A stretch of DNA of 64,000 bases from an uncultured Pseudomonadales bacterium (GTDB lineage Bacteria > Pseudomonadota > Gammaproteobacteria > Pseudomonadales > Porticoccaceae). This document shows positions 1 to 64,000 of this stretch, in pieces; the stretch's first letter is position 1, and every line of letters starts with the position of its first letter. The position numbers and the translations under genes were made by a program. Below the pieces are notes generated by a model. It ran no database searches. It was not told where the DNA came from and was given only the letters and a program-made list of their open reading frames with translations. The DNA lies in NCBI GenBank assembly GCA_963968025.1, contig CAXAFJ010000001.1, forward strand, positions 7,428 to 71,427, given 5' to 3'.

Positions 1-1
1 G

Positions 2-247
2 CGGATCAAATCTATGCGCACATTGCTGGCTGACAGCATTCAGGACAATGCCGCGGGAATGGACTTCAGTCATATCAAACGCCAGAACGGCATGTTCTCA
101 TTCTTGGGTATTGCGCCACAGCATTTGGTCCGTCTGAGAGAAGAGTTTGGTATCTATATTGTCTCGTCAACGCGGATTAACTTGGCGGGAATTAACACGA
201 GCAATATTGCTTATCTGGCTGAGTCGATTCGCACCGTACTCAAATAG
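2..247 (+). CDS. Aromatic amino acid/aspartate aminotransferase (AspC/TyrB family), C-terminal part; 5' end outside window
   Basis: RIKSMR...RQNGMFSFLG...GIYIVSSTRINLAG matches the class I aminotransferase C-terminus; frame is open from position 2. Confidence 0.85.
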   Translation, partial: RIKSMRTLLADSIQDNAAGMDFSHIKRQNGMFSFLGIAPQHLVRLREEFGIYIVSSTRINLAGINTSNIAYLAESIRTVLK

Positions 248-255
248 AGATACTG

Positions 256-765
256 TTATCTCTGAAGTTGCTGCAGCACCGAGTCTAGGCTCTGCTGCAG
301 TGACTGCTGATCGCAGTCAATTCTGATATCCCCATACTTTTTATACAGCGCACAGCGTTCATAGAACAGTGATTCAAGGCTCTGGTTGGGTTGTCGGGCA
401 ATGCCCCGGGCGTCGAAGTTGCCGATGCGCTTGCGCAACTGCTCTAGTGGCACATCGAGAAATACAACGCTGGCGGTTTGCTTTAAGCGCGCCATGCCCG
501 CCGCTGAATAAACCGCGCTGCCGCCAGTGGCCACAACCTTTCCTGCAATATCTTCGCTTAATAGAACCTGTTCTTCGATCTCGCGTAGATGAAGATAATC
601 GTTCTCGTCGAGAATTTCCTGCAGAGTGCAACCTTCGCGCACCTGAATGGCGATATCGGTGTCGACAAAATCCAGGCCCAGCTCTTTGGCTAGGAGTATG
701 CCGAGGGTGCTTTTTCCGGCGCCGGGCATCCCGATAAGAACGATGCTGTTGTGGTTGTTTGGCAT
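256..765 (-). CDS. aroK: Shikimate kinase
   Basis: Walker A LIGMPGAGKST, DTD motif, VATGGS motif, 169 aa. Confidence 0.9.
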   Translation of the reverse strand: MPNNHNSIVLIGMPGAGKSTLGILLAKELGLDFVDTDIAIQVREGCTLQEILDENDYLHLREIEEQVLLSEDIAGKVVATGGSAVYSAAGMARLKQTASVVFLDVPLEQLRKRIGNFDARGIARQPNQSLESLFYERCALYKKYGDIRIDCDQQSLQQSLDSVLQQLQR

Positions 766-791
766 ATTTTTTTTATGTCGTTGGTTATGTT

Positions 792-851
792 GTGTTGGTT
801 GTGTTGGATTGTGTCGGGTTGGATTGCGTCGTGTTAGATTGTGCTGTGTTT
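792..851. repeat. Degenerate 15-bp G/T-rich tandem repeat upstream of aroK
   Basis: gattgtgtcgggttg (807-821), gattgcgtcgtgtta (822-836), gattgtgctgtgttt (837-851). Confidence 0.7.
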
Positions 852-858
852 GTAGTTT

Positions 859-893
859 GAGATCCCTCGTCGCTGCGCTCTGTCGGGATGACA
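859..893 (-). repeat. REP-like palindromic element, subtype A
   Basis: Reverse complement is TGTCATCCCGACAGAGCGCAGCGACGAGGGATCTC, identical to 13952-13986. Confidence 0.9.
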
Positions 894-918
894 GGGTTAG
901 GGTGTCGCAAATCCCAAC

Positions 919-1695
919 TCATTTTTTACGCCGCTTGCGAGCCAAATGATCAAACAGCGCAATATACTGCCCAGTCAGCTTATGAGAGGGTGCGTAATAA
1001 ATCAGCGGCACGCACTCATTGTGTGACTCTTTCATCTTCACCGACTGATTAAGATAGGTCGGGATCACCGGCAGCTTCTCTTTCTTCATTTCCGTGATCA
1101 ATCTTGTCGGCAACGACGCCGTGGGCTGGAACTGATTCACCACAATACCGCCAACACTGAGGCCCTCATTATGATCCTCACGAATCTCATAGATCACATC
1201 GAGAATCGAGTAGAGCGCCTGCCTAGAAAAAGCATCGCAGTCAAAGGGAATTAGCACAGAGTCCCCGGCTATTAGGGCCGAGCGAGTATAAAAATTCAGC
1301 GCCGGCGCTGTGTCTATATAGATTTCGTCAAACTCACTGTCGAGCTTATTTAACAGATCGCGCAGCTTGTAGATCTTCTGCCGTGACTCAAGTTTGTGCT
1401 CAAGAGCCAGCAGATTGACGCTGGAGGGCAGTACAAATAGGTTTTCATAGGGCGTTGCATGGACATAGTCGAGTGGTTCATTGAGCTTCGATGAGAACTC
1501 CAGGGTGCCATCAAAATAGTCGGCTACGGTGTTCTTTTCAGGGCTGTCACCGAGCAGGTAATGGGTAGAATTACACTGTGAGTCCAGGTCTACAACCAGA
1601 GTGCGTTTGCCCCTCGAGGCGCTAATGGCTGCCAGATTACAGGTGATACTCGATTTGCCGACTCCGCCTTTCTCATTGAAAATAACTCTGCGCAT
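919..1695 (-). CDS. ParA/Soj family ATPase (no adjacent ParB)
   Basis: Deviant Walker A KGGVGKS, VVDLDSQCN, IDTAP motifs. Confidence 0.9.
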   Translation of the reverse strand: MRRVIFNEKGGVGKSSITCNLAAISASRGKRTLVVDLDSQCNSTHYLLGDSPEKNTVADYFDGTLEFSSKLNEPLDYVHATPYENLFVLPSSVNLLALEHKLESRQKIYKLRDLLNKLDSEFDEIYIDTAPALNFYTRSALIAGDSVLIPFDCDAFSRQALYSILDVIYEIREDHNEGLSVGGIVVNQFQPTASLPTRLITEMKKEKLPVIPTYLNQSVKMKESHNECVPLIYYAPSHKLTGQYIALFDHLARKRRKK

Positions 1696-1786
1696 TTACT
1701 TCACTCCATTGTTTTACAACTTGGTCTGATTCTACCCAATCTCTGCGCTAAAGCGTTAGTGCTGAGCGGGCGAAATGAGTGATTAA

Positions 1787-3514
1787 TTAACTACTGGGGT
1801 AGAGCGGCTTTAGCTCAACGTTGGCTGATGTTTGATTCTTGCTCTTCGGCACGATCGCATTGCGCACTAAACTGACCAGTAACTTCAGGTCCGGTTGTTG
1901 CTCTGTGTTGTTGTACAAGGCCTGATCAAGCAGATCAAACTGCTGCTGTAACTGGACATCGTCGAGAAGTGATGCGATCTCAGCCAGGGTTTTAATCTTC
2001 TGTTGGGGGAAAATACAGCGACCCCAGGCGAGCAGACTATCACGCAGTGGGGCCAGATCAGATTTCCAGGCAGCCCGTTCAATATTGGTGAGCAGCTGTT
2101 TTAACTCGAGACGGGCGCTGTTCAGACCGGACAAATCTGTGCGTGGCGCTGGAGTAGATGATCGGCGCAGCCAGACAATTGACAACAACGCCGCGAGTAG
2201 TAGATTGCTGATCAGGGATATCTGCAATAACCGCGACGAACGAAGCTCTTCAATCAAGGACTTTGGCGCCACTGGAACAGTCTCTTGAGACAGTCTATTT
2301 ACCTGAGCCGCAGTGGCTAGTGCGCTGCTATAGGGATTGATTTTACTCACCTCGGCAGCAGCCACCTGCAGGGTCACTGGATCGAGCTTGGCGGTCTGCA
2401 TGCGCTGTTTGCGGCTGTTCCACCAGCGCACAGTGACTGCTGGTAGAGTGATCTCTCCCGGGCGATTGGGTACTAGGGCAAAGGATTCACGGCGAATACC
2501 GGTTACCCCTGAGGCATCGGCGTTGTCGTCGAGTTGGGGCTGGTCGGGATAGATTTTATAGTCGTCACTTTCGCTAAATGACAGTGGCATAATCTGTGCG
2601 CCGGTTAAGCCCTTGGCGGTGATGCTAATAGTGCGAGTTAGCGGCTCGCCAACTTTGAGCTGGTCCAGTGGGCTGCTCCACTGCTGATTTAAGCTGATAC
2701 TGCTGGCTGGCATCCAGTTGTCCAGATCAATATTGGCAGGTCTTGCCATAACATCGATGGTTTTGGCATCGGTGCTGCGAACAATGCGATTGCCTCTGTT
2801 GCTAAATCCACCGTAGCGACTATTGCTCGTTTCATAGGCAAAAAAGCGCAGCGCCGGAATTTGCAGTTTGCCGCTGGCCTGAGGGAAGAGGGCGTAGATG
2901 ATTTCAACTACCTGATAGTTTTTGCCACCAATATTCTTCTGGAATTGAGTCTCGGAGACCTTCTGCACAACCGCATCATCAACCTGTAGCGGGTCGAGTC
3001 CCAGGTCGCTAAGTCGCACCGAGGTATAGAGTCTGTGTGTGAGCAGCAGCTGCTCCTGAGTATAGAGCTCAGATTTATCCACGAGGGTTTCGGTATACAC
3101 CGGCTGCCCGGCTGCCGAGGCGGCGGTGGCTTTGCGCACGGTGATTTCAATGGCGTTACTGATATCTTTTTTATACTTGATCGAGGGCACTAATAAGCGG
3201 CCAGTGCGCTTGGGGGCGAGCAGTAAATTCCAGTCGGTATAGGACTGGGTCTGGCCATTGACCCGGGAATACTGCTGTTGGCGACTGGTGGAGAGGATCT
3301 CGAAATCGCTCTCGATCACGGTGAAGTCCGGCTCGCCGATTAAGGCCTGGGAGTCTAGGCGCACTAATAGCTGCAATGTTTCATTGCTGTCGATAATGGT
3401 GCGGTCGGCGGTGGCCGTCAGGGTTGCCCAACTGTGGCTACAGGCCAGTGCGAAAGTGGCCGCAAGGGTGATGAAGTAGAGGCGTTTAAGCAGGGTTTTT
3501 GTCATATTAATCAT
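1787..3514 (-). CDS. BatD family protein
   Basis: Signal peptide, YPDQP and LPAVTVRWWN segments, one late TM helix; last gene of the MoxR/VWA operon. Confidence 0.8.
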   Translation of the reverse strand: MINMTKTLLKRLYFITLAATFALACSHSWATLTATADRTIIDSNETLQLLVRLDSQALIGEPDFTVIESDFEILSTSRQQQYSRVNGQTQSYTDWNLLLAPKRTGRLLVPSIKYKKDISNAIEITVRKATAASAAGQPVYTETLVDKSELYTQEQLLLTHRLYTSVRLSDLGLDPLQVDDAVVQKVSETQFQKNIGGKNYQVVEIIYALFPQASGKLQIPALRFFAYETSNSRYGGFSNRGNRIVRSTDAKTIDVMARPANIDLDNWMPASSISLNQQWSSPLDQLKVGEPLTRTISITAKGLTGAQIMPLSFSESDDYKIYPDQPQLDDNADASGVTGIRRESFALVPNRPGEITLPAVTVRWWNSRKQRMQTAKLDPVTLQVAAAEVSKINPYSSALATAAQVNRLSQETVPVAPKSLIEELRSSRLLQISLISNLLLAALLSIVWLRRSSTPAPRTDLSGLNSARLELKQLLTNIERAAWKSDLAPLRDSLLAWGRCIFPQQKIKTLAEIASLLDDVQLQQQFDLLDQALYNNTEQQPDLKLLVSLVRNAIVPKSKNQTSANVELKPLYPSS

Positions 3515-3516
3515 TA

Positions 3517-5409
3517 CTACCAGCGCTCTTGCTGTTCGTTATTGGGAGGTACTGGGCGACGTCGCTCAAGAGCGCGCTGCCGAGATTGATAGCGGAATTT
3601 TTCCCGCAATAAGCCACCTGGATCATCGGGAACACGGCGCAGCCACTGCTCCAACTCTTGCTGAGCCTGCTTTTCGGCGTCGCTTTCTTCTGTAGAGGGC
3701 TCTTTATTAGAGAGCTCTTCATTAGAGGACTCTTCAGTAGACTCAGCCGCATTCTGCTCTTGTTCCTGTGCCTCTTGTTCCTTGCGCTGCTCTTCTTGCT
3801 CGCGCTGCCGCTCTTCTTCGGACTTCTGCTCTTCAGACTCTTCTGGTTCGCCTTGTTTCGATTCGGGTTGTTGATCGGCCGAATCCTGCTGATCAGACTG
3901 CTGTTGATCCTGTGGCGCTGAATCCGAATCTTGTGATTGAGAGCCCTGATCCTGTGACTCTGATTTTTCAGATTCCGAATTCTCGGAATTCTCGGAATTC
4001 TCAGAGTCCTGCTGTTCTTGTTGCTCCTGCTGTTGCTTGAGCTGCTCAAGCAATTCTTTATTAGCCTGCGCATCCTCCATCTTAGGATCCAGTGCCAGAG
4101 ACTGATTATAGGCTTCGATCGCCCCATCGAGATCTCCCGAATGGGCCAGGGCATTGCCGCGATTATAGTGGCTGTCGACAGTGTCGATATCCAGATAGTC
4201 AGCTATTGCGGACTCATAGTCTCCTGCTTTATAGGCGGCACTGCCACGCCATTGGCGATCTTTAAACAGTGTCTGTGCGGTTGCTGCATCACCGTTGATC
4301 AGGGCGTCACTGGCCTGCTGGTCAGCGGTCTTCCATAGATCCTGCCAGCTAAGGGCCGAGGCGGGGTCGGAAAACACCATTGGCAGCAATAGAATCACGG
4401 CAATATTACCTTTGCGGAAACTGAGAAGAATGATCGGCAGCAATAAAAACGCCAGCCAAAAACCCTGATCGTCCCAGAGGTCAAAGGCGCGTTCTAACTC
4501 TTTGGTGGCATCCGGAAATAACGCTTCAGTGCTGGCCAATAGGGCTTCAACATCCGAATCATCGCCACTCATGCCTGCATAGATACCGCCATTATTTTGC
4601 GCCAGTATTTGCAGCGACGCGGGGGATAATTTGGCAATAATAATGGCGCCATTGCGATCTTTGGCAAAGCCACTGGCACCGTTGGGAATCGGTGCCCCCT
4701 GTTCAGTGCCCACACCCAATATAGAGAGTCTGAATTTACCGGCATTGGAGATCATCGATTGAATACTATCAAAGGCCGAGGGTGATACCCCATCGGTAAT
4801 CAACAGCAGGTCACCTTGCTGGTAGCCACCATTAACCGCCAGTTCCAGAGCTGTTTCGATGGCTTCTTCAGTATTGCTGCCGTACTCCGGCAGCAGCGCC
4901 GGTTGCAGCACTGGCACCAGGCTGATGATGGTATTGCTGTCCTCGGTTAGCGGCGTCAGTGTATAAGCCGCACCGCCGTAGACCACCAGTGCGCTAAAGC
5001 CTTCACTGCGACTCTTGAGAATATCAATTAATTTAAAGCGCGCCCGTTCCAAACGGCTTGGTTTGATATCTTCGGCAAGCATCGACGGCGATAGATCCAT
5101 AATCAAAATCAGTGCTGCATCTTTTTTATGTACCGGCTGCGGCAGTTGCTGCCAACTTGGACCGGCTAGGGCCAAACAGGTAATAATCCAGGCCAGTAGT
5201 ACCCACAGCATGCCCCGTTGTTTTTTACTGGTGTCGCCCTGCATTAAATAGGGCAGCAGGGCCGGATTGATGATTTTTTCCCAGTTGCCGGCGCTGCGTT
5301 TGCGCCACTGGGCTAGGGCTACTGCAATCAGTGCTGGAATTAGACCCAACAGTGCCAGTGGCCGCAGCAGGTGCAGTTGACTGAAGTCGCTATTTAAAAA
5401 CTCAAGCAT
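3517..5409 (-). CDS. VWA domain + TPR protein (BatB/BatC-like) with Q/E/S-rich linker
   Basis: MIDAS DLSPSM, RLERAR, LITDG; TPR YNRGNALA; C-terminal EQWLRRVPDDPGGLLREKF. Confidence 0.85.
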   Translation of the reverse strand: MLEFLNSDFSQLHLLRPLALLGLIPALIAVALAQWRKRSAGNWEKIINPALLPYLMQGDTSKKQRGMLWVLLAWIITCLALAGPSWQQLPQPVHKKDAALILIMDLSPSMLAEDIKPSRLERARFKLIDILKSRSEGFSALVVYGGAAYTLTPLTEDSNTIISLVPVLQPALLPEYGSNTEEAIETALELAVNGGYQQGDLLLITDGVSPSAFDSIQSMISNAGKFRLSILGVGTEQGAPIPNGASGFAKDRNGAIIIAKLSPASLQILAQNNGGIYAGMSGDDSDVEALLASTEALFPDATKELERAFDLWDDQGFWLAFLLLPIILLSFRKGNIAVILLLPMVFSDPASALSWQDLWKTADQQASDALINGDAATAQTLFKDRQWRGSAAYKAGDYESAIADYLDIDTVDSHYNRGNALAHSGDLDGAIEAYNQSLALDPKMEDAQANKELLEQLKQQQEQQEQQDSENSENSENSESEKSESQDQGSQSQDSDSAPQDQQQSDQQDSADQQPESKQGEPEESEEQKSEEERQREQEEQRKEQEAQEQEQNAAESTEESSNEELSNKEPSTEESDAEKQAQQELEQWLRRVPDDPGGLLREKFRYQSRQRALERRRPVPPNNEQQERW

Positions 5410-6430
5410 TGGGCTTCCTATTTTGCTCCCTATCGTGTTCCCTATTGTGCTTCCTCGGGCTACCTATAAGACCGATCAGCAAGCTGAGAATAAAAGCCAA
5501 TGCCAGGGGCCAGTGATAGAGGGCGGCAATCGGTCGAATCATCTCGGCGTCTTGTTCAATGGGTTCGAGGCGGTTGAGCTCGTCATAAATAGCCACCAAC
5601 TCTTCAGGGTTGCGTGCACGAAAATACAGCCCGCCGGTGGCATCGGCAATGGCACTCAAGGTCCTCTCATCGAGATCCGCTGAGGGATTGGTGACCCGTT
5701 TGCCAAACAGTCCCCAGGCCTCTTGGGTTTCGGCGCCGACACCGATGGTATAAATTTTCACCTTGGCGCGACTGGCCAGTTCGGCGGCTTTTAAGGGTTC
5801 TAGTTCGCCAGCATTGTTGGCGCCATCCGTGAGTAAGATTACTACACGGTGATTCTCCGGACGCTGTTGCAGGCGTTTTACCGAGAGCCCAATAGCATCG
5901 CCAATGGCGGTGCCATTACCGGCAAAACCCAGCTGTGCCTCGTAGAGTAAAGTCTGCATGGTTTTGCGATCAAAGGTCAGGGGTGTCTGCAGATAGGCCT
6001 TTTCGCCAAATAGGATCAGGCCCAGACGATCGCCCTCGCGCTCGGCGACAAATTTGCCTACCACCGCTTTCACTGCCATCAGCCGATTGACTGTGCGACC
6101 GCCCAGTTGCATATCTTCGCGGTCCATACTGCCAGAGATATCCACCGCCAATAAAATATCTCGGCCGCTGGTGGGCAGGGATATCGGATCACCAATCCAT
6201 ACCGGGCGGGCGATGGCCAGTAAGGCGCAGAGCCAGATAATCGCTAGCATCAATAACAGTAATGACTTGCGCCAGGTTACTGTGGTCCCAGAACTGTTGG
6301 TGCCCGCTGCGTTGGCCAGTAGCGGCGCGCGCAGAGCACGCATGCGCACCTCGGCGGGCTTGCGCAACCAGCGATAGAGCAGCGGCAGCGGTGCTAGTGC
6401 TAGGGCCCAGGGCCAGATCAGTTCTAACAT
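5402..6430 (-). CDS. VWA domain protein (BatA-like)
   Basis: GRDILLAVDISGSM, TAIGDAIG, LLTDGANNAG. Confidence 0.9.
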   Translation of the reverse strand: MLELIWPWALALAPLPLLYRWLRKPAEVRMRALRAPLLANAAGTNSSGTTVTWRKSLLLLMLAIIWLCALLAIARPVWIGDPISLPTSGRDILLAVDISGSMDREDMQLGGRTVNRLMAVKAVVGKFVAEREGDRLGLILFGEKAYLQTPLTFDRKTMQTLLYEAQLGFAGNGTAIGDAIGLSVKRLQQRPENHRVVILLTDGANNAGELEPLKAAELASRAKVKIYTIGVGAETQEAWGLFGKRVTNPSADLDERTLSAIADATGGLYFRARNPEELVAIYDELNRLEPIEQDAEMIRPIAALYHWPLALAFILSLLIGLIGSPRKHNREHDREQNRKPNA

Positions 6431-6948
6431 GGGTCGCCCAACTCGAGCTTATCGTCGGTTGTATGGTCTTTGATCCATGTGCTGGCATCTTCAAATAAGC
6501 TTTCAAGATTCGCACTCTGCTCGCCGGTTTGTTGAGCGTAGAGCAGGCTTTGCAGTTCGAGCTTCGACTGGCCAAACACTGCTTTTTCACAGCTAAAGCG
6601 CAAAAAATCGACAAAGGGCTCGATGGCCAAGCTGCTTGGTTGGCGATTGGGGTAGGCGCAGTTGGCCGTCTGCTTTAATACTACAAACAGCGCCCGCAGC
6701 TGTTCTTGGGCATCCGTACCGGTCTGTAACTGCTGCAGTTGCACCAGTGCCTGACGGCGATAGTGCTTGGCCTGGTAACGGCGATAAAGAGACCTTAGCA
6801 ACCAGGCGAGTAGAGCACAGCTGGCTAGGGCCAAAATCCACCAGCCTGGTGCTGGCGGCCACCAAGATATCGCCTCTGGCAGATGTATATCCCGCAGTTG
6901 ATCCAGTGGGTTGGGCGGCGGTGCTTGAAGGTTAGAATTGTTGGCCAT
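6424..6948 (-). CDS. DUF4381 family protein
   Basis: LRDIHLPEAISWWPPAPGWW motif, operon position. Confidence 0.85.
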   Translation of the reverse strand: MANNSNLQAPPPNPLDQLRDIHLPEAISWWPPAPGWWILALASCALLAWLLRSLYRRYQAKHYRRQALVQLQQLQTGTDAQEQLRALFVVLKQTANCAYPNRQPSSLAIEPFVDFLRFSCEKAVFGQSKLELQSLLYAQQTGEQSANLESLFEDASTWIKDHTTDDKLELGDPC

Positions 6949-7889
6949 TAGCGGCGTCGCCCTTTGCGGCGTTTGCCATAGGCTTGCGCTAGCACCGACA
7001 TAACCGACTCAGCACTGTTAAACGGTAACAGCCCAGCAGAGAGCTGTTGACTAACCCGCTTAAGTTTTTGGCTGCGATCGATAAAGGCCTGTTCAAATGC
7101 ACTGCGCAGTTTATTGTCGCCGGTATTCAGTAGTGTTTGCTGCTCGCCGTCGCTCACTGCGTAGAGCGCCGCTGGGGGCAGTTCAGTTTCAATGGCATCG
7201 AAGACATGGCAGAAGTTGAGATTGCTGTGGCGAGCTAATTCAAACAGCTGGCGCTCGCAGGCATCATCAAAATCATGGAAGTCACTGACAATAAAAACCG
7301 TGGTGCCGGGCAGGGCAAAGCGCCGCGCCTCTTCAAGAATATCGGCGAGACTAAAGTGGTCTGGTGCCGGTTCAAGCAGCTGCATACTAAAGTCCTGCAG
7401 CTGATGGATATATTGCAGCACCGCATGGTGGCTGCGCCGTGATTTCACCTCGGCCTGCTGCTGGGCACCAAATACCAGACCGCCGACCCTGTCGTTGGCG
7501 CTGAGTCCGGCCCAGGCTAGAGCGGCTGAAATTTCACAGGCGACCACAGATTTTAAACGCTGGCTGCCAAAGAACATCGGTCCGCGCAGATCGCAGACTA
7601 CCAGTACAGGTCGCTCACGCTCTTCACGAAAAATCTTAGTGTGGGGAACTTGGGTCTTGGCGGTTACTCGCCAGTCGATGGTGCGCACATCGTCGCCGGG
7701 CTGATAGATACGCACTTCATCGAAGTCCATACCGCGGCCACGAAAGCTTGAACGGTGTCCGCCGGCCATCATCTGGCGCGCCTGAACCTGAGGAAAACCG
7801 GTTAGTTCACGGGCAGCGTAACGCAGGCGCACCATCTCACTGAGGCTGGCGATGGCGGGATGATTATCCTGTTCTGGGGGTTGATTCAT
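6948..7889 (-). CDS. DUF58 family protein
   Basis: GRGMDFDEVRIYQPGDDVRTIDWRVTA, FREERER. Confidence 0.9.
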   Translation of the reverse strand: MNQPPEQDNHPAIASLSEMVRLRYAARELTGFPQVQARQMMAGGHRSSFRGRGMDFDEVRIYQPGDDVRTIDWRVTAKTQVPHTKIFREERERPVLVVCDLRGPMFFGSQRLKSVVACEISAALAWAGLSANDRVGGLVFGAQQQAEVKSRRSHHAVLQYIHQLQDFSMQLLEPAPDHFSLADILEEARRFALPGTTVFIVSDFHDFDDACERQLFELARHSNLNFCHVFDAIETELPPAALYAVSDGEQQTLLNTGDNKLRSAFEQAFIDRSQKLKRVSQQLSAGLLPFNSAESVMSVLAQAYGKRRKGRRR

Positions 7890-8842
7890 TAGGCTGAGGC
7901 AACAGATTCCAGTAGTGTATCGATCACTTGATTGGCGGTAACGCCGCTGGCCTCGGCTTCAAAACTGAGGATCAATCGGTGACGCAAGACATCGTGGGCT
8001 ACGGCGCGAATATCATCTGGGGTGACAAAGTCGCGGCCCTGAAGCCAGGCCAGTGCGCGGCTACAGCGATCTAGTGCAATGGTTGCTCGAGGGCTGGCGC
8101 CGTAATCGAGCCATTTGGCGAGATCGCCGCCGTAGAGTTTAACGTCTCGGGTGGCGAGAATAAGCTGTACTAAATATTCTTCAACGGGTTCCGCCATATG
8201 CACAGCCAAAGCTTCTTTGCGCGCGGCAAACAATGTTTCCTGAGTCAGTAGTTCAACAGGCTGTGGTGCTTCTTTAAGGGCTTCTCGCCGGGACAGTTCG
8301 AGAATCAGGCGCTCGGTTTTGGGCGCTGGGTAGTCGACCATAATATGCATTAAAAAGCGATCCATCTGCGCTTCGGGCAGCGGGTAAGTGCCTTCCTGTT
8401 CAATCGGGTTCTGGGTTGCCATCACCATAAACATTTCAGGCAAGGGGTAGGTGGTGCCACCCACTGAGACCTGACGCTCGGCCATGGCCTCGAGCAGTGC
8501 CGACTGAACCTTGGCTGGCGCACGGTTGATTTCATCGGCCAGCACTAGATTGTGAAACAGCGGTCCCGCCTGAAATTCAAAGTTGCCCTGTTCGGGGCGA
8601 TAGATATCGCTGCCGGTAATATCTGCTGGCAGCAGATCTGGGGTGAACTGTACGCGCTGAAAATCCCCTTCAATACCCTCGGAAAGCGTCTTGATCGCCT
8701 TGGTCTTGGCCAGGCCGGGAGCCCCTTCAACCAGTAGATGTCCGTCGGCCAACAGGGCGATAATCAAGCGTTCAACAAGTTGTTCTTGACCGACGATCTG
8801 AGTGTTCAGCCAATCTTTGAGTAGATGGATTTTCTGGTGCAA
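7889..8842 (-). CDS. moxR: MoxR family AAA+ ATPase (MRP type)
   Basis: EGAPGLAKT, RVQFTPDLLPADITG, DEINRAPAKVQSALLEAM, ATQNPIEQEGTYPLPEAQMDRF; TTG start. Confidence 0.92.
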   Translation of the reverse strand: MHQKIHLLKDWLNTQIVGQEQLVERLIIALLADGHLLVEGAPGLAKTKAIKTLSEGIEGDFQRVQFTPDLLPADITGSDIYRPEQGNFEFQAGPLFHNLVLADEINRAPAKVQSALLEAMAERQVSVGGTTYPLPEMFMVMATQNPIEQEGTYPLPEAQMDRFLMHIMVDYPAPKTERLILELSRREALKEAPQPVELLTQETLFAARKEALAVHMAEPVEEYLVQLILATRDVKLYGGDLAKWLDYGASPRATIALDRCSRALAWLQGRDFVTPDDIRAVAHDVLRHRLILSFEAEASGVTANQVIDTLLESVASA

Positions 8843-9044
8843 AACTAACCCCTAATAATTGTTGTGAAATAAAACGCGGTGGTCGTATCTAGTGTCTATT
8901 ATTGCAACACAAAAATGACCTTTTTTATATCCGCTAAGTGCGATATATTTATGTATTAGTCAATAGGTCTCACTGCTATGTGTATCTGCAAGCGAATGCA
9001 AAGATTGTAGACTGACAAAACTCAAAAAGGTTTAAAAACTCGAT

Positions 9045-12000
9045 ATGGAAGCCCAAAATAATAGCCAACGTGCTGCGCTAATTGTTTCTCTCAATAAAAT
9101 TGCTGCCCGACAGTTGACCCGGCCCCAGGCTGAGCAGTTTGATAACTTTATTGCCAATGCCATGCACTTCTATCCGGATGCCGACTATTTAGCGCGGCCC
9201 GCTGAAGAAATCTTTTGGAACCTCTGGGGACTGCGGCGCTTTAGTGGCGAGCCGATTTCCATGACCGCTGCTGAGAGTCGCGCCCGGGTGCGGGTGTTTA
9301 ACCCGGAGCCAGAGCTGGACGGTTGGTCCAGTGCGCATACGACTATTTACATTAATCAGCGAGATATGCCGTTTTTGGTTGATTCGCTGCGTATTGTACT
9401 CAATCGTCGTGGCTTAAATATCTTTACCTTGCAGAGTAATCCGGTTTGGGTGCTGCGCAATGCTGCCGGCGCAATTGAGCGTATTTATACTGATTTTGTC
9501 GAAGGGGCTGAGCGCGAGGCGTTGATCGCCGTTGAGGTGGATTTGCATGTGGAGGCAGAGCTGGCGGACTTGCGCCGTGAACTCTTAGATGTGCTCGACG
9601 ATGTCGAAGTGGTGGTAGATGAATTTGACCCCATGCGTCGGCGGGTTGAAATCCTGATCGAAGAGTTGAGCAACAATGCCCCTGAGGTGGAAAAGCTCAA
9701 GGAGTCTCTGGAGTTTTTGCGCTGGATCCACAATGGCTATTTTACCTTTACCGGCTGCGTCGAGTTTGATTTAAAAGTCGATGGCGATAGTTTTTATCTC
9801 AGTGAGACTGCCGACAGTCGCTGTGGGTTATTGAAAAAATATAGCGGCGATCGTCGCAGTGACTGGGTGGAAGAGCTCAGTCCTGGGGTGCGTGCACTCT
9901 ATGAGAGCGACGAACTGCTGGCGATTACCAAGTCGTCTCAGCGCTCGCGAGTGCATCGCGATGTCTACTCAGACTATGTGGTAGTGAAGCGCTTTAACAC
10001 TGAGGGTCAACCCTGCGGTGAAGTGCGCTTTATGGGGCTTTACACCTCGCAGTTTTACTCTTACAGCCCACGGCGGATTCCCTTGCTGCGCAACAAGGTT
10101 AACTGGGTGATGGATAACTCGGGCTTTAAAGCCAATAGTCACGACGGCAAGGCGTTGATGGCAATTCTCGATTTTCATCCTCGGGATGAGCTGTTTTATG
10201 TCAGCCGCGAGAGACTGGCGGAAACTGCGATCAGTATCTGGCAGATCTATGAGCGCCGCGTTATCAAGGCGTTTATCCACCCCGACCCCTTTGATAAATT
10301 TGTCAGCTGTATTGTTTATCTGCCCCGGGAATCTTTCAGCACTCAGTCGCGAATGAAAATTCAGCATTTGATCGGCGATCGCCTGGATGCTGTGGAGAGT
10401 GAATTTACCACACAGTTTTTGCCTGAGTCGGTTTTGGTGAGAATCTATCTGGTCTATCAGGTGCGCAATAAACAGTATCTAAATGTCCAGAGTACTGACC
10501 TCGAAGATATAGTGCGCCAAGTGACCCGCGACTGGTGTGATGAATTTTCTGCCCTGGCCATTGAACAAGCTGGTAATGAACAGGCTGGTAATGAACAGGC
10601 TGGTGACAATCAGGGTGCTACTCTGGCGCGACGTTTTCAACGGGCCTTTCCCGGTGCTTATCGGGAACTCTATACGCCGCTTGAGGCTCTAGGGCATATC
10701 GAACTGTTCGATGCTCTTGAGGGCACCGCTGATCTGGCCATTACCCTGCAACATCAGCAGGCTGCGGAGAACAATCATCTAGCGCTAAAACTGTTTCATC
10801 GTGAGCAGCCCCTAGAACTCTCGGATATGATCCCGATGCTGGAAAATCTTGGCTTTCGGGTGGTCATGGAGCATCCTTATTTGATTCGCCCAGAAGCCGA
10901 CGGGGAGGTCTGGCTGCAAGAATTCCAGCTGTCTTTTTCCCTCGATGTAAATGTCGATGTGGAAGCGGTGCAGGGCAGCTTTAAAGAGGCTCTGAGTACC
11001 GTATGGAAGGGCGATGCTGAGAATGATAGCTTTAACCGTCTGGTAATTGGCGCGCGGCTGGATTGGCGTGCGGTGGCGATGTTGCGGCTCTATGCCCGCT
11101 ATTTAAAACAGCTTGGCATTTCTTACAGCCAGGTATTTATTGCCGATACCCTTTCTCGTTACCTGGATATCACGCGCAATTTGGTGGCCTTGTTTAAAAG
11201 CTATTTTGATCCTCGTTACGCCGGAGAGACTCGCGGCGAGCGTGTTCAGGGGCTGGTAGCAAAGATTCTTGCGGCGCTGGATCAGGTGGACAATATCAGT
11301 GAAGACAATGTGATTCGCAGCTACCTGGAAGTGATTCAGGCAACGCTGCGCACCAACTTTTTCCAAACCATTGAAGATGGCAGTTTTAAATCCTATATCT
11401 CGGTAAAACTGGAGTCGGGGAAAATATCCTTAGCACCCAAGCCGCGGCCTGAGTTTGAGATTTTTGTCTACTCGCCGCGCGTTGAAGGTGTGCATCTGCG
11501 CGGAGGCAAAGTGGCGCGGGGTGGTCTGCGCTGGTCTGATCGTCTGGAGGATTACCGCACTGAAGTCTTGGGCCTGGTGAAAGCTCAGCAGGTTAAGAAT
11601 GCGGTGATTGTACCTACCGGTGCCAAGGGCGGATTTGTCGCTAAACAGGCGTCTATGGCTGCCGGTCGCGATGCCTGGCTGCAAGAGGGTATTGCCAGCT
11701 ATATGTTGTATATACAGGCTCTGCTGGATATTACCGACAATATAATTGATGGCGAAATTGTGCCGCCAGTAGATGTGGTGCGCCGGGACGGTGACGATCC
11801 CTATTTGGTAGTGGCTGCGGACAAGGGTACGGCGACGTTCTCGGATATTGCCAATGAAATCTCTTACGGGAATAGCTTCTGGCTCGGTGATGCCTTTGCT
11901 TCCGGTGGCGGCAATGGTTATGACCACAAGGCCATGGGCATTACCGCCCGGGGTGCCTGGGTGGCGGTGCAGCGGCACTTCCGAGAGATTGGGGTCGATA

Positions 12001-13925
12001 TTCAGCGCGAGGACTTTACTGTGGTGGGTGTCGGCGATATGGGCGGCGATGTGTTTGGCAATGGCATGCTTTTATCTGAGCATATTCAGTTGCTGTCGGC
12101 GTTTAATCACCTGCATATTTTTGTCGATCCGAATCCTGATGCGGCGAGTACTTTTGTCGAGCGCCAACGGCTCTTTGATACGCCGCGCAGCACCTGGGAT
12201 GACTTTGATCGCTCGCTGATGTCTGAGGGCAGTGCGATCTATTCTCGCTCGTCCAAGTCCTTGACTCTAACTCCACAGATTAAACAGCGCTTTGCGATTG
12301 AAAGCGACGAGATAACGCCGACGGAATTGATTAATGCGATCTTAAAGTCGCCAGTGGATTTGATTTGGAATGGCGGTATTGGCACCTATGTCAAAGCCTC
12401 TTCTGAGAACAATGCTGAGGTCGGTGATCGGGCTAATGATGTGCTGCGTGTCGATGGCCGTGAACTGGGCTGTAAGGTCTTTGGTGAGGGCGGCAATCTG
12501 GGTATGACTCAACGCGGCCGTATTGAGTTCTGTCTAAAAGGTGGGCTCTGTAATACTGACTTTATTGATAATGCTGCCGGTGTTGACTGTTCGGATCACG
12601 AGGTCAATATCAAGATTTTGCTCAATCAGTTGGTGCTTACTGGGCAGTTGCAGATTGATCAACGCAATCAGTTTCTTGAGTCTATGACCGACAGTGTGGC
12701 TGAGTTGGTGCTGCACAATAATGTTCGTCAGACCCAGGCAATTAGTTTGGCGCAGCATCGCAGTGATCAGCAGCACGCTGAGTATCAGCGTTTTATGGCG
12801 TGGCTTGAGAGCAGTGGTAAGTTGGATCGAGAATTGGAGTTTTTGCCTACGGGTGATCAGCTCAGTGAGCGGATTAACCGCCACAAACCGAGCTGGACTC
12901 GTCCGGAGCTGGCGGTATTGGTCTGTTATTCGAAGGTGATGCTTAAAGAGGCTCTGGTAGCGGCGGATCTATTATCTGAGCCTTTTTTGGCGGCATCAGT
13001 GGATCGTGCTTTCCCGCCGGCGTTGGTTGAGCGCTATCCCGATGAGGTGGCGAACCATCAGCTACGTCAGGAAATTGTTGCCACTCAGCTGGCGAATGAT
13101 ATGGTCGATCGGGTGGGTTTTAGTTTCTTCTTTCGGCAGATGGAATCCACCGGTGCTTCGGCAGGGGATGTGATTCGGGCTTATACCATTGCCATGAGTA
13201 TTTTAGATTTGCATAAGCTATGGCAGGATATTGAAGGGAGCGATTTACCGGCATCGGTGCAGTTGGATTTGTTGCATATGTTGATTCGTTTGACTCGTCG
13301 TACTACCCGCTGGTTGTTGCGTAATCGGCGCCATAATTTGAATTGTTCAGAGATTATTGAGCAGTTCACTGGGCCTATCGCGTCGGTTTTGGAGCAGCTT
13401 CCGGAGTTGCATGAGATTGAATGGATCAATCTGTGGAGTGCTGAGAAGGACAATATTACTGAGTTGGGCGTGTCTGATGCGCTGGCGTCGCGACTTGCGG
13501 CATCTGACAGTATGTTTATCAGTTTGGGTGTTGTGGATACGGCGTTGCAATTGGATAAGCCTGTGCAGCAGGTGGCTAAGCTCTACTTTAAGCTTGGCGA
13601 GTTTCTCTCTCTGGATTGGTTTATGGCACAGATTGTTGCTTTGCACCCGGAGAATCGCTGGGAGGATTTGGCCCGTGAGTCTTATGTCGATGATCTGGAG
13701 GGGCAGCGTCGTCGCCTTGCTGCCAGTCTTGTTCGTGACAGTCTGGGAGATGATCTGGATATATTAATTGGCGGTTGGCAGGAGCAGCAGGGGGCATTGA
13801 TAGAGCGCTGGAAGTTTATGATTAAAGATCTGCGTCATGGGCCAACGCCTGATTTTGCGATGATCTCTGTGGCACTGCGCGAGTTGCTTGATTTGGTGCA
13901 GGCGTCGATTGATGGGCGGGGGTAG
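9045..13925 (+). CDS. gdhB: NAD-specific glutamate dehydrogenase, large (~180 kDa) type
   Basis: 1626 aa; EGVHLRGGKVARGGLRWSDR, VKNAVIVPTGAKGGF, YLVVAADKGTATFSD, GYDHKAMGITARGAW, DLIWNGGIGTY. Confidence 0.97.
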   Translation: MEAQNNSQRAALIVSLNKIAARQLTRPQAEQFDNFIANAMHFYPDADYLARPAEEIFWNLWGLRRFSGEPISMTAAESRARVRVFNPEPELDGWSSAHTTIYINQRDMPFLVDSLRIVLNRRGLNIFTLQSNPVWVLRNAAGAIERIYTDFVEGAEREALIAVEVDLHVEAELADLRRELLDVLDDVEVVVDEFDPMRRRVEILIEELSNNAPEVEKLKESLEFLRWIHNGYFTFTGCVEFDLKVDGDSFYLSETADSRCGLLKKYSGDRRSDWVEELSPGVRALYESDELLAITKSSQRSRVHRDVYSDYVVVKRFNTEGQPCGEVRFMGLYTSQFYSYSPRRIPLLRNKVNWVMDNSGFKANSHDGKALMAILDFHPRDELFYVSRERLAETAISIWQIYERRVIKAFIHPDPFDKFVSCIVYLPRESFSTQSRMKIQHLIGDRLDAVESEFTTQFLPESVLVRIYLVYQVRNKQYLNVQSTDLEDIVRQVTRDWCDEFSALAIEQAGNEQAGNEQAGDNQGATLARRFQRAFPGAYRELYTPLEALGHIELFDALEGTADLAITLQHQQAAENNHLALKLFHREQPLELSDMIPMLENLGFRVVMEHPYLIRPEADGEVWLQEFQLSFSLDVNVDVEAVQGSFKEALSTVWKGDAENDSFNRLVIGARLDWRAVAMLRLYARYLKQLGISYSQVFIADTLSRYLDITRNLVALFKSYFDPRYAGETRGERVQGLVAKILAALDQVDNISEDNVIRSYLEVIQATLRTNFFQTIEDGSFKSYISVKLESGKISLAPKPRPEFEIFVYSPRVEGVHLRGGKVARGGLRWSDRLEDYRTEVLGLVKAQQVKNAVIVPTGAKGGFVAKQASMAAGRDAWLQEGIASYMLYIQALLDITDNIIDGEIVPPVDVVRRDGDDPYLVVAADKGTATFSDIANEISYGNSFWLGDAFASGGGNGYDHKAMGITARGAWVAVQRHFREIGVDIQREDFTVVGVGDMGGDVFGNGMLLSEHIQLLSAFNHLHIFVDPNPDAASTFVERQRLFDTPRSTWDDFDRSLMSEGSAIYSRSSKSLTLTPQIKQRFAIESDEITPTELINAILKSPVDLIWNGGIGTYVKASSENNAEVGDRANDVLRVDGRELGCKVFGEGGNLGMTQRGRIEFCLKGGLCNTDFIDNAAGVDCSDHEVNIKILLNQLVLTGQLQIDQRNQFLESMTDSVAELVLHNNVRQTQAISLAQHRSDQQHAEYQRFMAWLESSGKLDRELEFLPTGDQLSERINRHKPSWTRPELAVLVCYSKVMLKEALVAADLLSEPFLAASVDRAFPPALVERYPDEVANHQLRQEIVATQLANDMVDRVGFSFFFRQMESTGASAGDVIRAYTIAMSILDLHKLWQDIEGSDLPASVQLDLLHMLIRLTRRTTRWLLRNRRHNLNCSEIIEQFTGPIASVLEQLPELHEIEWINLWSAEKDNITELGVSDALASRLAASDSMFISLGVVDTALQLDKPVQQVAKLYFKLGEFLSLDWFMAQIVALHPENRWEDLARESYVDDLEGQRRRLAASLVRDSLGDDLDILIGGWQEQQGALIERWKFMIKDLRHGPTPDFAMISVALRELLDLVQASIDGRG
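10563..10607 (+). repeat. In-frame 15-bp tandem repeat x3 in gdh (EQAGN-EQAGN-EQAGD)
   Basis: gaacaagctggtaat / gaacaggctggtaat / gaacaggctggtgac. Confidence 0.9.
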
Positions 13926-13926
13926 G

Positions 13927-14385
13927 GTCATCCCGACAGAGCCATCTATTCTGTCATCCCGACAGAGCGCAGCGACGAGGGATCTCCGGCTTGGGCGTGG
14001 GCAAATCCATGCAGACCCTTTGCGATCGGTCCCATGGGTTTGGTATTTCCAGCGTTCGCGCAACTCGCTTGCGCTCAAACAGGGCGCTCTCTTCACCTGA
14101 AAATAACAAACCCATAAGCGGGCCCTGATTGACCGCAAAGGGCCTGCATGGCTTCGCTGATAGATCGAGTACAACCCTGTCATCCTGAGAGAGCAAAGCG
14201 AACCGAAGGATCTCATAGGGGATTGCAGGGTAATGCGTTAGAGGCGGTACACCAAAGAGATCCCTCCACTGCGGTCGGGATGACAGAGTAGTGGCTTGGG
14301 ATGACAGTGGGTTGGTAAGGTAATAAATACCGACATCCCGACAGAGCCACCTATTCTGTCATCCCGACCGCAGTGGAGGGATCTC
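13927..14385. repeat. REP-like cluster downstream of gdh (4 full units, partial units, embedded long hairpin)
   Basis: Full units at 13952-13986 (+), 14178-14214 (+), 14257-14285 (-), 14357-14385 (+); partial units at 13927-13942, 14298-14306, 14332-14347. Confidence 0.9.
14007..14151. other. ~145-bp imperfect long hairpin (MITE-like or structured RNA)
   Basis: 14007-14027 pairs with 14131-14151 (19/21); atgggtttggtatttccag pairs with ctgaaaataacaaacccat (17/19); inner gcgcaa/ttgcgc stem at 14058-14074. Confidence 0.7.
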
Positions 14386-14688
14386 TATCTTGATTACCCC
14401 GCCCAAAAAAAGCGACGGGCTAAACCCAGTTTCCTATCCTTAATCTCAACCTAAACTAGCGCTTTTAGTCCATCAAAATATGCTAGCCACAAAGCCTCTC
14501 AGATCAAACCAACCCTGAATAAACTGCGTATAAAGTGTAAATCACAAGCCCACCTAAGCAGTTAAGTTTTAAGCTAATAGCAAACGGCTCTAAATAACTT
14601 TCAATCAGTGACTATTTTTTGATTGTCGATAGCTAAGTTCAGGGCTAAACTGCCATGCTTTTTCACATTTTTGAGATAATTGATATCC

Positions 14689-15759
14689 ATGCTAAACGCG
14701 AACCTCGCCGAAGAATTTGCACCGCTAACGGGCCGTCTTGAGCCTAAATGGTGGACTGGTACGCCAGCAATTTCTCCGGACCTATTTGTTATCGATGGCA
14801 ATGAGTTCCGCGTCGATGGTCAGCCTTTGATTGCTAGCCCCGAATTGGCCGAACGTATGCAAAGCACCTTCGACAAGGTTGGCTTGGCTCATGTTATCAA
14901 TAGCGGCTTGGATGATTTGCAAGCCATGCGTCTGGTTGCAACTCAGGTGCTCAAAAATGAGCGCAAATACGAGGGTGGTGCCAACCCGCGTAAAATCATT
15001 GAAAAGAATGTCTATGAAGTCGGTGCGCCACTGGCTGCATCACTGCATTACCACCATGAAATGGCGTATATCGGCTCCAGTACCACAATGGTCAGTTTTA
15101 TGGCCCACAAGATGCCCAAGGTCGGCGGCGCTACCTTTGTCTCTGACAACTGCCAGGCGACTGATGCATTGATGGCCACAGCCTTTGGTCAGAAGCTTAA
15201 AGCCTTAGGTTTGTGCTATCACCGTGATCTCACCGATCGTGATGCCTTTGTCGGGCGTCTGGATATAGGGGTTTACAACCACTGGCAGCAGTCGATGTTG
15301 ACTGAAGATCCGGATGAAGCGATTGCCGAAGCGCGTCGCCGTGGTTTGGACGCCGAGTGGGGCGAAGACCGTAAATTAAAAACCCGCTACTATATTTCTG
15401 CCTTTGAGTATTTTCCGCAGCTTGGCCGCAACCTCTTATATAGCAGCATGGCTGATGATGATGCCTGGTTTGATAGCTGGCCGCTGGTTCAGCATTTACC
15501 GCCGGAAGAGCGTCCACTGAAGCTGACTTTTGGCGACGGCAGCGAGATGTCACCTGAAGAAAAGCAGTTATTTATCGATATTTATGATGACTACGGCATT
15601 CCCATTAATTGGAAGGTCGGTGATATTGCCTTGATCTGTAATTATCGCTTTGCCCATGGCCGTCCTTCGGTTCACCTCGAAGAGGGTGAGCAGCGTGAAT
15701 TGGGTGTGTTGATCGGTGAGTCATTTGATCGTGTGGAGACGCGCGAGGATAAGTGGTAG
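14689..15759 (+). CDS. TauD/TfdA family Fe(II)/2-oxoglutarate-dependent dioxygenase
   Basis: H-x-E motif LHYHHEMAY, GGATFVSD, W..GDIALICNYRFAHGR; ATG 14689 preferred over TTG 14680. Confidence 0.75.
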   Translation: MLNANLAEEFAPLTGRLEPKWWTGTPAISPDLFVIDGNEFRVDGQPLIASPELAERMQSTFDKVGLAHVINSGLDDLQAMRLVATQVLKNERKYEGGANPRKIIEKNVYEVGAPLAASLHYHHEMAYIGSSTTMVSFMAHKMPKVGGATFVSDNCQATDALMATAFGQKLKALGLCYHRDLTDRDAFVGRLDIGVYNHWQQSMLTEDPDEAIAEARRRGLDAEWGEDRKLKTRYYISAFEYFPQLGRNLLYSSMADDDAWFDSWPLVQHLPPEERPLKLTFGDGSEMSPEEKQLFIDIYDDYGIPINWKVGDIALICNYRFAHGRPSVHLEEGEQRELGVLIGESFDRVETREDKW

Positions 15760-15816
15760 GCGGCGAGGTTTGTCGTTTATACTCGCTGTAGCTTATAACC
15801 TGACAGCAAAGTCTAA

Positions 15817-17193
15817 ATGAAAAATATAATTGCCTCCCTAGTCGAGCTTCTCGATTCGTCAACGGTGCTCCTTGGCGCTGATATCAGCGAAAAATATCAC
15901 TCAGATTGGAGTGGCGCAGACCCCTGTCAGCCACTGGCTCTGCTAAAGCCAAAAAACACCCAGCAACTTTCCGGTATTATGGCGCTCTGCCATGCGCATG
16001 ATCAGCCTGTGGTTATTCAGGGTGGTTTGACCGGTCTGGCGGGTGGTGCAACGCCCATGTCGGGTGAGATCGCGATTTCCCTCGAGCGTATGAATGGCAT
16101 TGAAGAGCTCAATACCACCGCCATGACGGTTACCGCACTGGCAGGCACTCCGCTCCAGGTACTTCAAGATGCCGCCGACGATAGTCAGCTGTTTCTACCC
16201 TTGGATTTAGGCGCAAGGGGCAGCTGTAATATCGGTGGCAATGTGGCGACCAATGCTGGGGGCACCGAAGTTATTCGCTACGGTATGACCCGTTCACTGG
16301 TGCTGGGCCTAGAGGTTGTTTTGGCCGACGGCACGGTGATCAATGCCATGAATAAAATGGTTAAGAACAATTCTGGCTATGACTTAAAGCATTTGTTTAT
16401 CGGCTCTGAGGGCACGCTGGGTATTGTTACCCGTGTGGTTTTGCAGCTGCAGCCCAAGTCTCGCAGTTCCCATACTGCGCTCTGCGCCTTAAACAGTTAT
16501 GAGTCGGTGACAAAATTATTGGTCGAACTCAAGCGCAGTCTCGGCTCTGGGCTCACTGGTTTTGAACTGATGTGGGATAGCTACTACAGCAAAGTGCTTG
16601 AAGTGTTGCCCAATTTGAGCAGCCCTTTTCAAGAGAGCCACGCCTACTATTTGTTGGTTGAATACAAAGATAACGATCAAAACCTAGGCGCGGAGCGCTT
16701 CGAATCTGCTCTGTTCGCGCAGCTTGAATCAGGTTTGATCGATGACGCCTTAATTGCTCAATCCCATCAAGATGCCGACAAATTCTGGCAGATACGCGAT
16801 GGTATTGGTGAACTTTTCCAGGTCTTGGGGCCGGTTTCAAATCAAGATGTCAGTTTGCCTCTTGAGCAGATTGGGCCTTTTGCCGAAGACTTGGATCAGC
16901 GCTTGAAAGCCAAATACGACAATATCGGTGTGCTGCTGTTTGGTCATATTGGCGACAATAATCTGCATGTGTGCGCTTATACCGGGCGCGATGAAGACAA
17001 GTTTAAAATCAATGAAGATATCATGCATATGATCGGTGATTACTCTGGCGCGATTACCGCAGAGCATGGTGTGGGGGTTTTGAAGCGTGACTTTTTAGCG
17101 CTCTCGAGAACCCCAAGTGAAATTGCACTGATGAAAACCTTAAAGATGGCAATGGATCCCAAGGGGATTTTGAACCCTAAAAGGGTTATTTGA
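15817..17193 (+). CDS. FAD-linked oxidoreductase, D-2-hydroxyacid dehydrogenase/GlcD family
   Basis: GGNVATNAGG, GYDLKHLFIGSEGTLGIVT, FGHIGDNNLH, AEHGVG, MDPKGILNP. Confidence 0.88.
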   Translation: MKNIIASLVELLDSSTVLLGADISEKYHSDWSGADPCQPLALLKPKNTQQLSGIMALCHAHDQPVVIQGGLTGLAGGATPMSGEIAISLERMNGIEELNTTAMTVTALAGTPLQVLQDAADDSQLFLPLDLGARGSCNIGGNVATNAGGTEVIRYGMTRSLVLGLEVVLADGTVINAMNKMVKNNSGYDLKHLFIGSEGTLGIVTRVVLQLQPKSRSSHTALCALNSYESVTKLLVELKRSLGSGLTGFELMWDSYYSKVLEVLPNLSSPFQESHAYYLLVEYKDNDQNLGAERFESALFAQLESGLIDDALIAQSHQDADKFWQIRDGIGELFQVLGPVSNQDVSLPLEQIGPFAEDLDQRLKAKYDNIGVLLFGHIGDNNLHVCAYTGRDEDKFKINEDIMHMIGDYSGAITAEHGVGVLKRDFLALSRTPSEIALMKTLKMAMDPKGILNPKRVI

Positions 17194-17250
17194 TCTTTAA
17201 ACTGTCAGCCTGAGAAAACCGCTTAATTTGTTATCCGGACGCCGCCATAT

Positions 17251-17284
17251 TGTCATCCCGGCAGAGCCGCGCGTCGAGAGATCT
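17251..17284 (+). repeat. Degenerate REP-like unit
   Basis: tgtcatcccggcagagccgcgcgtcgagagatct. Confidence 0.75.
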
Positions 17285-17394
17285 AGCCACAGCTAGCACT
17301 GCCTCTAATCGATAGCTGCCAAAATGGCCGAAAATCTATTTATCTGGCCATTTTATGAATATAATGGCCAGACTGTTCATTAAATAGTCAATTT

Positions 17395-18438
17395 ATGGCC
17401 AAGTCTACCCAAAAACATGCGATCTTAACCCTGCTAAAGCAGGCCTCAGGACCACTCTCGCTCAGGGATATCGCCAGTAAAATCGGTCACCAAGCCTCGA
17501 CTCGCAGCCTAAGGCGCTGGTTAGCTGATTGGGAGGCTGAAAACAAAGTAATGCGGAGTGGTGCAGGCCCCTCAACCACCTATCAAGTGATTAGTGATCC
17601 CACAGAAACCGCTACAGCTTTTGCTGCAAGCGACTCCTTCGCTTTTCTCGCCGACCTTGATCCCGATTTACGAACAGTACTCCTCAATCAAATTCGCGAC
17701 CTCTGGACTCATTCGTCCACCGCTCTCGAGGGTAATACCCTGTCGCTGGGTGATACACATTTTATTCTCGAGGAAGGTCTCACCGTTTCAGGTAAGCCGC
17801 TGAAAGACCACCAAGAAGTCCGAGGTCATGCCCGAGCTATCGAACTGCTCTATCAGTGCATTGCCCACCCATTGAGCGACGACGTAGTGTTTACCCTCCA
17901 CCGTGCCGTACAAACCGACCATCTTGGCGATATCTACAAACCTATTGGCGCCTGGAAAGTTGAGGCAAATAGTACCCATATTGTAGGCCCTGATAATAAA
18001 CAGACGTTTATTGAATATGCACTGCCACTGTTTGTGCCCAGGTTAATGGCCGAGGTTTTAGCGACCATTAATGCAACCAGGGTAGAGACTGTCACGCTCG
18101 ATAATGCCGCAGAAATATACGCCAAGATCCATATGGGCATTGCCCATATTCATCCGTTATGTGATGGCAATGGGCGGATCGCCAGGCTATTGGCGAATAT
18201 TCCACTGCTAAAGAGCGGCTTGCCACCGCTGGTCATTCCCCAAGAGCAGCGTCGTGTTTACATCGAAACCCTCTCGACCTATCAGATAAGTATTGGTCAA
18301 CTGACCAGCACCAGTGGTGTTTGGCCAGACCCTGAGCAGTTAACTGAGTTTGAGGCGTTTTGTGGCGCTTGTTATCAGAGTACGCGGGAGCTGGTAGGGG
18401 AGATATTTGAGGTTCAGGTGGCGAGATCTGCCGGATAG
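17395..18438 (+). CDS. Fic domain protein with N-terminal winged HTH
   Basis: Fic motif HPLCDGNGRIAR; (S/T)xxxE(G/N) motif STALEG before it; N-terminal SLRDIASKIG...TRSLRRWL...GAGPSTTY resembles an HTH. Confidence 0.88.
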   Translation: MAKSTQKHAILTLLKQASGPLSLRDIASKIGHQASTRSLRRWLADWEAENKVMRSGAGPSTTYQVISDPTETATAFAASDSFAFLADLDPDLRTVLLNQIRDLWTHSSTALEGNTLSLGDTHFILEEGLTVSGKPLKDHQEVRGHARAIELLYQCIAHPLSDDVVFTLHRAVQTDHLGDIYKPIGAWKVEANSTHIVGPDNKQTFIEYALPLFVPRLMAEVLATINATRVETVTLDNAAEIYAKIHMGIAHIHPLCDGNGRIARLLANIPLLKSGLPPLVIPQEQRRVYIETLSTYQISIGQLTSTSGVWPDPEQLTEFEAFCGACYQSTRELVGEIFEVQVARSAG

Positions 18439-18486
18439 CTTAGTGTCATGGCCTACCGCATGCAGCGCGCCTTGGGCATGCTCTAA

Positions 18487-18789
18487 AGCAGGTCTTTTGC
18501 TACTTTAGAAACCCTTAGTATCAATCTTTTCAGTAACCCTTTTCGTGTTCAGTGGCGGCCTGAGTTGCAGGCGGTGGTTCGGGAGGTTATCCAGCAGCTT
18601 ATGAACCGTGCCATTGCCGCGCGTTATGTTGAGGCGTGGTCGGCTGAGCATGTTAATGAACGGGACTGCGCGCGTTTTGTCCAAATGGCGGAATCTGAGC
18701 TGATTGCTTTGCGTGAAAGTAACTTTGCGCGTTACCGTGTGCGCCCCGCCGAGTATTATGCTTGGCGGAGTGCTTGGGTGGAGTTGTAG
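18487..18789 (+). pseudogene. C-terminal remnant of a second Fic-family gene
   Basis: Open frame NPFRVQWRPELQAVVREV...RFVQMAESELIALRESNFARYRVRPAEYYAW resembles, from memory, the C-terminus of HTH-Fic proteins; no good start and no Fic motif. Confidence 0.55.
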
Positions 18790-18811
18790 CCACTTACAAT
18801 AAAAGGCCGGC

Positions 18812-18965
18812 ATCAATTGCTAAAGATGGCTGGCAAGATGTTGAGTGGTGTTTTGCGGAAGAAGCTTGGCAGCAGGATGCAGAAACCGATAAGCCATTGG
18901 AAGAAAATCCTCCATTTAGACCGGTATCTCAAAAAATAATAGATAGATATAAGTTTGAAGGCTAA
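18812..18965 (+). pseudogene. Probable C-terminal remnant of an unknown gene
   Basis: Protein-like KDGWQDVEWCFAEEAWQQ...LEENPPFRPVSQKIIDRYKFEG, no RBS/ATG, AT-richer than flanks; left boundary approximate. Confidence 0.3.
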
Positions 18966-19113
18966 TTTTTAGCCAATGTCCGCTTTTGGCCGATAGTCGA
19001 AGATTATTTTAAATTATCTTCTAAGCACTCTGCTAAAAATCTTGTAAAGGGGACGATGTCTTGATCGACACTGGCAGATTCAAGAGGTTTCATATATTCG
19101 TCATTGATTATTT

Positions 19114-19980
19114 TTAACGGGCTTCATCCATTAGCGCCAGAAATTCAATTGCCGCATTCGACAAACTCCGTTTGGTATGATGAATATACCCCAGCTCCCG
19201 CTCAATCCTAATCTCCTCAAACGGCATCACATGCAGGTCTCTCACTAAGGTTTCTGGCAATACACTCCAGCCCAGCCCAATCTCAACCATCGTACTAATC
19301 GTTTCCAAATAGTTAGTCGACATAGGTGCCTGCAGTGGTATTCCTTCTCTCTGAAATAAGTTCTGAATAATCCGCCCGGTATAAGTATTCAACCCCGGCA
19401 AAATAATCGGGTATTCAGCAAGGTCTCTAAGCTCGGGTTGTTTAAGCGCTGCCAGCGGATGATCCTGGGCGCAGATAAACCGCAGGGGGTCATTCCATAT
19501 CTTCTTGCTGTTTATATTGTGGTGGCTCTCTAGGGCTAGGGTAATCACCGCCACTTCGGATTCGCCATGCAGGACTTTCTCGTAGGCTTTCTCGGAGTCC
19601 ATAAATTCAATATCCAAGGTCACATTGGGATATTGCTGGGCAAATTGTTTAAGCACGGGCGGCAGGCGATGTAGGCCCAAGTGGTGGCTTATGGCCAATC
19701 TCAGTGTGCCGCTGGCTTCTCCGGATAAATCATTGATTGCTTGCAGGGCATTTTCATATTCCTGCAGTATGCGCCGGGCTCGGGGTAGCAGTGCATTGCC
19801 GGCTTCGGTGAGGGATACCTGTCGGGCGATGCGGTCGAATAGGCGTTTACCGATCTGCTGCTCCAGTAGGGCGATACGCTTGCTAATGGCGGATTGCGTA
19901 AGGTAGAGGCGGTCGGCGGCATCTGAAAATGAGCCTAGCTCTGCCACGGTGATAAAGGCCTTTAAATTTTGATTGTCCAT
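19114..19980 (-). CDS. LysR family regulator divergent from leuC
   Basis: HTH FITVAELGSFSDAADRLYLTQSAISKRIALLE; 288 aa. Confidence 0.95.
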   Translation of the reverse strand: MDNQNLKAFITVAELGSFSDAADRLYLTQSAISKRIALLEQQIGKRLFDRIARQVSLTEAGNALLPRARRILQEYENALQAINDLSGEASGTLRLAISHHLGLHRLPPVLKQFAQQYPNVTLDIEFMDSEKAYEKVLHGESEVAVITLALESHHNINSKKIWNDPLRFICAQDHPLAALKQPELRDLAEYPIILPGLNTYTGRIIQNLFQREGIPLQAPMSTNYLETISTMVEIGLGWSVLPETLVRDLHVMPFEEIRIERELGYIHHTKRSLSNAAIEFLALMDEAR

Positions 19981-20012
19981 AGGGTTACTCTACTTTAACT
20001 CTGGTAGTTATA

Positions 20013-20069
20013 ATTCCTATTAGGAATGACAATTATTCTAAATATGAATTTATTTCATCATAATGCAGG
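20013..20069. promoter_or_regulatory. LysR-type T-N11-A operator boxes between the LysR gene and leuC
   Basis: Perfect dyad ATTCCT-ATT-AGGAAT (20013-20027) and a second ATTC-N7-GAAT (20055-20069). Confidence 0.65.
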
Positions 20070-20114
20070 TCTACAATGTCTGCAACTTGAAATAAGCATG
20101 TCTGGGAGACTGTG

Positions 20115-21557
20115 ATGACTGGAAGAACACTTTACGACAAGTTGTGGGATAGCCACCTTGTTAAGCAAAACAGCGATGGTTCATCGTTAATTTATATAGA
20201 CCGCCATGTAATTCATGAGGTGACTTCGCCTCAGGCTTTTGAAGGTCTGCGTCTTGCGGGTCGTATGCCTTGGCGTTTGGACACTAATATCGCCACCCCT
20301 GATCACAATATCTCGACCGATAAGACTGAGCGCGATGCTGGGGTTGCCGGGATGACTGATGAGGTGTCCCGCATTCAGGTGCAAACGTTGGATGACAATT
20401 GCGACCTCTACGGCATTAAAGAATTTAAGATCAATGAGATGGGCCAGGGTATTGTTCATGTTATGGGTCCCGAGCTGGGTGCCACTATGCCGGGTATGAC
20501 TGTGGTCTGTGGTGATTCTCATACGGCAACTCACGGTGCGCTGGCTTGTCTGGCTCATGGTATTGGTACCTCTGAGGTTGAGCATGTGTTGGCGACTCAA
20601 TGTTTGGTGGCCAAGAAGATGAAGAATATGCGTGTGACGGTGAATGGCACGGTTGGCGTGGGTGTAACCCCTAAAGATGTGGTGTTGGCGATTATTGGCA
20701 AGATTGGTACGGCTGGCGGTAATGAGCATGCTATCGAGTTTGCTGGCTCGGTGTTCCGTGATATGTCGATTGAAGGGCGGATGACGGTCTGCAATATGGC
20801 GATTGAGGCTGGTGCTCGTGTGGGTATGGTGGCAGTTGATCAGAAGACCATTGATTACTGTGAAGGGCGTCAGTTTGTGCCTAAGGGCGAGATGTTTGAG
20901 CAGGCTGTGGCTTATTGGAAGACTTTGACCACGGATGCTGATGCGCAGTTTGATACCGAGGTTGAGTTGGCTGCTGAGGATATTGCTCCACAGGTGACCT
21001 GGGGTACGTCTCCAGAGATGGTATCTGCGGTGACGGCTTCTGTGCCTACTTTAGATGAGCAGCCTAACGAAGAGAAGCGTAAAGGCTTGGAGCGCGCTCT
21101 GGAATATATGGGTCTTGAAGGTGGGCAGTCGATTGAGTCGATTTATGTTGATCGGGTGTTTATTGGTTCTTGCACCAATTCGCGCATTGAAGATATGCGT
21201 GCGGCAGCGGCCGTGGCTAAGGGTCGTCAAGTAGCCGGTTCAGTTAAGCAGGTATTGATTGTGCCGGGTTCGCAGATGGTGAAGGCCCAAGCGGAAGCTG
21301 AGGGGTTGGATAAGATCTTTATAGCGGCGGGTATGGACTGGCGTGAGCCGGGCTGTTCTATGTGTCTGGCGATGAACGCGGATAAGTTGGGGGCGGGTGA
21401 GCACTGTGCTTCTACGTCGAACCGTAACTTTGAGGGGCGTCAGGGCAATGGCGGGCGTACCCATTTGATGAGTCCTGCAATGGCGGCTGCGGCTGCGGTG
21501 GCGGGTCATATTGTTGACGTGCGAAGCTTCACGTCACAAGCAGCGGAGGTGGTGTAA
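20115..21557 (+). CDS. leuC: 3-isopropylmalate dehydratase large subunit
   Basis: [57 protein letters not shown]. Confidence 0.98.
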
Positions 21558-22204
21558 TGAAAGCATTTACTGCACATCGTGGTTTGGTGGGTCCTATGGA
21601 TCGTGCCAATGTAGACACGGATATGATTATTCCCAAGCAGTTTTTGAAGTCGATCAAGCGCAGTGGCTTTGGGCCGAACCTGTTTGATGAGTTGCGTTAT
21701 CAGGATGAGGGGCAACCGGGTGTTGATTGCAGCAACCGTCCGCTGAAAGCCGACTTCCCATTGAATTTTCCCCGTTACAAAGGGGCTTCTGTACTCTTGG
21801 CACGAAAGAACTTTGGCTGTGGTTCCAGTCGTGAGCATGCCCCCTGGGCGTTAGAGGATTACGGTTTTAATGCGGTGATCGCCCCTAGTTACGCGGATAT
21901 CTTCTACAACAACTGTTTTAAGAACGGTTTGTTGCCGGTGATGTTGACTGAAGAGCAGGTTGATGTGCTGTTTAAGGAGATGGAGGCTGAAGAGGGTTAT
22001 CAGCTGTCGATTGATTTGCCATCACAGACTGTCACCACTGATTCTGGTCATGTGTTTAGTTTTGAGTTGGATGAGTTTCGTAAGGAATGTTTGCTCAATG
22101 GTTTGGACGAGATTGGTCTGACTTTAAAAGAAGCCGATGCGATTAAACAGTATGAGACTGAGCGTGCGGCACAGCATCCTTGGGTATTTGGAGCTATAAA
22201 ATAA
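21557..22204 (+). CDS. leuD: 3-isopropylmalate dehydratase small subunit
   Basis: [28 protein letters not shown]. Confidence 0.98.
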
Positions 22205-23286
22205 TGGCGAGTAGTATGAAAAAAGTATTGGTATTGCCGGGCGATAATATTGGCCCTGAGATTATTACTGAAGCGGTGAAAGTGCTTGAGACAGTTAATG
22301 AGAAATTTGGCCTAGGCATTGAGTTGGATTATGCCCATTTGGGTGGTGCGGCTCTGGATGCTGTTGGTGAGCCTTGCCCTAAGGAGACATTGGATAAGGC
22401 CCGTGCGTCTGATGCGATTCTGTTGGGCGCTGTGGGTGGTCCGCAGTGGGATGATGTGGAACGTCATCTGCGTCCGGAGAAGGGTTTGTTAACCATTCGC
22501 TCTGAGTTGGAGCTGTTTGGTAATTTGCGTCCGGCGATTATGTATCCGCAGTTGGCTCATGCCTCTTCGCTGAAGCCTGAGTTTGTTTCGGGTTTGGATA
22601 TTTTGATTGTCCGTGAGTTAGTGGGTGGTATTTACTTTGGTGAGCCGCGGGGTATTCGTACTCTGGAGAACGGCGAGCGTGAGGGTTACAACACGTATAA
22701 ATACAGTGAGTCTGAGATTCGTCGTATTGGTCGTATGGCGTTTGAGGCGGCGATGGTGCGCGGTAAGCGTCTCTGTTCGGTGGATAAGTCGAATGTGTTG
22801 GAAGCGACGATTCTGTGGCGTGAAGTGATCACGGCGATGGCGGCGGACTATCCTGAGGTGGAGCTGAGCCATATGTATGTGGACAATGCGGCGATGCAGT
22901 TGGTGAAGGAGCCTAAGCAGTTTGATGTGGTGGTGACGGGTAATATGTTTGGCGATATTTTGTCGGATACGGCGGCGATGTTGACTGGGTCTATTGGTAT
23001 GTTGCCTTCTGCTTCGTTGGATAAGGATGGGGGTGGTATGTATGAGCCCTGTCATGGTTCGGCGCCGGATATTGCGGGGCAGGGTGTGGCTAATCCTTTG
23101 GCGACGATTTTGTCTGTGGCGATGATGTTGCGGTATTCGCTGGATGCGGTTGAGGCTGCTGATGCGATTGAGGCTGCTGTTAGCACTGTGCTGGATCAGG
23201 GGTTGCGGACTGGTGATATTTATACCGATGGTATGACGCGGGTTGGTACGGTTGAGATGGGTGATGCGGTGGTGGCGGCGCTTTAG
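22204..23286 (+). CDS. leuB: 3-isopropylmalate dehydrogenase
   Basis: [53 protein letters not shown]; ATG overlaps leuD stop. Confidence 0.98.
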
Positions 23287-23401
23287 TTTGTGATACCAGA
23301 CTTTGAACGTCATCCAAGTTTTTGACTGTAATGCCATGCCATGCGAGTCTTTGACCGTCATGTCAGCGTAGCCTGGTATCTGTTTGGGAGTGGGCTGGAG
23401 G

Positions 23402-23755
23402 GAGATCCTTCGACTTCGCTCAGGATGACAGGCGTGGGTGGGATGACAGATTGGGTGTGATGACAGGCCTTAGTGGAATGACAGGCTTGTGTGCCATTCA
23501 GTCTAGCTACAGTGCTGTCATCCCGACCGGAGTGGAGGGATCTCATCAAGTTGGCAGAGACTCAGGCTATGGGTTCCCTGTTCAGGAGATCCTTCGACTT
23601 CGCTCAGGATGACAGGTGTGGGTCTGATGACAGATTGGGTGGGATGACAGACTTGGGTGGGATGACAGGCTTGGGTGGGATGACAGGCCTTAGTGGGATG
23701 ACATGCTTGGGTGGCATGACAAGTTGGATGGCATGACAAGTTGGACGGGATGACA
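23402..23755. repeat. REP-like cluster with tandem arrays of 17-18-bp units ending in GATGACA
   Basis: Identical gagatccttcgacttcgctcaggatgaca at 23402-23430 and 23586-23614; opposite unit at 23516-23544; 3 tandem units at 23431-23483 and 8 at 23615-23755. Confidence 0.92.
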
Positions 23756-23839
23756 GGTTATATACCGCGATCTCATAGGTAAGCAGTGGCGCTGAACAAC
23801 AAAAGAATTTAACCAAGATTTACAACAGGATTTAGAACA

Positions 23840-24952
23840 ATGAAAAAAACAGGATTTATAGGTTGGCGTGGCATGGTTGGATCTGTGCTAATGGAGAGAA
23901 TGCGTGAAGAGAACGACTTCGCCCATATAGAGCCAATTTTCTTCACTACGTCTCAGGCAGGCCAAACAGGCCCCGACGTCGGTGTTGAAATTCCTCTGCT
24001 GCAAAGCGCCTTCGATATCGACGCCCTGCAACAGATGGATATTATTGTTACCTGTCAGGGGGGAGATTACACCAAAGAAGTCTACCCGCAGCTGCGTAAA
24101 GCCGGTTGGGATGGCTATTGGGTTGATGCGGCATCAGCGCTGCGTATGGACGATAGTTCGATCATTGTGCTCGACCCAGTCAATATGTCTGTCGTTAAAG
24201 ATGGCTTGGCCAATGGCGTTAAAGATTATATCGGTGGCAACTGTACTGTGAGCTTGATGCTCATGAGTCTCGGCGGTCTGTTTAATGCCAATCTGGTAGA
24301 GTGGGCGAGTTCCATGACCTATCAGGCGGCCTCTGGTGCCGGTGCGCAGAATATGCGTGAACTGATCAATCAGATGGGGGTGATTAAGAACTCTGTGTCT
24401 GATGCTCTAGCCAACCCCAGTTCGGCTATTCTAGAAATTGATCGTCAGGTGACTGATACGCTGCGCTCAGATAGTTTTCCAGTGGACAACTGGGGCTATC
24501 CTTTGGCCGGTAGCCTGCTGCCTTATATTGATTCACAACTTGAAAACGGTCAGAGCCGTGAAGAGTGGAAGAACCAGGCGGAGACTAACAAAATCTTGAA
24601 TCGCGAAGGCAATCCTATTCCTCTGGATGGTCTCTGTGTCCGCATTGGCTCCATGCGCTGCCACAGCCAGGCTCTGACCATTAAGCTGACCCAGGATGTG
24701 CCTATGGATGAAATCGAGTCCATGTTGGCTGAGGGAAATCAGTGGGCCAAGGTGATTGCCAATGATAAAGAGTCTTCGGTTAAGCATTTAACGCCTGCGG
24801 CAGTCACCGGTGGTTTGGATGTTCCGGTTGGGCGGTTGCGTAAAATGAATATGGGTGAACAGTACCTCTCTGCGTTTACCGTGGGTGATCAGCTTCTGTG
24901 GGGGGCGGCTGAGCCCGTGCGTCGTATGCTCAGAATTCTGATTGAGGATTAA
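23840..24952 (+). CDS. asd: Aspartate-semialdehyde dehydrogenase
   Basis: [50 protein letters not shown]. Confidence 0.98.
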
Positions 24953-25113
24953 GTAAAACGAGAACTAAATGTCAGGCCCGGATTAAACAGGGACGTGAAT
25001 TGACTAATAATGTGCTAAGACTTTAGGATGGTTAACATCTTGAGATATCGCAGGTTAGCCGCTAAACAATTACTGTAAAGCCCTGTTCAAGAGGCTTTTG
25101 ATAGGACATTTTT

Positions 25114-27627
25114 ATGACAATTCGGACGTGGTCGGCGTTTTTTATCCAGGAGTCTGGGCAACAAAATAAGCATAGCTCCCTTAAAAAGCTTGGCGACATT
25201 ATACTTGCTCAGTTCAAATACAGCCTCAAATTAGCCGTTGTTACCAGTGCCATATTGATCTCTGCCCTGGCGACAATACCCTCCGCCTTTGCGGTGGGTT
25301 TGGGTGAGATTACAGTTAATTCGTCTCTCAATGAGCCTCTTGCCGCGCATATCCAAATTATCAATTCCAGCGACCTTCAAGATAACCAAATTCTTGTATC
25401 GCTGGCCTCTGCTGAGGCTTTTGAGCGGGCGGGGGTGAGTCGGGATTTCTTTCTAAGCCGCCTGCAGTTTTCGGTCAGTCGAGACAGTTCCAATCAGCGT
25501 ATTATCAACATTGTTACCCAACAGCCAGTTGTCGAACCCTATCTCGATTTTTTGGTCCAGTTGCAGTGGCCCGAAGGTCGTGTGATGCGCTCTTACACGA
25601 TGCTCTTGGACCTGCCTATCTACCGTGAAGATCAATCATCTGCTGTGCAAGTTGCACCGCCAGTGACAGGTAATCGCGCTAGGCCCTCAGCGCCAGCGGC
25701 GATTGCGAGAGTTGATCAAGTGGCACTGTCTGGTGATCAACATCAGGTAATAGTTGGCGACACGCTGTGGAATGTAGCCAAGCGTCTGCGTCCTCGTGGT
25801 ACCACTATCCTTCAGACCATGGATTCGCTCTATGAGCAAAACGCCACAGCCTTTTCCGATGGTGATGCCAATCGTTTGATGGAAGGGTCGGTTTTGCGGC
25901 TGCCGTCGAGGGATGAAATTAGTGAGCAGGCTGGCGATATGGTGGCTTCACAGATTGGTCTTGTGGCTCCGCTTGAGCAAGCAGCGGCTAATGATGATAT
26001 CGAGATTATTTATAGCGACGAGTATGATTCCGAGCAGACTCTCGAGCAGGTGGCAGATACTGATGCGCGTTTACAGCTGGTCTCTGCCTCTGATCAAACT
26101 GCAGAAGATGATGCCATTGCCGGCAGTGTAGATCTGTCAGAGTCTGACTCTGACTCTCTTGGTACTCTGGATTCTTCTGGATCAGAAACCGCTCAGCAGC
26201 TGTCTTCGGATCTGGCTATTGCCAATGATGAAGTCAACAAAGTACAGCTTGAAAACACTGAACTCCGCGAGCGTTTAGTGCTGTTGGAAGCTCAGGTTGC
26301 CGCCATGGCGGCCCTGGTTGATCAGGCCCAAAAACAAGCCGATATTGATCGTGGTGCGGTGGAGACACCTAAGTCTGAGGACGATCTCAGTGCCTCACTA
26401 CTGGCGGTTCCAGTCTATTTCTGGGGAGCCTTGATCGCGCTTGTTCTGCTCTTGGCCGTCTTAGTGATGCGCAGGTCTTCTGCCTCGCGACGAGATGATG
26501 AGGCTCTCGGCGACCTGTCTATGGGCAGTTATGAAGGCTACGATAAGGGTGCGCCGAGTAATGCCACTGCCGCGGCAACCCTCCATGAGCTCGATGACCT
26601 AGAGTTGGATCCAGACGACGATCTGTTCGACGAGAGCGATACCGAGATCTTTGACAGTGCTGAAGAAACTGTCAATGAAGAGGTTTTCGATATGATGGTC
26701 GAGGCGGTAGCTGAGGCAGAGGTTTACCTCTCCCTGGGCAATACCCAGCAGGCAATTACCGTGCTTGAAGACGCCCGTGCGCAAGATAGCGCCGATGCTT
26801 CGTGCCGTTTAAAGCTTATGGAGATCCTATTCTGGGAGGGCCGCAAAGATGAGTTGCGTCCGCTGTATAACGAAATCGTGTCAACAGAGGATAGCGCCGC
26901 CATTGAAATGGCTGCCATTATTGCAGGGCTGGAGAGTGGGCCTGTTTCGACTCTCGAAGAGGGTGCCAGTGATCTGGGTTTAGACAGCCTTGAGCCAATA
27001 GACAGCCCTGAGCTAAACGATAGCCTTGAGCCAATAGACAGCCCCGTCTCAGATTTGCCGGGTCTCGATACTCAGCACCCAGAGCTCAAGGATCTTGGCT
27101 TCTCCGATAGCGAGCTAAGAACCTTTGAGTTAGAGGATCTGGATATAGATGCATTAGATATCCAGGACTTTGATATTGAGGTAGATGAGTCGCCACTAGA
27201 TTCGACAGTATTGCAGTTCCCTGGTGGTAACGAGCTCAACCGGGAGCTGGATGAGATGTTTGCTGATTTTGATGCAGAGGCCTCGATTGCAGAGCCCTCA
27301 GCCACAACTGTAGAGCCCTCAGCTACAAATCTAGAGCCCTCAGCCACAAATCTAGAGCCCTCAGCCACAAATCTAGAGCCCTCAGCCACAACTACAGAGC
27401 CCTCAGCAGCGGAACTTGCGGCAACAGTAGAGCCTTCGGCAACTGACGGATTGAGCGCTCTAGATGATATCGACAGCCTCGACGCCGCCGAGATCAAACT
27501 GGACCTGGCTAAAACCTATATTGAAATGGGTGACCCAGAAGGTGCAAAGGAGATTCTCGAAGAGCTACTTGGCGAAGCCGATGAAGAGGGCAAGGCCAAG
27601 GCGCGAACGCTGCTCGATACTCTTTAG
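25114..27627 (+). CDS. fimV: FimV/HubP family polar landmark protein
   Basis: GLGEITVNSSLNEPL, VVEPYLDFLV, LysM GDTLWNVA, TM helix, acidic region, C-terminal KLDLAKTYIEMGDPEGAKEILEE; between asd and truA. Confidence 0.92.
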   Translation: MTIRTWSAFFIQESGQQNKHSSLKKLGDIILAQFKYSLKLAVVTSAILISALATIPSAFAVGLGEITVNSSLNEPLAAHIQIINSSDLQDNQILVSLASAEAFERAGVSRDFFLSRLQFSVSRDSSNQRIINIVTQQPVVEPYLDFLVQLQWPEGRVMRSYTMLLDLPIYREDQSSAVQVAPPVTGNRARPSAPAAIARVDQVALSGDQHQVIVGDTLWNVAKRLRPRGTTILQTMDSLYEQNATAFSDGDANRLMEGSVLRLPSRDEISEQAGDMVASQIGLVAPLEQAAANDDIEIIYSDEYDSEQTLEQVADTDARLQLVSASDQTAEDDAIAGSVDLSESDSDSLGTLDSSGSETAQQLSSDLAIANDEVNKVQLENTELRERLVLLEAQVAAMAALVDQAQKQADIDRGAVETPKSEDDLSASLLAVPVYFWGALIALVLLLAVLVMRRSSASRRDDEALGDLSMGSYEGYDKGAPSNATAAATLHELDDLELDPDDDLFDESDTEIFDSAEETVNEEVFDMMVEAVAEAEVYLSLGNTQQAITVLEDARAQDSADASCRLKLMEILFWEGRKDELRPLYNEIVSTEDSAAIEMAAIIAGLESGPVSTLEEGASDLGLDSLEPIDSPELNDSLEPIDSPVSDLPGLDTQHPELKDLGFSDSELRTFELEDLDIDALDIQDFDIEVDESPLDSTVLQFPGGNELNRELDEMFADFDAEASIAEPSATTVEPSATNLEPSATNLEPSATNLEPSATTTEPSAAELAATVEPSATDGLSALDDIDSLDAAEIKLDLAKTYIEMGDPEGAKEILEELLGEADEEGKAKARTLLDTL
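27292..27408 (+). repeat. In-frame 21-bp tandem repeat (EPSATNL-type, ~5.5 copies) in fimV
   Basis: gagccctcagccacaaatcta consensus; also a 26-bp DSLEPIDSP duplication at 26983-27008 and 27019-27044. Confidence 0.92.
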
Positions 27628-27721
27628 CAACTTGACGGGTTAGCGAGAAGGCGGAAAATAAAAGCCCAGCCGCTAAACCTTAGCTGGGCTAACAAGCCGG
27701 TCAGTGTGTATAATTTCGCCC

Positions 27722-28585
27722 ATGACAGAACTAGATTGGGTCTACAGCCGCAACGGCAAAATTCCCCAAGGGAAGAGCCTTCCCTTAGGCGTTAAACGCT
27801 ATGCTGCCGTCGTTTCATACGACGGCAGTGCTTTTTGTGGCTTCCAAAAACAAAAGCACAGCCCATCGGTACAGCAGGAACTGGAGCGCGCTCTAAGCTC
27901 CGTAGCCAACTGCGAAATTGTTGTCAGCTGCGCAGGGCGCACCGACACCGCGGTGCACGCCAGCTACCAGGTGGTCCACTTTGATACCCCGGCGCTGCGC
28001 ACTGGCCGCAACTGGATCAAAGGGGCAAACAGTCAGCTGCCCGACAGTATTGGCCTGCTCTGGGCCGATGAAGTCACGGAGGGCTTTCACGCACGTTTTA
28101 GCGCCACTTCCCGCACCTATCGCTATGTGATTCACGCAGCAGCGGCACGTCCGGCGATACTCTCTCAGGGCATCACCTGGGTGCGCAACCCATTAAACGC
28201 TGCGGCCATGCAGGAAGGCTGCAAATATCTGCTCGGCGAACAGGACTTTTCCGCCTTTCGCGGAGCAGGGTGCCAGTCACTTTCACCCAATCGCAATATC
28301 ACCAGCGCCAACATTATCCAGGCTGGAGAGCTGCTAGTCTTTGAAGTGACAGCCAATGCTTTTGTCTTACATATGGTGCGCAATATTATCGGCTCGCTGA
28401 TGGAAGTGGGTTGTGGTCGTCGCGATCCAAGCTGGATAGGGCAGTTGATCAAAGGCTGTGATCGCACAAAAAGTGCTGCGACAGCATCGCCAAAAGGGCT
28501 CTACCTGGTTAATGTGGGCTATCCCAATGACTCGATTATTCCACTGATGCCCAAGGGTCCGCTGTTTTTAAATATAAAAAGCTAA
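27722..28585 (+). CDS. truA: tRNA pseudouridine(38-40) synthase
   Basis: SYDGSAFCGFQ, CAGRTDTAVHA, FHARFSATSRTYRY, FVLHMVRNIIG, GLYLVNVGY. Confidence 0.97.
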   Translation: MTELDWVYSRNGKIPQGKSLPLGVKRYAAVVSYDGSAFCGFQKQKHSPSVQQELERALSSVANCEIVVSCAGRTDTAVHASYQVVHFDTPALRTGRNWIKGANSQLPDSIGLLWADEVTEGFHARFSATSRTYRYVIHAAAARPAILSQGITWVRNPLNAAAMQEGCKYLLGEQDFSAFRGAGCQSLSPNRNITSANIIQAGELLVFEVTANAFVLHMVRNIIGSLMEVGCGRRDPSWIGQLIKGCDRTKSAATASPKGLYLVNVGYPNDSIIPLMPKGPLFLNIKS

Positions 28586-28636
28586 ATACACAGCGTTTCG
28601 ACAGTTTCAACGTCAGTTTTGTACACAGGTGAAGAT

Positions 28637-29257
28637 ATGTCAGTTCAAGTAAAAATTTGTGGTATCACGACGCCAGAGCAAGCGCTTATGGTGCAGCAAG
28701 CAGGTGCCGATGCCCTGGGGCTAGTGATTTACCGCAAGAGCTCGCGCTATATCGATCTGCGCCAGGCGGTGGCTGTGCGAGCGGCGATTGCCTCTGATGT
28801 TCTCTGTGTTGTGTTGCTGGTGAATGCGGACAAGGAATTTGTGAAGCAGGTCATCGCAGACGTAAAACCGGATCTGCTGCAGTTTCACGGCGATGAAAGC
28901 GCCGAGTTTTGCCAGCAGTTTGGCTTTCCCTATATTCGTGCTCTGCGCATGCATGAGGATCTCAATATCGCCGCCGAGGCGAAAGCCCATAAAGCAGCCC
29001 ACAGTTTACTATTTGATGCCTGGCATGCAGACCAGTACGGCGGCACGGGTGAGCGCTTTGACTGGGCTAGACTGCCCCGCGAGCGCAACTTTAATTTGAT
29101 TCTGGCGGGTGGTTTAACCCCTGATAATGTGGCTGAATCCGTGGCCGCTGTAGCGCCGGATATGGTCGATGTGAGCGGTGGCGTCGAGTCGGCACCGGGG
29201 ATAAAAGATCCAATTATGGTGCGTGACTTTATTCAGCAGGCAAAAGCCGCTGGTTGA
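28637..29257 (+). CDS. trpF: Phosphoribosylanthranilate isomerase
   Basis: VKICGIT, LQFHGDE, GGTGERFDW, ILAGGLTPDNV, VDVSGGVE. Confidence 0.97.
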   Translation: MSVQVKICGITTPEQALMVQQAGADALGLVIYRKSSRYIDLRQAVAVRAAIASDVLCVVLLVNADKEFVKQVIADVKPDLLQFHGDESAEFCQQFGFPYIRALRMHEDLNIAAEAKAHKAAHSLLFDAWHADQYGGTGERFDWARLPRERNFNLILAGGLTPDNVAESVAAVAPDMVDVSGGVESAPGIKDPIMVRDFIQQAKAAG

Positions 29258-29454
29258 AGGGGCTTTTGATTAAACAGTTGATTGAAAGAACCGACTAAAA
29301 ATAACCCAATGCACTGTTTAGCTCGGCCAATCTGTCGTGTTAAACTGCCGACCTAACAAGAGCCGAAGCTTACTCTGTAGGGTAAAACTTGCACCCTGTA
29401 AGATTCTGGCTTAGTAATATTGAGTACTTACTGATTTTAGCGAAAGGGAAATAG

Positions 29455-30327
29455 ATGAACTGGCTGAAGCGGATTCGACCTAAAGGACCATCGAGCACCA
29501 CAAGTGAACGCTCTAATTCAGTTCCCGAGGGGCTTTGGAAAAAGTGTCCCAAGTGTGCCTCACCGCTCTACCGTCCAGAGTTAGAACGAAATCTCGATAT
29601 TTGCCCGAAATGTGAACACCATATGCGTATTGGCGCCCGCCGACGCTTGGATATCTTTCTCGATACCGATGGCCGCACGGAAGTTGCTCCAGAGGTTGAA
29701 CCTATTGACCGCCTTAAGTTTCGCGATGTTAAAAAGTACAAAGATCGCCTGACTGATGCGCAGAAAAAAACCGGTGAAAAAGACGCCCTGGTTGCCATGA
29801 GTGGCAGCGTTAAGGGGGTACCTGTAGTGGCTGTTGCCTTTGAATTCGCTTTTCACGGTGGCTCTATGGGCTACGCAGTGGGGGAGAAGTTCACCCGTGC
29901 GGCGAAACTGGCGCTGGCCGAAAACAAACCGCTGATCTGTTTCTCGGCTACCGGTGGTGCACGCATGCAGGAGGCCCTGATCTCACTGATGCAAATGGCT
30001 AAAACCAGCGCGATTCTCGAGCGTATGCGCATTGCCGGCGTTCCCTATATTTCAGTCATGACCGATCCAGTTTACGGCGGTGTCTCTGCCAGTCTGGCGA
30101 TGCTGGGGGATATCAATATTGCAGAGCCTGGAGCTCGAGCAGGCTTTGCCGGCCCCAATATTATTGAACAGACCATTCGTCAGAAATTACCCAAAGGTTT
30201 CCAGCGCAGTGAGTTCCTGCTGGAAAAGGGCCAGATCGATATGATTGTTGCCCGCCATCAGATGCGCGATCGTCTCGCCAGCATACTCTCCAAATTTATG
30301 CACCTGCCAGAACCAGTCGATGCCTGA
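29455..30327 (+). CDS. accD: Acetyl-CoA carboxylase carboxyltransferase beta subunit
   Basis: [12 protein letters not shown] zinc finger, [25 protein letters not shown]. Confidence 0.97.
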
Positions 30328-31606
30328 GCGCAATCTAGCGGAGTGGTTAACTCTGTTAGAAGCACGGCACCCGGCGGAAATTGATCTAGGGCTCGCGCGT
30401 GTTGCTGCGGTCTGGGCGGCGATCAAACAGCAGCGTCTTCAGCAGGGTGACGCAATCTCTCTGCCACCCGTAATCACAGTCGCCGGCACCAATGGCAAAG
30501 GCTCCTGTCTGGCCAGCATGCAGGCGGTTATGTTGGCTCATGGCTACCGTGTCGGTCTGTTTACCTCCCCGCATTTTTTGCACTACAACGAGCGTATTGC
30601 TGTCCAGGGCCAGCCGGTTGAGGATGCAACCATTGTCTGCGCCTTTGATGAGATTGAAGTGGCCCGCGGTGATACCTCTTTAACCTATTTTGAATTTGGC
30701 GCCCTCGCTGCGCTGTTGGTCTTTGTCGATGCTGGACTCGATCTAATGCTCTTGGAAGTCGGCTTGGGCGGACGCCTCGATGCGATCAATATTATTGACG
30801 CCGATGTCGCCGTCGTCACCAGCATTGCCCTGGACCATCAGGCTTGGTTGGGTGATACCCGAGCGTTAATCGCCGTGGAAAAGCTTGGTATAGCCCGTCC
30901 CTCGAAACCCTTAGTGGTTGCCGAAGCGGATGGTCCTGAGGGCTTTGAACAGATGATCGCGGCCACTGGCGCAGAGGCCTCTGTGATTGGCCAAGATTTT
31001 ACTCTGAGCCCAGAGAATGATGGTTTTAGTCTTCAGCTCAAGACGTTGAATGCGGAGTCCGAGTATTTGCACGGTCTGCCGACATCGGGCTTGCTGCCGA
31101 TCAATAAGGCGGCAGCACTGCAGGCACTGAGCTGCGCTGGCTTTAGTTTGGCTAACCACAAAGTCATTGCTGCGCTGGAGGGATTAACTCTCACTGGCCG
31201 CCAGCAACGGCTCTCAATTGATGACCGTGCGGTGATTCTCGATGTCGCCCATAATCCCGCGGCGGCGAAAGCCTTGGCCGCAGCCCTGAAACCTATCAGT
31301 GGACGCTATCTCGCGGTTGCCTCGGTACTCAACGATAAGGATTGGCTGGGTATTGTCGAGCCCTTATCAGAGATTTTTGGCGACTGGCGAATCGCCGAAA
31401 TAAGCGCTAACGAGAGGGCCACTAAAGCTCAAACCCTGCAGGAAGTGTTATACAATGCTGGCCTTTCAAGCAGATTGTTCGAGTCGCTAGAAGAGGCATT
31501 TCTAAGTGCCCTTAAAGCGGCCACTAAAGACGACGTGATTGTAGTGTTCGGATCTTTTCACACCGTCTCGGCAGTACTTAATATGCAGCGTGAGTCTGAT
31601 GGGTGA
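30320..31606 (+). CDS. folC: Folylpolyglutamate/dihydrofolate synthase
   Basis: [40 protein letters not shown]; ATG 30320 overlaps the accD end. Confidence 0.95.
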
Positions 31607-32133
31607 ATTCAATGAGTAATGGGTTACAGCAGCGAATCATCGGGGCGTTAGTTCTCGGCGCCCTGGGTTTGATCGTCTTGCCAATCGTATTTGATTTCGC
31701 CGATCCGCTGAAAATCGATCGCCAGAGTCGCCTTCCTGCAGCACCAGAAATTGCCCCAATTGAAGTTGCCAAAGCACAGCGCCCAGAGGGCAGTGCCAAG
31801 TTGGGCAAGATCGACAGCCTGTTTAATATTGCCAAGTCAAAGCCGATTGTCGATGTCAGCGAAGGCTTTTATGGCCTCAATGAAAACGACCTGCCTCGAG
31901 CATGGGTGCTTCAGGCCGGCAGTTTTGAAGTCCAAGACAAAGCCCAAGGGCTGATGCAGCGACTGCGCAAGAGTGGTTTTAAAGCCTTCGTAAAGACCGC
32001 GATTGTGGAGAGCAAAACCTTCTATCGGGTCTATGTGGGCCCCAAAGCTGACAAGCGCAGGGCGATCGCCGAAAAGAGCAAGATTGACAGTAATTTTGCA
32101 ACCGATGCGATTGTGTTGCAGTACATTCCCTGA
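31603..32133 (+). CDS. dedD: SPOR domain cell division protein (DedD-like)
   Basis: QRIIGALVL TM segment, WVLQAGSF, YRVYVGP; between folC and cvpA. Confidence 0.8.
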   Translation: MNSMSNGLQQRIIGALVLGALGLIVLPIVFDFADPLKIDRQSRLPAAPEIAPIEVAKAQRPEGSAKLGKIDSLFNIAKSKPIVDVSEGFYGLNENDLPRAWVLQAGSFEVQDKAQGLMQRLRKSGFKAFVKTAIVESKTFYRVYVGPKADKRRAIAEKSKIDSNFATDAIVLQYIP

Positions 32134-32147
32134 TGCGAGGTTAGCCA

Positions 32148-32648
32148 ATGGACGTGGCCACTGTAGATTGGATAATTATTGGATTGGTAGCGTTTTCAGC
32201 GCTGATCAGTCTGATTCGCGGTTTTGTCAAAGAGGCCATGTCACTGGTTATCTGGATGCTCGCCTTTGCCGTGGCGGTGAATTTTAAACAGCCGGCGGCA
32301 GAGCTGTTAACAAATATGATCAATCAGCCATCAATCAGGCAGTTGGTGGCCTTTGGTGCGCTTTTTGTCGGAACCTTACTGCTTGGCAGTATGGTCAATT
32401 TTTTATTGGGTAAATTAGTCAGCTCAACCGGATTGAGCGGAACCGACAGGATGCTCGGGCTGGTTTTTGGTGTTTTTCGGGGGATGTTAATCGTGCTTGC
32501 GCTGGTGGTGGTATTGCCCAGCGCGTTGCCGGTTGACCAAGACCCCTGGTGGCAAGCGTCGGCGTTGATTCCTGTATTCCAGAGCTTTGAAGTCTGGGGC
32601 AGAGAGACAGCGGCGGCGATTAAAGATCTTCTACTAGGTTGGGTATAA
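32148..32648 (+). CDS. cvpA: Colicin V production protein
   Basis: VDWIIIG, RGFVKEAMSL, GLSGTDRMLGLVFG. Confidence 0.93.
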   Translation: MDVATVDWIIIGLVAFSALISLIRGFVKEAMSLVIWMLAFAVAVNFKQPAAELLTNMINQPSIRQLVAFGALFVGTLLLGSMVNFLLGKLVSSTGLSGTDRMLGLVFGVFRGMLIVLALVVVLPSALPVDQDPWWQASALIPVFQSFEVWGRETAAAIKDLLLGWV

Positions 32649-32651
32649 CAG

Positions 32652-34193
32652 ATGTGCGGTGTTGTTGGAATTTCTGGAACTTCAAATGTTAATGTGCGTC
32701 TCTATGATGCCTTGACGGTTTTGCAGCATCGCGGTCAGGATGCCGCGGGCATCGTCACCGACAACGATGGTGAAATCCATGTGTGCAAAGGTGTTGGCCT
32801 GGCGCGAGATGTGTTTCGCACCGAGCATATGGCGCGACTGGTGGGCAATGTGGGTATTGGTCATGTGCGTTATCCCACCGCCGGCAGTTCCGGTCCCGCT
32901 CTGGCACAGCCGTTTTATGTCAACTCGCCCTATGGTATCTGCATCGCCCACAACGGCAATCTGACCAATGCCGATGAATTGCGCAAACATATCTTTCGCT
33001 CCGATTTACGTCACCTGAACACTGATTCCGATTCTGAAGTATTGCTCAATGTCTTCGCCCATGAATTACAGCTGCGCCGCAAGCTCGAACCCTCAAGTGA
33101 GGATATTTTTGATGCCGTGCGCAATGTTCATCTGCGCTGTCGTGGCGCCTATGGGGTAGTCGGAGTGGTTGCCAACCACGGCATGTTTGCCTTTCGCGAT
33201 ATCTACGGTATTCGACCACTCTGCTACGGCGCTCGTGAGACCGAAGCTGGCATCGAGTATGCGGTTGCCTCTGAGAGTGTTGTGCTCGACAGCATGGGCT
33301 TTGGTCAGATTAAAGATCTGCAGCCCGGTGAAGCGCTGTTTGTCGACAATAAAGGCGAGATTCACTTTCAGCAATGTTCGTCCAAGGCTGAGTTAGTACC
33401 CTGCATGTTTGAACATGTGTACTTCGCCCGTCCGGATTCAATGATGGACGATATCTCGGTGTACAAATGTCGCCTGCGAATGGGTGAAAAGCTCGCCGAG
33501 AAAGTACTGCGTCTAATGCCCGATCACGACATTGATGTGGTGATCCCGATTCCCGACACCAGTCGTGTCTCTGCTCAAGCTATGGCGGAGACTCTGGGGG
33601 TCAAATTGCGTGAAGGCTTTATGAAGAATCGCTACATCGGCCGCACCTTTATTATGCCGGGCCAGACTCAGCGCAAGAAGTCTGTGCGCCAAAAGCTCAA
33701 TGCGGTGAAGCTTGAATTTGCCGGCAAGAATGTGATGCTGGTGGATGACTCAATTGTTCGCGGCACCACCTCGAAAGAAATTATTCAGATGGCCCGTGAT
33801 GCCGGCGCTAAAAAGGTCTATATGGCCTCAGCTGCTCCTGGCGTGCGCTATCCCAATGTCTATGGTATCGATATGCCGTCGGCTAAAGAGTTGATTGCAC
33901 ACGGTCGCAGCGACGAGGAAGTGGGCGAGATTATTGGCGCCGACTGGATGATCTATCAAGACCTTGAAGATCTGGTGGCATCGGCTGCCGAGGGTAACCC
34001 ATCGATCAAGCGATTTGAATGCTCCGTGTTTAACGGCGATTATGTCACTGGCGATGTGGACGAAGCCTATCTGTCGCATATTGATCAGCAGCGCAATGAC
34101 AATGCCAAGAGTGAAGGTGGCGCCCCTGAAGGCAGGCAAAAAAATCAGGTTATTGGTATTCACAATAACAACAGTGAAGCGAATATTAACTAA
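32652..34193 (+). CDS. purF: Amidophosphoribosyltransferase
   Basis: N-terminal [37 protein letters not shown]. Confidence 0.98.
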
Positions 34194-34257
34194 GCTTGGC
34201 GGTTGTTTTAGGACGAGTTTTGGACGCTTATGAACATTTATGGAGAGTTGAAGGACT

Positions 34258-35478
34258 ATGTCGGATAACTCAGACAGCACAGATAACAACCAGCCAGTCG
34301 CGGCGGTAGACGCCTATCAGCAGGCAACGCTGGCCATCCGCAGCGGCTATCAGCGCACTCATGAGGCCGAGCACTCAGAGGCACTATTCCTCACGTCAAG
34401 CTATGTGTTTGAAAATGCCGAGCTGGCAGCCAAGCACTTTAGCAATGAACTCCAGGGCAATGTTTACTCCCGCTACACCAATCCCACTGTACGTGCTTTC
34501 GAAGAGCGCCTTGCGGCGATGGAAGGTGGCGAGCAGGCCGTGGCGACCTCATCCGGCATGGCAGCAACACTCAGTGTGGTTATGGCGCTGCTGCAGTCTG
34601 GGGATCATATTCTCTGCTCCAAGGATGTCTTTGGCAGCACCCGCGTGATGTTAAATAAGTATATTGTTAAGTTCGGCGTTGAGGTGACCTATGTCTCCCT
34701 CACCGATCTCGATGCTTGGCAGCAGGCGATTCAGCCCAATACCAAAATGCTCTTTTGCGAAAGCCCGTCTAATCCCATGTCGGAGATAGCCGATCTTGAG
34801 GCACTGGCCGCGCTGTCGAAAAAGGCTGGCGCACTCTTTGTCGTCGATAACTGTTTCTGTACACCGGTACTGCAAAAGCCTCTCCAGTGGGGTGCGGATA
34901 TAGTGGTCCATTCGGCGACTAAATATCTCGACGGGCAGGGTCGTTGTCTCGGCGGTGCTTTAGTTGGTAACAGTGAGCTGATGGAAAAGGTCGTCGGCTT
35001 TTTACGCGCAGCCGGTCCCACCATGAGCCCTTTTAATGCCTGGGTATTTCTTAAAGGTTTGGAGACCCTGCGTATTCGTATGCAGGCGCACTCGGCTAAT
35101 GCCGCGGAGCTGGCCACTTGGTTAAACGATCATCCCAAGGTCACTAAGGTGTTTTATGCTGGCCTGGAAGATCATCCCGGTCACAGCTTGTCCAAGAAGC
35201 AGCAATCTGATTTTGGTGGCGTACTCTCTTTTGCTGTTGCCGGTGGTCGCGAGCAAGCTTGGACGGTGATCGATAACACGCGCATGCTTTCCTTGACCGC
35301 CAATCTCGGTGACACTAAAACCACCATAGTGCATCCGGCAACTACCACCCACGGTAGGCTCTCTGATGAGGAGCGCCAGCAGGCGGGAATTAGTGAAAAT
35401 CTGATTCGTATTGCTGTGGGTCTGGAAGATATTGTCGATATTAAAAATGACTTGGAATTGGGTCTAAATCGAATCTAG
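34258..35478 (+). CDS. metZ: O-succinylhomoserine sulfhydrylase
   Basis: [52 protein letters not shown]; follows purF. Confidence 0.93.
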
Positions 35479-35528
35479 TCTGCGTACAACCTATTATTAA
35501 TGGGCGATCAATCGCCGGGGTTCAAGCC

Positions 35529-36152
35529 ATGTTCACGTTAAATCTTCCCACTGCGGATCAGGCATTGCCCGGTCGCGACTCCGCGATGCAAATCAGTAAC
35601 CGAAACGTTATCAATGGCCAGCCACTGCAGCCGCCATTTGCCGAGGGTCTCTGCTCAGTGGTGGTGGGTATGGGCTGTTTCTGGGGCGCTGAGCGACGCT
35701 TTTGGCAGCAGGACGGGGTGGTTACTACAGCTGTGGGCTATGCGGGGGGAGCGACTCCCAACCCGACTTATGAAGAGGCCTGTTCCGGTATGACGGGGCA
35801 CTCAGAAGTGGTGTTGGTGGTGTTTGATCCTGCACAAATAAGCTTTGATCAGTTACTGAAAGTGTTTTGGGAATCTCATGATCCCACTCAGGGTATGCGT
35901 CAGGGCAATGATCAGGGCAGCCAATATCGCTCGGTGATCTACTGTGATACTGAGGTCCAGCTTCAGCAGGCATTGGCTTCTGCTGAGACAGTTCAGGGCC
36001 AGTTGACTACTTTAGGTTTCGGTGAGATTACTACTGAGATTTGTATGGCGCCGACGTTCTTTTACGCTGAGGAATATCACCAGCAGTATCTGGCTAAGAA
36101 TCCTGGTGGCTACTGTGGATTGCGTGGTACGGGGATTAGCTGCGCGATTTAG
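35529..36152 (+). CDS. msrA: Peptide methionine sulfoxide reductase A
   Basis: [34 protein letters not shown]. Confidence 0.97.
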
Positions 36153-36167
36153 TTAATGGTGGCTGGA

Positions 36168-36364
36168 GAGCCTCAGCTATTTTGGGGGGAGCCTCAGCTA
36201 TTTTGAGGGAGATCCTTCGGCTTCGCTCAGGATGACAAAATATACGTTGTCATCCCGACCCACATTACGTTTTCATCCCGACCCACATTACCCTGTCATC
36301 CCGACCGCAGTGCAGGGATCTCATCCAGTCGGCACAAGATCCTTCGAGTTAGCTCAGAATGACA
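36168..36364. repeat. REP-like cluster between convergent msrA and enoyl-CoA hydratase
   Basis: 17-bp exact duplication at 36168-36184 and 36189-36205; units at 36209-36237 (-), 36294-36322 (+), 36337-36364 (-); two 23-bp partial units at 36248-36293. Confidence 0.9.
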
Positions 36365-36378
36365 ACTACCTCTGTAAT

Positions 36379-37134
36379 CTAACGTTTCAAAATCGCCGAG
36401 ATAGCCGCCTTGGCTTCCGGCGACGCAACGCGCTTGGCAAACTCCTTTGACTCAATGCTGATACGCTCCGCCAAGGGCTCCATATCCCGACGCATCAGCG
36501 CCTTGCTCTGCACCAACGCATCACGCGACTTACCCGCCAGCTTGGCTGCAGTCGCCATGGCACAGGCCATCAGGTTATCGCTGCTACAGATCTGATTAAT
36601 CAGGTTGTATTGCAGTGCTGTCGCGGAATCAAATCGATCTCCCAAGAGCAGCATCTCAGCGGCTTTCACATAGCCACAACGCATGGGCAAGAGCAGCGAC
36701 GAACCAAACTCAGGCACCGCAGCCAGATTAATAAACGGCATCATAAATACGCTGCTGGGCGTTGAATAAACAAATTCACAGTGCAATAGCAGGGTCGTAC
36801 CTATACCTACCGCAAACCCATCGACGGCGGCAATAACCGGTACTGGGCAGGTGGAGAGGGCACGCATAAATTCCCATACTGGGGCTGTTGCGCCGTCCTC
36901 AACGGCCGGTGGCCGGGCGAGAAAATCTTCCAAATCATTGCCGGCAGAAAAGTCCTTGCCACCTGAGAACACCACCACACTGACGTCTTCACGGGTGGCG
37001 CGATGATCAAAAATATCCGCTAACTGGGCATACATATCTGAGGTGAGGGCGTTTTTTTTATCTGGCCGATTGATGCTGACGGAGAGGATGCCATCGGCAT
37101 AGTGACTTTTAATAAGGTCTGGCATATCTGACAT
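36379..37134 (-). CDS. Enoyl-CoA hydratase/isomerase family protein
   Basis: INRPDKKNALT, FSAGNDL, IAAVDGFAVGIGTTLLLHC, PEFGSS. Confidence 0.92.
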   Translation of the reverse strand: MSDMPDLIKSHYADGILSVSINRPDKKNALTSDMYAQLADIFDHRATREDVSVVVFSGGKDFSAGNDLEDFLARPPAVEDGATAPVWEFMRALSTCPVPVIAAVDGFAVGIGTTLLLHCEFVYSTPSSVFMMPFINLAAVPEFGSSLLLPMRCGYVKAAEMLLLGDRFDSATALQYNLINQICSSDNLMACAMATAAKLAGKSRDALVQSKALMRRDMEPLAERISIESKEFAKRVASPEAKAAISAILKR

Positions 37135-37186
37135 AGCTGTGCTCTTTATTAGAATTATTGTTGGTTAAAGCTAGTGCTACCGAGCC

Positions 37187-38833
37187 CTAATAGCTAAGCC
37201 CGCGCAGGCGCTCGGATTTAGGGTCAGCCAATGGAATCGCTGCGAGTAAATCTCGTGTGTACTGTTGCTGGGGGGCTGCCCACAGCGCCTCAGTATCACC
37301 GGTCTCAATGATCACACCCTTATTCATCACCACTACCCGATCGGAAATATAGCGAACTACCGAGAGGTCGTGGGAGATAAACATCATGGTCAAGTTATGC
37401 TTCTCCACTAGATTCAGAATCAGATCGAGAATCTGTGCCTGAATGGTAACATCTAGAGCCGACACCGGTTCATCGGCAATAATCAATTCCGGCTTGGTGG
37501 CAATAGCGCGACCAATAGCAATTCGCTGGCGCTGACCACCGGAAAACTCATGGGGATATTTACGCATATTACTGCGTGCCAGACCTACATCGTCCATCAG
37601 CTGCTGGACTTGCTGGTCAATGTTTTTGGCATTAGCCAGGCCGTAATAGAGCAGCGGTTCGGCCAAGGTTTGGTAGACCGTCATACGCGGATTTAACGAG
37701 GCATAGGGATCTTGAAAGATCATCTGCATCTTGCGCCGCCAGGGAACTAACTGGCCTGGACTGAGCCTGTTAAGTTCAACCCCATCGAAGTTGATCGAGC
37801 CCGCGGTAATCGGCGCCAGCTGTAAAATCGAACGTCCCAGTGTTGACTTTCCAGAGCCTGATTCGCCCACTAGGCCGAGGATCTCACCCCGTTGAATCTC
37901 TAGAGACACACCATCCACCGCCTTTATATCCCCAGTCGGTGTCTTGCTGTAATCGCGAAAATAGGTCTTTAGGTTTTCCACGCGGATCATTGGCTTGTCA
38001 GACTTTTCTGGGTGGGCGCGGTTGGGCATAAGCTTGGCGCCCTCGGGAATCGCGGCTAATAATTTCTTTGTGTAATCATCCTCAGTGCGATAAAAAATAC
38101 CCTCGGCATCATTGGCCTCGCGCACTGTGCCTTCGCACATCACCATGATCTTGTCGGCAATGCCGGCAACCACCCCCAGGTCATGGCTAATAAAGATCAC
38201 CGCCACATCACGCTTCTTTTGCAGGGTTTTAATCAAGGCCAAGATCTGCGCCTGAATGGTGACATCTAAGGCAGTGGTGGGCTCATCACAGATTAATAAC
38301 CGCGGTTCATTAATCAGCGCCATGGCAATCATTACCCTCTGGCGCATACCACCGGAAAACTCATGGGGGAAGCAGTCAAAGCGCTGTTTGGCCTCACCAA
38401 TGCCCACTTCTTCGAGCAGCTCGATAGCCCGCAGGCGCGCGTCAGAACGGCTCTGGCGGCGGCTTTTATCCTGGTTGTAGATCAGCGGTTCAATCAGCTG
38501 TTCGCCAATGCTGATAAAGGGATTAAGCGAGGTCATGGGATCTTGGAAGATCATCGCAATATCGTTGCTGCGAAAGCGCCGCATCTGGGCAGCGTCGCAA
38601 CTCAGCAGATCGATGCCATCAAACAGGGCAGTGCCGGCTTCAATCTTGGCCGGTGGCTTCGGCAGCAGATCTAGCAGGCTGTAACAGGTCACGGATTTGC
38701 CCGAACCGGACTCGCCAACAATCGCCAGAGTCTCACCGGCATCAACCGTAAAGCTGACGTCATCCACGGCTTTGGTTACACCATTTCTGCTGTAAAAATA
38801 GATACTTAGCCCATTTACCTCAAGTAATGCCAT
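37187..38833 (-). CDS. Peptide ABC transporter ATP-binding protein, fused duplicated ATPase
   Basis: Two GESGSGKS Walker A motifs and two PHEFSGG(M/Q)RQR signatures. Confidence 0.95.
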   Translation of the reverse strand: MALLEVNGLSIYFYSRNGVTKAVDDVSFTVDAGETLAIVGESGSGKSVTCYSLLDLLPKPPAKIEAGTALFDGIDLLSCDAAQMRRFRSNDIAMIFQDPMTSLNPFISIGEQLIEPLIYNQDKSRRQSRSDARLRAIELLEEVGIGEAKQRFDCFPHEFSGGMRQRVMIAMALINEPRLLICDEPTTALDVTIQAQILALIKTLQKKRDVAVIFISHDLGVVAGIADKIMVMCEGTVREANDAEGIFYRTEDDYTKKLLAAIPEGAKLMPNRAHPEKSDKPMIRVENLKTYFRDYSKTPTGDIKAVDGVSLEIQRGEILGLVGESGSGKSTLGRSILQLAPITAGSINFDGVELNRLSPGQLVPWRRKMQMIFQDPYASLNPRMTVYQTLAEPLLYYGLANAKNIDQQVQQLMDDVGLARSNMRKYPHEFSGGQRQRIAIGRAIATKPELIIADEPVSALDVTIQAQILDLILNLVEKHNLTMMFISHDLSVVRYISDRVVVMNKGVIIETGDTEALWAAPQQQYTRDLLAAIPLADPKSERLRGLSY

Positions 38834-38838
38834 ATCAA

Positions 38839-39753
38839 TTAATCCTTTGAGGTTCTGGGGTCGAGGGCATCGCGTAGGCCGTCGCCAAGAAAGTTGAGTG
38901 CAAACAGGGTCAGAGACAATGTCACGCCGGGGAATATCAATAGCCAGGGATATTCTTCCATGGTTTCGACGCCGTAATTAATCAGCAGGCCCCATGAGCT
39001 CTGTGGCGGTTGAATACCGAGTCCGAGAAAGCTTAAAAAGGCTTCCAGAAGCATCACACTGGGAATGGTTAAGGTGGTGTAAACAATCACTGGGCCCAGG
39101 GTGTTGGGAATAATATGGCGGCGGATAATGGTCCATTGGGAGAGTCCCAGTGAGTGAGCCGCTTCAACAAATTCCTGCTTGCGCAGTGACATTACCTGGC
39201 TGCGAACAATCCGCGCCATGGTCAGCCATTCGACAGCGCCGATGGCCAAAAACAGCAGCAGTATATTGCGTCCAAAGACGACCATCAGCAGCACGATAAA
39301 AATCATAAAGGGCAGGGCGTACATAATATCGACAATACGCATCATTACTGCGTCGACCCGTCCGCCGACAAAACCGGCGATGGCGCCCCAGAGCACCCCG
39401 ATTATCAGCGCTACTGCGGTGGCAATAAAGCCTACGGTGAGAGAGACACGGCCGCCGTACATAATCCGCGTGAGCATATCGCGGCCAAAGATATCGGTAC
39501 CCAGCCAATGTTCTATAGAGGGGGCGGTGGCACCGAGAATCAAATCTTGCTCTTCGTAACCATAGGGCGCGATCCAAGGAGTCAGTATCGAGATAATACA
39601 GAGCAGAGCCAAAATACCCAGGCCAAATAAGGCCAGATAATTTTTACTCAGCTTGATCCAGGCATCTTTCCACAATGAGGTGCCTTGCTCTTGTTTTTGC
39701 TCTTGCTGTTGTTTTTGCTCTTTTTTTTGTTCTGAGGCTTTAATCTGATTCAT
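38839..39753 (-). CDS. oppC: Oligopeptide ABC transporter permease OppC
   Basis: HWLGTDIFGRD, EFVEAAHSLG, IIRRHIIPN, NFLGDGLRDALDPR. Confidence 0.92.
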   Translation of the reverse strand: MNQIKASEQKKEQKQQQEQKQEQGTSLWKDAWIKLSKNYLALFGLGILALLCIISILTPWIAPYGYEEQDLILGATAPSIEHWLGTDIFGRDMLTRIMYGGRVSLTVGFIATAVALIIGVLWGAIAGFVGGRVDAVMMRIVDIMYALPFMIFIVLLMVVFGRNILLLFLAIGAVEWLTMARIVRSQVMSLRKQEFVEAAHSLGLSQWTIIRRHIIPNTLGPVIVYTTLTIPSVMLLEAFLSFLGLGIQPPQSSWGLLINYGVETMEEYPWLLIFPGVTLSLTLFALNFLGDGLRDALDPRTSKD

Positions 39754-40688
39754 TAGTTATTCCCCCGAGCTTGCTGTCGCAGTTTTGGGTCGAGCCAGAT
39801 GGCGAGCATATCCGAGAGCAGATTAAACAGAATAATCAATGTGGCGAAAAAGATAGTCATACCGAGAATCATGGTGTAATCCCGGTTAAAGGCGGCCTGG
39901 ACATAGAAGCGTCCGAGTCCGGGAATTTGGAAAATGGTTTCTACCACAAAGGAGCCGCCTAACAGCCCGGCAAAGGCTGGTCCTAAAAAGGCCACCACTG
40001 GGATCAAGCCGCCGCGCATTGCGTGCTTAAAGATAATCAGGGGCTCAGAGAGGCCTTTGGCGCGTGCGGTGCGGATATAGTCTTGAGACAGCACTTCGAG
40101 CATGCCGCCGCGAGATAGCCGCGCTATATAGGCAGCGTATCCGGTGCCCAATGTGATCGAGGGCATGATTTTATCCCCGGGCATATCCCCCCAGCCGGAG
40201 ACCGGTAGCCATTCCAAATAGATGCCAAATATCAGCACCAATAAGGGTCCCAATAAGAAAGAGGGCATGCAGATGCCGAGCATCGCCGCGGACATCGGCA
40301 CATAGTCCTGCAGAGTGTTGGGTCGCATGGCGGCGGCGACGCCGGCGCTAACGCCAATAATTAGCGCCACCATCATGGCGTAGAGGGCCAGCTCGGCAGT
40401 GGCGGGTATGCCTGCCGCGATCAGTTCATTAACGGTGCGGCCGGAGTACTTAAACGAGGGGCCGAAGTCACCCTGCACTACATCGCCGAGGTAGCTGATG
40501 TACTGTTTCCAAAGCGGTTGGTCGAGGTTGTACTGGGCTTCCAAGGCTTTGATGACTTCAGGGGGTACGGCTTTATCCGCAGAAAAAGGTCCGCCAGGCG
40601 CAGAGTGCACCAGCATAAAGGTTGCACTGATAACGATCAGCAGCACAGGAATAGCCTGTAGCAGTCGGTTGAGAGCAAATCGCCACAT
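39753..40688 (-). CDS. oppB: Oligopeptide ABC transporter permease OppB
   Basis: APGGPF, DYIRTARAKGL, GSFVVETIFQIPGLG, NRDY. Confidence 0.92.
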   Translation of the reverse strand: MWRFALNRLLQAIPVLLIVISATFMLVHSAPGGPFSADKAVPPEVIKALEAQYNLDQPLWKQYISYLGDVVQGDFGPSFKYSGRTVNELIAAGIPATAELALYAMMVALIIGVSAGVAAAMRPNTLQDYVPMSAAMLGICMPSFLLGPLLVLIFGIYLEWLPVSGWGDMPGDKIMPSITLGTGYAAYIARLSRGGMLEVLSQDYIRTARAKGLSEPLIIFKHAMRGGLIPVVAFLGPAFAGLLGGSFVVETIFQIPGLGRFYVQAAFNRDYTMILGMTIFFATLIILFNLLSDMLAIWLDPKLRQQARGNN

Positions 40689-42385
40689 TAGTTTTTCTCT
40701 CCCGCATCTGTTATGTCAGCTTCCAGATACATCTCTTTAAATGACGGTTGATTGAGAATATTGTCATTAAAGTTTTTGACCGAGCTATTGACTAGATTGT
40801 TCGAGGTGTAAATGTAGATCGGGATCACTGGCATATCCTCCAATAGCATTGTTTCGGCGCGGTTAAATATTGCCAGACGCTCGGCGTGGGTTTTGGCTTC
40901 CGGTGCGGACCTGAGTATCAGCTGATCATATTCCGGGTTGCACCAGCCGGTGCGGTTGTTGCCGCCATTACAGAGAAACATATCGAGGAAATTGTTGGGG
41001 TCCACATAGTCGCCGATCCATCCAGCGCGGCCGATTTCGTAGTCGAGACTGGTGACGCTGTTTAAATAGACCTTCCACTCTTGATTGAGCAGTTTGACAT
41101 CTATATTGAGGTGCTTTTTCCACATCTGCTGAATGGCCACGGCGATCTTGCGGTGGCCTTCGCTGGTGTTATAGAGAATTTCGGTGGTGGGAAAACCCTC
41201 GCCATTGGGGTAGCCGGCGTCGGCCAATAGCTGTCGAGCGGCCTCGGGATTAAACGCTAGGTCACTTTTGGGGTGGTAGCCCATGGTGCCCGGCGGGGTG
41301 ATGGTATAGGCGGGGATCTGTCCGCCTTTGAGTATCCGCTGGCTTATCTTGTCGCGATTAATTGTCATGCCCAGCGCGCGCCTGACACGTTTGTCTTGTA
41401 GTTGCGGTACGCGAGTATTGATGCGGTAGAAGTAGACGCCCAGATAAGGGGCGATGTGCAGGGCTGGATCGTTGCGCTCCCTGTAGGTGGCGATTTTGTC
41501 GGCCGGCACTGTGCCGCTGTAGTGAAGCTGCCCGGCGCGGAACATACGTTCGACAGTGACGGCATTTTCGATGGGATAGAAGATAATTTTATTCAGTTTG
41601 ATGCTGTCGGCATCCCAGTAGTGGGGGTTGCGTTCGACCACTACCCGACGGTTTATTTTCCACTCGGACAGTTGAAAGGGGCCATTGCCCACTATGTTGC
41701 CTTCGTAGGTCCAGCGGGTGCCACGCTGATCGGCGTCGCCAAATTTTTCGATAGTGGCGCGATGTACTGGGTAGAGGCTGTAGTGGTCGAGCAGTTGCAA
41801 GAAGTAGGGTGTTGGGTTGTTGAGGGTGACTTGCAGAGTAAGGTCGTCGAGGGCTTTGACCCCTACCTGTTCGAAGTCGCTGATGTCCCCTTCGTAATAT
41901 TCTTTGGCGTTTGCGATGGGAAAGTACATGTAGGCGTAGAGGTTGCCCAGTGCCGGTTGCAGGGCGCGCCACCAGGACCAGACGTAGTCATGGGCGTTGT
42001 GCGGGTCACCGTTGGACCAACGGGCGTTATTTCGCAGGTAGAAGGTGTAGACACGGCCGTCTTCGCTGATATCCCAGGAGCTGGCGACACCGGGTCGCGG
42101 TTCGAGGGTTTTGCTGTCTTTGAGCACTAGGCCTTCCATAAGGGCAACGATGATTTTGTGCTCGGGGACGCCGGTGGCGATATGGGGGTCGAGGCTTTGC
42201 GGTTCGGTGCCGTTGCCCCAGTGTAGGGTGCCGCTGCGGTTGCCTGTGCTGACGTTGTTTTCGCCACCACCACAGCTGGTCAGCAGTGTTAGCAATAATA
42301 GGGTTGCCAGCGCTTTGACGGGATTAGATCTAAGGTATGAATGAGTTGCCGGGTTGGGCGCGGTGGTTGCTGGGGAGTGACGCAT
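40688..42385 (-). CDS. oppA: Oligopeptide ABC transporter substrate-binding lipoprotein OppA
   Basis: Lipobox-like LLTSC, EPQSLDP, PGVASSWDIS, LRNNARWSNGD, GNGPF, RAGWIGDY. Confidence 0.92.
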   Translation of the reverse strand: MRHSPATTAPNPATHSYLRSNPVKALATLLLLTLLTSCGGGENNVSTGNRSGTLHWGNGTEPQSLDPHIATGVPEHKIIVALMEGLVLKDSKTLEPRPGVASSWDISEDGRVYTFYLRNNARWSNGDPHNAHDYVWSWWRALQPALGNLYAYMYFPIANAKEYYEGDISDFEQVGVKALDDLTLQVTLNNPTPYFLQLLDHYSLYPVHRATIEKFGDADQRGTRWTYEGNIVGNGPFQLSEWKINRRVVVERNPHYWDADSIKLNKIIFYPIENAVTVERMFRAGQLHYSGTVPADKIATYRERNDPALHIAPYLGVYFYRINTRVPQLQDKRVRRALGMTINRDKISQRILKGGQIPAYTITPPGTMGYHPKSDLAFNPEAARQLLADAGYPNGEGFPTTEILYNTSEGHRKIAVAIQQMWKKHLNIDVKLLNQEWKVYLNSVTSLDYEIGRAGWIGDYVDPNNFLDMFLCNGGNNRTGWCNPEYDQLILRSAPEAKTHAERLAIFNRAETMLLEDMPVIPIYIYTSNNLVNSSVKNFNDNILNQPSFKEMYLEADITDAGEKN

Positions 42386-42546
42386 TTATAGAAATCCGTT
42401 TTTATGGTTTTGTTACTGAGATCTAACTGTAGTGTAACGAACCGATGAAATTTAACCACATTAAAAGTGATCAATTTATGGGCTATTTTGATCTTGGCTG
42501 GATTAGTTTTTATCTGGCTTTGAGTAGCTTTTTGATCGAAGAGCTG

Positions 42547-42575
42547 TTGCACTTGAGCGGTAAACCCGTGATAAT
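42547..42575 (+). promoter_or_regulatory. Sigma70 promoter of ffs
   Basis: TTGCAC (42547-42552), 17 nt spacer, GATAAT (42570-42575). Confidence 0.65.
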
Positions 42576-42588
42576 CCCGCGCTTCAAT

Positions 42589-42700
42589 GGTGGCCCTCAC
42601 TGGTCCCCTCGCAACAGCCAGCCGCGAACCCCGCCAGGCCCGGAAGGGAGCAACGGTAGTGGTTACGCTGTGTGCCGAAGTGCGGCTGGTGAGGGTCACC
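42589..42700 (+). ncRNA. ffs: Signal recognition particle RNA (4.5S)
   Basis: Conserved CCAGGCCCGGAAGGGAGCAACGG loop; closing stem ggtggccctcac / gtgagggtcacc; near dnaX; ends approximate. Confidence 0.92.
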
Positions 42701-42843
42701 GCCATATTTCCTGTGTGACTTCTCCTTTTTTGATTTATTTGTGCCTGCTGGTAGTCTGTGGCGTCCGCTATGGATTCGAGCTCTGTTGGTTTGGGAGCCT
42801 GAGGAGCGGCAACGATTGGGGTTCAGCGTGTCACACCAAACTC

Positions 42844-42905
42844 TGTCATCCCGACAGAGCGTAGCGATGAGAGATCTCCCCCTCTATTGGCTGATAATCA
42901 TTGTC
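42844..42905 (+). repeat. REP subtype A plus extension; left copy of a ~62-bp direct repeat
   Basis: tgtcatcccgacagagcgtagcgatgagagatctccccctctattggctgataatcattgtc; a degenerate unit follows at 42906-42940. Confidence 0.9.
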
Positions 42906-42958
42906 GTCATTCTGGGCGCTAGGCCTGCCTGCTTAGGATCAAGGCAGGCTAGTTGCGC

Positions 42959-43954
42959 TCATAATTTATAGGTATTTTCCGCAGTGCCGTAAAACATCAT
43001 ATGTTGCTCGCTAGCGGTATAGCGAGCGGCGATCTTTTTAAAGCCGTTGTACAAAACATGGTAGGAAATAGACTCCTTATCCACGGGAAAATTACTTTCA
43101 AACATACAGCGTGCTGGGCCAAAGCACTCGATGCTGTGATGATAATAAGCAGCCTGTGCGGCTAAGAATTCATCTGAGGTGGGAGGTTGTTTGGCCAGGT
43201 GCCAAGAAAAACCATTGTCAGGCATAGCGAGACCCCCTAATTTGGCATAGACGTTGGGGTACTGTGCTAGGGTTTTGATATCCTTTTGCCACTGATTTAC
43301 TATTTCATTGCGCTGATGCCTGTAGGGGCCGACACCCAAAGGGGTTCCAAAGTGATCGAGGATAAAGGTGGTTTCGGGTACAGCCTGCACCAACTCTATG
43401 AAGTCCTGAAGTTGGTGGTGATAATGCCAGGCGTCAAATGAGTATCCCAGTTGGCCTAGGCGTTTTAGGCCGCGCCTAAAAGCGTTACTGGTATACAAGC
43501 CAGGCGCAGCTAGATCGATTTCGGTGACACTAATCGCCTCTGGATTTGGATCCCAGACGGCGATTTGGCGGATACCTTTGAGCAGTTCTCCGGCAATTTC
43601 TCGGTGATGGTCTAGCACGTCCTCGACAGCGTCACCCAGAGTTAAATTTGCACGGCCAACGATGCCCGCAACCTCTGGCCCGTTGCCGCTACAGCTCTTT
43701 TTAGCTAAAGCGACGGCGTACTCGGTTTCACTAACCGGTTTAAGGTGAGCTGGATAGTTATTGGTGTAGTCAATTCCGCCCTCTATAAAAACCGTTTTAA
43801 CAATATTGTGCCCCGATTGCGTATCAGCGTAAAAATCGCCTAACTCGTAGAGCATGTCGGGCAAGTGCCACAGGTGATGGTGGGGGTCGATGATCTTCAA
43901 TTTGGGGTTGATAATCGTTTCATTGACTTGCTCTAACCATTTTGCATGGCACAT
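42959..43954 (-). CDS. Amidohydrolase family protein (Amidohydro_2/lactonase-like)
   Basis: IIDPHHHLW, ILDHFGTP, YAKLGGL, RCMFESNFPVD; ATG at 43954 preferred. Confidence 0.85.
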   Translation of the reverse strand: MCHAKWLEQVNETIINPKLKIIDPHHHLWHLPDMLYELGDFYADTQSGHNIVKTVFIEGGIDYTNNYPAHLKPVSETEYAVALAKKSCSGNGPEVAGIVGRANLTLGDAVEDVLDHHREIAGELLKGIRQIAVWDPNPEAISVTEIDLAAPGLYTSNAFRRGLKRLGQLGYSFDAWHYHHQLQDFIELVQAVPETTFILDHFGTPLGVGPYRHQRNEIVNQWQKDIKTLAQYPNVYAKLGGLAMPDNGFSWHLAKQPPTSDEFLAAQAAYYHHSIECFGPARCMFESNFPVDKESISYHVLYNGFKKIAARYTASEQHMMFYGTAENTYKL

Positions 43955-44300
43955 ATTGGGTTTCCATTTGATCAAGACAAGCAGATTAGCTTCGACCGTC
44001 AACACTATATGAATTAGCGAACGTCTTCCCTTGAGGTGAATCAATGAGCGCCGATGTTAGTCGATCGACCAGCCCTAGACAGCTGGACTTAAATCAGCAA
44101 ACCGTTTTCATCGACCTCTCTTATCGCTTGTTTTTTGACTGAGCGGCCCTGAGCGTTCGTTGCGCTCTGCATTAGAAACGCCGAGTGCCGAGGTTGCCTC
44201 AGGTTATAGGGTGGGAATCTACGGTTTGTCGGGTCGGTAGGGGGCTATATATACCTTAAGTCTTTTCGGGCCGATGTTATGGTGTGCAAACAGGTCTGGT

Positions 44301-44428
44301 GGTTCGAGATAACAGCGTTGGGTTCGAGATGACAGTGTTGGGTTCGAGATGACATAAAGCTACATTGTCATCTCGACAGAGCGCAGCGGCGAGAGATCTC
44401 CCCCCTCAATTGGCTGATAATCATTGTC
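44301..44428. repeat. Tandem 20-bp inverted terminal units followed by REP A plus extension; right copy of the direct repeat
   Basis: ggttcgagat(a/g)acag(c/t)gttg x2.7 at 44301-44354; tgtcatctcgacagagcgcagcggcgagagatctcccccctcaattggctgataatcattgtc at 44366-44428. Confidence 0.9.
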
Positions 44429-44500
44429 TCGCTCTGCGCTCTGTTTATATTTCTCTTATCTCCTTATAATGGCTTTTTCCAATCCTAAGCCGTCGCTACT

Positions 44501-46417
44501 ATGAGTTACCAAGTACTTGCCCGCAAATGGCGCCCGCGTATTTTTGCCGAGATGGCTGGCCAGCAACATGTGTTGCAGGCGTTGATCAATGCCCTCGACC
44601 ACGATCGCTTGCACCACGCTTATCTGTTTACCGGAACCCGGGGAGTGGGTAAAACCACCATCGCTCGGATCCTGTCTAAATGCCTTAACTGTGAAGCGGG
44701 TGTCAGCTCGGTTCCCTGTGGTGAATGCTCTTCTTGTAATGAGATCAGTGAAGGGCGCTTTATCGATTTGATTGAGGTGGATGCGGCATCGCGCACCGGT
44801 GTCGATGATATGCGTGAACTGCTCGACAATGTTCAGTACGCGCCATCCCGCGGTCGCTACAAGATCTACCTTATCGATGAAGTGCATATGCTCTCTAAGT
44901 CGAGTTTTGCTGCGCTATTGAAAACCCTCGAAGAGCCGCCGCCCCATGTGAAGTTTTTGTTCGCCACCACCGATCCGCAAAAGTTGCCGATTACGGTGCT
45001 GTCGAGATGCCTGCAGTTCAATCTTAAAAACCTCAGTGCTGAGCGTATTACCGAACATCTGCAGTTTGTCCTCGGTGAAGAGCAGGTACCCTTTGAAGAT
45101 GCTGCGCTATGGTCTCTAGCGCGCGCTGCTGACGGCAGTATGCGTGATGCCTTGAGCCTTACCGATCAGGCTATTGGTCACGGCGGTGGGCAGGTTAATG
45201 AGGGCGAAGTCAGTGCCATGTTGGGCACGATTGAACGCAGTTTTGTGGTGGATATTTGTCAGGCGCTGATCTCTGGTTCAGGTACAGAATTACTCGCGGC
45301 GATTGGCCGTATGGCTGAGCAGGCGCCAGATTATGATGCGGCTTTAACCGATATTTTATCGGTCTGGCATCAGGTGGCTATAGTGCAGACGGTTCCTGAA
45401 GCACTGGATAAGGGTGTGGCCAACTACAGTGAGCTGTTGGCACTGGCCGCGGCAGTCAGCCGGGAAGATACTCAGCTGTTCTATCAGATCTGTCTGTTAG
45501 GGCGCAAAGATTTGCAGCTCTCTCCGGATGCCAAGTCCGGTTTTGAAATGGTTATGTTGCGGGCATTGGCATTTCGCCCGCAGTCTTCGGTGCGACCTGG
45601 TGCTGCACCAGCAGCTGCGCCGGTGATGGCGGCTACTAATAATAGTTCAGCGGCTAACACGCCATCAGCTAACAGCTCAGTCGAACAAACACCTCCGCCG
45701 GAGGTGGAGCCCAGCGCAAAAAAGTCTGAAGCGGTAGTCGCGGCGGTTGCCGACGACAGGCCGCCTTGGGAACCTCAGATCGAGGCAGGCGCTGAGCCTG
45801 TTGTAGCCATAGCGGCTGTTGAAGCGGTTGCAGAGTTGGTGGTTGCAGAGTTGGCGGTTGAATCACCGCTAGAGCAATATGCTGAGTCAGTTCAACAGCC
45901 AGTCGCTCTTCAAGAGGCAGCGCAAAAAGTAACGCAAGAGGCCATACATAAGGCTGTTCCGGAGGCAATGCCAGAGCCTGCAGCGATAGTTGCACCGGCT
46001 CCTGCTGCACCAGCGCCCATTGCTCTGGAGCGTTTCACACCAGAAAACTGGATTCAGCTGCGTCGTCAGTTGAGTATTGGTGCATCTTTGGGCGAGATCG
46101 CCAGTCACTGTCTGTATTTGGGGCGCAATGGTCAGCAGTTAAACTTCCTGATTGATAGCGACCACAACAGCCTCTATGACGATCCCCATCAGCAGCAGTT
46201 TAGTGAGGCTCTGAGCGATTATTTCCGGCAGCCGGTGACGGTTGAGATAACCCTCGGCGTGGCGGAAAAAGAGACACCTCGTGCGGCGACCACCAGAGAG
46301 AAAGCGGAGCGTTTGGTTGAGGCGGTAGGCAGTCTTAATCAGGATCCTGCGGTGGTGAAATTTAAACAGCTTTTTGATGGTGTACTCGATGAGCGCTCCG
46401 TGCGGCCAATAGATTAG
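44501..46417 (+). CDS. dnaX: DNA polymerase III subunit tau/gamma
   Basis: MSYQVLARKWRP, GTRGVGKTT, IDEVHML, SRCLQF, GSMRDALSL. Confidence 0.98.
   Translation: MSYQVLARKWRPRIFAEMAGQQHVLQALINALDHDRLHHAYLFTGTRGVGKTTIARILSKCLNCEAGVSSVPCGECSSCNEISEGRFIDLIEVDAASRTGVDDMRELLDNVQYAPSRGRYKIYLIDEVHMLSKSSFAALLKTLEEPPPHVKFLFATTDPQKLPITVLSRCLQFNLKNLSAERITEHLQFVLGEEQVPFEDAALWSLARAADGSMRDALSLTDQAIGHGGGQVNEGEVSAMLGTIERSFVVDICQALISGSGTELLAAIGRMAEQAPDYDAALTDILSVWHQVAIVQTVPEALDKGVANYSELLALAAAVSREDTQLFYQICLLGRKDLQLSPDAKSGFEMVMLRALAFRPQSSVRPGAAPAAAPVMAATNNSSAANTPSANSSVEQTPPPEVEPSAKKSEAVVAAVADDRPPWEPQIEAGAEPVVAIAAVEAVAELVVAELAVESPLEQYAESVQQPVALQEAAQKVTQEAIHKAVPEAMPEPAAIVAPAPAAPAPIALERFTPENWIQLRRQLSIGASLGEIASHCLYLGRNGQQLNFLIDSDHNSLYDDPHQQQFSEALSDYFRQPVTVEITLGVAEKETPRAATTREKAERLVEAVGSLNQDPAVVKFKQLFDGVLDERSVRPID
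45700..45764 (+). promoter_or_regulatory. Putative programmed -1 ribosomal frameshift signal in dnaX
   Basis: In-frame A_AAA_AAG (45718-45724), GGAGG at 45700-45704, 13-bp hairpin at 45731-45764, -1 frame TGA at 45727-45729. Confidence 0.75.
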
Positions 46418-46473
46418 GCGCCAAAAGTAACCTCCAGATTGTTTTAGACACAGATTATTAAAAAGAGAGTCCC

Positions 46474-46791
46474 ATGGATATTAATGAGTTAATGAAGCAG
46501 GCCCAGCAGATGCAGGGCAAGATGGCAGAGATGCAAGAGCAGGCTGCCAATGTTGAAGTAACCGGTGAGTCCGGCGCGGGTATGGTCAAGGTGATCATGA
46601 CCGGTCGTCACGATGTGCGCAAAGTGACTCTGGACCCTTCACTGATGAAAGAGGATAAGGAATTTCTCGAAGACTTACTCGCCGCCGCGGTCAATGATGC
46701 GGTGCGCAAAGTCGAATCTCAGAGCAAAGATGCTCTGGGCAAAATGACCGGCGGTATGAATTTGCCCGCTGGCTTTAAAATGCCTTTCTAA
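46474..46791 (+). CDS. ybaB: YbaB/EbfC nucleoid-associated protein
   Basis: [31 protein letters not shown]; between dnaX and recR. Confidence 0.95.
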
Positions 46792-46835
46792 AAGGCTTTT
46801 CAGTTCTGAGAGACTCACCACTAGAAGGCTAGGCT

Positions 46836-47429
46836 GTGTACGGTAATTTAATTGATCAACTGATTGACGCGTTGCGGGTGTTACCCGGTGTCGGTAATAA
46901 GTCGGCACAGCGTATGGCGCTGCATCTGCTGGAGCGGGATCGTCTTGGCGCCACCCGCCTGGCTGAGTCACTTGTTGAGTCGGTAGAAAAAGTCGGCCGC
47001 TGTGGACAGTGCCGGACGCTCACCGAGCACGAGGTCTGTGCGATCTGTCGCAATGAACGCAGATTGTCTGATCAGATCTGTGTGGTTGAGAATCCCGCGG
47101 ATTTGTACGCTATTGAACAGGCCGGTAGTTTTCGCGGCAAGTACTTTGTCTTGCTTGGCCATCTGTCGCCGATTGACGGTATTGGTCCTGAACAGCTGGG
47201 CATAGATCAGCTGGTTGAGCGGCTTAAAACCGGCGACGTCAGTGAGCTGATACTGGCTACCAACCTAACAGTTGAAGGTGAGGCCACGGCCCACTTTATT
47301 GCCGACAAGGCTAAGGCCCTAGGGGTAGAAGTCTCTCGCATTGCCTATGGTGTACCCATGGGCGGCGAGTTGGAATATGTCGATGGCGGCACTTTAAATA
47401 TGGCCTTACAGAGCCGTAAATCACTTTAG
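46836..47429 (+). CDS. recR: Recombination mediator RecR
   Basis: [14 protein letters not shown]4 zinc finger, [17 protein letters not shown]. Confidence 0.97.
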
Positions 47430-47464
47430 AATAAGAACAACAGACCACGGATTTTATAATCATA

Positions 47465-48589
47465 ATGACAGCAAATAATCACTGGATCGACAACAGCCAA
47501 CAGCTTGCCGAACTCTGCGAGCAGCTGCAGCACGCCACTGAGTTGGCAATTGATACCGAGTTTATGCGCAGCGATACCTTTTATGCCAAGCTGGCGCTGA
47601 TCCAATTATCCGATGGTGAACAGTGCTGGCTGATTGATACGCCCGCTATTAAAGAGCTGCAACCTCTGACGCAACTGCTCAATGCAGCGGAGCTGACATT
47701 GGTCTTTCACTCCTGTGGTGAAGATCTGGAAGTGCTGGATCAGGTACTCTCTGTGCGCCCCAAAAAATTGTTTGATTCCCAGATTGCGGCCGGCATTGTC
47801 AATATTGGCTATTCCATGGGCTATGCGCGTCTGGTGGAGAATATGCTTCAGATTGAGCTGGGAAAGGAAGATACCCGCTCGGATTGGTTGGCCCGTCCTC
47901 TCAGCGATCGCCAAAAGCTCTATGCCGCTGATGATGTGTTGTATCTATACAAAATTTATAAATTATTGCTGGAATTGCTCGAGCAACAGCAGCGAGAAAG
48001 CTGGTTTGCCGAAGAGATGCAGGATCTGCAGCGGATTGCCGCAGATCGTCGCGAGGCGCTGGATTATTATCTGCGTGTCAAAGGCGCCTGGCGACTTAAT
48101 CCGCTGTCCTTGGCGGTCTTAAAACGTCTTTGTGAATGGCGTGAGCAGGCGGCCCGGACCTTGGATAAGCCACGCTCGCATATAGTAAAAGACAATGTGC
48201 TGCTGGATCTGGCCAATAACAAGCCGACCCAGATGAGTCAACTGCATCAGATTGATGATTGGTACTCGCGCTCGGTAAAGCGTTTTGGCGAGCAGGTTCT
48301 GCAAGAGATCGCCGATGTGGATCAGGATAATTTGCCCAGCGAGCTGCCGCAGCCACTGTCCCGTGCGGTCAGTGATGTGATGAAAAAAATGCGTGTCAGC
48401 ATTAGTGAAGTGGCGGAAGCTCAGGCAATTCCCAAAGAATTGATGTGCAACAAGAAAGAGTTGGAGTCGATTCTGCGCAGTGCTGTGGAGGGCAAGCGCG
48501 AGTGGCCTGCCAGATTGGTTGATGGATGGCGGGGCAGTATGGTGATTCCGGCGCTTGAACTAGTGATAGATAACAGTGATGCCTTATGA
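47465..48589 (+). CDS. rnd: Ribonuclease D
   Basis: AIDTEF, LALIQL, FHSCGEDL, LFDSQIAA, YAADDV, HRDC region. Confidence 0.95.
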   Translation: MTANNHWIDNSQQLAELCEQLQHATELAIDTEFMRSDTFYAKLALIQLSDGEQCWLIDTPAIKELQPLTQLLNAAELTLVFHSCGEDLEVLDQVLSVRPKKLFDSQIAAGIVNIGYSMGYARLVENMLQIELGKEDTRSDWLARPLSDRQKLYAADDVLYLYKIYKLLLELLEQQQRESWFAEEMQDLQRIAADRREALDYYLRVKGAWRLNPLSLAVLKRLCEWREQAARTLDKPRSHIVKDNVLLDLANNKPTQMSQLHQIDDWYSRSVKRFGEQVLQEIADVDQDNLPSELPQPLSRAVSDVMKKMRVSISEVAEAQAIPKELMCNKKELESILRSAVEGKREWPARLVDGWRGSMVIPALELVIDNSDAL

Positions 48590-48858
48590 AAATCGCTGGC
48601 AAGATTCTCTGCGATATTTATAAAACCGCGACCAAGGAAGAGATGTATCTCTATGTGTCTCGGGAGGATGGTTTTAAGCTTGTCCCGGAAGTACTGCTAA
48701 AGCAGTTTGGCAAGCCGGTGCTGGTGACGACTATGTTGTTGGCCGCGACCAAAAAGTTGGCGCGGGCGGATGTGACAAAAGTAATGGATGATATTACTCG
48801 CCAGGGTTTCTACTTGCAGATGCCACCGCCGCCGACTCCTCTGACAGAGCAAGTCTAA
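48586..48858 (+). CDS. ycgL: YcgL domain protein
   Basis: CDIYK, MYLYV, QGFYLQMPP. Confidence 0.9.
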   Translation: MKIAGKILCDIYKTATKEEMYLYVSREDGFKLVPEVLLKQFGKPVLVTTMLLAATKKLARADVTKVMDDITRQGFYLQMPPPPTPLTEQV

Positions 48859-49301
48859 TGGCTATTCAGCCCTGGTGGCACACGAAATCTCTTGCTCAGA
48901 TGAATGATAGTGAGTGGGAATCCCTCTGTGATGGCTGTGCCAAATGCTGCTTGGTAAAGTTGGAAGACGCCGATACTGAAGAGATTTATTACACCAATGT
49001 TAGCTGTCAGCTGCTGGATACCGAGTCCTGCCGCTGTTCCAATTATGCTGGGCGTCACGAGATTGTCGATGACTGTATAAAGCTTGATCGCAGCAATGTG
49101 AATAAATTGGAGTGGCTGCCCCAGAGCTGTTCTTATCGATTGATTGCTGCGGGACAGTCGCTGCCGGATTGGCATCATCTGCGCACCGGTGATCGCAAGG
49201 CCATGCACAGTTACGGCGCATCGTTGCGCGGCAAGGTGACTTCGGAGTTGGATGTGCATGACGATGATATTGAAGACCATATTATTAGATGGATTAATTA
49301 A
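48858..49301 (+). CDS. ycgN: YcgN family CxxCxxCC protein
   Basis: EWESLCDGCAKCCLVKLED, WLPQSCSYR. Confidence 0.92.
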   Translation: MAIQPWWHTKSLAQMNDSEWESLCDGCAKCCLVKLEDADTEEIYYTNVSCQLLDTESCRCSNYAGRHEIVDDCIKLDRSNVNKLEWLPQSCSYRLIAAGQSLPDWHHLRTGDRKAMHSYGASLRGKVTSELDVHDDDIEDHIIRWIN

Positions 49302-49303
49302 CT

Positions 49304-49729
49304 ATGTATACCGCTGAAGATTATCTCCAGGGCTGGATTGCCTACTCGATTGGTGGGCTGTTTTTATTGGTTTTTCTCTGGTATGTGCTGCGCAATCTAC
49401 GTTATGCCGCGGTGCGTCATATTTTGATACTGACCTCTGCAGCCTTTCTGTTCACTCCGGTGACAGCCTATCGCGATGATGCTCATCTGGCTCCGGCGTT
49501 TTTTGTGAGTCTCTATGAAGGGGTTTTGCTGTCCGGTGCCAATGAGGGTTTTCAGCGTGGCTTGGCGCCGATTATTGCGGTGTTGGTATTTGCGCTGCTG
49601 ATCTATGGGGCGGGGCGTTTGTTGTGGGCTAAGCTGTTTCGCAAGACGCTTTCAGTTACTGCTGATGCTTTTGCTGATGGTAGTGATGATGATCAGATTG
49701 CTGAACAGCTATCTAAATCCGATAAATAA
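49304..49729 (+). CDS. Hypothetical membrane protein
   Basis: Three hydrophobic segments, FLFTPV...LAPAF; cotranscribed with ycgN. Confidence 0.7.
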   Translation: MYTAEDYLQGWIAYSIGGLFLLVFLWYVLRNLRYAAVRHILILTSAAFLFTPVTAYRDDAHLAPAFFVSLYEGVLLSGANEGFQRGLAPIIAVLVFALLIYGAGRLLWAKLFRKTLSVTADAFADGSDDDQIAEQLSKSDK

Positions 49730-49738
49730 ATTCCCCTT

Positions 49739-49767
49739 TGTCATCTCGAGCGCCTGTGAGAGATCTC
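49739..49767 (+). repeat. Degenerate REP-like unit between convergent genes
   Basis: tgtcatctcgagcgcctgtgagagatctc. Confidence 0.75.
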
Positions 49768-49794
49768 TACTGGCGACAATCAGTGACCTAAAAT

Positions 49795-50112
49795 TCAGTC
49801 ATTTTTTAGTGTCCAATATGCTGCACTGCAAGCCAGTGCGACAGCGCCGCCTAATGTCAGTAATGACATTGGGCTAATATGAATACTGCTGGGCAACAGC
49901 ACCACGAACTCCGCTATGGGGAAAAAAGCGTAGGACAGCAGGCAGCCAATCAGTGTAAATAACATTGTTATCAGTGCGTCTTTGAAAAACGACAGCCCAG
50001 CTTTTTGCTCAAGTTCTAAGAGTACCTGAGTTGAAAACCCTCGATCCTGTATGCAGGGTTCAGCGCTGCGCAATTGCGCAAATAGGCTGTCGATGTCAGT
50101 TTCTCTGGTCAT
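49795..50112 (-). CDS. Putative membrane anti-sigma factor
   Basis: ATGA overlap with sigma stop; short soluble N-terminus with DRGFSTQVL, then hydrophobic helices. Confidence 0.65.
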   Translation of the reverse strand: MTRETDIDSLFAQLRSAEPCIQDRGFSTQVLLELEQKAGLSFFKDALITMLFTLIGCLLSYAFFPIAEFVVLLPSSIHISPMSLLTLGGAVALACSAAYWTLKND

Positions 50113-50684
50113 GATGTATCTCTGCTTTTCCAGTCCGCAAGTTGCTCTCTGAGACTGATTTTCCCCCGAGCAATTAGGGTCTTTACTGTGCCCAGGGGAA
50201 TGCTCATGATATCGGAAATTTCCCGCTGCGTGCACTCGCGGTGCAAACTCAGATGCAGGGCCATTCTCTGGTTGTCACTGAGGTGATTCATGGCCTGCGC
50301 CAGATCGCGATGCAGTTGCAGGGGTTCATTAGGGACGATCGCTTCATGGTCCTTACTAAGCCACAGCGATTGCTCTTCCCGACCGGTTAAACCGCCGGTT
50401 AGTTCGCGGTTGCGTGCCACGCGAAAGTGACTCAGCATTAGGTTATAGGCGATGCGATAGAGCCAGCTGGAAAATTTCGCCTTACCCTGAAAACTGCTCA
50501 AGGCACTCTGTGCTTTGCTAAAGGTCTCCTGGGCCAAATCGTCGGCCAGGGCCTCATTCCAGCCGGTTAATTGGCGCAATGAATAACGCAGCGGAGACTG
50601 ATAGCGCTTTACCAACTCCGCAAACGCTCGGTGACTGTCTTCCTTGACGACAGCGTCAATCAACGCCTGATCCGTAAGGTTCAT
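50109..50684 (-). CDS. ECF RNA polymerase sigma factor
   Basis: AFAELVKRYQ, ADDLAQETF, FSSWLYRIAYN, IPLGTVKT. Confidence 0.93.
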   Translation of the reverse strand: MNLTDQALIDAVVKEDSHRAFAELVKRYQSPLRYSLRQLTGWNEALADDLAQETFSKAQSALSSFQGKAKFSSWLYRIAYNLMLSHFRVARNRELTGGLTGREEQSLWLSKDHEAIVPNEPLQLHRDLAQAMNHLSDNQRMALHLSLHRECTQREISDIMSIPLGTVKTLIARGKISLREQLADWKSRDTS

Positions 50685-50689
50685 AAAGC

Positions 50690-51400
50690 TTAAGCGGCAG
50701 TGCTAGTGTTACCGGGTTGCGTCTCTGCTTGCTGCTCACTGAGTTTCCAGATTAAGAGCCGAGCTATACCTATACACAGGGGAATGAGGGCAACTGAAGC
50801 CACGCCCCAACCTACCAGCATGCCAAGGAATAGAAATAATCCGCTTCCAATGCCGCTTAGGATTAATCCGCGTTGGAGGTTATTGCCGCTAACCGCATTG
50901 TCATTAAAGGTGGCCAATACCTCCCGGGGCACATCTTTGCCAGCGTTGATGAATTTCTCGACTAAGGCGTCGCGCTGCTTACGTTTTCGGTAAGAAAATA
51001 ACAGCAGCAGGGCGATAACCAGCACCGGTGAGCCGAAGGTAAATAGAATGGCAAAAATCGGCACTATCACAGAACTTAAGCCGCCAAAACTGAAGCTGTC
51101 GGGAATGGTTATGTTGATGCCTTCTTGAAACGAGCGCAGGGCATCTTTGACTTCCTGGCGCTCCTCTTGGTCAAGGTCTTTCCATTCGGCTTTTAGTTCG
51201 GTTATGACCTCGTCGACAAGAAATGCCACTTCGCTATCAAATTCATCATGGGCATCAGTGTGGCTGGCACTGTCAATGTCGCTAGGCGTGGCGATAACGG
51301 TGACTTCGTTAATGTCCTCAGCCATAGTTGAGACTGTATTTGCCAGGGCCAATAACATGGCGCAAACCAACAGGCCGTTCTTCACGAGGTAATTTTTCAT
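50690..51400 (-). CDS. DUF6249-like membrane protein
   Basis: Signal peptide, acidic region, TM, then NLQRGLILSGIG and LIPLCIGIARLLIW; directly upstream of the ECF sigma. Confidence 0.7.
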   Translation of the reverse strand: MKNYLVKNGLLVCAMLLALANTVSTMAEDINEVTVIATPSDIDSASHTDAHDEFDSEVAFLVDEVITELKAEWKDLDQEERQEVKDALRSFQEGINITIPDSFSFGGLSSVIVPIFAILFTFGSPVLVIALLLLFSYRKRKQRDALVEKFINAGKDVPREVLATFNDNAVSGNNLQRGLILSGIGSGLFLFLGMLVGWGVASVALIPLCIGIARLLIWKLSEQQAETQPGNTSTAA

Positions 51401-51720
51401 ATTGTTCTCCGGGTTATTTCAGCGGCGCTGTGGTGATAACTATTGATCCTACCTCAATAGTTAATCGCCGCTGGTTAATCTCGCTGCTCAGAATGCTCTG
51501 CCGTAAAGACTGCCTTGGGTACCCCGCGGTCATAGTTAACCGCGGATTCACTTGTCGGCAGTGCCACAACAGCGGCACCATGTGCTCCAGTAATCATAGT
51601 TGCTCAGGTAAGATGCCGTGACTGACTATTTGGATTCATTAGCTCGCACATTTTTTATAGGCTTTTAGCTTATGATGCGCGGCTAACTCATTTATCACCC
51701 AAAATGTGGATTTAGACTCT

Positions 51721-52566
51721 ATGAAATTTGAAGGTACAGACAACTACGTAGCCACCGAAGAGCTACAGATGGCAGTGAACGCCGCCGTAACATTACAGCG
51801 TCCATTATTGATCAAGGGCGAGCCTGGAACTGGCAAGACTCTGCTTGCAGAAGAAGTGGCCAAGTCACTGGGCAAGCGGCTTATATCCTGGCATATCAAG
51901 TCCACTACCAAAGCTCAGCAGGGTCTCTACGAATACGATGCGGTATCGCGTCTGCGTGACTCCCAGTTGGGTCATGAAAAAGTTAACGATATCAGCAACT
52001 ATATCGACAAAGGTAAGCTTTGGGAGGCATTTACCGCTGACGAGCAGGTTGTACTGTTGATTGATGAGATCGATAAGGCGGATATTGAATTCCCGAATGA
52101 TCTGCTGTTGGAATTAGATCGCATGGAGTTCCATGTCTACGAGACTGGCGAAACCATTAAAGCGATTCAGCGTCCTATCGTGATCATTACCAGTAACAAT
52201 GAGAAAGAACTGCCAGATGCGTTTTTGCGTCGCTGTTTCTTCCACTTTATTAGCTTCCCTGATCGCACCACCATGAAACGCATTGTCGACGTTCACTTCC
52301 CGGTGATCAAAAAGACATTGGTGGACGAGGCGCTGGATATCTTCTTTGATGTGCGCAAGATTCCCGGCCTGAAGAAAAAGCCCTCCACCTCGGAGTTGGT
52401 CGACTGGCTGAAGCTGGTTATGTCCGATGATATTCCTGAAGATATTCTCACCAACCGCGATCCCACTAAAGCGATTCCACCGCTTTACGGAGCCCTGTTG
52501 AAAAATGAGCAGGACGTTCACTTGCTGGAGCGTTTGGCATTTATGACTCGGCGCGAAGCCCGATAG
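51721..52566 (+). CDS. MoxR-like AAA+ ATPase (CoxD-like)
   Basis: KGEPGTGKT, KSTTKAQQGLYEYDAV, LIDEIDKADIEFPNDLL, ITSNNEKELPDAFLRRC. Confidence 0.9.
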   Translation: MKFEGTDNYVATEELQMAVNAAVTLQRPLLIKGEPGTGKTLLAEEVAKSLGKRLISWHIKSTTKAQQGLYEYDAVSRLRDSQLGHEKVNDISNYIDKGKLWEAFTADEQVVLLIDEIDKADIEFPNDLLLELDRMEFHVYETGETIKAIQRPIVIITSNNEKELPDAFLRRCFFHFISFPDRTTMKRIVDVHFPVIKKTLVDEALDIFFDVRKIPGLKKKPSTSELVDWLKLVMSDDIPEDILTNRDPTKAIPPLYGALLKNEQDVHLLERLAFMTRREAR

Positions 52567-52578
52567 GCTTTATCACTT

Positions 52579-53754
52579 ATGTTGATTAACTTTTTTTTCA
52601 CCTTAAAAAAAGCCAATGTGCCAGTTTCGATTAGAGAGCTGCTGGATTTGCTGGCGGCTCTGGAACAGAATCTGGTCTTTGCCTCGATAGATGATTTCTA
52701 TCTATTGGCACGCACGGTTATGGTCAAGGACGAGAAATACTACGATCGCTTTGATCGCGCCTTTGGCGCCTATTTTAAAAATCTTGAAAACCTCGATGAT
52801 ATTATCGAAGCACTGATTCCCGAGGACTGGCTGCGCCAAGAATTTGAGAAAAATCTGAGCGAGGAAGAGAAAGCCAAAATCGAAAGTCTCGGTGGTTTAG
52901 AGAAGCTGATTGAAGAATTTAAGAAGCGACTCGAAGAGCAGAAAGAGCGGCACGAGGGTGGCAATAAGTGGATTGGCACTGGCGGTACCTCCCCCTTTGG
53001 CAATGGCGGCTTCAATCCCGAAGGCATTCGTGTCGGCGGTGAGGGCGGCCAGGGCAGTGCAGTGAAGGTCTGGGAAGATCGTCAGTTCAAAGATCTCGAT
53101 GATTCGGTGCAGATTGGCACACGCAATATCAAGGTCGCTCTGCGACGTTTGCGGAAGTTTGCCCGTGAGGGATCTGAGGATCAGTTAGATCTAGACGACA
53201 CCATTCGCAGTACGGCGCGCAATGCAGGCATGTTGGATATCAAGATGGTTGCCGAGCGCCGCAATGCGGTCAAGGTGCTGATCTTCTTTGATATTGGCGG
53301 CTCAATGGATCCCTATGTGCGTCTCTGTGAAGAGCTGTTTTCGGCGGCAAAAACCGAGTTTAAACACTTGGAATACTTCTATTTCCACAACTGTCTCTAT
53401 GACTATGTGTGGAAGGATAATCATCGTCGGCGCGAGGAGCAAATGTCCACTCAGGATGTGCTGAATAAATACTCCTCGGATTATAAGGTGATCTTTGTCG
53501 GTGATGCCTCCATGGCACCCTATGAGATTAATAGCCCCGGTGGCAGTGTCGAATATCACAATTCCGAGCCCGGCAATGTGTGGATGGATCGCATGGCCAA
53601 GACTTTTGATAAACTGGTCTGGTTAAATCCGGTACAGGAGCAGTATTGGGATTACACGCCATCTATTCTAATGTTGCGTGAATTAGTTGAGGGGAAAATG
53701 TTTCCACTGACGCTTGGTGGTCTTGAAAAGGGTATGAAGCTGCTGTCGAAATAA
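52579..53754 (+). CDS. VWA domain protein (CoxE-like)
   Basis: WIGTGGTSPFG, FFDIGGSMD, YFYFHNC, FVGDASMAPYE. Confidence 0.88.
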   Translation: MLINFFFTLKKANVPVSIRELLDLLAALEQNLVFASIDDFYLLARTVMVKDEKYYDRFDRAFGAYFKNLENLDDIIEALIPEDWLRQEFEKNLSEEEKAKIESLGGLEKLIEEFKKRLEEQKERHEGGNKWIGTGGTSPFGNGGFNPEGIRVGGEGGQGSAVKVWEDRQFKDLDDSVQIGTRNIKVALRRLRKFAREGSEDQLDLDDTIRSTARNAGMLDIKMVAERRNAVKVLIFFDIGGSMDPYVRLCEELFSAAKTEFKHLEYFYFHNCLYDYVWKDNHRRREEQMSTQDVLNKYSSDYKVIFVGDASMAPYEINSPGGSVEYHNSEPGNVWMDRMAKTFDKLVWLNPVQEQYWDYTPSILMLRELVEGKMFPLTLGGLEKGMKLLSK

Positions 53755-53826
53755 CCTTTCATAGCAGTTTTACCGATCTATTTAAGCTTATTATAAAAAC
53801 GATAAAAGTCATTAACGGGTACTGTT

Positions 53827-55506
53827 ATGAAGGTTCAAGAAGCCGCAGAAAAAGCGCAGCTGGATATAGGGCTGTCAAGCCAACAACCTGCTTTAGCAGC
53901 AGATTCACTGTTGGGCCTGTGGCAGCAGGCAGTTGCAGATTCCGCTGAGCGACCGGCATTTACCTGCCTCGGGCAGACGCTGTCCTATGGTAACATTGAC
54001 CAGCTGGCCGAGCGTATCGCCGGTTATTTTCACAGCCAGTTAAAGCTCGAAGCCGGTGATCGCCTCGCCGTACAGCTGCCGAACCTACTGCAGTATCCGG
54101 TTGTGGTGATAGCGGCTTGGAAGCTCGGTCTGGTGATCGTCAATACCAATCCCATGTATACCCACCGCGAGCTGGTGCATCAGTTTAATGATTCCGGTGC
54201 CAAAGCGGTGGTGGTCCTCGACCAGTTCTATGACACGCTGCAAGCGGCCTTGCCGGAAACTGGCATCGAGACTGTGGTAGTGACGCGGGCTATTGATCTG
54301 CTGCCACAGCCGAAGAAAAGCCTGCTTGCGGCGGTGACTAAGGTGCTCGGCAAGCGCCCCAGATTGCCCTCTAAAGGTATTGTTAGCTTTAACGATATGC
54401 TGGTGACAAAGAGTGCCTACCCCCTGCATACGCCTGGCTATGGTGATATCACTGCGCTGCAATATACCGGTGGCACCACCGGTGTATCCAAAGGCGTGAT
54501 GTTGACTCAGGGTTCCTTGATGAGCAATGTGGCCCAAACCATGGCCATGGTCAGTGTCGGAGGTCGTTCGGTAAAACACTTCACCACCGTTTCTCCGCTG
54601 CCGCTCTACCATATTTATGCATGGATGTTGAATATGGGACTGATGCCAGCGACCAGAGGGCACAGTGTATTAATTCCCGATCCGCGCAATATTCCGATGT
54701 TTGTCGGTGCCATCAAATCGCTTAAATTTGAAATATTCTGCGGCTTAAATTCACTGTTTGTTACATTGCTGCAAGACAGTAAGTTTCAGAAGCTGGATTT
54801 TTCCAAGTTACAAATTACCCTCTCTGGTGGCATGGCGTTAATGGATGCTGTGGCAGATGAGTGGCAACAGGCCACCGGCTGTGTGGTCAGTGAAGGCTAC
54901 GGCATGACTGAGTCATCGCCAGTGATTTCCATGAACCCATCAGGCTTTGAAAAGATTGGTACCGCCGGCATTCCCCTGCCTGGCACTGAGATCAAAGTGG
55001 TCGACGAAAACGGCGTCGAGCAGCAAGTGGGTGGTGTTGGTGAGCTCTGTGTTCGTGGCGCTCAGGTCATGAAAGGCTACTGGCAGCGCGAGGCGCAGAC
55101 CGCTGAAGTGATTGTCGATGGCTGGTTGCACACCGGTGATATTGTCACCGTCGACGAGCAGGGTTACATTAAAATTGTCGATCGGCTGAAGGATATGATT
55201 ATTGTCTCGGGCTTCAATGTCTACCCAAATGAATTGGAACAGGCCTTAACGCAGCACCCAGATGTCTTGGAATGTGCTGCCATTGGTATTGCCGATTCTA
55301 AAGCGGGTGAGGTGGTGAAGATGTTTGTCGTGGCTAACAATGACGGCCTGACGGCCCAGCAAGTGAAGGCGTTTTGTAAAGCCAATATGGCCGGTTACAA
55401 GGTGCCCAAGTTTGTTGAGTTCCGGATCGATCTGCCAAAGAGCAATGTCGGCAAGGTATTGCGCAAAGAGTTAAAGGCGGAAGAGAAGGCTAAACAAGTT
55501 AGCTAA
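53827..55506 (+). CDS. fadD: Long-chain fatty acid-CoA ligase
   Basis: LQYTGGTTGVSKG, EGYGMTESSP, GWLHTGDI, DRLKDMIIVSGFNVYPNE, PKSNVGKVLR. Confidence 0.9.
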   Translation: MKVQEAAEKAQLDIGLSSQQPALAADSLLGLWQQAVADSAERPAFTCLGQTLSYGNIDQLAERIAGYFHSQLKLEAGDRLAVQLPNLLQYPVVVIAAWKLGLVIVNTNPMYTHRELVHQFNDSGAKAVVVLDQFYDTLQAALPETGIETVVVTRAIDLLPQPKKSLLAAVTKVLGKRPRLPSKGIVSFNDMLVTKSAYPLHTPGYGDITALQYTGGTTGVSKGVMLTQGSLMSNVAQTMAMVSVGGRSVKHFTTVSPLPLYHIYAWMLNMGLMPATRGHSVLIPDPRNIPMFVGAIKSLKFEIFCGLNSLFVTLLQDSKFQKLDFSKLQITLSGGMALMDAVADEWQQATGCVVSEGYGMTESSPVISMNPSGFEKIGTAGIPLPGTEIKVVDENGVEQQVGGVGELCVRGAQVMKGYWQREAQTAEVIVDGWLHTGDIVTVDEQGYIKIVDRLKDMIIVSGFNVYPNELEQALTQHPDVLECAAIGIADSKAGEVVKMFVVANNDGLTAQQVKAFCKANMAGYKVPKFVEFRIDLPKSNVGKVLRKELKAEEKAKQVS

Positions 55507-55513
55507 GTTTATT

Positions 55514-55588
55514 TAAACCAAGAGCTTGTAACCCAAGAGCCTGTAATCCAAGAGTTTGAAAGCCAAGAGCCTGTAAACCAAGAGCTTA
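55514..55588. repeat. Intergenic 15-bp tandem repeat x5
   Basis: taaaccaagagcttg / taacccaagagcctg / taatccaagagtttg / aaagccaagagcctg / taaaccaagagctta. Confidence 0.9.
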
Positions 55589-55619
55589 TACGCCAAACGC
55601 TAACATTTTAAGACTCCAT

Positions 55620-55656
55620 AAAAAGGCCGGACTTGTTACCAAGTCCGGCCTTTTTT
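55620..55656. terminator. Bidirectional intrinsic terminator between fadD and nhaB
   Basis: A5, GGCCGGACTTG, TTAC loop, CAAGTCCGGCC, T6; perfect 11-bp stem. Confidence 0.92.
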
Positions 55657-55677
55657 GTGCTGTTCTAATAGGTCTTA

Positions 55678-57183
55678 TTAGACCATATAAACAACACCCC
55701 AGAGGCCAACAGCTGTCAGCACGAGGGTGTACGGCAGTGCCATAATCACCATGCGCATATAGGAGAGGCGGATCAGCGGGGCTATAGCCGAGGTTAACAG
55801 GAAGAGGAACGCAGCCTGACCATTAGGTGTCGCGACACTTGGCAGGTTGGTACCCGTGTTGATCGCAATAACCAGCTTATCGAAGTGCTCACGGCTAATA
55901 TCACCGGCGTCTAACACTGCTCTGACTTCGTTGATGTAAACCGTTGCTACAAACACGTTGTCACTGATCATAGAGAGTACACCGTTGGCCAGGAAGAACA
56001 TGCCCGGCTGCACAGACTCATCCATGGCCAGCACCCAGCCGATAACCGGAGAGAACAGGTGCTGTTCGTGGATCACTGCAACAATGGCAAAGAACACGAC
56101 TAAAAGGGCGGTAAAGGGCAGGGCCTCTTCAAAGGCGTGGCCAATGCGATGCTCTTCGGTAACGCCGTTAAACGCTGTTAGCAATACGATTACCATCAAG
56201 CCAATCAAGCCTACTGGAGCCCAATGAAAGGCCAAGCCTAATACCAAGATTAGCGAGACGACAACCTGAATAATCATTGCAGCTTTATCGTACTGAGTGC
56301 GGCGAGAGTTATCGTGGTCACTGGAGGCTTGAAGAATCACACGGACTTCTTCGGGCATCTCTGCGCCGTAGCCGAGGATTTTGGTTTTCTCCAAGATAAT
56401 GCAAGTGGCTAAACCACAGACCAGAACAGGCATGGTCACTGGCGCCATCATCATAAAGAATTCAATAAATTCCCAACCGGCTTTTTCGGCGATCAACAGG
56501 TTTTGCGGTTCGCCCACGACAGTGGTCACGCCACCCAGAGCTGTACCCACGGCACCGTGCATAATCAAGCTGCGCAAAAAGGCGCGAAATTTATCGAGGT
56601 TTTCACGCTGGCTACCAGCAAGCTGTTCATCAGTGCTGTGATCATGCCCGTCATCGACAATCTTCTTGCCCGACGCAACCTTGTGGAACACCGAGTAAAA
56701 ACCCACTGAAATAGTTATCAGTACTGCTGTAACCGTCAGTGCGTCGAGAAATGCAGACAGAAAGGCACCGGCAAAACAGAATAAAAATGACAGGGTGGTT
56801 TTAGATTTCACCTTGAGCAGAATATTGGTGAAAACAAACAGCAGCATATCGCGCATAAAGTAGATGCCGGCGACCATAAACATCAGCAGCAGAATCACCT
56901 GAAAGTTGGATACCGTCTCCTGGTAGACCGCTTCTGGAGATGCCATACCCAGCAGAATTGCCTGGATGGCGAGCAGGCCGCCGGGCTGCAATGGGTAGCA
57001 TTTAAGCGCCATAGCAAGGGTTAAAATAAATTCAGCAATCAGCATCCAACCGGTTACAAAGGGACCAAATGCCCAGAGTGCGATGGGATTGATAATCAGA
57101 AAGGCAACGATCGCCTTTTCATACCAACCTGGGGAATTGCCCAGAAAGTTCTTTTGAAACGCCTGATACATCGTCGGCTGCAT
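55678..57183 (-). CDS. nhaB: Na+/H+ antiporter NhaB
   Basis: [55 protein letters not shown]. Confidence 0.97.
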
Positions 57184-57338
57184 GGTAGTTCCTTATTATT
57201 GGCTAGTCGGAAAATAAATCGTGTTAAACTGCATTTTTAACGCGCAAACAGTAGCGGTTGATTCCGTAATATGCAAGCCCGACCGCAGCCTCTTTATAGA
57301 GGCTTTCTGAACCCTCTTTATAAGGCTATTATCGCAAC

Positions 57339-58172
57339 ATGCTTCCCCCCGCACTCGAAGGATTTTTCCCCGCTAACGCGCTCACTGGGACTGACAAACT
57401 TGTTGTCATTCCCGTGGTTGGGCGCGACATTCTGGTTGCCCGTGGCAGTCGTGATCTGGTTATCGATCGCGAGCAGGCTGACGTGATGAAATTTTTCTGT
57501 CAGCAGCGCTTGGTGCTGGGTCAGTGGAATGGTGTTGATTGCGAGGTCTGGGACCTGTCCCCGGAGTGCCGTTCCATGGAGGGTTTCTCAGTGATGGAGC
57601 TGCGGTCGGTATTACTCTCGAGCAGCGATGAGCAGTTTTCCCTGGCCAGCCGTGCGGTGCAGATGCTCGAGTGGCAAAAGCATCATCGCTACTGTGGCAG
57701 CTGTGGTGAAGCCACAGAGAAGGCAGCGGTGGATCATGCTCTGCGCTGTATTAGTTGCGATATCAGTCTCTATCCGCGAATTTCTCCCTGCATAATCGTT
57801 GTTGTGCGGGATGGCGAGCGCTGTTTGTTGGGGCGTTCCGTGAATTGGCCTGAAGGGCGCTTTAGCGCCCTGGCAGGCTTTGTCGAAGCCGGTGAGAGTG
57901 CCGAGCAGGCATTGCACCGGGAAGTATTCGAAGAGTCGGGCGTACAGATCAAAAATATACGTTATGTGGGCAGTCAGGCCTGGCCATTCCCCGGTCAGCT
58001 TATGCTCGGCTTTATTGCCGATGCCGACAGCACCGAGATTAAAGTCGATGAGGTAGAGATTGCCGAAGCCTACTGGTGGCACTATAAAGAGCTGCCTGCT
58101 ATCTTGCCGCCGATCAGCAGTATGTCAGGGCGTCTAATCGCACGCTTTGTGGAAGAGGTTAACGGCGCCTAA
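57339..58172 (+). CDS. nudC: NADH pyrophosphatase
   Basis: CGSCG...CISC zinc ribbon, YPRISPCII, Nudix box GFVEAGESAEQALHREVFEESG, SQAWPFP. Confidence 0.95.
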   Translation: MLPPALEGFFPANALTGTDKLVVIPVVGRDILVARGSRDLVIDREQADVMKFFCQQRLVLGQWNGVDCEVWDLSPECRSMEGFSVMELRSVLLSSSDEQFSLASRAVQMLEWQKHHRYCGSCGEATEKAAVDHALRCISCDISLYPRISPCIIVVVRDGERCLLGRSVNWPEGRFSALAGFVEAGESAEQALHREVFEESGVQIKNIRYVGSQAWPFPGQLMLGFIADADSTEIKVDEVEIAEAYWWHYKELPAILPPISSMSGRLIARFVEEVNGA

Positions 58173-58204
58173 GCCGTCTATAATCAATTTTTATCTGCCT
58201 ATAA

Positions 58205-59296
58205 ATGGAGTTTGTCTTGGAATTTCTTTTTGAATACGGTTTGTTTTTAGCCAAAGTGGTTACCGGCGTCGTCGCCCTCGTGATTGTGGTCAGTATTGTC
58301 GTGGGCCTGAGTCAAAAAAACCGCCAGAGCGGCAGTAAAGGCCACTTGGAAATCACCCCGTTAAATGAAATGTTTGACGATATGAGTGATGCAATCAAAT
58401 TTGCCGTGATGGACGAGTCACTGCACAAGGCTGAAGACAAGCGCTTACAGAAAGAAAAGCAAAAGAAGGCCAAAGAGCTGCAAAAAGCCAACAAAAAAGC
58501 GTCTAAAGATCCGGAGGCTGAACTGCCTACCCAGAAGCCTCGGGTATTTGTGGTCAATTTTTATGGCAATATCAGTGCTTCTGCGGTGACCAACCTTCGC
58601 GAAGAGGTAACCGCGATACTCTCCCAGGCAAGTGCCAATGATGAGGTGGTTGTGCGTCTTGAGAGTGGCGGCGGCATGGTTCACAGCTATGGACTGGCCT
58701 CCAGCCAACTGGATCGTATTCGCAAACGCAAGATTCCCCTCACCGTCTGTGTCGACAAGGTGGCTGCCAGTGGTGGCTATATGATGGCCTGTGTCGCCGA
58801 TAAAATTATCGCCGCACCCTTTGCCATTCTCGGCTCAATTGGTGTTGTCGCCCAACTGCCAAACTTTCACAAGGTGTTAAAAAAGCACGATGTGGAATTT
58901 GAATTGCTGACCGCCGGTGAGCACAAGCGCACCCTGACCATGTTTGGTGAAAATACCGACAGCGGCCGCGAGAAGTTTGTCGAGGAACTGGAAGATACTC
59001 ACAGCCTGTTTAAAGAGTTTGTTCACGAGCGCAGACCAAAGCTGGATATAGATCTGATTGCCACCGGTGAAGTTTGGTTTGGCATTCGTGCTCTGGAGGT
59101 TGCTTTAGTGGACGACTTACAAACTAGTGACGAATATCTGGTTGATCGCGCTCAAGAGGCGGATGTGTATGAAATTGCCTTTGTGGTGAAGAAGAAGCTT
59201 CATCAGCGTTTGGGGTTGGCGGCAGAAGAGAGCGCCGATCGCGTGATGTTGCGCTGGTGGGAACGACTGACTAATAATACTGAGCGCATGACTTAG
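58205..59296 (+). CDS. sohB: S49 family peptidase SohB
   Basis: EYGLFLAK, RLESGGGMVHSYGLASSQL, VDKVAASGGYMMAC, TAGEHKRTLT. Confidence 0.96.
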   Translation: MEFVLEFLFEYGLFLAKVVTGVVALVIVVSIVVGLSQKNRQSGSKGHLEITPLNEMFDDMSDAIKFAVMDESLHKAEDKRLQKEKQKKAKELQKANKKASKDPEAELPTQKPRVFVVNFYGNISASAVTNLREEVTAILSQASANDEVVVRLESGGGMVHSYGLASSQLDRIRKRKIPLTVCVDKVAASGGYMMACVADKIIAAPFAILGSIGVVAQLPNFHKVLKKHDVEFELLTAGEHKRTLTMFGENTDSGREKFVEELEDTHSLFKEFVHERRPKLDIDLIATGEVWFGIRALEVALVDDLQTSDEYLVDRAQEADVYEIAFVVKKKLHQRLGLAAEESADRVMLRWWERLTNNTERMT

Positions 59297-59366
59297 GCTG
59301 TCAGTGAGTTGAGCGCTTGTTAGATCAAGCGCTTTTTCGTTTTAGAGTTTGCTTAAAAAAAGCTCT

Positions 59367-60500
59367 CTAAAACAAAGCTTCTGGATCCAAATTGTAAGCA
59401 TCCGGCGGCAGATTTCTGGCTATGTCAATCGAGCCCTCCTTGCCGGTAATAGAGATCTGTTTCTTTTGCGCCAATCGGCGTTTATTCACATCCAGTATCA
59501 CCGTCAATTTCGGCTTTCTGCCCATTCCTGCTTTAAAGTCGCTGACCACAGCCACTTCACCATTGGTCAACTCAACAAGAGACCCCGGGGGGTAAAGGCC
59601 AATCGCCTGAATAAAGGTATCCACCAACTCCTTTTGAAATAATCTTGCGCGCCAACCGGCGAGCTTGAGTATGGCTTCTGAATGGGGGATCGGTGTCGCG
59701 TAATAGCGTGGACTGGTCATGGCATCGTAGCAGTCGACGATACCAGCAATTCGCGCATAGAGTGGAATATCAGTGCCCCCAAGCTGCTTGGGATAGCCAC
59801 AACCATTAAAGCGTTCATGGTGATACTGTACCGCTTCGATCACCTCTGAGGAGAGATTACTGTCGGCTAGAATCACCAGTCCATGTTCAATATGGCTGCG
59901 GGTTTCAGCTCTCTCGGCATTATTCAGTTCGGTGCTCTTGCGCAGCAGAGCATCGGGCAGATGCAGTTTGCCAATATCCATCAATAGTCCGGATAGCGCC
60001 AATTGAAACAGCTCCTTGCGATCAAGGCCCAGTTGACGGCCCATCACAGAACAGAGAATTGCGCAGGAAATAGAGTGGCGATAGGCGTAGCTGCTTTTAC
60101 TTTTTAGTCGAGCCAGCCATACAGCGGCGGCAGGATTGCGGATAATGCTTTCAACCATCGCCTCAATAAAGGGTTCGATACGTTTAATATCGGGTTTTTG
60201 AAATTCTTTAACGGTTTTGCCAATGCGATTAAATTCTTGCTGGATACTGAGATAGGCGAGGGTGGCGACGCGTAATTCCGAGGAGATATCCGTGCTTATT
60301 TTATAGTCACCGCCATCGCGGTTCACAAGCTCATGGCTCAGTGGCAGGGTAGTGATTTTCTGAGGCTCTGCAGTGGCGATCTGCTGGCTGGTCGGCTGAA
60401 TAGACTGATTCATTGTGCTGGTAACATCCTGTTTGAGGTCAAAGGACTTGTTTATATCGCGGCATCTGTGGCTGTACTCTGTTGATGTACCTTGTTCCAA
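59367..60500 (-). CDS. HD-GYP domain protein, HD motif replaced by MD; start uncertain
   Basis: YAYRHSISC, LLMDIGK, YHHERFNGCGYP, DCYDAMTSPR, GLYPPGSLVEL. Confidence 0.85.
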   Translation of the reverse strand: MEQGTSTEYSHRCRDINKSFDLKQDVTSTMNQSIQPTSQQIATAEPQKITTLPLSHELVNRDGGDYKISTDISSELRVATLAYLSIQQEFNRIGKTVKEFQKPDIKRIEPFIEAMVESIIRNPAAAVWLARLKSKSSYAYRHSISCAILCSVMGRQLGLDRKELFQLALSGLLMDIGKLHLPDALLRKSTELNNAERAETRSHIEHGLVILADSNLSSEVIEAVQYHHERFNGCGYPKQLGGTDIPLYARIAGIVDCYDAMTSPRYYATPIPHSEAILKLAGWRARLFQKELVDTFIQAIGLYPPGSLVELTNGEVAVVSDFKAGMGRKPKLTVILDVNKRRLAQKKQISITGKEGSIDIARNLPPDAYNLDPEALF

Positions 60501-60612
60501 TCAGAGTAAGGCTCTTCAAAAAGAATAGCAGAAAAATACCCCAGTATAGGCGGCAAACGCCCTTAGTAAGCCTGTTCTGCTAGGGCTGTCACGGCCTTTC
60601 TAAAAAGAGATT

Positions 60613-60651
60613 CTTTAATCAGGTGCTTTAATCAGGTGCTTTAATCCAGTG
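60613..60651. repeat. 13-bp tandem triplication spanning the EAL gene stop codon
   Basis: ctttaatcaggtg x2 plus ctttaatccagtg. Confidence 0.8.
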
Positions 60652-61960
60652 CATTATTTTTAACCGAGTATCTCCCAAGCCACTGGCTAAATTCATCGGC
60701 AGGCATCGCCTTACTGATATGGTAGCCCTGAGCATAGGTGCATCCCATTTCCGCCAACAGGGCCATTGACTGCACATCTTCAACACCCTCGGCGATGGTT
60801 TCCATCTGAAAGCGCTGGCCCCAGTCGATAATCAGTTTGACTATATCCATATCGATCTGATTATTGCGCATATTTAAGATAAATGATTTATCAATTTTCA
60901 GTTCATCGGCGGGAATATACTTAAAGTACTCCAGCGATGAATAACCGGTGCCAAAGTCGTCAATGGCGATTCTGACCCCAAGCTGTTTGATCTTTTTTAG
61001 GGCCTGAAAGCCCTGATCGAGATCTTGCTGAATGGTTGACTCAGTGACTTCGATACAGATATCCGCGGGCTCTGCTCCCCAGAGGTTCAAGCTGGACTCG
61101 ATGGTCTCGAATAGCTGTGGTGAGTGCAGGCAGGAGGCCGAGAGATTAATCGCCATGGTGATGTCTTGACCCCGCCAAGCGGCTGACTCTCTTATCGCAG
61201 TTTTGATGGTCCAGGCAAAAAAATCATCCATGCGCCCGGATTGCTCGATCATCGCCACCAGCTCTTCTGGATTGACCCCATGATCGCGCTGAGTCCAGCG
61301 AATAAGGCCCTCGGCCCCGCGGATTTGGCTATCTGCAAGACGAACCTGCGGCTGGTAAAAGAGATCGAAACTGTTCTCGCTGAGAGCATCTGACACCTTT
61401 TGTTTTAGCGCGATTCTATGTCGCGCCCTATGCCTTACGGAGGCCTCGCCGACAAAATAGGGGCGGCGTAAATAGCGTGCCTGTTTGGCGGCGGCTTCGG
61501 CATTCTGCAGCAGTTTTTCAGCACTGCCGTGACTATCATCTGTCGGCCGCTCTTCATCGCTGGCGGCAAAGCCTATATAAGCCTCTAGGGTTAGTGTTTG
61601 AGCGCCTTAAGAAAATGGCATATTAATCTGATCAAGTATTTTTTTCGCCACTAGGGGTACAAGCTGGATATTGAGTAGCGGAGAAATAATCAGGGCAAAT
61701 TTATCCCCGTCGATCCTGCGGCATGCCAGTGGCTGTTTGGGCACAGCGGCCAGGCGCTTTTGCAATTCCGCAAGAATTTGGTCGCCGGCCAGATAGCCAA
61801 AGCGCTGGTTGATATGAGTAAACTGGCTGAGGTCTATAAGGGCCAGTAGAGTAAGCTGCTGGCTGCCTTGGTTGCTGGCCAAGCAAGTTGCTAGAGCCTC
61901 GAGCAGCGCAGGACGATCAATTGCAGAGGGGCTGATTTGGCTCGGCGGATGGTTGGTCAT
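60641..61960 (-). pseudogene. Degenerate GGDEF + EAL protein interrupted by one in-frame TAA at 61609-61607
   Basis: ORFs 61607-61960 and 60641-61396 share a frame; read-through gives PFS*GAQTLTLEAYIGFA...EKLLQNAEAA; EAL motifs AEGLIRW, DDFGTGYSSL, KIDKSF, AEGVE are intact. Confidence 0.8.
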
Positions 61961-61962
61961 AT

Positions 61963-63228
61963 TTAGATGTAGAGGGCTTCAGGGTCCACGCCATAGGCCC
62001 CTGGCTCAAGGGTCTTGGCTATCTCGATACTGTTACGGCTGTTTTCGTCGCTAGTGCCGATTGCCGCGGCCAAGTCCATTTCCCTAAAGTCGGCAAGCTG
62101 GTTTTTGTCAGTATCCAGAATTACCAAGACCTGGGGTCGCAAACGTTTGCCCGGATTCTCCTTGACCACAATGCCCACTTCCCCTGAGGTTAACTCCACC
62201 AGTGTCCCGGTGGGATAGACCCCCACGGCCTGTATAAAGGCTTCAATCAATTCAGGCTGAAAATCGAAACCGCGCCATTCATACATTTGTTTGATGGCGA
62301 GAGCATGGGTGATCGGCTTGGCATAGACCCGCTGGCTAGTAATCGCATCATAGCAGTCAGCAATCGCAGCAATACGCGCATAGAGAGGGATCTGAGTGCC
62401 CTTGATCGCCTTCGGATAGCCGCTGCCATTAAAGCGTTCATGGTGTGAGGCAATCATATCGATTACCGCTTGGGGCATGGTGCGGGACGAGTCCTTGGCC
62501 ATCTTTAAACTGAGATCCACGTGCTTTTGCACCAGGGCAAATTCACGCTCTGATAGCTGCTGGCTTTTATTTAGAATCACCGCTGGAATTTTCAGCTTGC
62601 CGATATCCAATAACATGCCACCCATAGAGAGCTGGGCCAGTTCTTTTTTCGGTAGCCCAATCTGGCGGCCGATCACCGAGCACCAGATTGCCACGGCTAT
62701 GCAGTGACGGTAGGTGTAGGAGTCCTGAGATTTGAGTCGTGCCAGCCAGATGCTGGCGCCGGGGTTGCGCGTGATGCTGTCCACTAGGGGGTTGATCACC
62801 TCGCTGAGCTGGCCGAGATTAAGTGCCTTGCCGCGGCCAATGCGGCTGACCATACTGTCGAATTCACCGCGGATATTTTGGTAGGCATCCTGAGCAACTC
62901 GGATCTCATGGGTGACGGAACTCTGCTCTGTGTAGCGCACCGGGTTGTGGCTGGCGAGCTCGGTCTTAAAGGGCTTTGCGACTATCCCTGGAGGTCGTCT
63001 GTTGGAGGGCTTTGAGGTAGCACTAATCTCGAGATTAGCGATGCTTTTTGTACTGTCTATATAGACATAGTCACAGTAGAAGCCGAGCTTTTTGACCTCG
63101 GCGAGATTGCGAATCATAAAGCCCTGAAGGCTAAAGGGTGTGTCGAGCCAGGGCCGATCAAGTCCGGAGACATACATGCCCGATTGTAGATCCTCAACAT
63201 AGACCTTTTTGCTCTGTAGCTGTGCCAA
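61963..63228 (-). CDS. DUF3391 + HD-GYP domain protein, HD motif replaced by LD
   Basis: VEDLQSGMYVSGLDRPWLDTPFSLQGF, YTYRHC, MLLDIGK, SHHERFNGSGYP, GVYPTGTLVEL. Confidence 0.88.
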   Translation of the reverse strand: MAQLQSKKVYVEDLQSGMYVSGLDRPWLDTPFSLQGFMIRNLAEVKKLGFYCDYVYIDSTKSIANLEISATSKPSNRRPPGIVAKPFKTELASHNPVRYTEQSSVTHEIRVAQDAYQNIRGEFDSMVSRIGRGKALNLGQLSEVINPLVDSITRNPGASIWLARLKSQDSYTYRHCIAVAIWCSVIGRQIGLPKKELAQLSMGGMLLDIGKLKIPAVILNKSQQLSEREFALVQKHVDLSLKMAKDSSRTMPQAVIDMIASHHERFNGSGYPKAIKGTQIPLYARIAAIADCYDAITSQRVYAKPITHALAIKQMYEWRGFDFQPELIEAFIQAVGVYPTGTLVELTSGEVGIVVKENPGKRLRPQVLVILDTDKNQLADFREMDLAAAIGTSDENSRNSIEIAKTLEPGAYGVDPEALYI

Positions 63229-63384
63229 ACTCGTTACTCCTTAACGAACTATCTTCCTTTTTGAAACGCGGTTAAATCCTCTGTGAATTCTTGCCTAAGC
63301 TCTTTAACGTAAAGAAAGCTTTTCTGCTTTTTACCTAAACTTCTTATCTAGATCATTATGGACGCTGTTTATGGTTCGTGCCGT

Positions 63385-63999
63385 CTAATCCCTGCGCAGT
63401 TTATCTTTCAGGGCGATGGGATTGGTCAGATTAAACACTACTATGTAGCTTGAGATCAGGAAAGTAATGATCGCAGCGGCTTGAATTAAATGTGACGCGT
63501 TATTACTAATCAGGCTGGTGTTGAAGGCTACATAGGCAATCAGCAGCGAGAACTCGCTGTTCTGACCTAGGCGCAGACCTATATCCCAGGCCAAACCATG
63601 GCTTTCGCTCTGGTTGCGCAACAGCCAGTGATAGACCACCGGCTTTAGCGCCAGCATAATCAGCGCCAGTATAATTGCCGGCAGGGCAATCTGTGGAATC
63701 AGCGATAGATCGAAACCGCCGCCGAGGGCGAAAAAGAACAGGATAAGAAAGAAATCTCGCAGCGGTTTTAGGTTGAGTGCGATATAGGGTGCAATGGGGC
63801 TGGTGGCGATGGAAATACCGGCAATAAAGGCACCGATTTCTCGCGATAGACCGCCGTATTCAGCGAGCTCCGCAACACCCAGACACCAGCCGATTGCGAG
63901 CAGGAAGACATATTCGCCAATACGATCGAAGCGCGCAAACAGTGGCTGCAAGACATAGCGTACCATCAATACAGCGCCGGCAATCAATAGCGGCAGAGA
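63385..63999 (-). CDS. Cation:proton antiporter (CPA2 family), C-terminal part; 5' end outside window
   Basis: SREIGAFIAGISIA, LKPLRDFFLILFFFALG, LGQNSEFSLLI. Confidence 0.85.
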   Translation of the reverse strand, partial: SLPLLIAGAVLMVRYVLQPLFARFDRIGEYVFLLAIGWCLGVAELAEYGGLSREIGAFIAGISIATSPIAPYIALNLKPLRDFFLILFFFALGGGFDLSLIPQIALPAIILALIMLALKPVVYHWLLRNQSESHGLAWDIGLRLGQNSEFSLLIAYVAFNTSLISNNASHLIQAAAIITFLISSYIVVFNLTNPIALKDKLRRD

Positions 64000-64000
64000 G

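What the first reader, a model, noticed from the sequence alone, without database searches (positions are those of the whole stretch)
781..49800. G+T versus A+C strand skew flips at several REP clusters: possible footprint of recurrent DNA breakage and resection at the repeats
Seen (hand counts of G+T per 60 nt on the + strand). Left of REP loci: 52/60 (781-840), 37/60 (13621-13680), 43/60 (23101-23160), 39/60 (36121-36180), 43/60 (41761-41820). Right of REP loci: 20/60 (14401-14460), 21/60 (36481-36540), 26/60 (901-960). The strand running 5'->3' toward the repeat is the G/T-rich one. Replication skew should be constant over 64 kb. Transcription bias could explain genes that point at a REP (gdh, leuB, msrA), but not the intergenic tracts, nor the 5' half of oppA, which is G/T-rich on its antisense strand and fades to 33/60 at 40801-40860. 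Established: single-stranded DNA accumulates C->T and A->G changes, and 5'->3' resection at a break leaves exactly these strands single-stranded. Inference: the palindromes are repeatedly cut or nicked (hairpin nuclease, HUH or GIY-YIG enzyme elsewhere) and act as local mutagenic or recombination foci. Exceptions: the flank right of 23755 is near neutral (28/60 at 23941-24000) and the flank right of 44400 is unclear. The sampled windows were chosen by eye.
Basis: partly seen in the sequence, partly recalled or inferred. Interest (0 to 1): 0.75.

Follow-up and report, generated by a model that had tools for sequence, protein, structure and literature searches.

The report
Strand-composition switch at REP clusters
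In this marine gammaproteobacterium, silent codon positions turn strongly G/T-rich in genes transcribed into clusters of short REP repeats and A/C-rich just beyond them; this local pattern is real and I found no published description, but the evidence does not support repeated DNA breakage as its cause.

Summary
All ten hand counts are exact. The pattern holds genome-wide after controlling for gene direction, replication skew and amino-acid content. With a REP locus downstream, four-fold-site G+T in the last 300 nt of a gene rises by 0.09 (p=1e-9). With a REP locus upstream, the first 300 nt fall by 0.09, but only in tandem pairs; divergent pairs show nothing. Two-fold sites and non-coding flanks agree. 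A complete relative with about 80% aa identity (G036) shows the same, including paired orthologues. E. coli shows a weaker effect of the same sign. Inverted REP pairs, which fold into long hairpins, give about three times the effect of single units. leuB is the genome's extreme, with 0.88 G+T at four-fold sites and 0.97 at its end.

The breakage-and-resection reading is only partly supported. The polarity fits, but divergent loci show no effect, synonymous divergence is not raised, G/T loss is slowed as well as gain speeded, and the leu skew starts at the operon start. My best reading is a transcription-conditioned, hairpin-dependent composition switch; the mechanism is unresolved. This scan has noted similar mirror skews beside palindromic repeats in other phyla.

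The parts
766..858 (+). G/T-rich spacer (52/60 at 781-840). It is the downstream side of REP 859-901 for minus-strand transcription, so it is A/C-rich in the sense of the transcripts.
   Evidence: class behaviour of tandem downstream spacers
859..901 (-). Single REP unit (GAGATCCC...GGGATGACAG) between two minus-strand genes.
919..1695 (-). Gene transcribed into REP 859-901. Last-300-nt four-fold G+T is 0.73 on its coding strand.
9045..13925 (+). Large glutamate dehydrogenase gene. Plus-strand four-fold G+T rises from about 0.59 to 0.70-0.75 over its last 1.5 kb.
13927..14397 (.). REP cluster (7 half-sites, both orientations). It includes an inverted pair at 14250-14395 that folds at -56 kcal/mol, and an unrelated hairpin element at 14007-14151.
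14398..14679 (+). A/C-rich spacer downstream of the cluster (20/60 G+T at 14401-14460).
15817..17193 (+). Gene ending at REP 17204-17286. Last-300 four-fold G+T is 0.61.
17204..17286 (.). REP locus (2 half-sites) in a tandem gene pair.
17395..18438 (+). Co-oriented gene after the REP. First-300 four-fold G+T is 0.32 (mid 0.40, last 0.57), the clearest in-window case of the downstream A/C side.
20112..23286 (+). leuC-leuD-leuB. Third-position G+T jumps to 0.75 at the leuC start and climbs to 0.97 at the leuB end. leuB four-fold G+T is 0.88, the highest of 1812 genes. The state is derived in the G000/G045/G002 lineage.
23398..23760 (.). REP cluster with units in both orientations and 18-nt arrays of the GGGATGACAG end. 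The skew resets to 0.49 beyond it.
35529..36152 (+). msrA-like gene. Last-300 four-fold G+T is 0.77, against 0.42 in the G006 orthologue, which has no REP and a 26-nt spacer.
36205..36364 (.). REP cluster (5 half-sites) between convergent genes.
36379..37134 (-). Convergent partner. Last-300 four-fold G+T is 0.65 on its coding strand (G006 orthologue 0.39).
40688..42385 (-). oppA-like gene. It is C-rich at silent sites along its whole length (0.30/0.28/0.32), so it is not a REP-proximal gradient.
42598..42694 (+). SRP RNA gene (ffs) between oppA and the REP at 42842, transcribed toward that REP.
42842..42905 (+). REP unit with extension.
44301..44428 (.). REP locus between divergent genes.
49304..49729 (+). 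Short gene ending at REP 49740. Whole-gene four-fold G+T is 0.70.
49740..49767 (+). Single REP unit between convergent genes.

Best explanation
Shown: REP clusters in this genus are flanked by a switch in strand composition that depends on transcription running into them. Silent sites of the upstream gene's last 300-500 nt (3 kb for leuCDB) are G/T-enriched on the coding strand. The spacer and first 300-700 nt of a co-oriented downstream gene are A/C-enriched. At convergent pairs both gene ends are G/T-rich, and at divergent pairs nothing happens. The amplitude is about three times larger where the locus holds inverted REP pairs that fold into long hairpins. The state is kept by a directional substitution bias (G/T gained faster, lost more slowly), without excess synonymous divergence. 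Inferred: the switch belongs to the REP cluster's role as a transcription-end module. REPs in E. coli are partly Rho-dependent terminators and upstream-mRNA stabilisers. Two sub-mechanisms cannot be separated here. One is strand-asymmetric damage and repair in DNA held open where RNA polymerase runs into the hairpins. The other is weak selection for G-rich RNA before, and C-rich G-poor (Rho-loading) RNA after, the hairpins, in whichever direction they are entered.
For: Effect sizes by arrangement in G000: REP downstream, tandem +0.116 (p=6e-6) and convergent +0.073 (p=0.005); REP upstream, tandem -0.091 (p=9e-5) and divergent -0.011 (ns). G036 gives the same pattern (+0.067, +0.101, -0.082, -0.016). 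Paired orthologues with a REP only in G036 (n=19): 0.640 against 0.537, p=0.011. Two-fold sites, an independent site class, agree (p=5e-4 and p=0.0024; divergent ns). Non-coding flanks agree. Inverted pairs give +0.131 against +0.046 for single units (p=0.0035), and -0.118 on the tandem downstream side. Single units fold weakly and an inverted pair folds at -56 kcal/mol, z=-13.9. The leu skew starts at the operon start and resets after the cluster. REP-free transcription ends show the same sign at low amplitude: terminator-like site +0.020, convergent +0.035, long spacer +0.020. Divergence is not raised, and leuB has forward rate about 2x and reverse about 0.35x. Only 7 of 45 REP-followed genes also have a hairpin-plus-T-run site. 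Literature: REP325 is a partly Rho-dependent terminator and stabiliser, and tandem pairs with REPs show upstream-biased expression (bioRxiv 10.64898/2026.03.23.713779).
Against: Simple non-template-strand exposure does not predict the A/C-rich downstream side. Selection on hundreds to thousands of silent sites (97% G/T at the leuB end) would have to be unusually effective. G002 keeps the leuB and asd skew with no REP in that spacer. In 7+7+7 discordant orthologue pairs the skew is equal with and without a REP. The rate analysis rests on few, non-independent loci. The divergent class is small (13 genes in G000, fewer in G036). The effect is weak in E. coli, and absent there for tandem pairs.
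Confidence: 0.4

Rival explanations
1. REP palindromes are recurrently cut or nicked (hairpin nuclease, RAYT, gyrase). 5'->3' resection leaves the 3'-ended strands single-stranded on both sides, and deamination (C>T, A>G) makes them G/T-rich.
For: The polarity is right on both sides in tandem and convergent loci, in coding and non-coding DNA. The two sides have similar amplitudes in tandem pairs (+0.116 and -0.091). The effect is stronger with cruciform-capable inverted pairs. Both transition classes shift. A Y1_Tnp/RAYT gene is present. E. coli gyrase cleaves BIME-2 REPs (PMC6379681).
Against: There is no effect at divergent loci. Synonymous divergence beside REPs is not raised, and G/T-to-A/C changes are slowed. 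The leu domain follows operon borders. G045 has REPs and skew but no Y1_Tnp hit. G002 has skew at leuB without a REP. Single units are poor hairpins.
Confidence: 0.15
2. Replication or repair polymerases stall at REP hairpins in the template and leave single-stranded gaps on the 5' side of the hairpin. This gives the same polarity whichever way the fork moves.
For: The polarity and the dependence on inverted pairs fit. The kilobase scale is compatible with Okazaki-fragment lengths.
Against: It predicts no dependence on gene arrangement, yet divergent loci show nothing. It also predicts extra mutation, which was not seen.
Confidence: 0.1
3. REP clusters are recombination initiation sites. The flanks reflect strand-polar biased gene conversion, or selection for G/T-rich 3' tails that load RecA well (RecA's preference for GT-rich DNA and the GT-rich Chi sequence are from my own knowledge).
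For: The rates have a fixation-bias signature: forward up, reverse down, total not raised. There is a gradient away from the REP. The polarity is that of 3'-ended strands.
Against: No Chi-like word stands out in the flanks. Divergent loci show no effect. No recombination data are available, and the sign of any repair bias cannot be predicted.
Confidence: 0.1
4. Reverse causality. REPs insert or persist preferentially at transcription ends that are already skewed, for example because these are often single-stranded, which Y1 transposases need. The skew would then have another cause.
For: REP-free long spacers, terminators and convergent ends show the same sign. Discordant orthologue pairs often have equal, raised skew. 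G002 has skew without a REP at leuB. Several unrelated palindromic elements share these spacers.
Against: Orthologues lacking the REP in G000 sit at the ordinary long-spacer level (0.537), while the REP-bearing G036 copies are at 0.640. msrA and its partner are 0.77/0.65 with a REP and 0.42/0.39 without one. G010 gained a REP after pccA and has 0.75, against 0.54-0.56 in G006 and G036. The effect depends on dose and on inverted pairs.
Confidence: 0.12
5. Confound or artefact: codon-usage bias, replication skew, amino-acid content, or my own gene calls.
For: oppA shows that gene-wide codon usage can mimic the pattern. Gene calls are home-made.
Against: Four-fold, two-fold and non-coding sites all agree. 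Replication skew is a covariate. The effect is localised within genes. It was replicated in G036 and partly in E. coli. Orthologue pairs control for gene identity.
Confidence: 0.03

Closest known systems
Replication-associated GC/keto skew of bacterial chromosomes
   Same: The base signature is the same (G>C, T>A at constant GC content). The left-to-right sign change resembles a terminus.
   Different: It is local (0.3-3 kb), repeated dozens of times per genome, anchored on REP loci and conditioned on gene arrangement. It is superimposed on a constant replication skew in this window.
Transcription-associated strand asymmetry (excess C>T on the non-transcribed strand; Beletskii & Bhagwat 1996, Francino & Ochman; from my own knowledge)
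   Same: The coding strand of genes transcribed into the REP is G/T-rich. The effect needs incoming transcription. A weak version is seen at ordinary transcription ends.
   Different: It is concentrated in the last few hundred nt next to a repeat and far stronger (up to 0.97). It is mirrored by an A/C-rich sense strand beyond the repeat, and the reverse substitutions are slowed.
REP / BIME / REPIN elements with RAYT (Y1 HUH) transposases (PMC2817692, PMC3333891, PMC3337134)
   Same: Short extragenic repeats number 140 or more per genome, occur singly, in inverted pairs and in clusters, and a Y1_Tnp gene is in the genome.
   Different: A flanking composition switch does not appear in the titles or abstracts returned by my REP/RAYT searches; I did not read the papers in full. 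Single units here are weak palindromes. No REPs were found next to the Y1_Tnp gene.
REPs as partly Rho-dependent terminators and upstream-mRNA stabilisers in E. coli (bioRxiv 10.64898/2026.03.23.713779; Espeli et al. 2001, from my own knowledge)
   Same: There is the same upstream/downstream asymmetry in tandem pairs and symmetric behaviour in convergent pairs. The C-rich, G-poor sense strand after the REP is what Rho-loading regions look like.
   Different: That work concerns expression, not sequence evolution. Termination was not tested here. The E. coli composition effect is weak.
DNA gyrase cleavage at BIME-2 REPs (PMC6379681; Espeli & Boccard 1997)
   Same: It is an established way in which REPs are physically cut.
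   Different: In E. coli the cleavage does not fall when transcription is blocked, whereas the skew here needs incoming transcription. No gyrase data exist for this genus.
Strand-coordinated mutation clusters at resected breaks, and fragile inverted repeats in yeast (from my own knowledge)
   Same: The polarity is that of 3'-ended single strands flanking a break.
   Different: Those are bursts of extra mutation. Here divergence is not raised, and the state behaves like an equilibrium kept by a two-way rate change.

Membership tests
REP/REPIN-RAYT system | Short repeat in high copy number, almost all extragenic | tested here: met
   140 full units, 134 outside gene calls. There are 91 exact-pattern hits, against 0 for the reversed control.
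REP/REPIN-RAYT system | Palindromic unit able to form a hairpin | tested here: inconclusive
   Single units fold at -1.5 to -4.2 kcal/mol with z near 0. An inverted pair (14250-14395) folds at -56 kcal/mol, z=-13.9.
REP/REPIN-RAYT system | A RAYT (Y1_Tnp) gene in the same genome | tested here: met
   PF01797 scores 55 bits at G000:C37:9723-10058, in a 241-aa frame. The gene is present in 4 of the 5 most REP-rich, at least 90% complete genomes of the genus and was not found in REP-poor G002, G004, G006 and G010.
REP/REPIN-RAYT system | RAYT gene flanked by its REPs | tested here: not met
   Only 2-mismatch half-site look-alikes occur within a few kb of the gene on C37.
Replication origin or terminus skew switch | The sign change persists over the whole replichore | tested here: not met
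   The plus strand stays G/T-rich across the 64 kb, and the REP effects decay within 0.3-3 kb.
Transcription-associated strand asymmetry | G/T excess on the non-template strand of transcribed DNA, absent without transcription | tested here: inconclusive
   This is met for genes entering the REP and for the lack of effect at divergent loci. It is not met for the A/C-rich sense strand beyond the REP. No expression data are available.
Break/resection mutational footprint | Mirror polarity on both sides irrespective of gene direction | tested here: not met
   Present in tandem and convergent arrangements and absent in divergent ones.
Break/resection mutational footprint | Locally raised mutation input | tested here: not met
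   Four-fold divergence is 0.415 against 0.362, and 0.240 against 0.273. Gene-matched end/mid ratios are 0.93 and 0.74, against 0.99 and 0.90 in controls. The leuB A/C<->G/T class is 0.17-0.19, against 0.30-0.37 in neighbours. The samples are small and not independent.
Break/resection mutational footprint | Physical breaks or nicks at the repeats | not testable with these tools
   This needs END-seq, GLOE-seq or Topo-seq.
Rho-dependent terminator | C-rich, G-poor RNA downstream of the coding region | tested here: met
   In tandem pairs the downstream spacer has sense-strand G+T of 0.394, against 0.468 without a REP. Four-fold sites in the first 300 nt after a REP (all arrangements) have C 0.406 against 0.372 and G 0.204 against 0.227.
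Rho-dependent terminator | Rho-dependent transcript ends | not testable with these tools

The most novel reading that the evidence does not exclude
Long REPIN-type hairpins are sites of strand-specific DNA processing (nick, break or gap) that is triggered when transcription runs into them. The mirror-image silent-site skew seen here, in a second lineage of the genus, faintly in E. coli, and (per this scan's earlier notes) in several other phyla would then be a general, undescribed footprint of that processing. The flanks may be co-adapted, for example as G/T-rich 3' tails that favour RecA loading.
Probability: 0.2. Interest if true: 0.85.

Novelty: new variant of a known kind. Interest (0 to 1): 0.7.

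Why it matters
Local base composition at silent sites is usually ascribed to replication strand, expression level or codon adaptation. Here a short mobile repeat predicts it better than any of these over hundreds of bases, and pushes a housekeeping gene (leuB) to 88-97% G/T at silent positions. If REP hairpins reshape their neighbours, three things follow. REP gain and loss becomes a driver of synonymous evolution and of codon-usage outliers that are often misread as horizontal transfer. The skew becomes a sequence-only read-out of where transcription meets hairpins. The long-debated function of REPs (terminator, stabiliser, gyrase site or fragile site) becomes testable from comparative data. 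The dependence on gene arrangement and on inverted pairs, and the lack of excess divergence, are new constraints that any mechanism must meet.

Tried and rejected
1. Parsimony polarisation of leuB changes against G006, G010 and G004. Four-fold sites are saturated (0.56-0.71 different), so the apparent C>G excess is unreliable.
2. G045 and G049 as replicates. They reproduce the effect but are about 94% identical to G000 and share most REP loci, so they are not independent. They were used only for divergence estimates.
3. REP unit orientation as the determinant of polarity. Units run with or against transcription 19 to 15 times, so this was rejected.
4. Chi-like or other motif enrichment in the inward strands. 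Only REP fragments stand out. E. coli Chi is 104:70 leading to lagging, and GGGCAGGG (KOPS-like) is 63:15.
5. Replication skew alone. It is real (slope about 0.8) but constant across the window, and it is a covariate in all models.
6. Ordinary terminators as the full explanation. The effect is only +0.02, with none on the downstream gene.
7. The search for related loci returned no same-genus records, so the organism is known only to order level; the nearest named hit is a Porticoccaceae MAG at 74%.
9. Rfam found only SRP RNA in the window.
10. Four literature searches found no description of REP-flank skew.

Full report
OBSERVATION. In this window 60-nt windows average 31.9 G+T with SD 4.7, so the windows picked by eye are 2 to 4 SD outliers. 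The window is G000:C1:7428-71427 of a 2.45-Mb, 166-contig assembly. The organism is a Pseudomonadales-order marine gammaproteobacterium; the nearest named relative of its leuB is a Porticoccaceae MAG at 74%. The repeats have the form GTCATCC[CT]GA[CG]-N3-18-GA[AG][AG]GATC. There are 140 full units in the genome and 134 lie outside my gene calls. Window loci are at 859-901, 13927-14397, 17204-17286, 23398-23760, 36205-36364, 42842-42905, 44301-44428 and 49740-49767.

IS IT MORE THAN CHANCE AND GENE DIRECTION? I called 2108 genes with a codon-model ORF picker and used four-fold degenerate sites to remove amino-acid effects.
- The coding strand is only slightly G/T-rich on average (0.512; four-fold sites 0.478). 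The plus strand of this window carries a constant replication skew.
- A meta-plot against distance from 110 REP loci shows G+T on the strand running into the REP rising to 0.62 within 250 nt, both for genes pointing at the REP (baseline about 0.47) and for genes pointing away (baseline about 0.52).
- Compared with REP-free gene ends, the excess is +0.11, +0.05 and +0.02 in successive bins at 3' ends. At 5' ends it is -0.04, -0.03, -0.03 and -0.02.
- In gene-level regressions with local replication skew as covariate, the last 300 nt gain +0.092 with a REP downstream (p=1.4e-9). The first 300 nt lose 0.045 with a REP upstream (p=0.004).
- Two-fold sites, a separate class where only transitions are silent, agree. 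T/(C+T) is 0.669 against 0.597 and G/(A+G) is 0.661 against 0.585 at REP-followed ends (p=5e-4). The values are 0.499 against 0.570 and 0.421 against 0.497 at tandem REP-preceded starts (p=0.0024).
- Non-coding flanks, with the repeats masked, agree as well.

WHAT THE PATTERN DEPENDS ON.
- Gene arrangement. In tandem pairs the upstream gene end gains +0.116 (p=6e-6) and the downstream gene start loses 0.091 (p=9e-5). In convergent pairs each end gains +0.073 (p=0.005). In divergent pairs nothing happens (-0.011, p=0.64). The same holds for non-coding flanks and two-fold sites.
- Hairpin potential. Single units are weak palindromes (-1.5 to -4.2 kcal/mol, z near 0), but an inverted pair folds at -56 kcal/mol, z=-13.9. 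Loci with inverted pairs show +0.131 (n=39) against +0.046 for single units (p=0.0035), and -0.118 on the tandem downstream side. The number of units also correlates with the effect (rho=0.36, p=0.017).
- Not unit orientation. Units run with or against transcription 19 to 15 times.
- Base signature. C falls from 0.35 to 0.23 and A from 0.15 to 0.11. G rises from 0.26 to 0.37 and T from 0.23 to 0.29. GC content at these sites is unchanged. This is the same signature as leading-strand skew.

THE LEU OPERON. leuB (22180-23286) has four-fold G+T of 0.88, the most extreme of 1812 genes. Third-position G+T on the plus strand jumps to 0.75 at the leuC start, climbs to 0.97 at the leuB end, and resets to 0.49 beyond the REP cluster. 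The domain therefore follows the transcription unit rather than simply fading with distance.

The state is derived. Four-fold G+T of leuB is 0.88 in G000 and 0.83 in G002, and 0.90 over its last 300 nt in G045. It is 0.56, 0.40 and 0.55 in G006, G010 and G004, which are 92-94% identical in protein. G002 has no REP in the leuB-asd spacer, only two other palindromic elements. There the skew runs on through asd (0.83).

RELATIVES. REP abundance varies widely in the genus. Exact-pattern counts are G000 91, G049 76, G036 62, G045 46, G002 4, G006 3, G004 1 and G010 0.
- Where G000 has a REP cluster between msrA and its convergent partner, the two gene ends are 0.77 and 0.65. In G006, with a 26-nt spacer and no REP, they are 0.42 and 0.39.
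- Three further genes compared across five genomes mostly follow REP presence. This includes an independent REP after pccA in G010 (0.75 against 0.54-0.56 in G006 and G036). There are exceptions: G004 pccA is 0.73 without a REP, and G002 ubiH is 0.55 with decayed REPs.
- G036 is a complete 2.2-Mb genome with a median 80% protein identity to G000, and most of its REP loci are not shared. It reproduces the whole pattern: REP downstream +0.067 (tandem) and +0.101 (convergent); REP upstream -0.082 (tandem, p=5e-4) and -0.016 (divergent).
- For 19 orthologue pairs with a REP only in G036, the values are 0.640 against 0.537 (p=0.011). The 7 reverse pairs show no difference.
- In the first 800 kb of E. 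coli K-12 the effect is weaker. It is +0.047 at convergent REPs (p=0.002) and nothing significant at tandem ones. No REPs lie between divergent genes there.

MUTATION OR FIXATION BIAS?
- Four-fold divergence between G000 and its close relatives is not raised beside REPs (0.415 against 0.362, and 0.240 against 0.273).
- In gene-matched comparisons the end/mid ratio is 0.93 and 0.74, against 0.99 and 0.90 in controls. For changes between the A/C and G/T classes it is 0.81 and 0.68, against 0.99 and 0.92.
- In leuB that class differs at 0.19 (G045) and 0.17 (G002) of sites, against 0.30-0.37 in neighbouring genes.
- A two-state fit gives gain of G/T at about 2x and loss at about 0.35x the neighbours' rate. 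Added mutation with an unchanged reverse rate predicts about 0.25, while a fixation-type bias predicts about 0.19.
These samples are small and the comparisons share loci. All three analyses nevertheless point away from REP flanks being mutation hot spots.

INTERPRETATION. A Y1_Tnp gene is present, and gyrase cleavage of REPs is known in E. coli (PMC6379681). Four results fit it poorly:
- the lack of effect at divergent loci;
- the absence of excess divergence;
- the operon-shaped leu domain;
- G002's REP-free skew.

A replication-stall model gives the same polarity but fails the same tests. What the data require is a process that needs transcription running into a long hairpin. It must act on both sides of the hairpin with mirror polarity, and it must behave like a directional bias in fixation or a two-way change of rates.

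I therefore favour, at 0.4, a link to the REP cluster's role as a transcription-end module. In E. coli a REP is a partly Rho-dependent terminator and upstream-mRNA stabiliser, and tandem pairs with REPs show upstream-biased expression (bioRxiv 10.64898/2026.03.23.713779). The C-rich, G-poor sense strand beyond the hairpins is what Rho-loading regions look like. At convergent pairs, the G/T-rich end of each gene makes read-through RNA from the other gene C-rich. Ordinary transcription ends show the same sign weakly.

I cannot decide whether the bias comes from strand-asymmetric damage and repair or from weak selection on RNA composition. Reverse causality (REPs settling at already skewed, often single-stranded ends) probably contributes, but it does not explain the paired-orthologue differences.

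SPECIFIC CORRECTIONS. oppA is C-rich at silent sites along its whole length and also in G006. The SRP RNA gene at 42598-42694 separates it from the REP. It should be dropped as evidence. The locus at 44301-44428 lies between divergent genes and shows no flip, which fits the general rule rather than being an unexplained exception.

CONTEXT WITHIN THIS SCAN. Earlier notes describe similar mirror skews beside palindromic repeats in Lachnospiraceae, alphaproteobacteria, a marine bacterium, a Clostridium and others. They are unchecked AI notes and are not used as evidence. One check quoted there also found no excess divergence in flanks, as I do. One note reports polarity following REP orientation, which I do not see here.

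LIMITS. Gene calls are my own. Divergent loci are few. Close relatives are not independent. No transcript, read-level or break data could be obtained.

Noticed in passing
window 14007-14151; L105 (G002), L103 (G006) and L106 (G010) leuB-asd spacers: The 145-nt hairpin element inside the gdh REP cluster is a second mobile element. Near-identical copies sit in the leuB-asd spacer of G002, G006 and G010, but not in G000 or G004. G010 carries it without any leuB skew.
   Followed up: partly
L105 (G002) and L106 (G010), leuB-asd spacer: A third palindromic element (TATTGCTGAC...GTCAGCAATAT, about 75 nt) occupies the same spacer in G002 and G010. Spacers after leuB are a shared landing site for at least three repeat families.
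   Followed up: no
whole genome (G000): Even REP-free genes show a 5'-to-3' rise in four-fold G+T (about 0.456 in the first 150 nt to 0.49-0.53 in the last 150 nt). Convergent ends are +0.035 above others.
   Followed up: partly
G000:C37:9723-10058 (-): There is a Y1_Tnp (RAYT-like) gene in a 241-aa open frame. My codon model did not call it, and it has no REP units beside it. G045 has 46 REPs but no Y1_Tnp hit, while some REP-free genomes of the genus have one.
   Followed up: partly
window 42598-42694 (+): The SRP RNA gene (Rfam RF00169, 68 bits) lies 148 nt upstream of the REP at 42842 and is transcribed toward it.
   Followed up: no
whole genome (G000), oriented blocks: GGGCAGGG, which matches the E. 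coli KOPS pattern GGGNAGGG, is the most strand-skewed octamer (63 leading against 15 lagging).
   Followed up: no
contig ends of G000: 77 of 140 REP units lie within 600 nt of a contig end. Genes whose 3' end faces a contig end have raised four-fold G+T (0.550, p=1e-6). The assembly evidently breaks at REP clusters.
   Followed up: partly
window 27259-27426: Six 21-nt tandem repeats (GCCACAAATCTAGAGCCCTCA-like) and 18-nt repeats at 26983-27044 lie inside the 837-aa gene 25114-27627. That gene is only 43-56% identical between relatives, while its neighbours are above 90%.
   Followed up: no
L105 (G002), asd orthologue: In G002 asd has four-fold G+T of 0.83, against 0.60 in G000 and 0.39-0.56 in G006, G010 and G004. 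Where no REP separates leuB from asd, the skewed domain runs on through asd.
   Followed up: partly
E. coli K-12 NC_000913.3, 1-800000: None of 39 REP loci lies between divergent genes, and 42 of the 55 genes that face a REP downstream are in convergent pairs.
   Followed up: no

Follow-up and report, generated by a model that had tools for sequence, protein, structure and literature searches.

The gap between two plus-strand open reading frames, one ending at position 23286 and the other starting at 23840, holds a cluster of short hairpin repeats with tandem arrays attached to one of their ends. It lies in what we call the window, the whole 64,000-nt stretch of DNA analyzed here, from an uncultured marine Pseudomonadales bacterium of the Porticoccaceae. 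From our reading of the sequence, we take the first frame to be leuB-like and the second to be asd-like. Within the gap (23287-23839), two exact copies of a 29-nt unit of subtype A (GAGATCC..GGATGACA) occupy the plus strand at 23402-23430 and 23586-23614, and the stem of this unit covaries across its family. Each copy is followed on the same strand by 17- to 18-nt copies composed of a linker, an arm remnant, and ATGACA. Array 1 (23431-23501) has three such copies, read from the sequence at 23431-23448, 23449-23465, and 23466-23483, and then one decayed copy (TRF period, 18; 3.6 copies). Array 2 (23615-23755) has eight (TRF period, 18; 8.6 copies; score, 162). The original prediction had counted two identical units with three and eight copies, and both the sequence and TRF bear this out. 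Also, copy types appear in like order in the two arrays (ggYgtgggt.., gattgggtg.g, and ggccttagtgg..), as predicted, with array 2 holding two extra units in between.

Between the two arrays, an inverted subtype B unit (23515-23544, minus strand) points its tag toward array 1 and is diverged, being 83% complementary to the A unit. A 41-nt spacer (23545-23585) follows, across which the B unit and the second A unit face each other by their non-tag (GATC) ends, with tags outward. The unit-plus-array block of 93 nt recurs at a spacing of 184 nt with 89% identity. Inverted tgtcat-like units had also been proposed at about 23300 to 23365; two decayed tag-like remnants (cgtcatcc and ccgtcatg, minus strand) do lie within 23300-23369, but they are weak, with only a 71% arm match. 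The 29-nt unit also has a one-mismatch copy at 36209, versus 0 unit matches expected from shuffles, and GGATGACAG occurs 16 times in the window versus 0.28 times expected. An Rfam search of the locus matched no family. Nearly all of the 17- to 18-nt copies between 23431 and 23755 contain GGGTGGG, creating a long plus-strand run of close G3 tracts.

Other units in the window carry tail copies too. On the minus strand, a subtype C unit (13953-13984) has one extra 26-nt tail copy (13927-13984 in all), a subtype B unit (14358-14383) has one extra 26-nt copy that bears a C-type arm (14332-14383), and another subtype B unit (36295-36320) has two 23-nt tail copies (36243-36320). On the plus strand, 14259-14306 holds a subtype B unit followed by a single additional tail copy of 21 nt. 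A 33-nt unit with two decayed tail copies (17204-17283, minus strand) represents an old array, because the closest relative sharing the leuB-asd locus, G072, has it as well. Finally, the 20-nt copies at 44301-44354 (plus strand), which carry a GTTCGAG arm, form an orphan array that has no parent unit upstream and faces an inverted unit at 44366-44398; units with the GTTCGAG arm are found in contig C68 of the same assembly and in relatives.

Arrays are one-sided across the genome

The assembly under study (G000; 2.45 Mb in 166 contigs) contains approximately 100 to 116 hairpin units, the number varying with the strictness of the search pattern. They fall into four main subtypes of 27, 27, 33, and 35 nt, and all of them share the same two ends, GAGATCC and GGATGACA. 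Inverted partner units are common, and tandems of whole units (44 to 59 nt) are also present.

Of 96 usable units, 31 have TRF arrays over the flank on the ATGACA side, versus 5 of 96 with arrays over the opposite flank (Fisher, 1.6e-6), and these five are unrelated arrays or the property of a neighboring unit. When each unit was walked outward, at least one extra copy was found in 36 of 116 units, with a maximum of five. Arrays are present in all of the repeat-rich genomes of the genus, defined as those with at least 17 units (16 of 79 genomes, the remaining 63 being repeat-poor). A three-fold search with the 5'-end motif AGATCC returned 0 in every one of these repeat-rich genomes, and the reversed-pattern control for tag arrays returned approximately 0. 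The arrays are thus confirmed to be real, far from chance, and general. They always abut the TGTCAT/ATGACA end, as had been anticipated from the single locus, and they are local re-copies of that end of the element.

Anatomy of the unit and of the copied piece

The anatomy of the copies was drawn from 183 arrays in G000, its relatives, and other phyla. The array period has a median of 22 nt (interquartile range, 20 to 23 nt). Upstream of ATGACA, the copied arm (median, 7 nt) is the 3' side of the hairpin, and copies begin where the loop meets the arm (offset mode, 0/+1). The linker has a median length of 9 nt, is mostly 6 to 11 nt, and is variable within one genome. In G000, the flank past ATGACA is conserved to approximately +11 (G at +1 in 66%, T at +4 in 73%, and G-rich from +6 to +10) and has no information content beyond that point; because of this conservation after the tag, the linker can be recognized as mostly the element's own tail. 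Each copy is the half of the element on the side that published Ssn nucleases cut (see below), comprising the 3' stem arm, the ATGACA tag, and approximately 9 nt of tail, and not a terminus plus foreign flank. The earlier estimate of a copied piece of 9 to 12 nt plus flank must therefore be replaced by this larger piece, which takes in the whole 3' arm. Past the last copy, signs that the linker begins anew were mixed, with no clean phase.

The hairpin itself has a 5-bp outer stem, a 2x2 TC/TC internal loop that is invariant, one covarying pair farther in, and a loop of 6 nt. Interiors in other subtypes measure 18 to 20 nt. Compensatory changes are evident at pair 7-22 (CG in 72 units and TA in 10), at pair 8-21 (TA in 41, CG in 38, and CA in 3), and at pair 11-18 (GC in 48, CG in 24, and AT in 8). 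The hairpin has little stability as DNA (-1.4 to -4 kcal/mol), and the two strands are alike in this. The combination of a conserved sequence with a covarying stem points to recognition by a protein. Hairpin stability as such was rejected as the cause of one-sidedness, since the top and bottom strands fold equally weakly.

Relationship to known repeat families

The units are a divergent family of CGTC/TGTC-tagged REPs, the kind called NTS or Ssn-related motifs (NTS/SRM). Repeats of the CGTC-tagged class, described by Di Nocera, De Gregorio, and Rocco in 2013 and including Neisseria dRS3 and Rickettsia RPEs, often have TGTC as their tag, begin their stem with A-T, form dimers, and have no known dedicated transposase (PMC3733652). 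The present units share the unpaired tag (TGTCAT is invariant in 82 of 82 units of the 27-nt class), the A-T, T-A stem start (pair 4-25 is AT and pair 5-24 is TA in 82 of 82 units), high copy number (approximately 100 units in 2.45 Mb), an extragenic location, inverted dimers and clusters, the absence of any known dedicated transposase, and variable tail-to-tail spacers. However, the stems of 8 to 9 bp and loops of 4 to 5 nt reported for CGTC-tagged REPs are not seen here, and those REPs are reiterated in tandem as whole units or dimers, whereas the arrays described here reiterate half a unit (PMC3733652).

Likeness to the NTS/SRM repeats extends to the oriented (C/T)GTCAT tag, which is TGTCAT here and fits the HGTCWY head, and to the C directly after the palindrome (GGAT and then C in 82 of 82 units). 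Moreover, as in the present system, NTS/SRM repeats have hundreds of extragenic copies, a repeat-flanked GIY-YIG gene encoding approximately 94 to 100 aa, and co-occurrence of gene and repeat (PMC11893778). The units differ from them in the 5-bp outer stem, the TC/TC internal loop, and the long interior. The published degenerate SRM search string matched 0 of 110 units, with a genome total of 11 versus 13 to 21 in shuffles. This repeat is a divergent variant, and an Ssn homolog of its own goes with it.

Two other comparisons are informative. REP/BIME and REPIN-RAYT systems also have inverted doublets of short extragenic palindromes and tandem blocks of whole doublets (here, two blocks at 184 nt, and three in G072), but the GTAG tag is missing from the present units, and the arrays here repeat half an element. 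Bacterial minisatellites, or VNTRs, share head-to-tail units of 17 to 28 nt, copy numbers that vary in close relatives, and decaying edges; here, in contrast, each array is anchored at one end of a dispersed hairpin and carries its arm and tag. A limited literature search found no description of these arrays. In the main text of the paper on NTS and Ssn, the words "tandem" and "duplication" are absent and one-sided half-unit arrays go unmentioned (PMC11893778). The one-sided array is, apparently, an undescribed feature on a known kind of element.

A candidate Ssn-type partner

Ssn nucleases (CDD cd10448) were described in 2025 by Chenal et al. as GIY-YIG proteins of approximately 94 aa whose genes are usually flanked by their own repeats (PMC11893778). 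They bind folded NTS/dRS3-type repeats as single-stranded DNA only, and only on the CGTCAT-first strand; in Neisseria, cutting takes place upstream of the tag at a distance of 3 nt and requires a further 6 nt past the cut site, and Ssn accepts site halves in trans (PMC11893778).

In G000, a 100-aa GIY-YIG open reading frame on contig C120 (488-790), matching Pfam PF01541 (67.6 bits, positions 2 to 76 of 78), has array-bearing units on either side. We regard this single-domain GIY-YIG nuclease of the Ssn type as the candidate partner of the units, and it supplies a real candidate for the nuclease cleavage that had been suggested as a check at the array boundary. For the C120 protein, NCBIfam gave no match above its cut-off, and no relative was found in the PDB. 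Homologs of 93 to 100 aa, named "GIY-YIG nuclease family protein," occur in the Porticoccaceae and in distant phyla. The catalytic-type residues Y8, Y19, and E66 are invariant in 17 homologs, as are an Arg and a His, and the three are equated with Neisseria Y6, Y17, and E64 by motif position, not by direct alignment. The C120 gene reaches its stop codon within a repeat unit, and that unit thus encodes the final codons. Also, a copy of the last ~40 nt of the gene, approximately 80% identical by eye, precedes the unit upstream of the gene (the two stretches concerned are 140-198 and 730-790 of C120), which suggests that the gene tail and the unit move or convert together.

A strong Ssn-like homolog is encoded by 12 of the 16 repeat-rich genomes versus 0 of the 63 repeat-poor genomes of the genus (nominal P, 4e-11), a statistic that ignores kinship and overstates the association, because related genomes are not independent. 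The four repeat-rich genomes without the gene are 71 to 95% complete. In the relatives G047, G001, and G051, the Ssn-like gene adjoins arrays. Every array lies on the side where published Ssn enzymes make their cut, which on the tag-first strand is upstream of the tag. The known role of Ssn nucleases is in Neisseria transformation.

Change between relatives and spread across phyla

G072 is the closest relative in which the leuB-asd locus is shared, with flanks approximately 90% identical. Its locus has three blocks (with 2, 2, and 6 copies) versus the two blocks of G000 (with 3 and 8), and the 41-nt spacer recurs in all three. This comparison agrees with the proposal that the REP-plus-array block was duplicated and that the copy number then changed. 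A comparison of copy numbers across strains had been suggested as a check, and between G000 and G072 they differ at most orthologous loci; further examples are 3 versus 1, 1 versus 2, 0 versus 1, and 2+ versus 1. These gains and losses are not confined to the unit-proximal end. One locus (L211/C22) is a candidate 0-to-1 seed event, with a flank too diverged for the junction to be read. Within arrays, unit-proximal copies are closer to the unit terminus than distal copies are in 33 arrays versus 3 (Wilcoxon, 3e-6), and in 20 versus 4 when the edge copy is dropped (binomial, 0.0015). This proximal likeness is suggestive: it fits new copies being born beside the unit, or homogenization against the unit.

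In other relatives, the leuB-asd gap holds a different mobile hairpin element or a 30- to 40-nt spacer alone, and because of this, the repeat cluster in G000 can be called young. Comparable arrays are present in relatives assembled as single or few contigs, namely, G080 (2.21 Mb), G047 (2.96 Mb), and G072. In one replichore of G080, 27 units are on the plus strand and 26 are on the minus strand. The long arrays in that replichore are all plus (5 of 5), the other replichore also holds a plus array, and G047 is mixed. The distribution of units along the single 2.21-Mb contig of G080 (G080:C1) is strongly nonuniform: a single replichore holds 53 of the 70, most of them in the stretch from 0.8 to 1.43 Mb, close to the terminus inferred from skew (~1.5 Mb).

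When one genome per species was scanned for three GGATGACA tags spaced 17 to 25 nt apart, a gap range that limits the periods seen, at least 120 array loci were found in many phyla. The matches include Nitrospirales, Fibrobacter, Chloroflexota, Bacteroidales, Clostridia, Coxiellaceae, Rickettsia, Acidobacteriota, Gemmatimonadota, Saccharibacteria, Omnitrophota, Treponema, Eremiobacterota, and others. A full hairpin unit lies directly upstream in 68 of the 83 matches inspected. Among the matches listed, 5 of 120 loci have an Ssn-like gene within 8 kb. When five diverse genomes with arrays were examined, four proved to encode such a gene and one did not.

Canonical NTS-type repeats (tag GGAATGACG) sprout likewise in 26 of 401 sampled Gammaproteobacteria, compared with one genome in the reversed-pattern control. 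The complementary 5' arm is upstream of the first copy in 15 of 20 of these loci inspected, and linkers are mostly 4 to 13 nt.

How the arrays may arise

The arrays record a local tandem duplication of the cut-side half that is polar and recurrent, with later changes in copy number. As to what drives it, we propose, with a probability of about one-half, that Ssn cleavage or binding triggers one-sided arrays on tagged hairpins and that slippage then expands them; here, the trigger and the repair route are what we infer. Under this proposal, an Ssn cut, or tight binding, outside the tag on the exposed tag-first strand would cause the cut-side half to be copied again locally, starting at the hairpin loop and continuing across the 3' arm and the tag to the end of the ~9-nt tail. 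Such re-copying would seed a tandem duplication. Ordinary slippage or unequal exchange might then expand, contract, and homogenize the array, with copies far from the unit left to decay.

The geometry of the junction constrains this proposal. A simple nick-extend-reseal or run-off model with a Neisseria-like 3-nt cut predicts 3-nt linkers, whereas the observed linkers are mostly 6 to 11 nt. An array junction that coincides with the Neisseria cut, at 3 nt from the tag, is therefore not supported, even on canonical NTS-type repeats, given the linker lengths there. The ~9-nt linker equals the 6+3 nt of the Neisseria requirement, and so the copied unit may match the enzyme footprint and not the cut. 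Further points weigh against an Ssn explanation as well: no Ssn-like gene is seen in four repeat-rich genomes or in one of the five array-bearing genomes from elsewhere, the units fail the published SRM string, gains and losses are not only unit proximal, and an array, once seeded, can grow without any enzyme. The original prediction had invoked repeated nick-primed synthesis or slippage at the element end; its observation is confirmed, its interpretation is partly supported, and its mechanism is plausible in outline.

A doubtful but not negligible alternative is that no nuclease acts at all. A folded repeat or a bound protein would stall synthesis arriving from the tag side, the nascent end would realign a short distance back, and slippage would expand the result. 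The end of the copied piece at the hairpin loop fits such stalling, and the minisatellite-like behavior of the arrays, with interior gains and losses between relatives, fits too, as does a genome generally rich in short tandem arrays (468 with a period of at least 10 nt). Nevertheless, because the hairpins are weak and strand symmetric, structure alone explains neither stalling nor strict one-sidedness, and a purely structural stall is unlikely. The near-equal strand counts of units in one replichore of G080 likewise reveal no clear replication-strand bias.

It is less probable still that selection maintains the arrays as extra half-sites, each offering a cut site, a tag, and a first arm, which could pair with the single distal arm and multiply or tune Ssn binding and cleavage at the locus. 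The match between the ~9-nt linker and the length needed for cutting in Neisseria would suit this idea. It sits poorly with the decay of distal copies, with copy number, period, and linker sequence that vary freely across loci and relatives, and with orphan arrays that have no parent unit.

Mobilization of the units by a Y1 transposase of the RAYT or IS200/IS605 type, with arrays as products of abortive copy-out or paste-in, is very improbable. The right end of IS608 consists of a hairpin followed by an end approximately 10 nt past the hairpin foot, a geometry that the arrays resemble, and G000 does have a single, RAYT-like Y1_Tnp gene (contig C37, 1165-1869, minus strand). However, the repeat found on either side of that gene is a different one, GACCCCATTGATC (1100-1160 and 1930-2070). 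Moreover, Y1_Tnp is missing from the repeat-rich genomes G031, G047, G051, and G042, the first three of which are near-complete, and it is present in repeat-free genomes of the genus. RAYT/IS200-type mobilization is rejected on these two grounds, and with it the initial reading of the elements as classical REPs, the family not being of the GTAG/RAYT kind. Finally, that the arrays are artefacts of short-read assembly is scarcely credible: many G000 arrays do lie at contig ends, but all units of the eight-copy array differ from each other, G072 has the orthologous array, and megabase contigs of G080, G047, and G031 have arrays in their interior, as do many unrelated assemblies.

Our preferred reading, in which Ssn action seeds the arrays, can be taken a step further, although only tentatively. 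Ssn may act on the cell's own chromosome, each cut or stall templating one more cut-side half, such that minisatellites are born in a polar, enzyme-driven manner; the resulting half-site arrays might then alter the frequency or place of cutting, creating a self-reinforcing intergenic hotspot beside genes. If Ssn does seed the arrays, a one-sided scar at its cut side, recurring in many phyla, would give the first sign from genomes that Ssn acts on chromosomal DNA in vivo, and it would account for the "variable tail-to-tail spacers" of tagged REPs. Array birth at a defined end would provide a simple readout of Ssn activity. Also, the process would widely generate intergenic tandem repeats that change fast, and it would contribute to breaks between contigs when metagenomes are assembled.

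Other repeats in the genome and genus

Several observations concern repeats beyond the tagged units. The 468 short tandem arrays of G000, counted at a period of at least 10 nt and a TRF score of at least 50, make this genome very rich in such sequences, and short tandem arrays form the ends of many of its contigs. A second set of arrays has an AGAGCC(C/T)T(C/G)AGC-like core with locus-specific periods, in the window at 26981-27043 and 27291-27407 and on many G000 contigs. The GACCCCATTGATC repeat beside the Y1_Tnp gene on C37 also has short partial tandem copies of its end (CATTGATCC). Finally, the leuB-asd spacer of G002, G006, and G010 contains a long hairpin element of approximately 145 nt that is unrelated to the tagged repeats. 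Because it is also found after another gene, at 14007-14151 of the window, we consider it a second mobile intergenic element of the genus.
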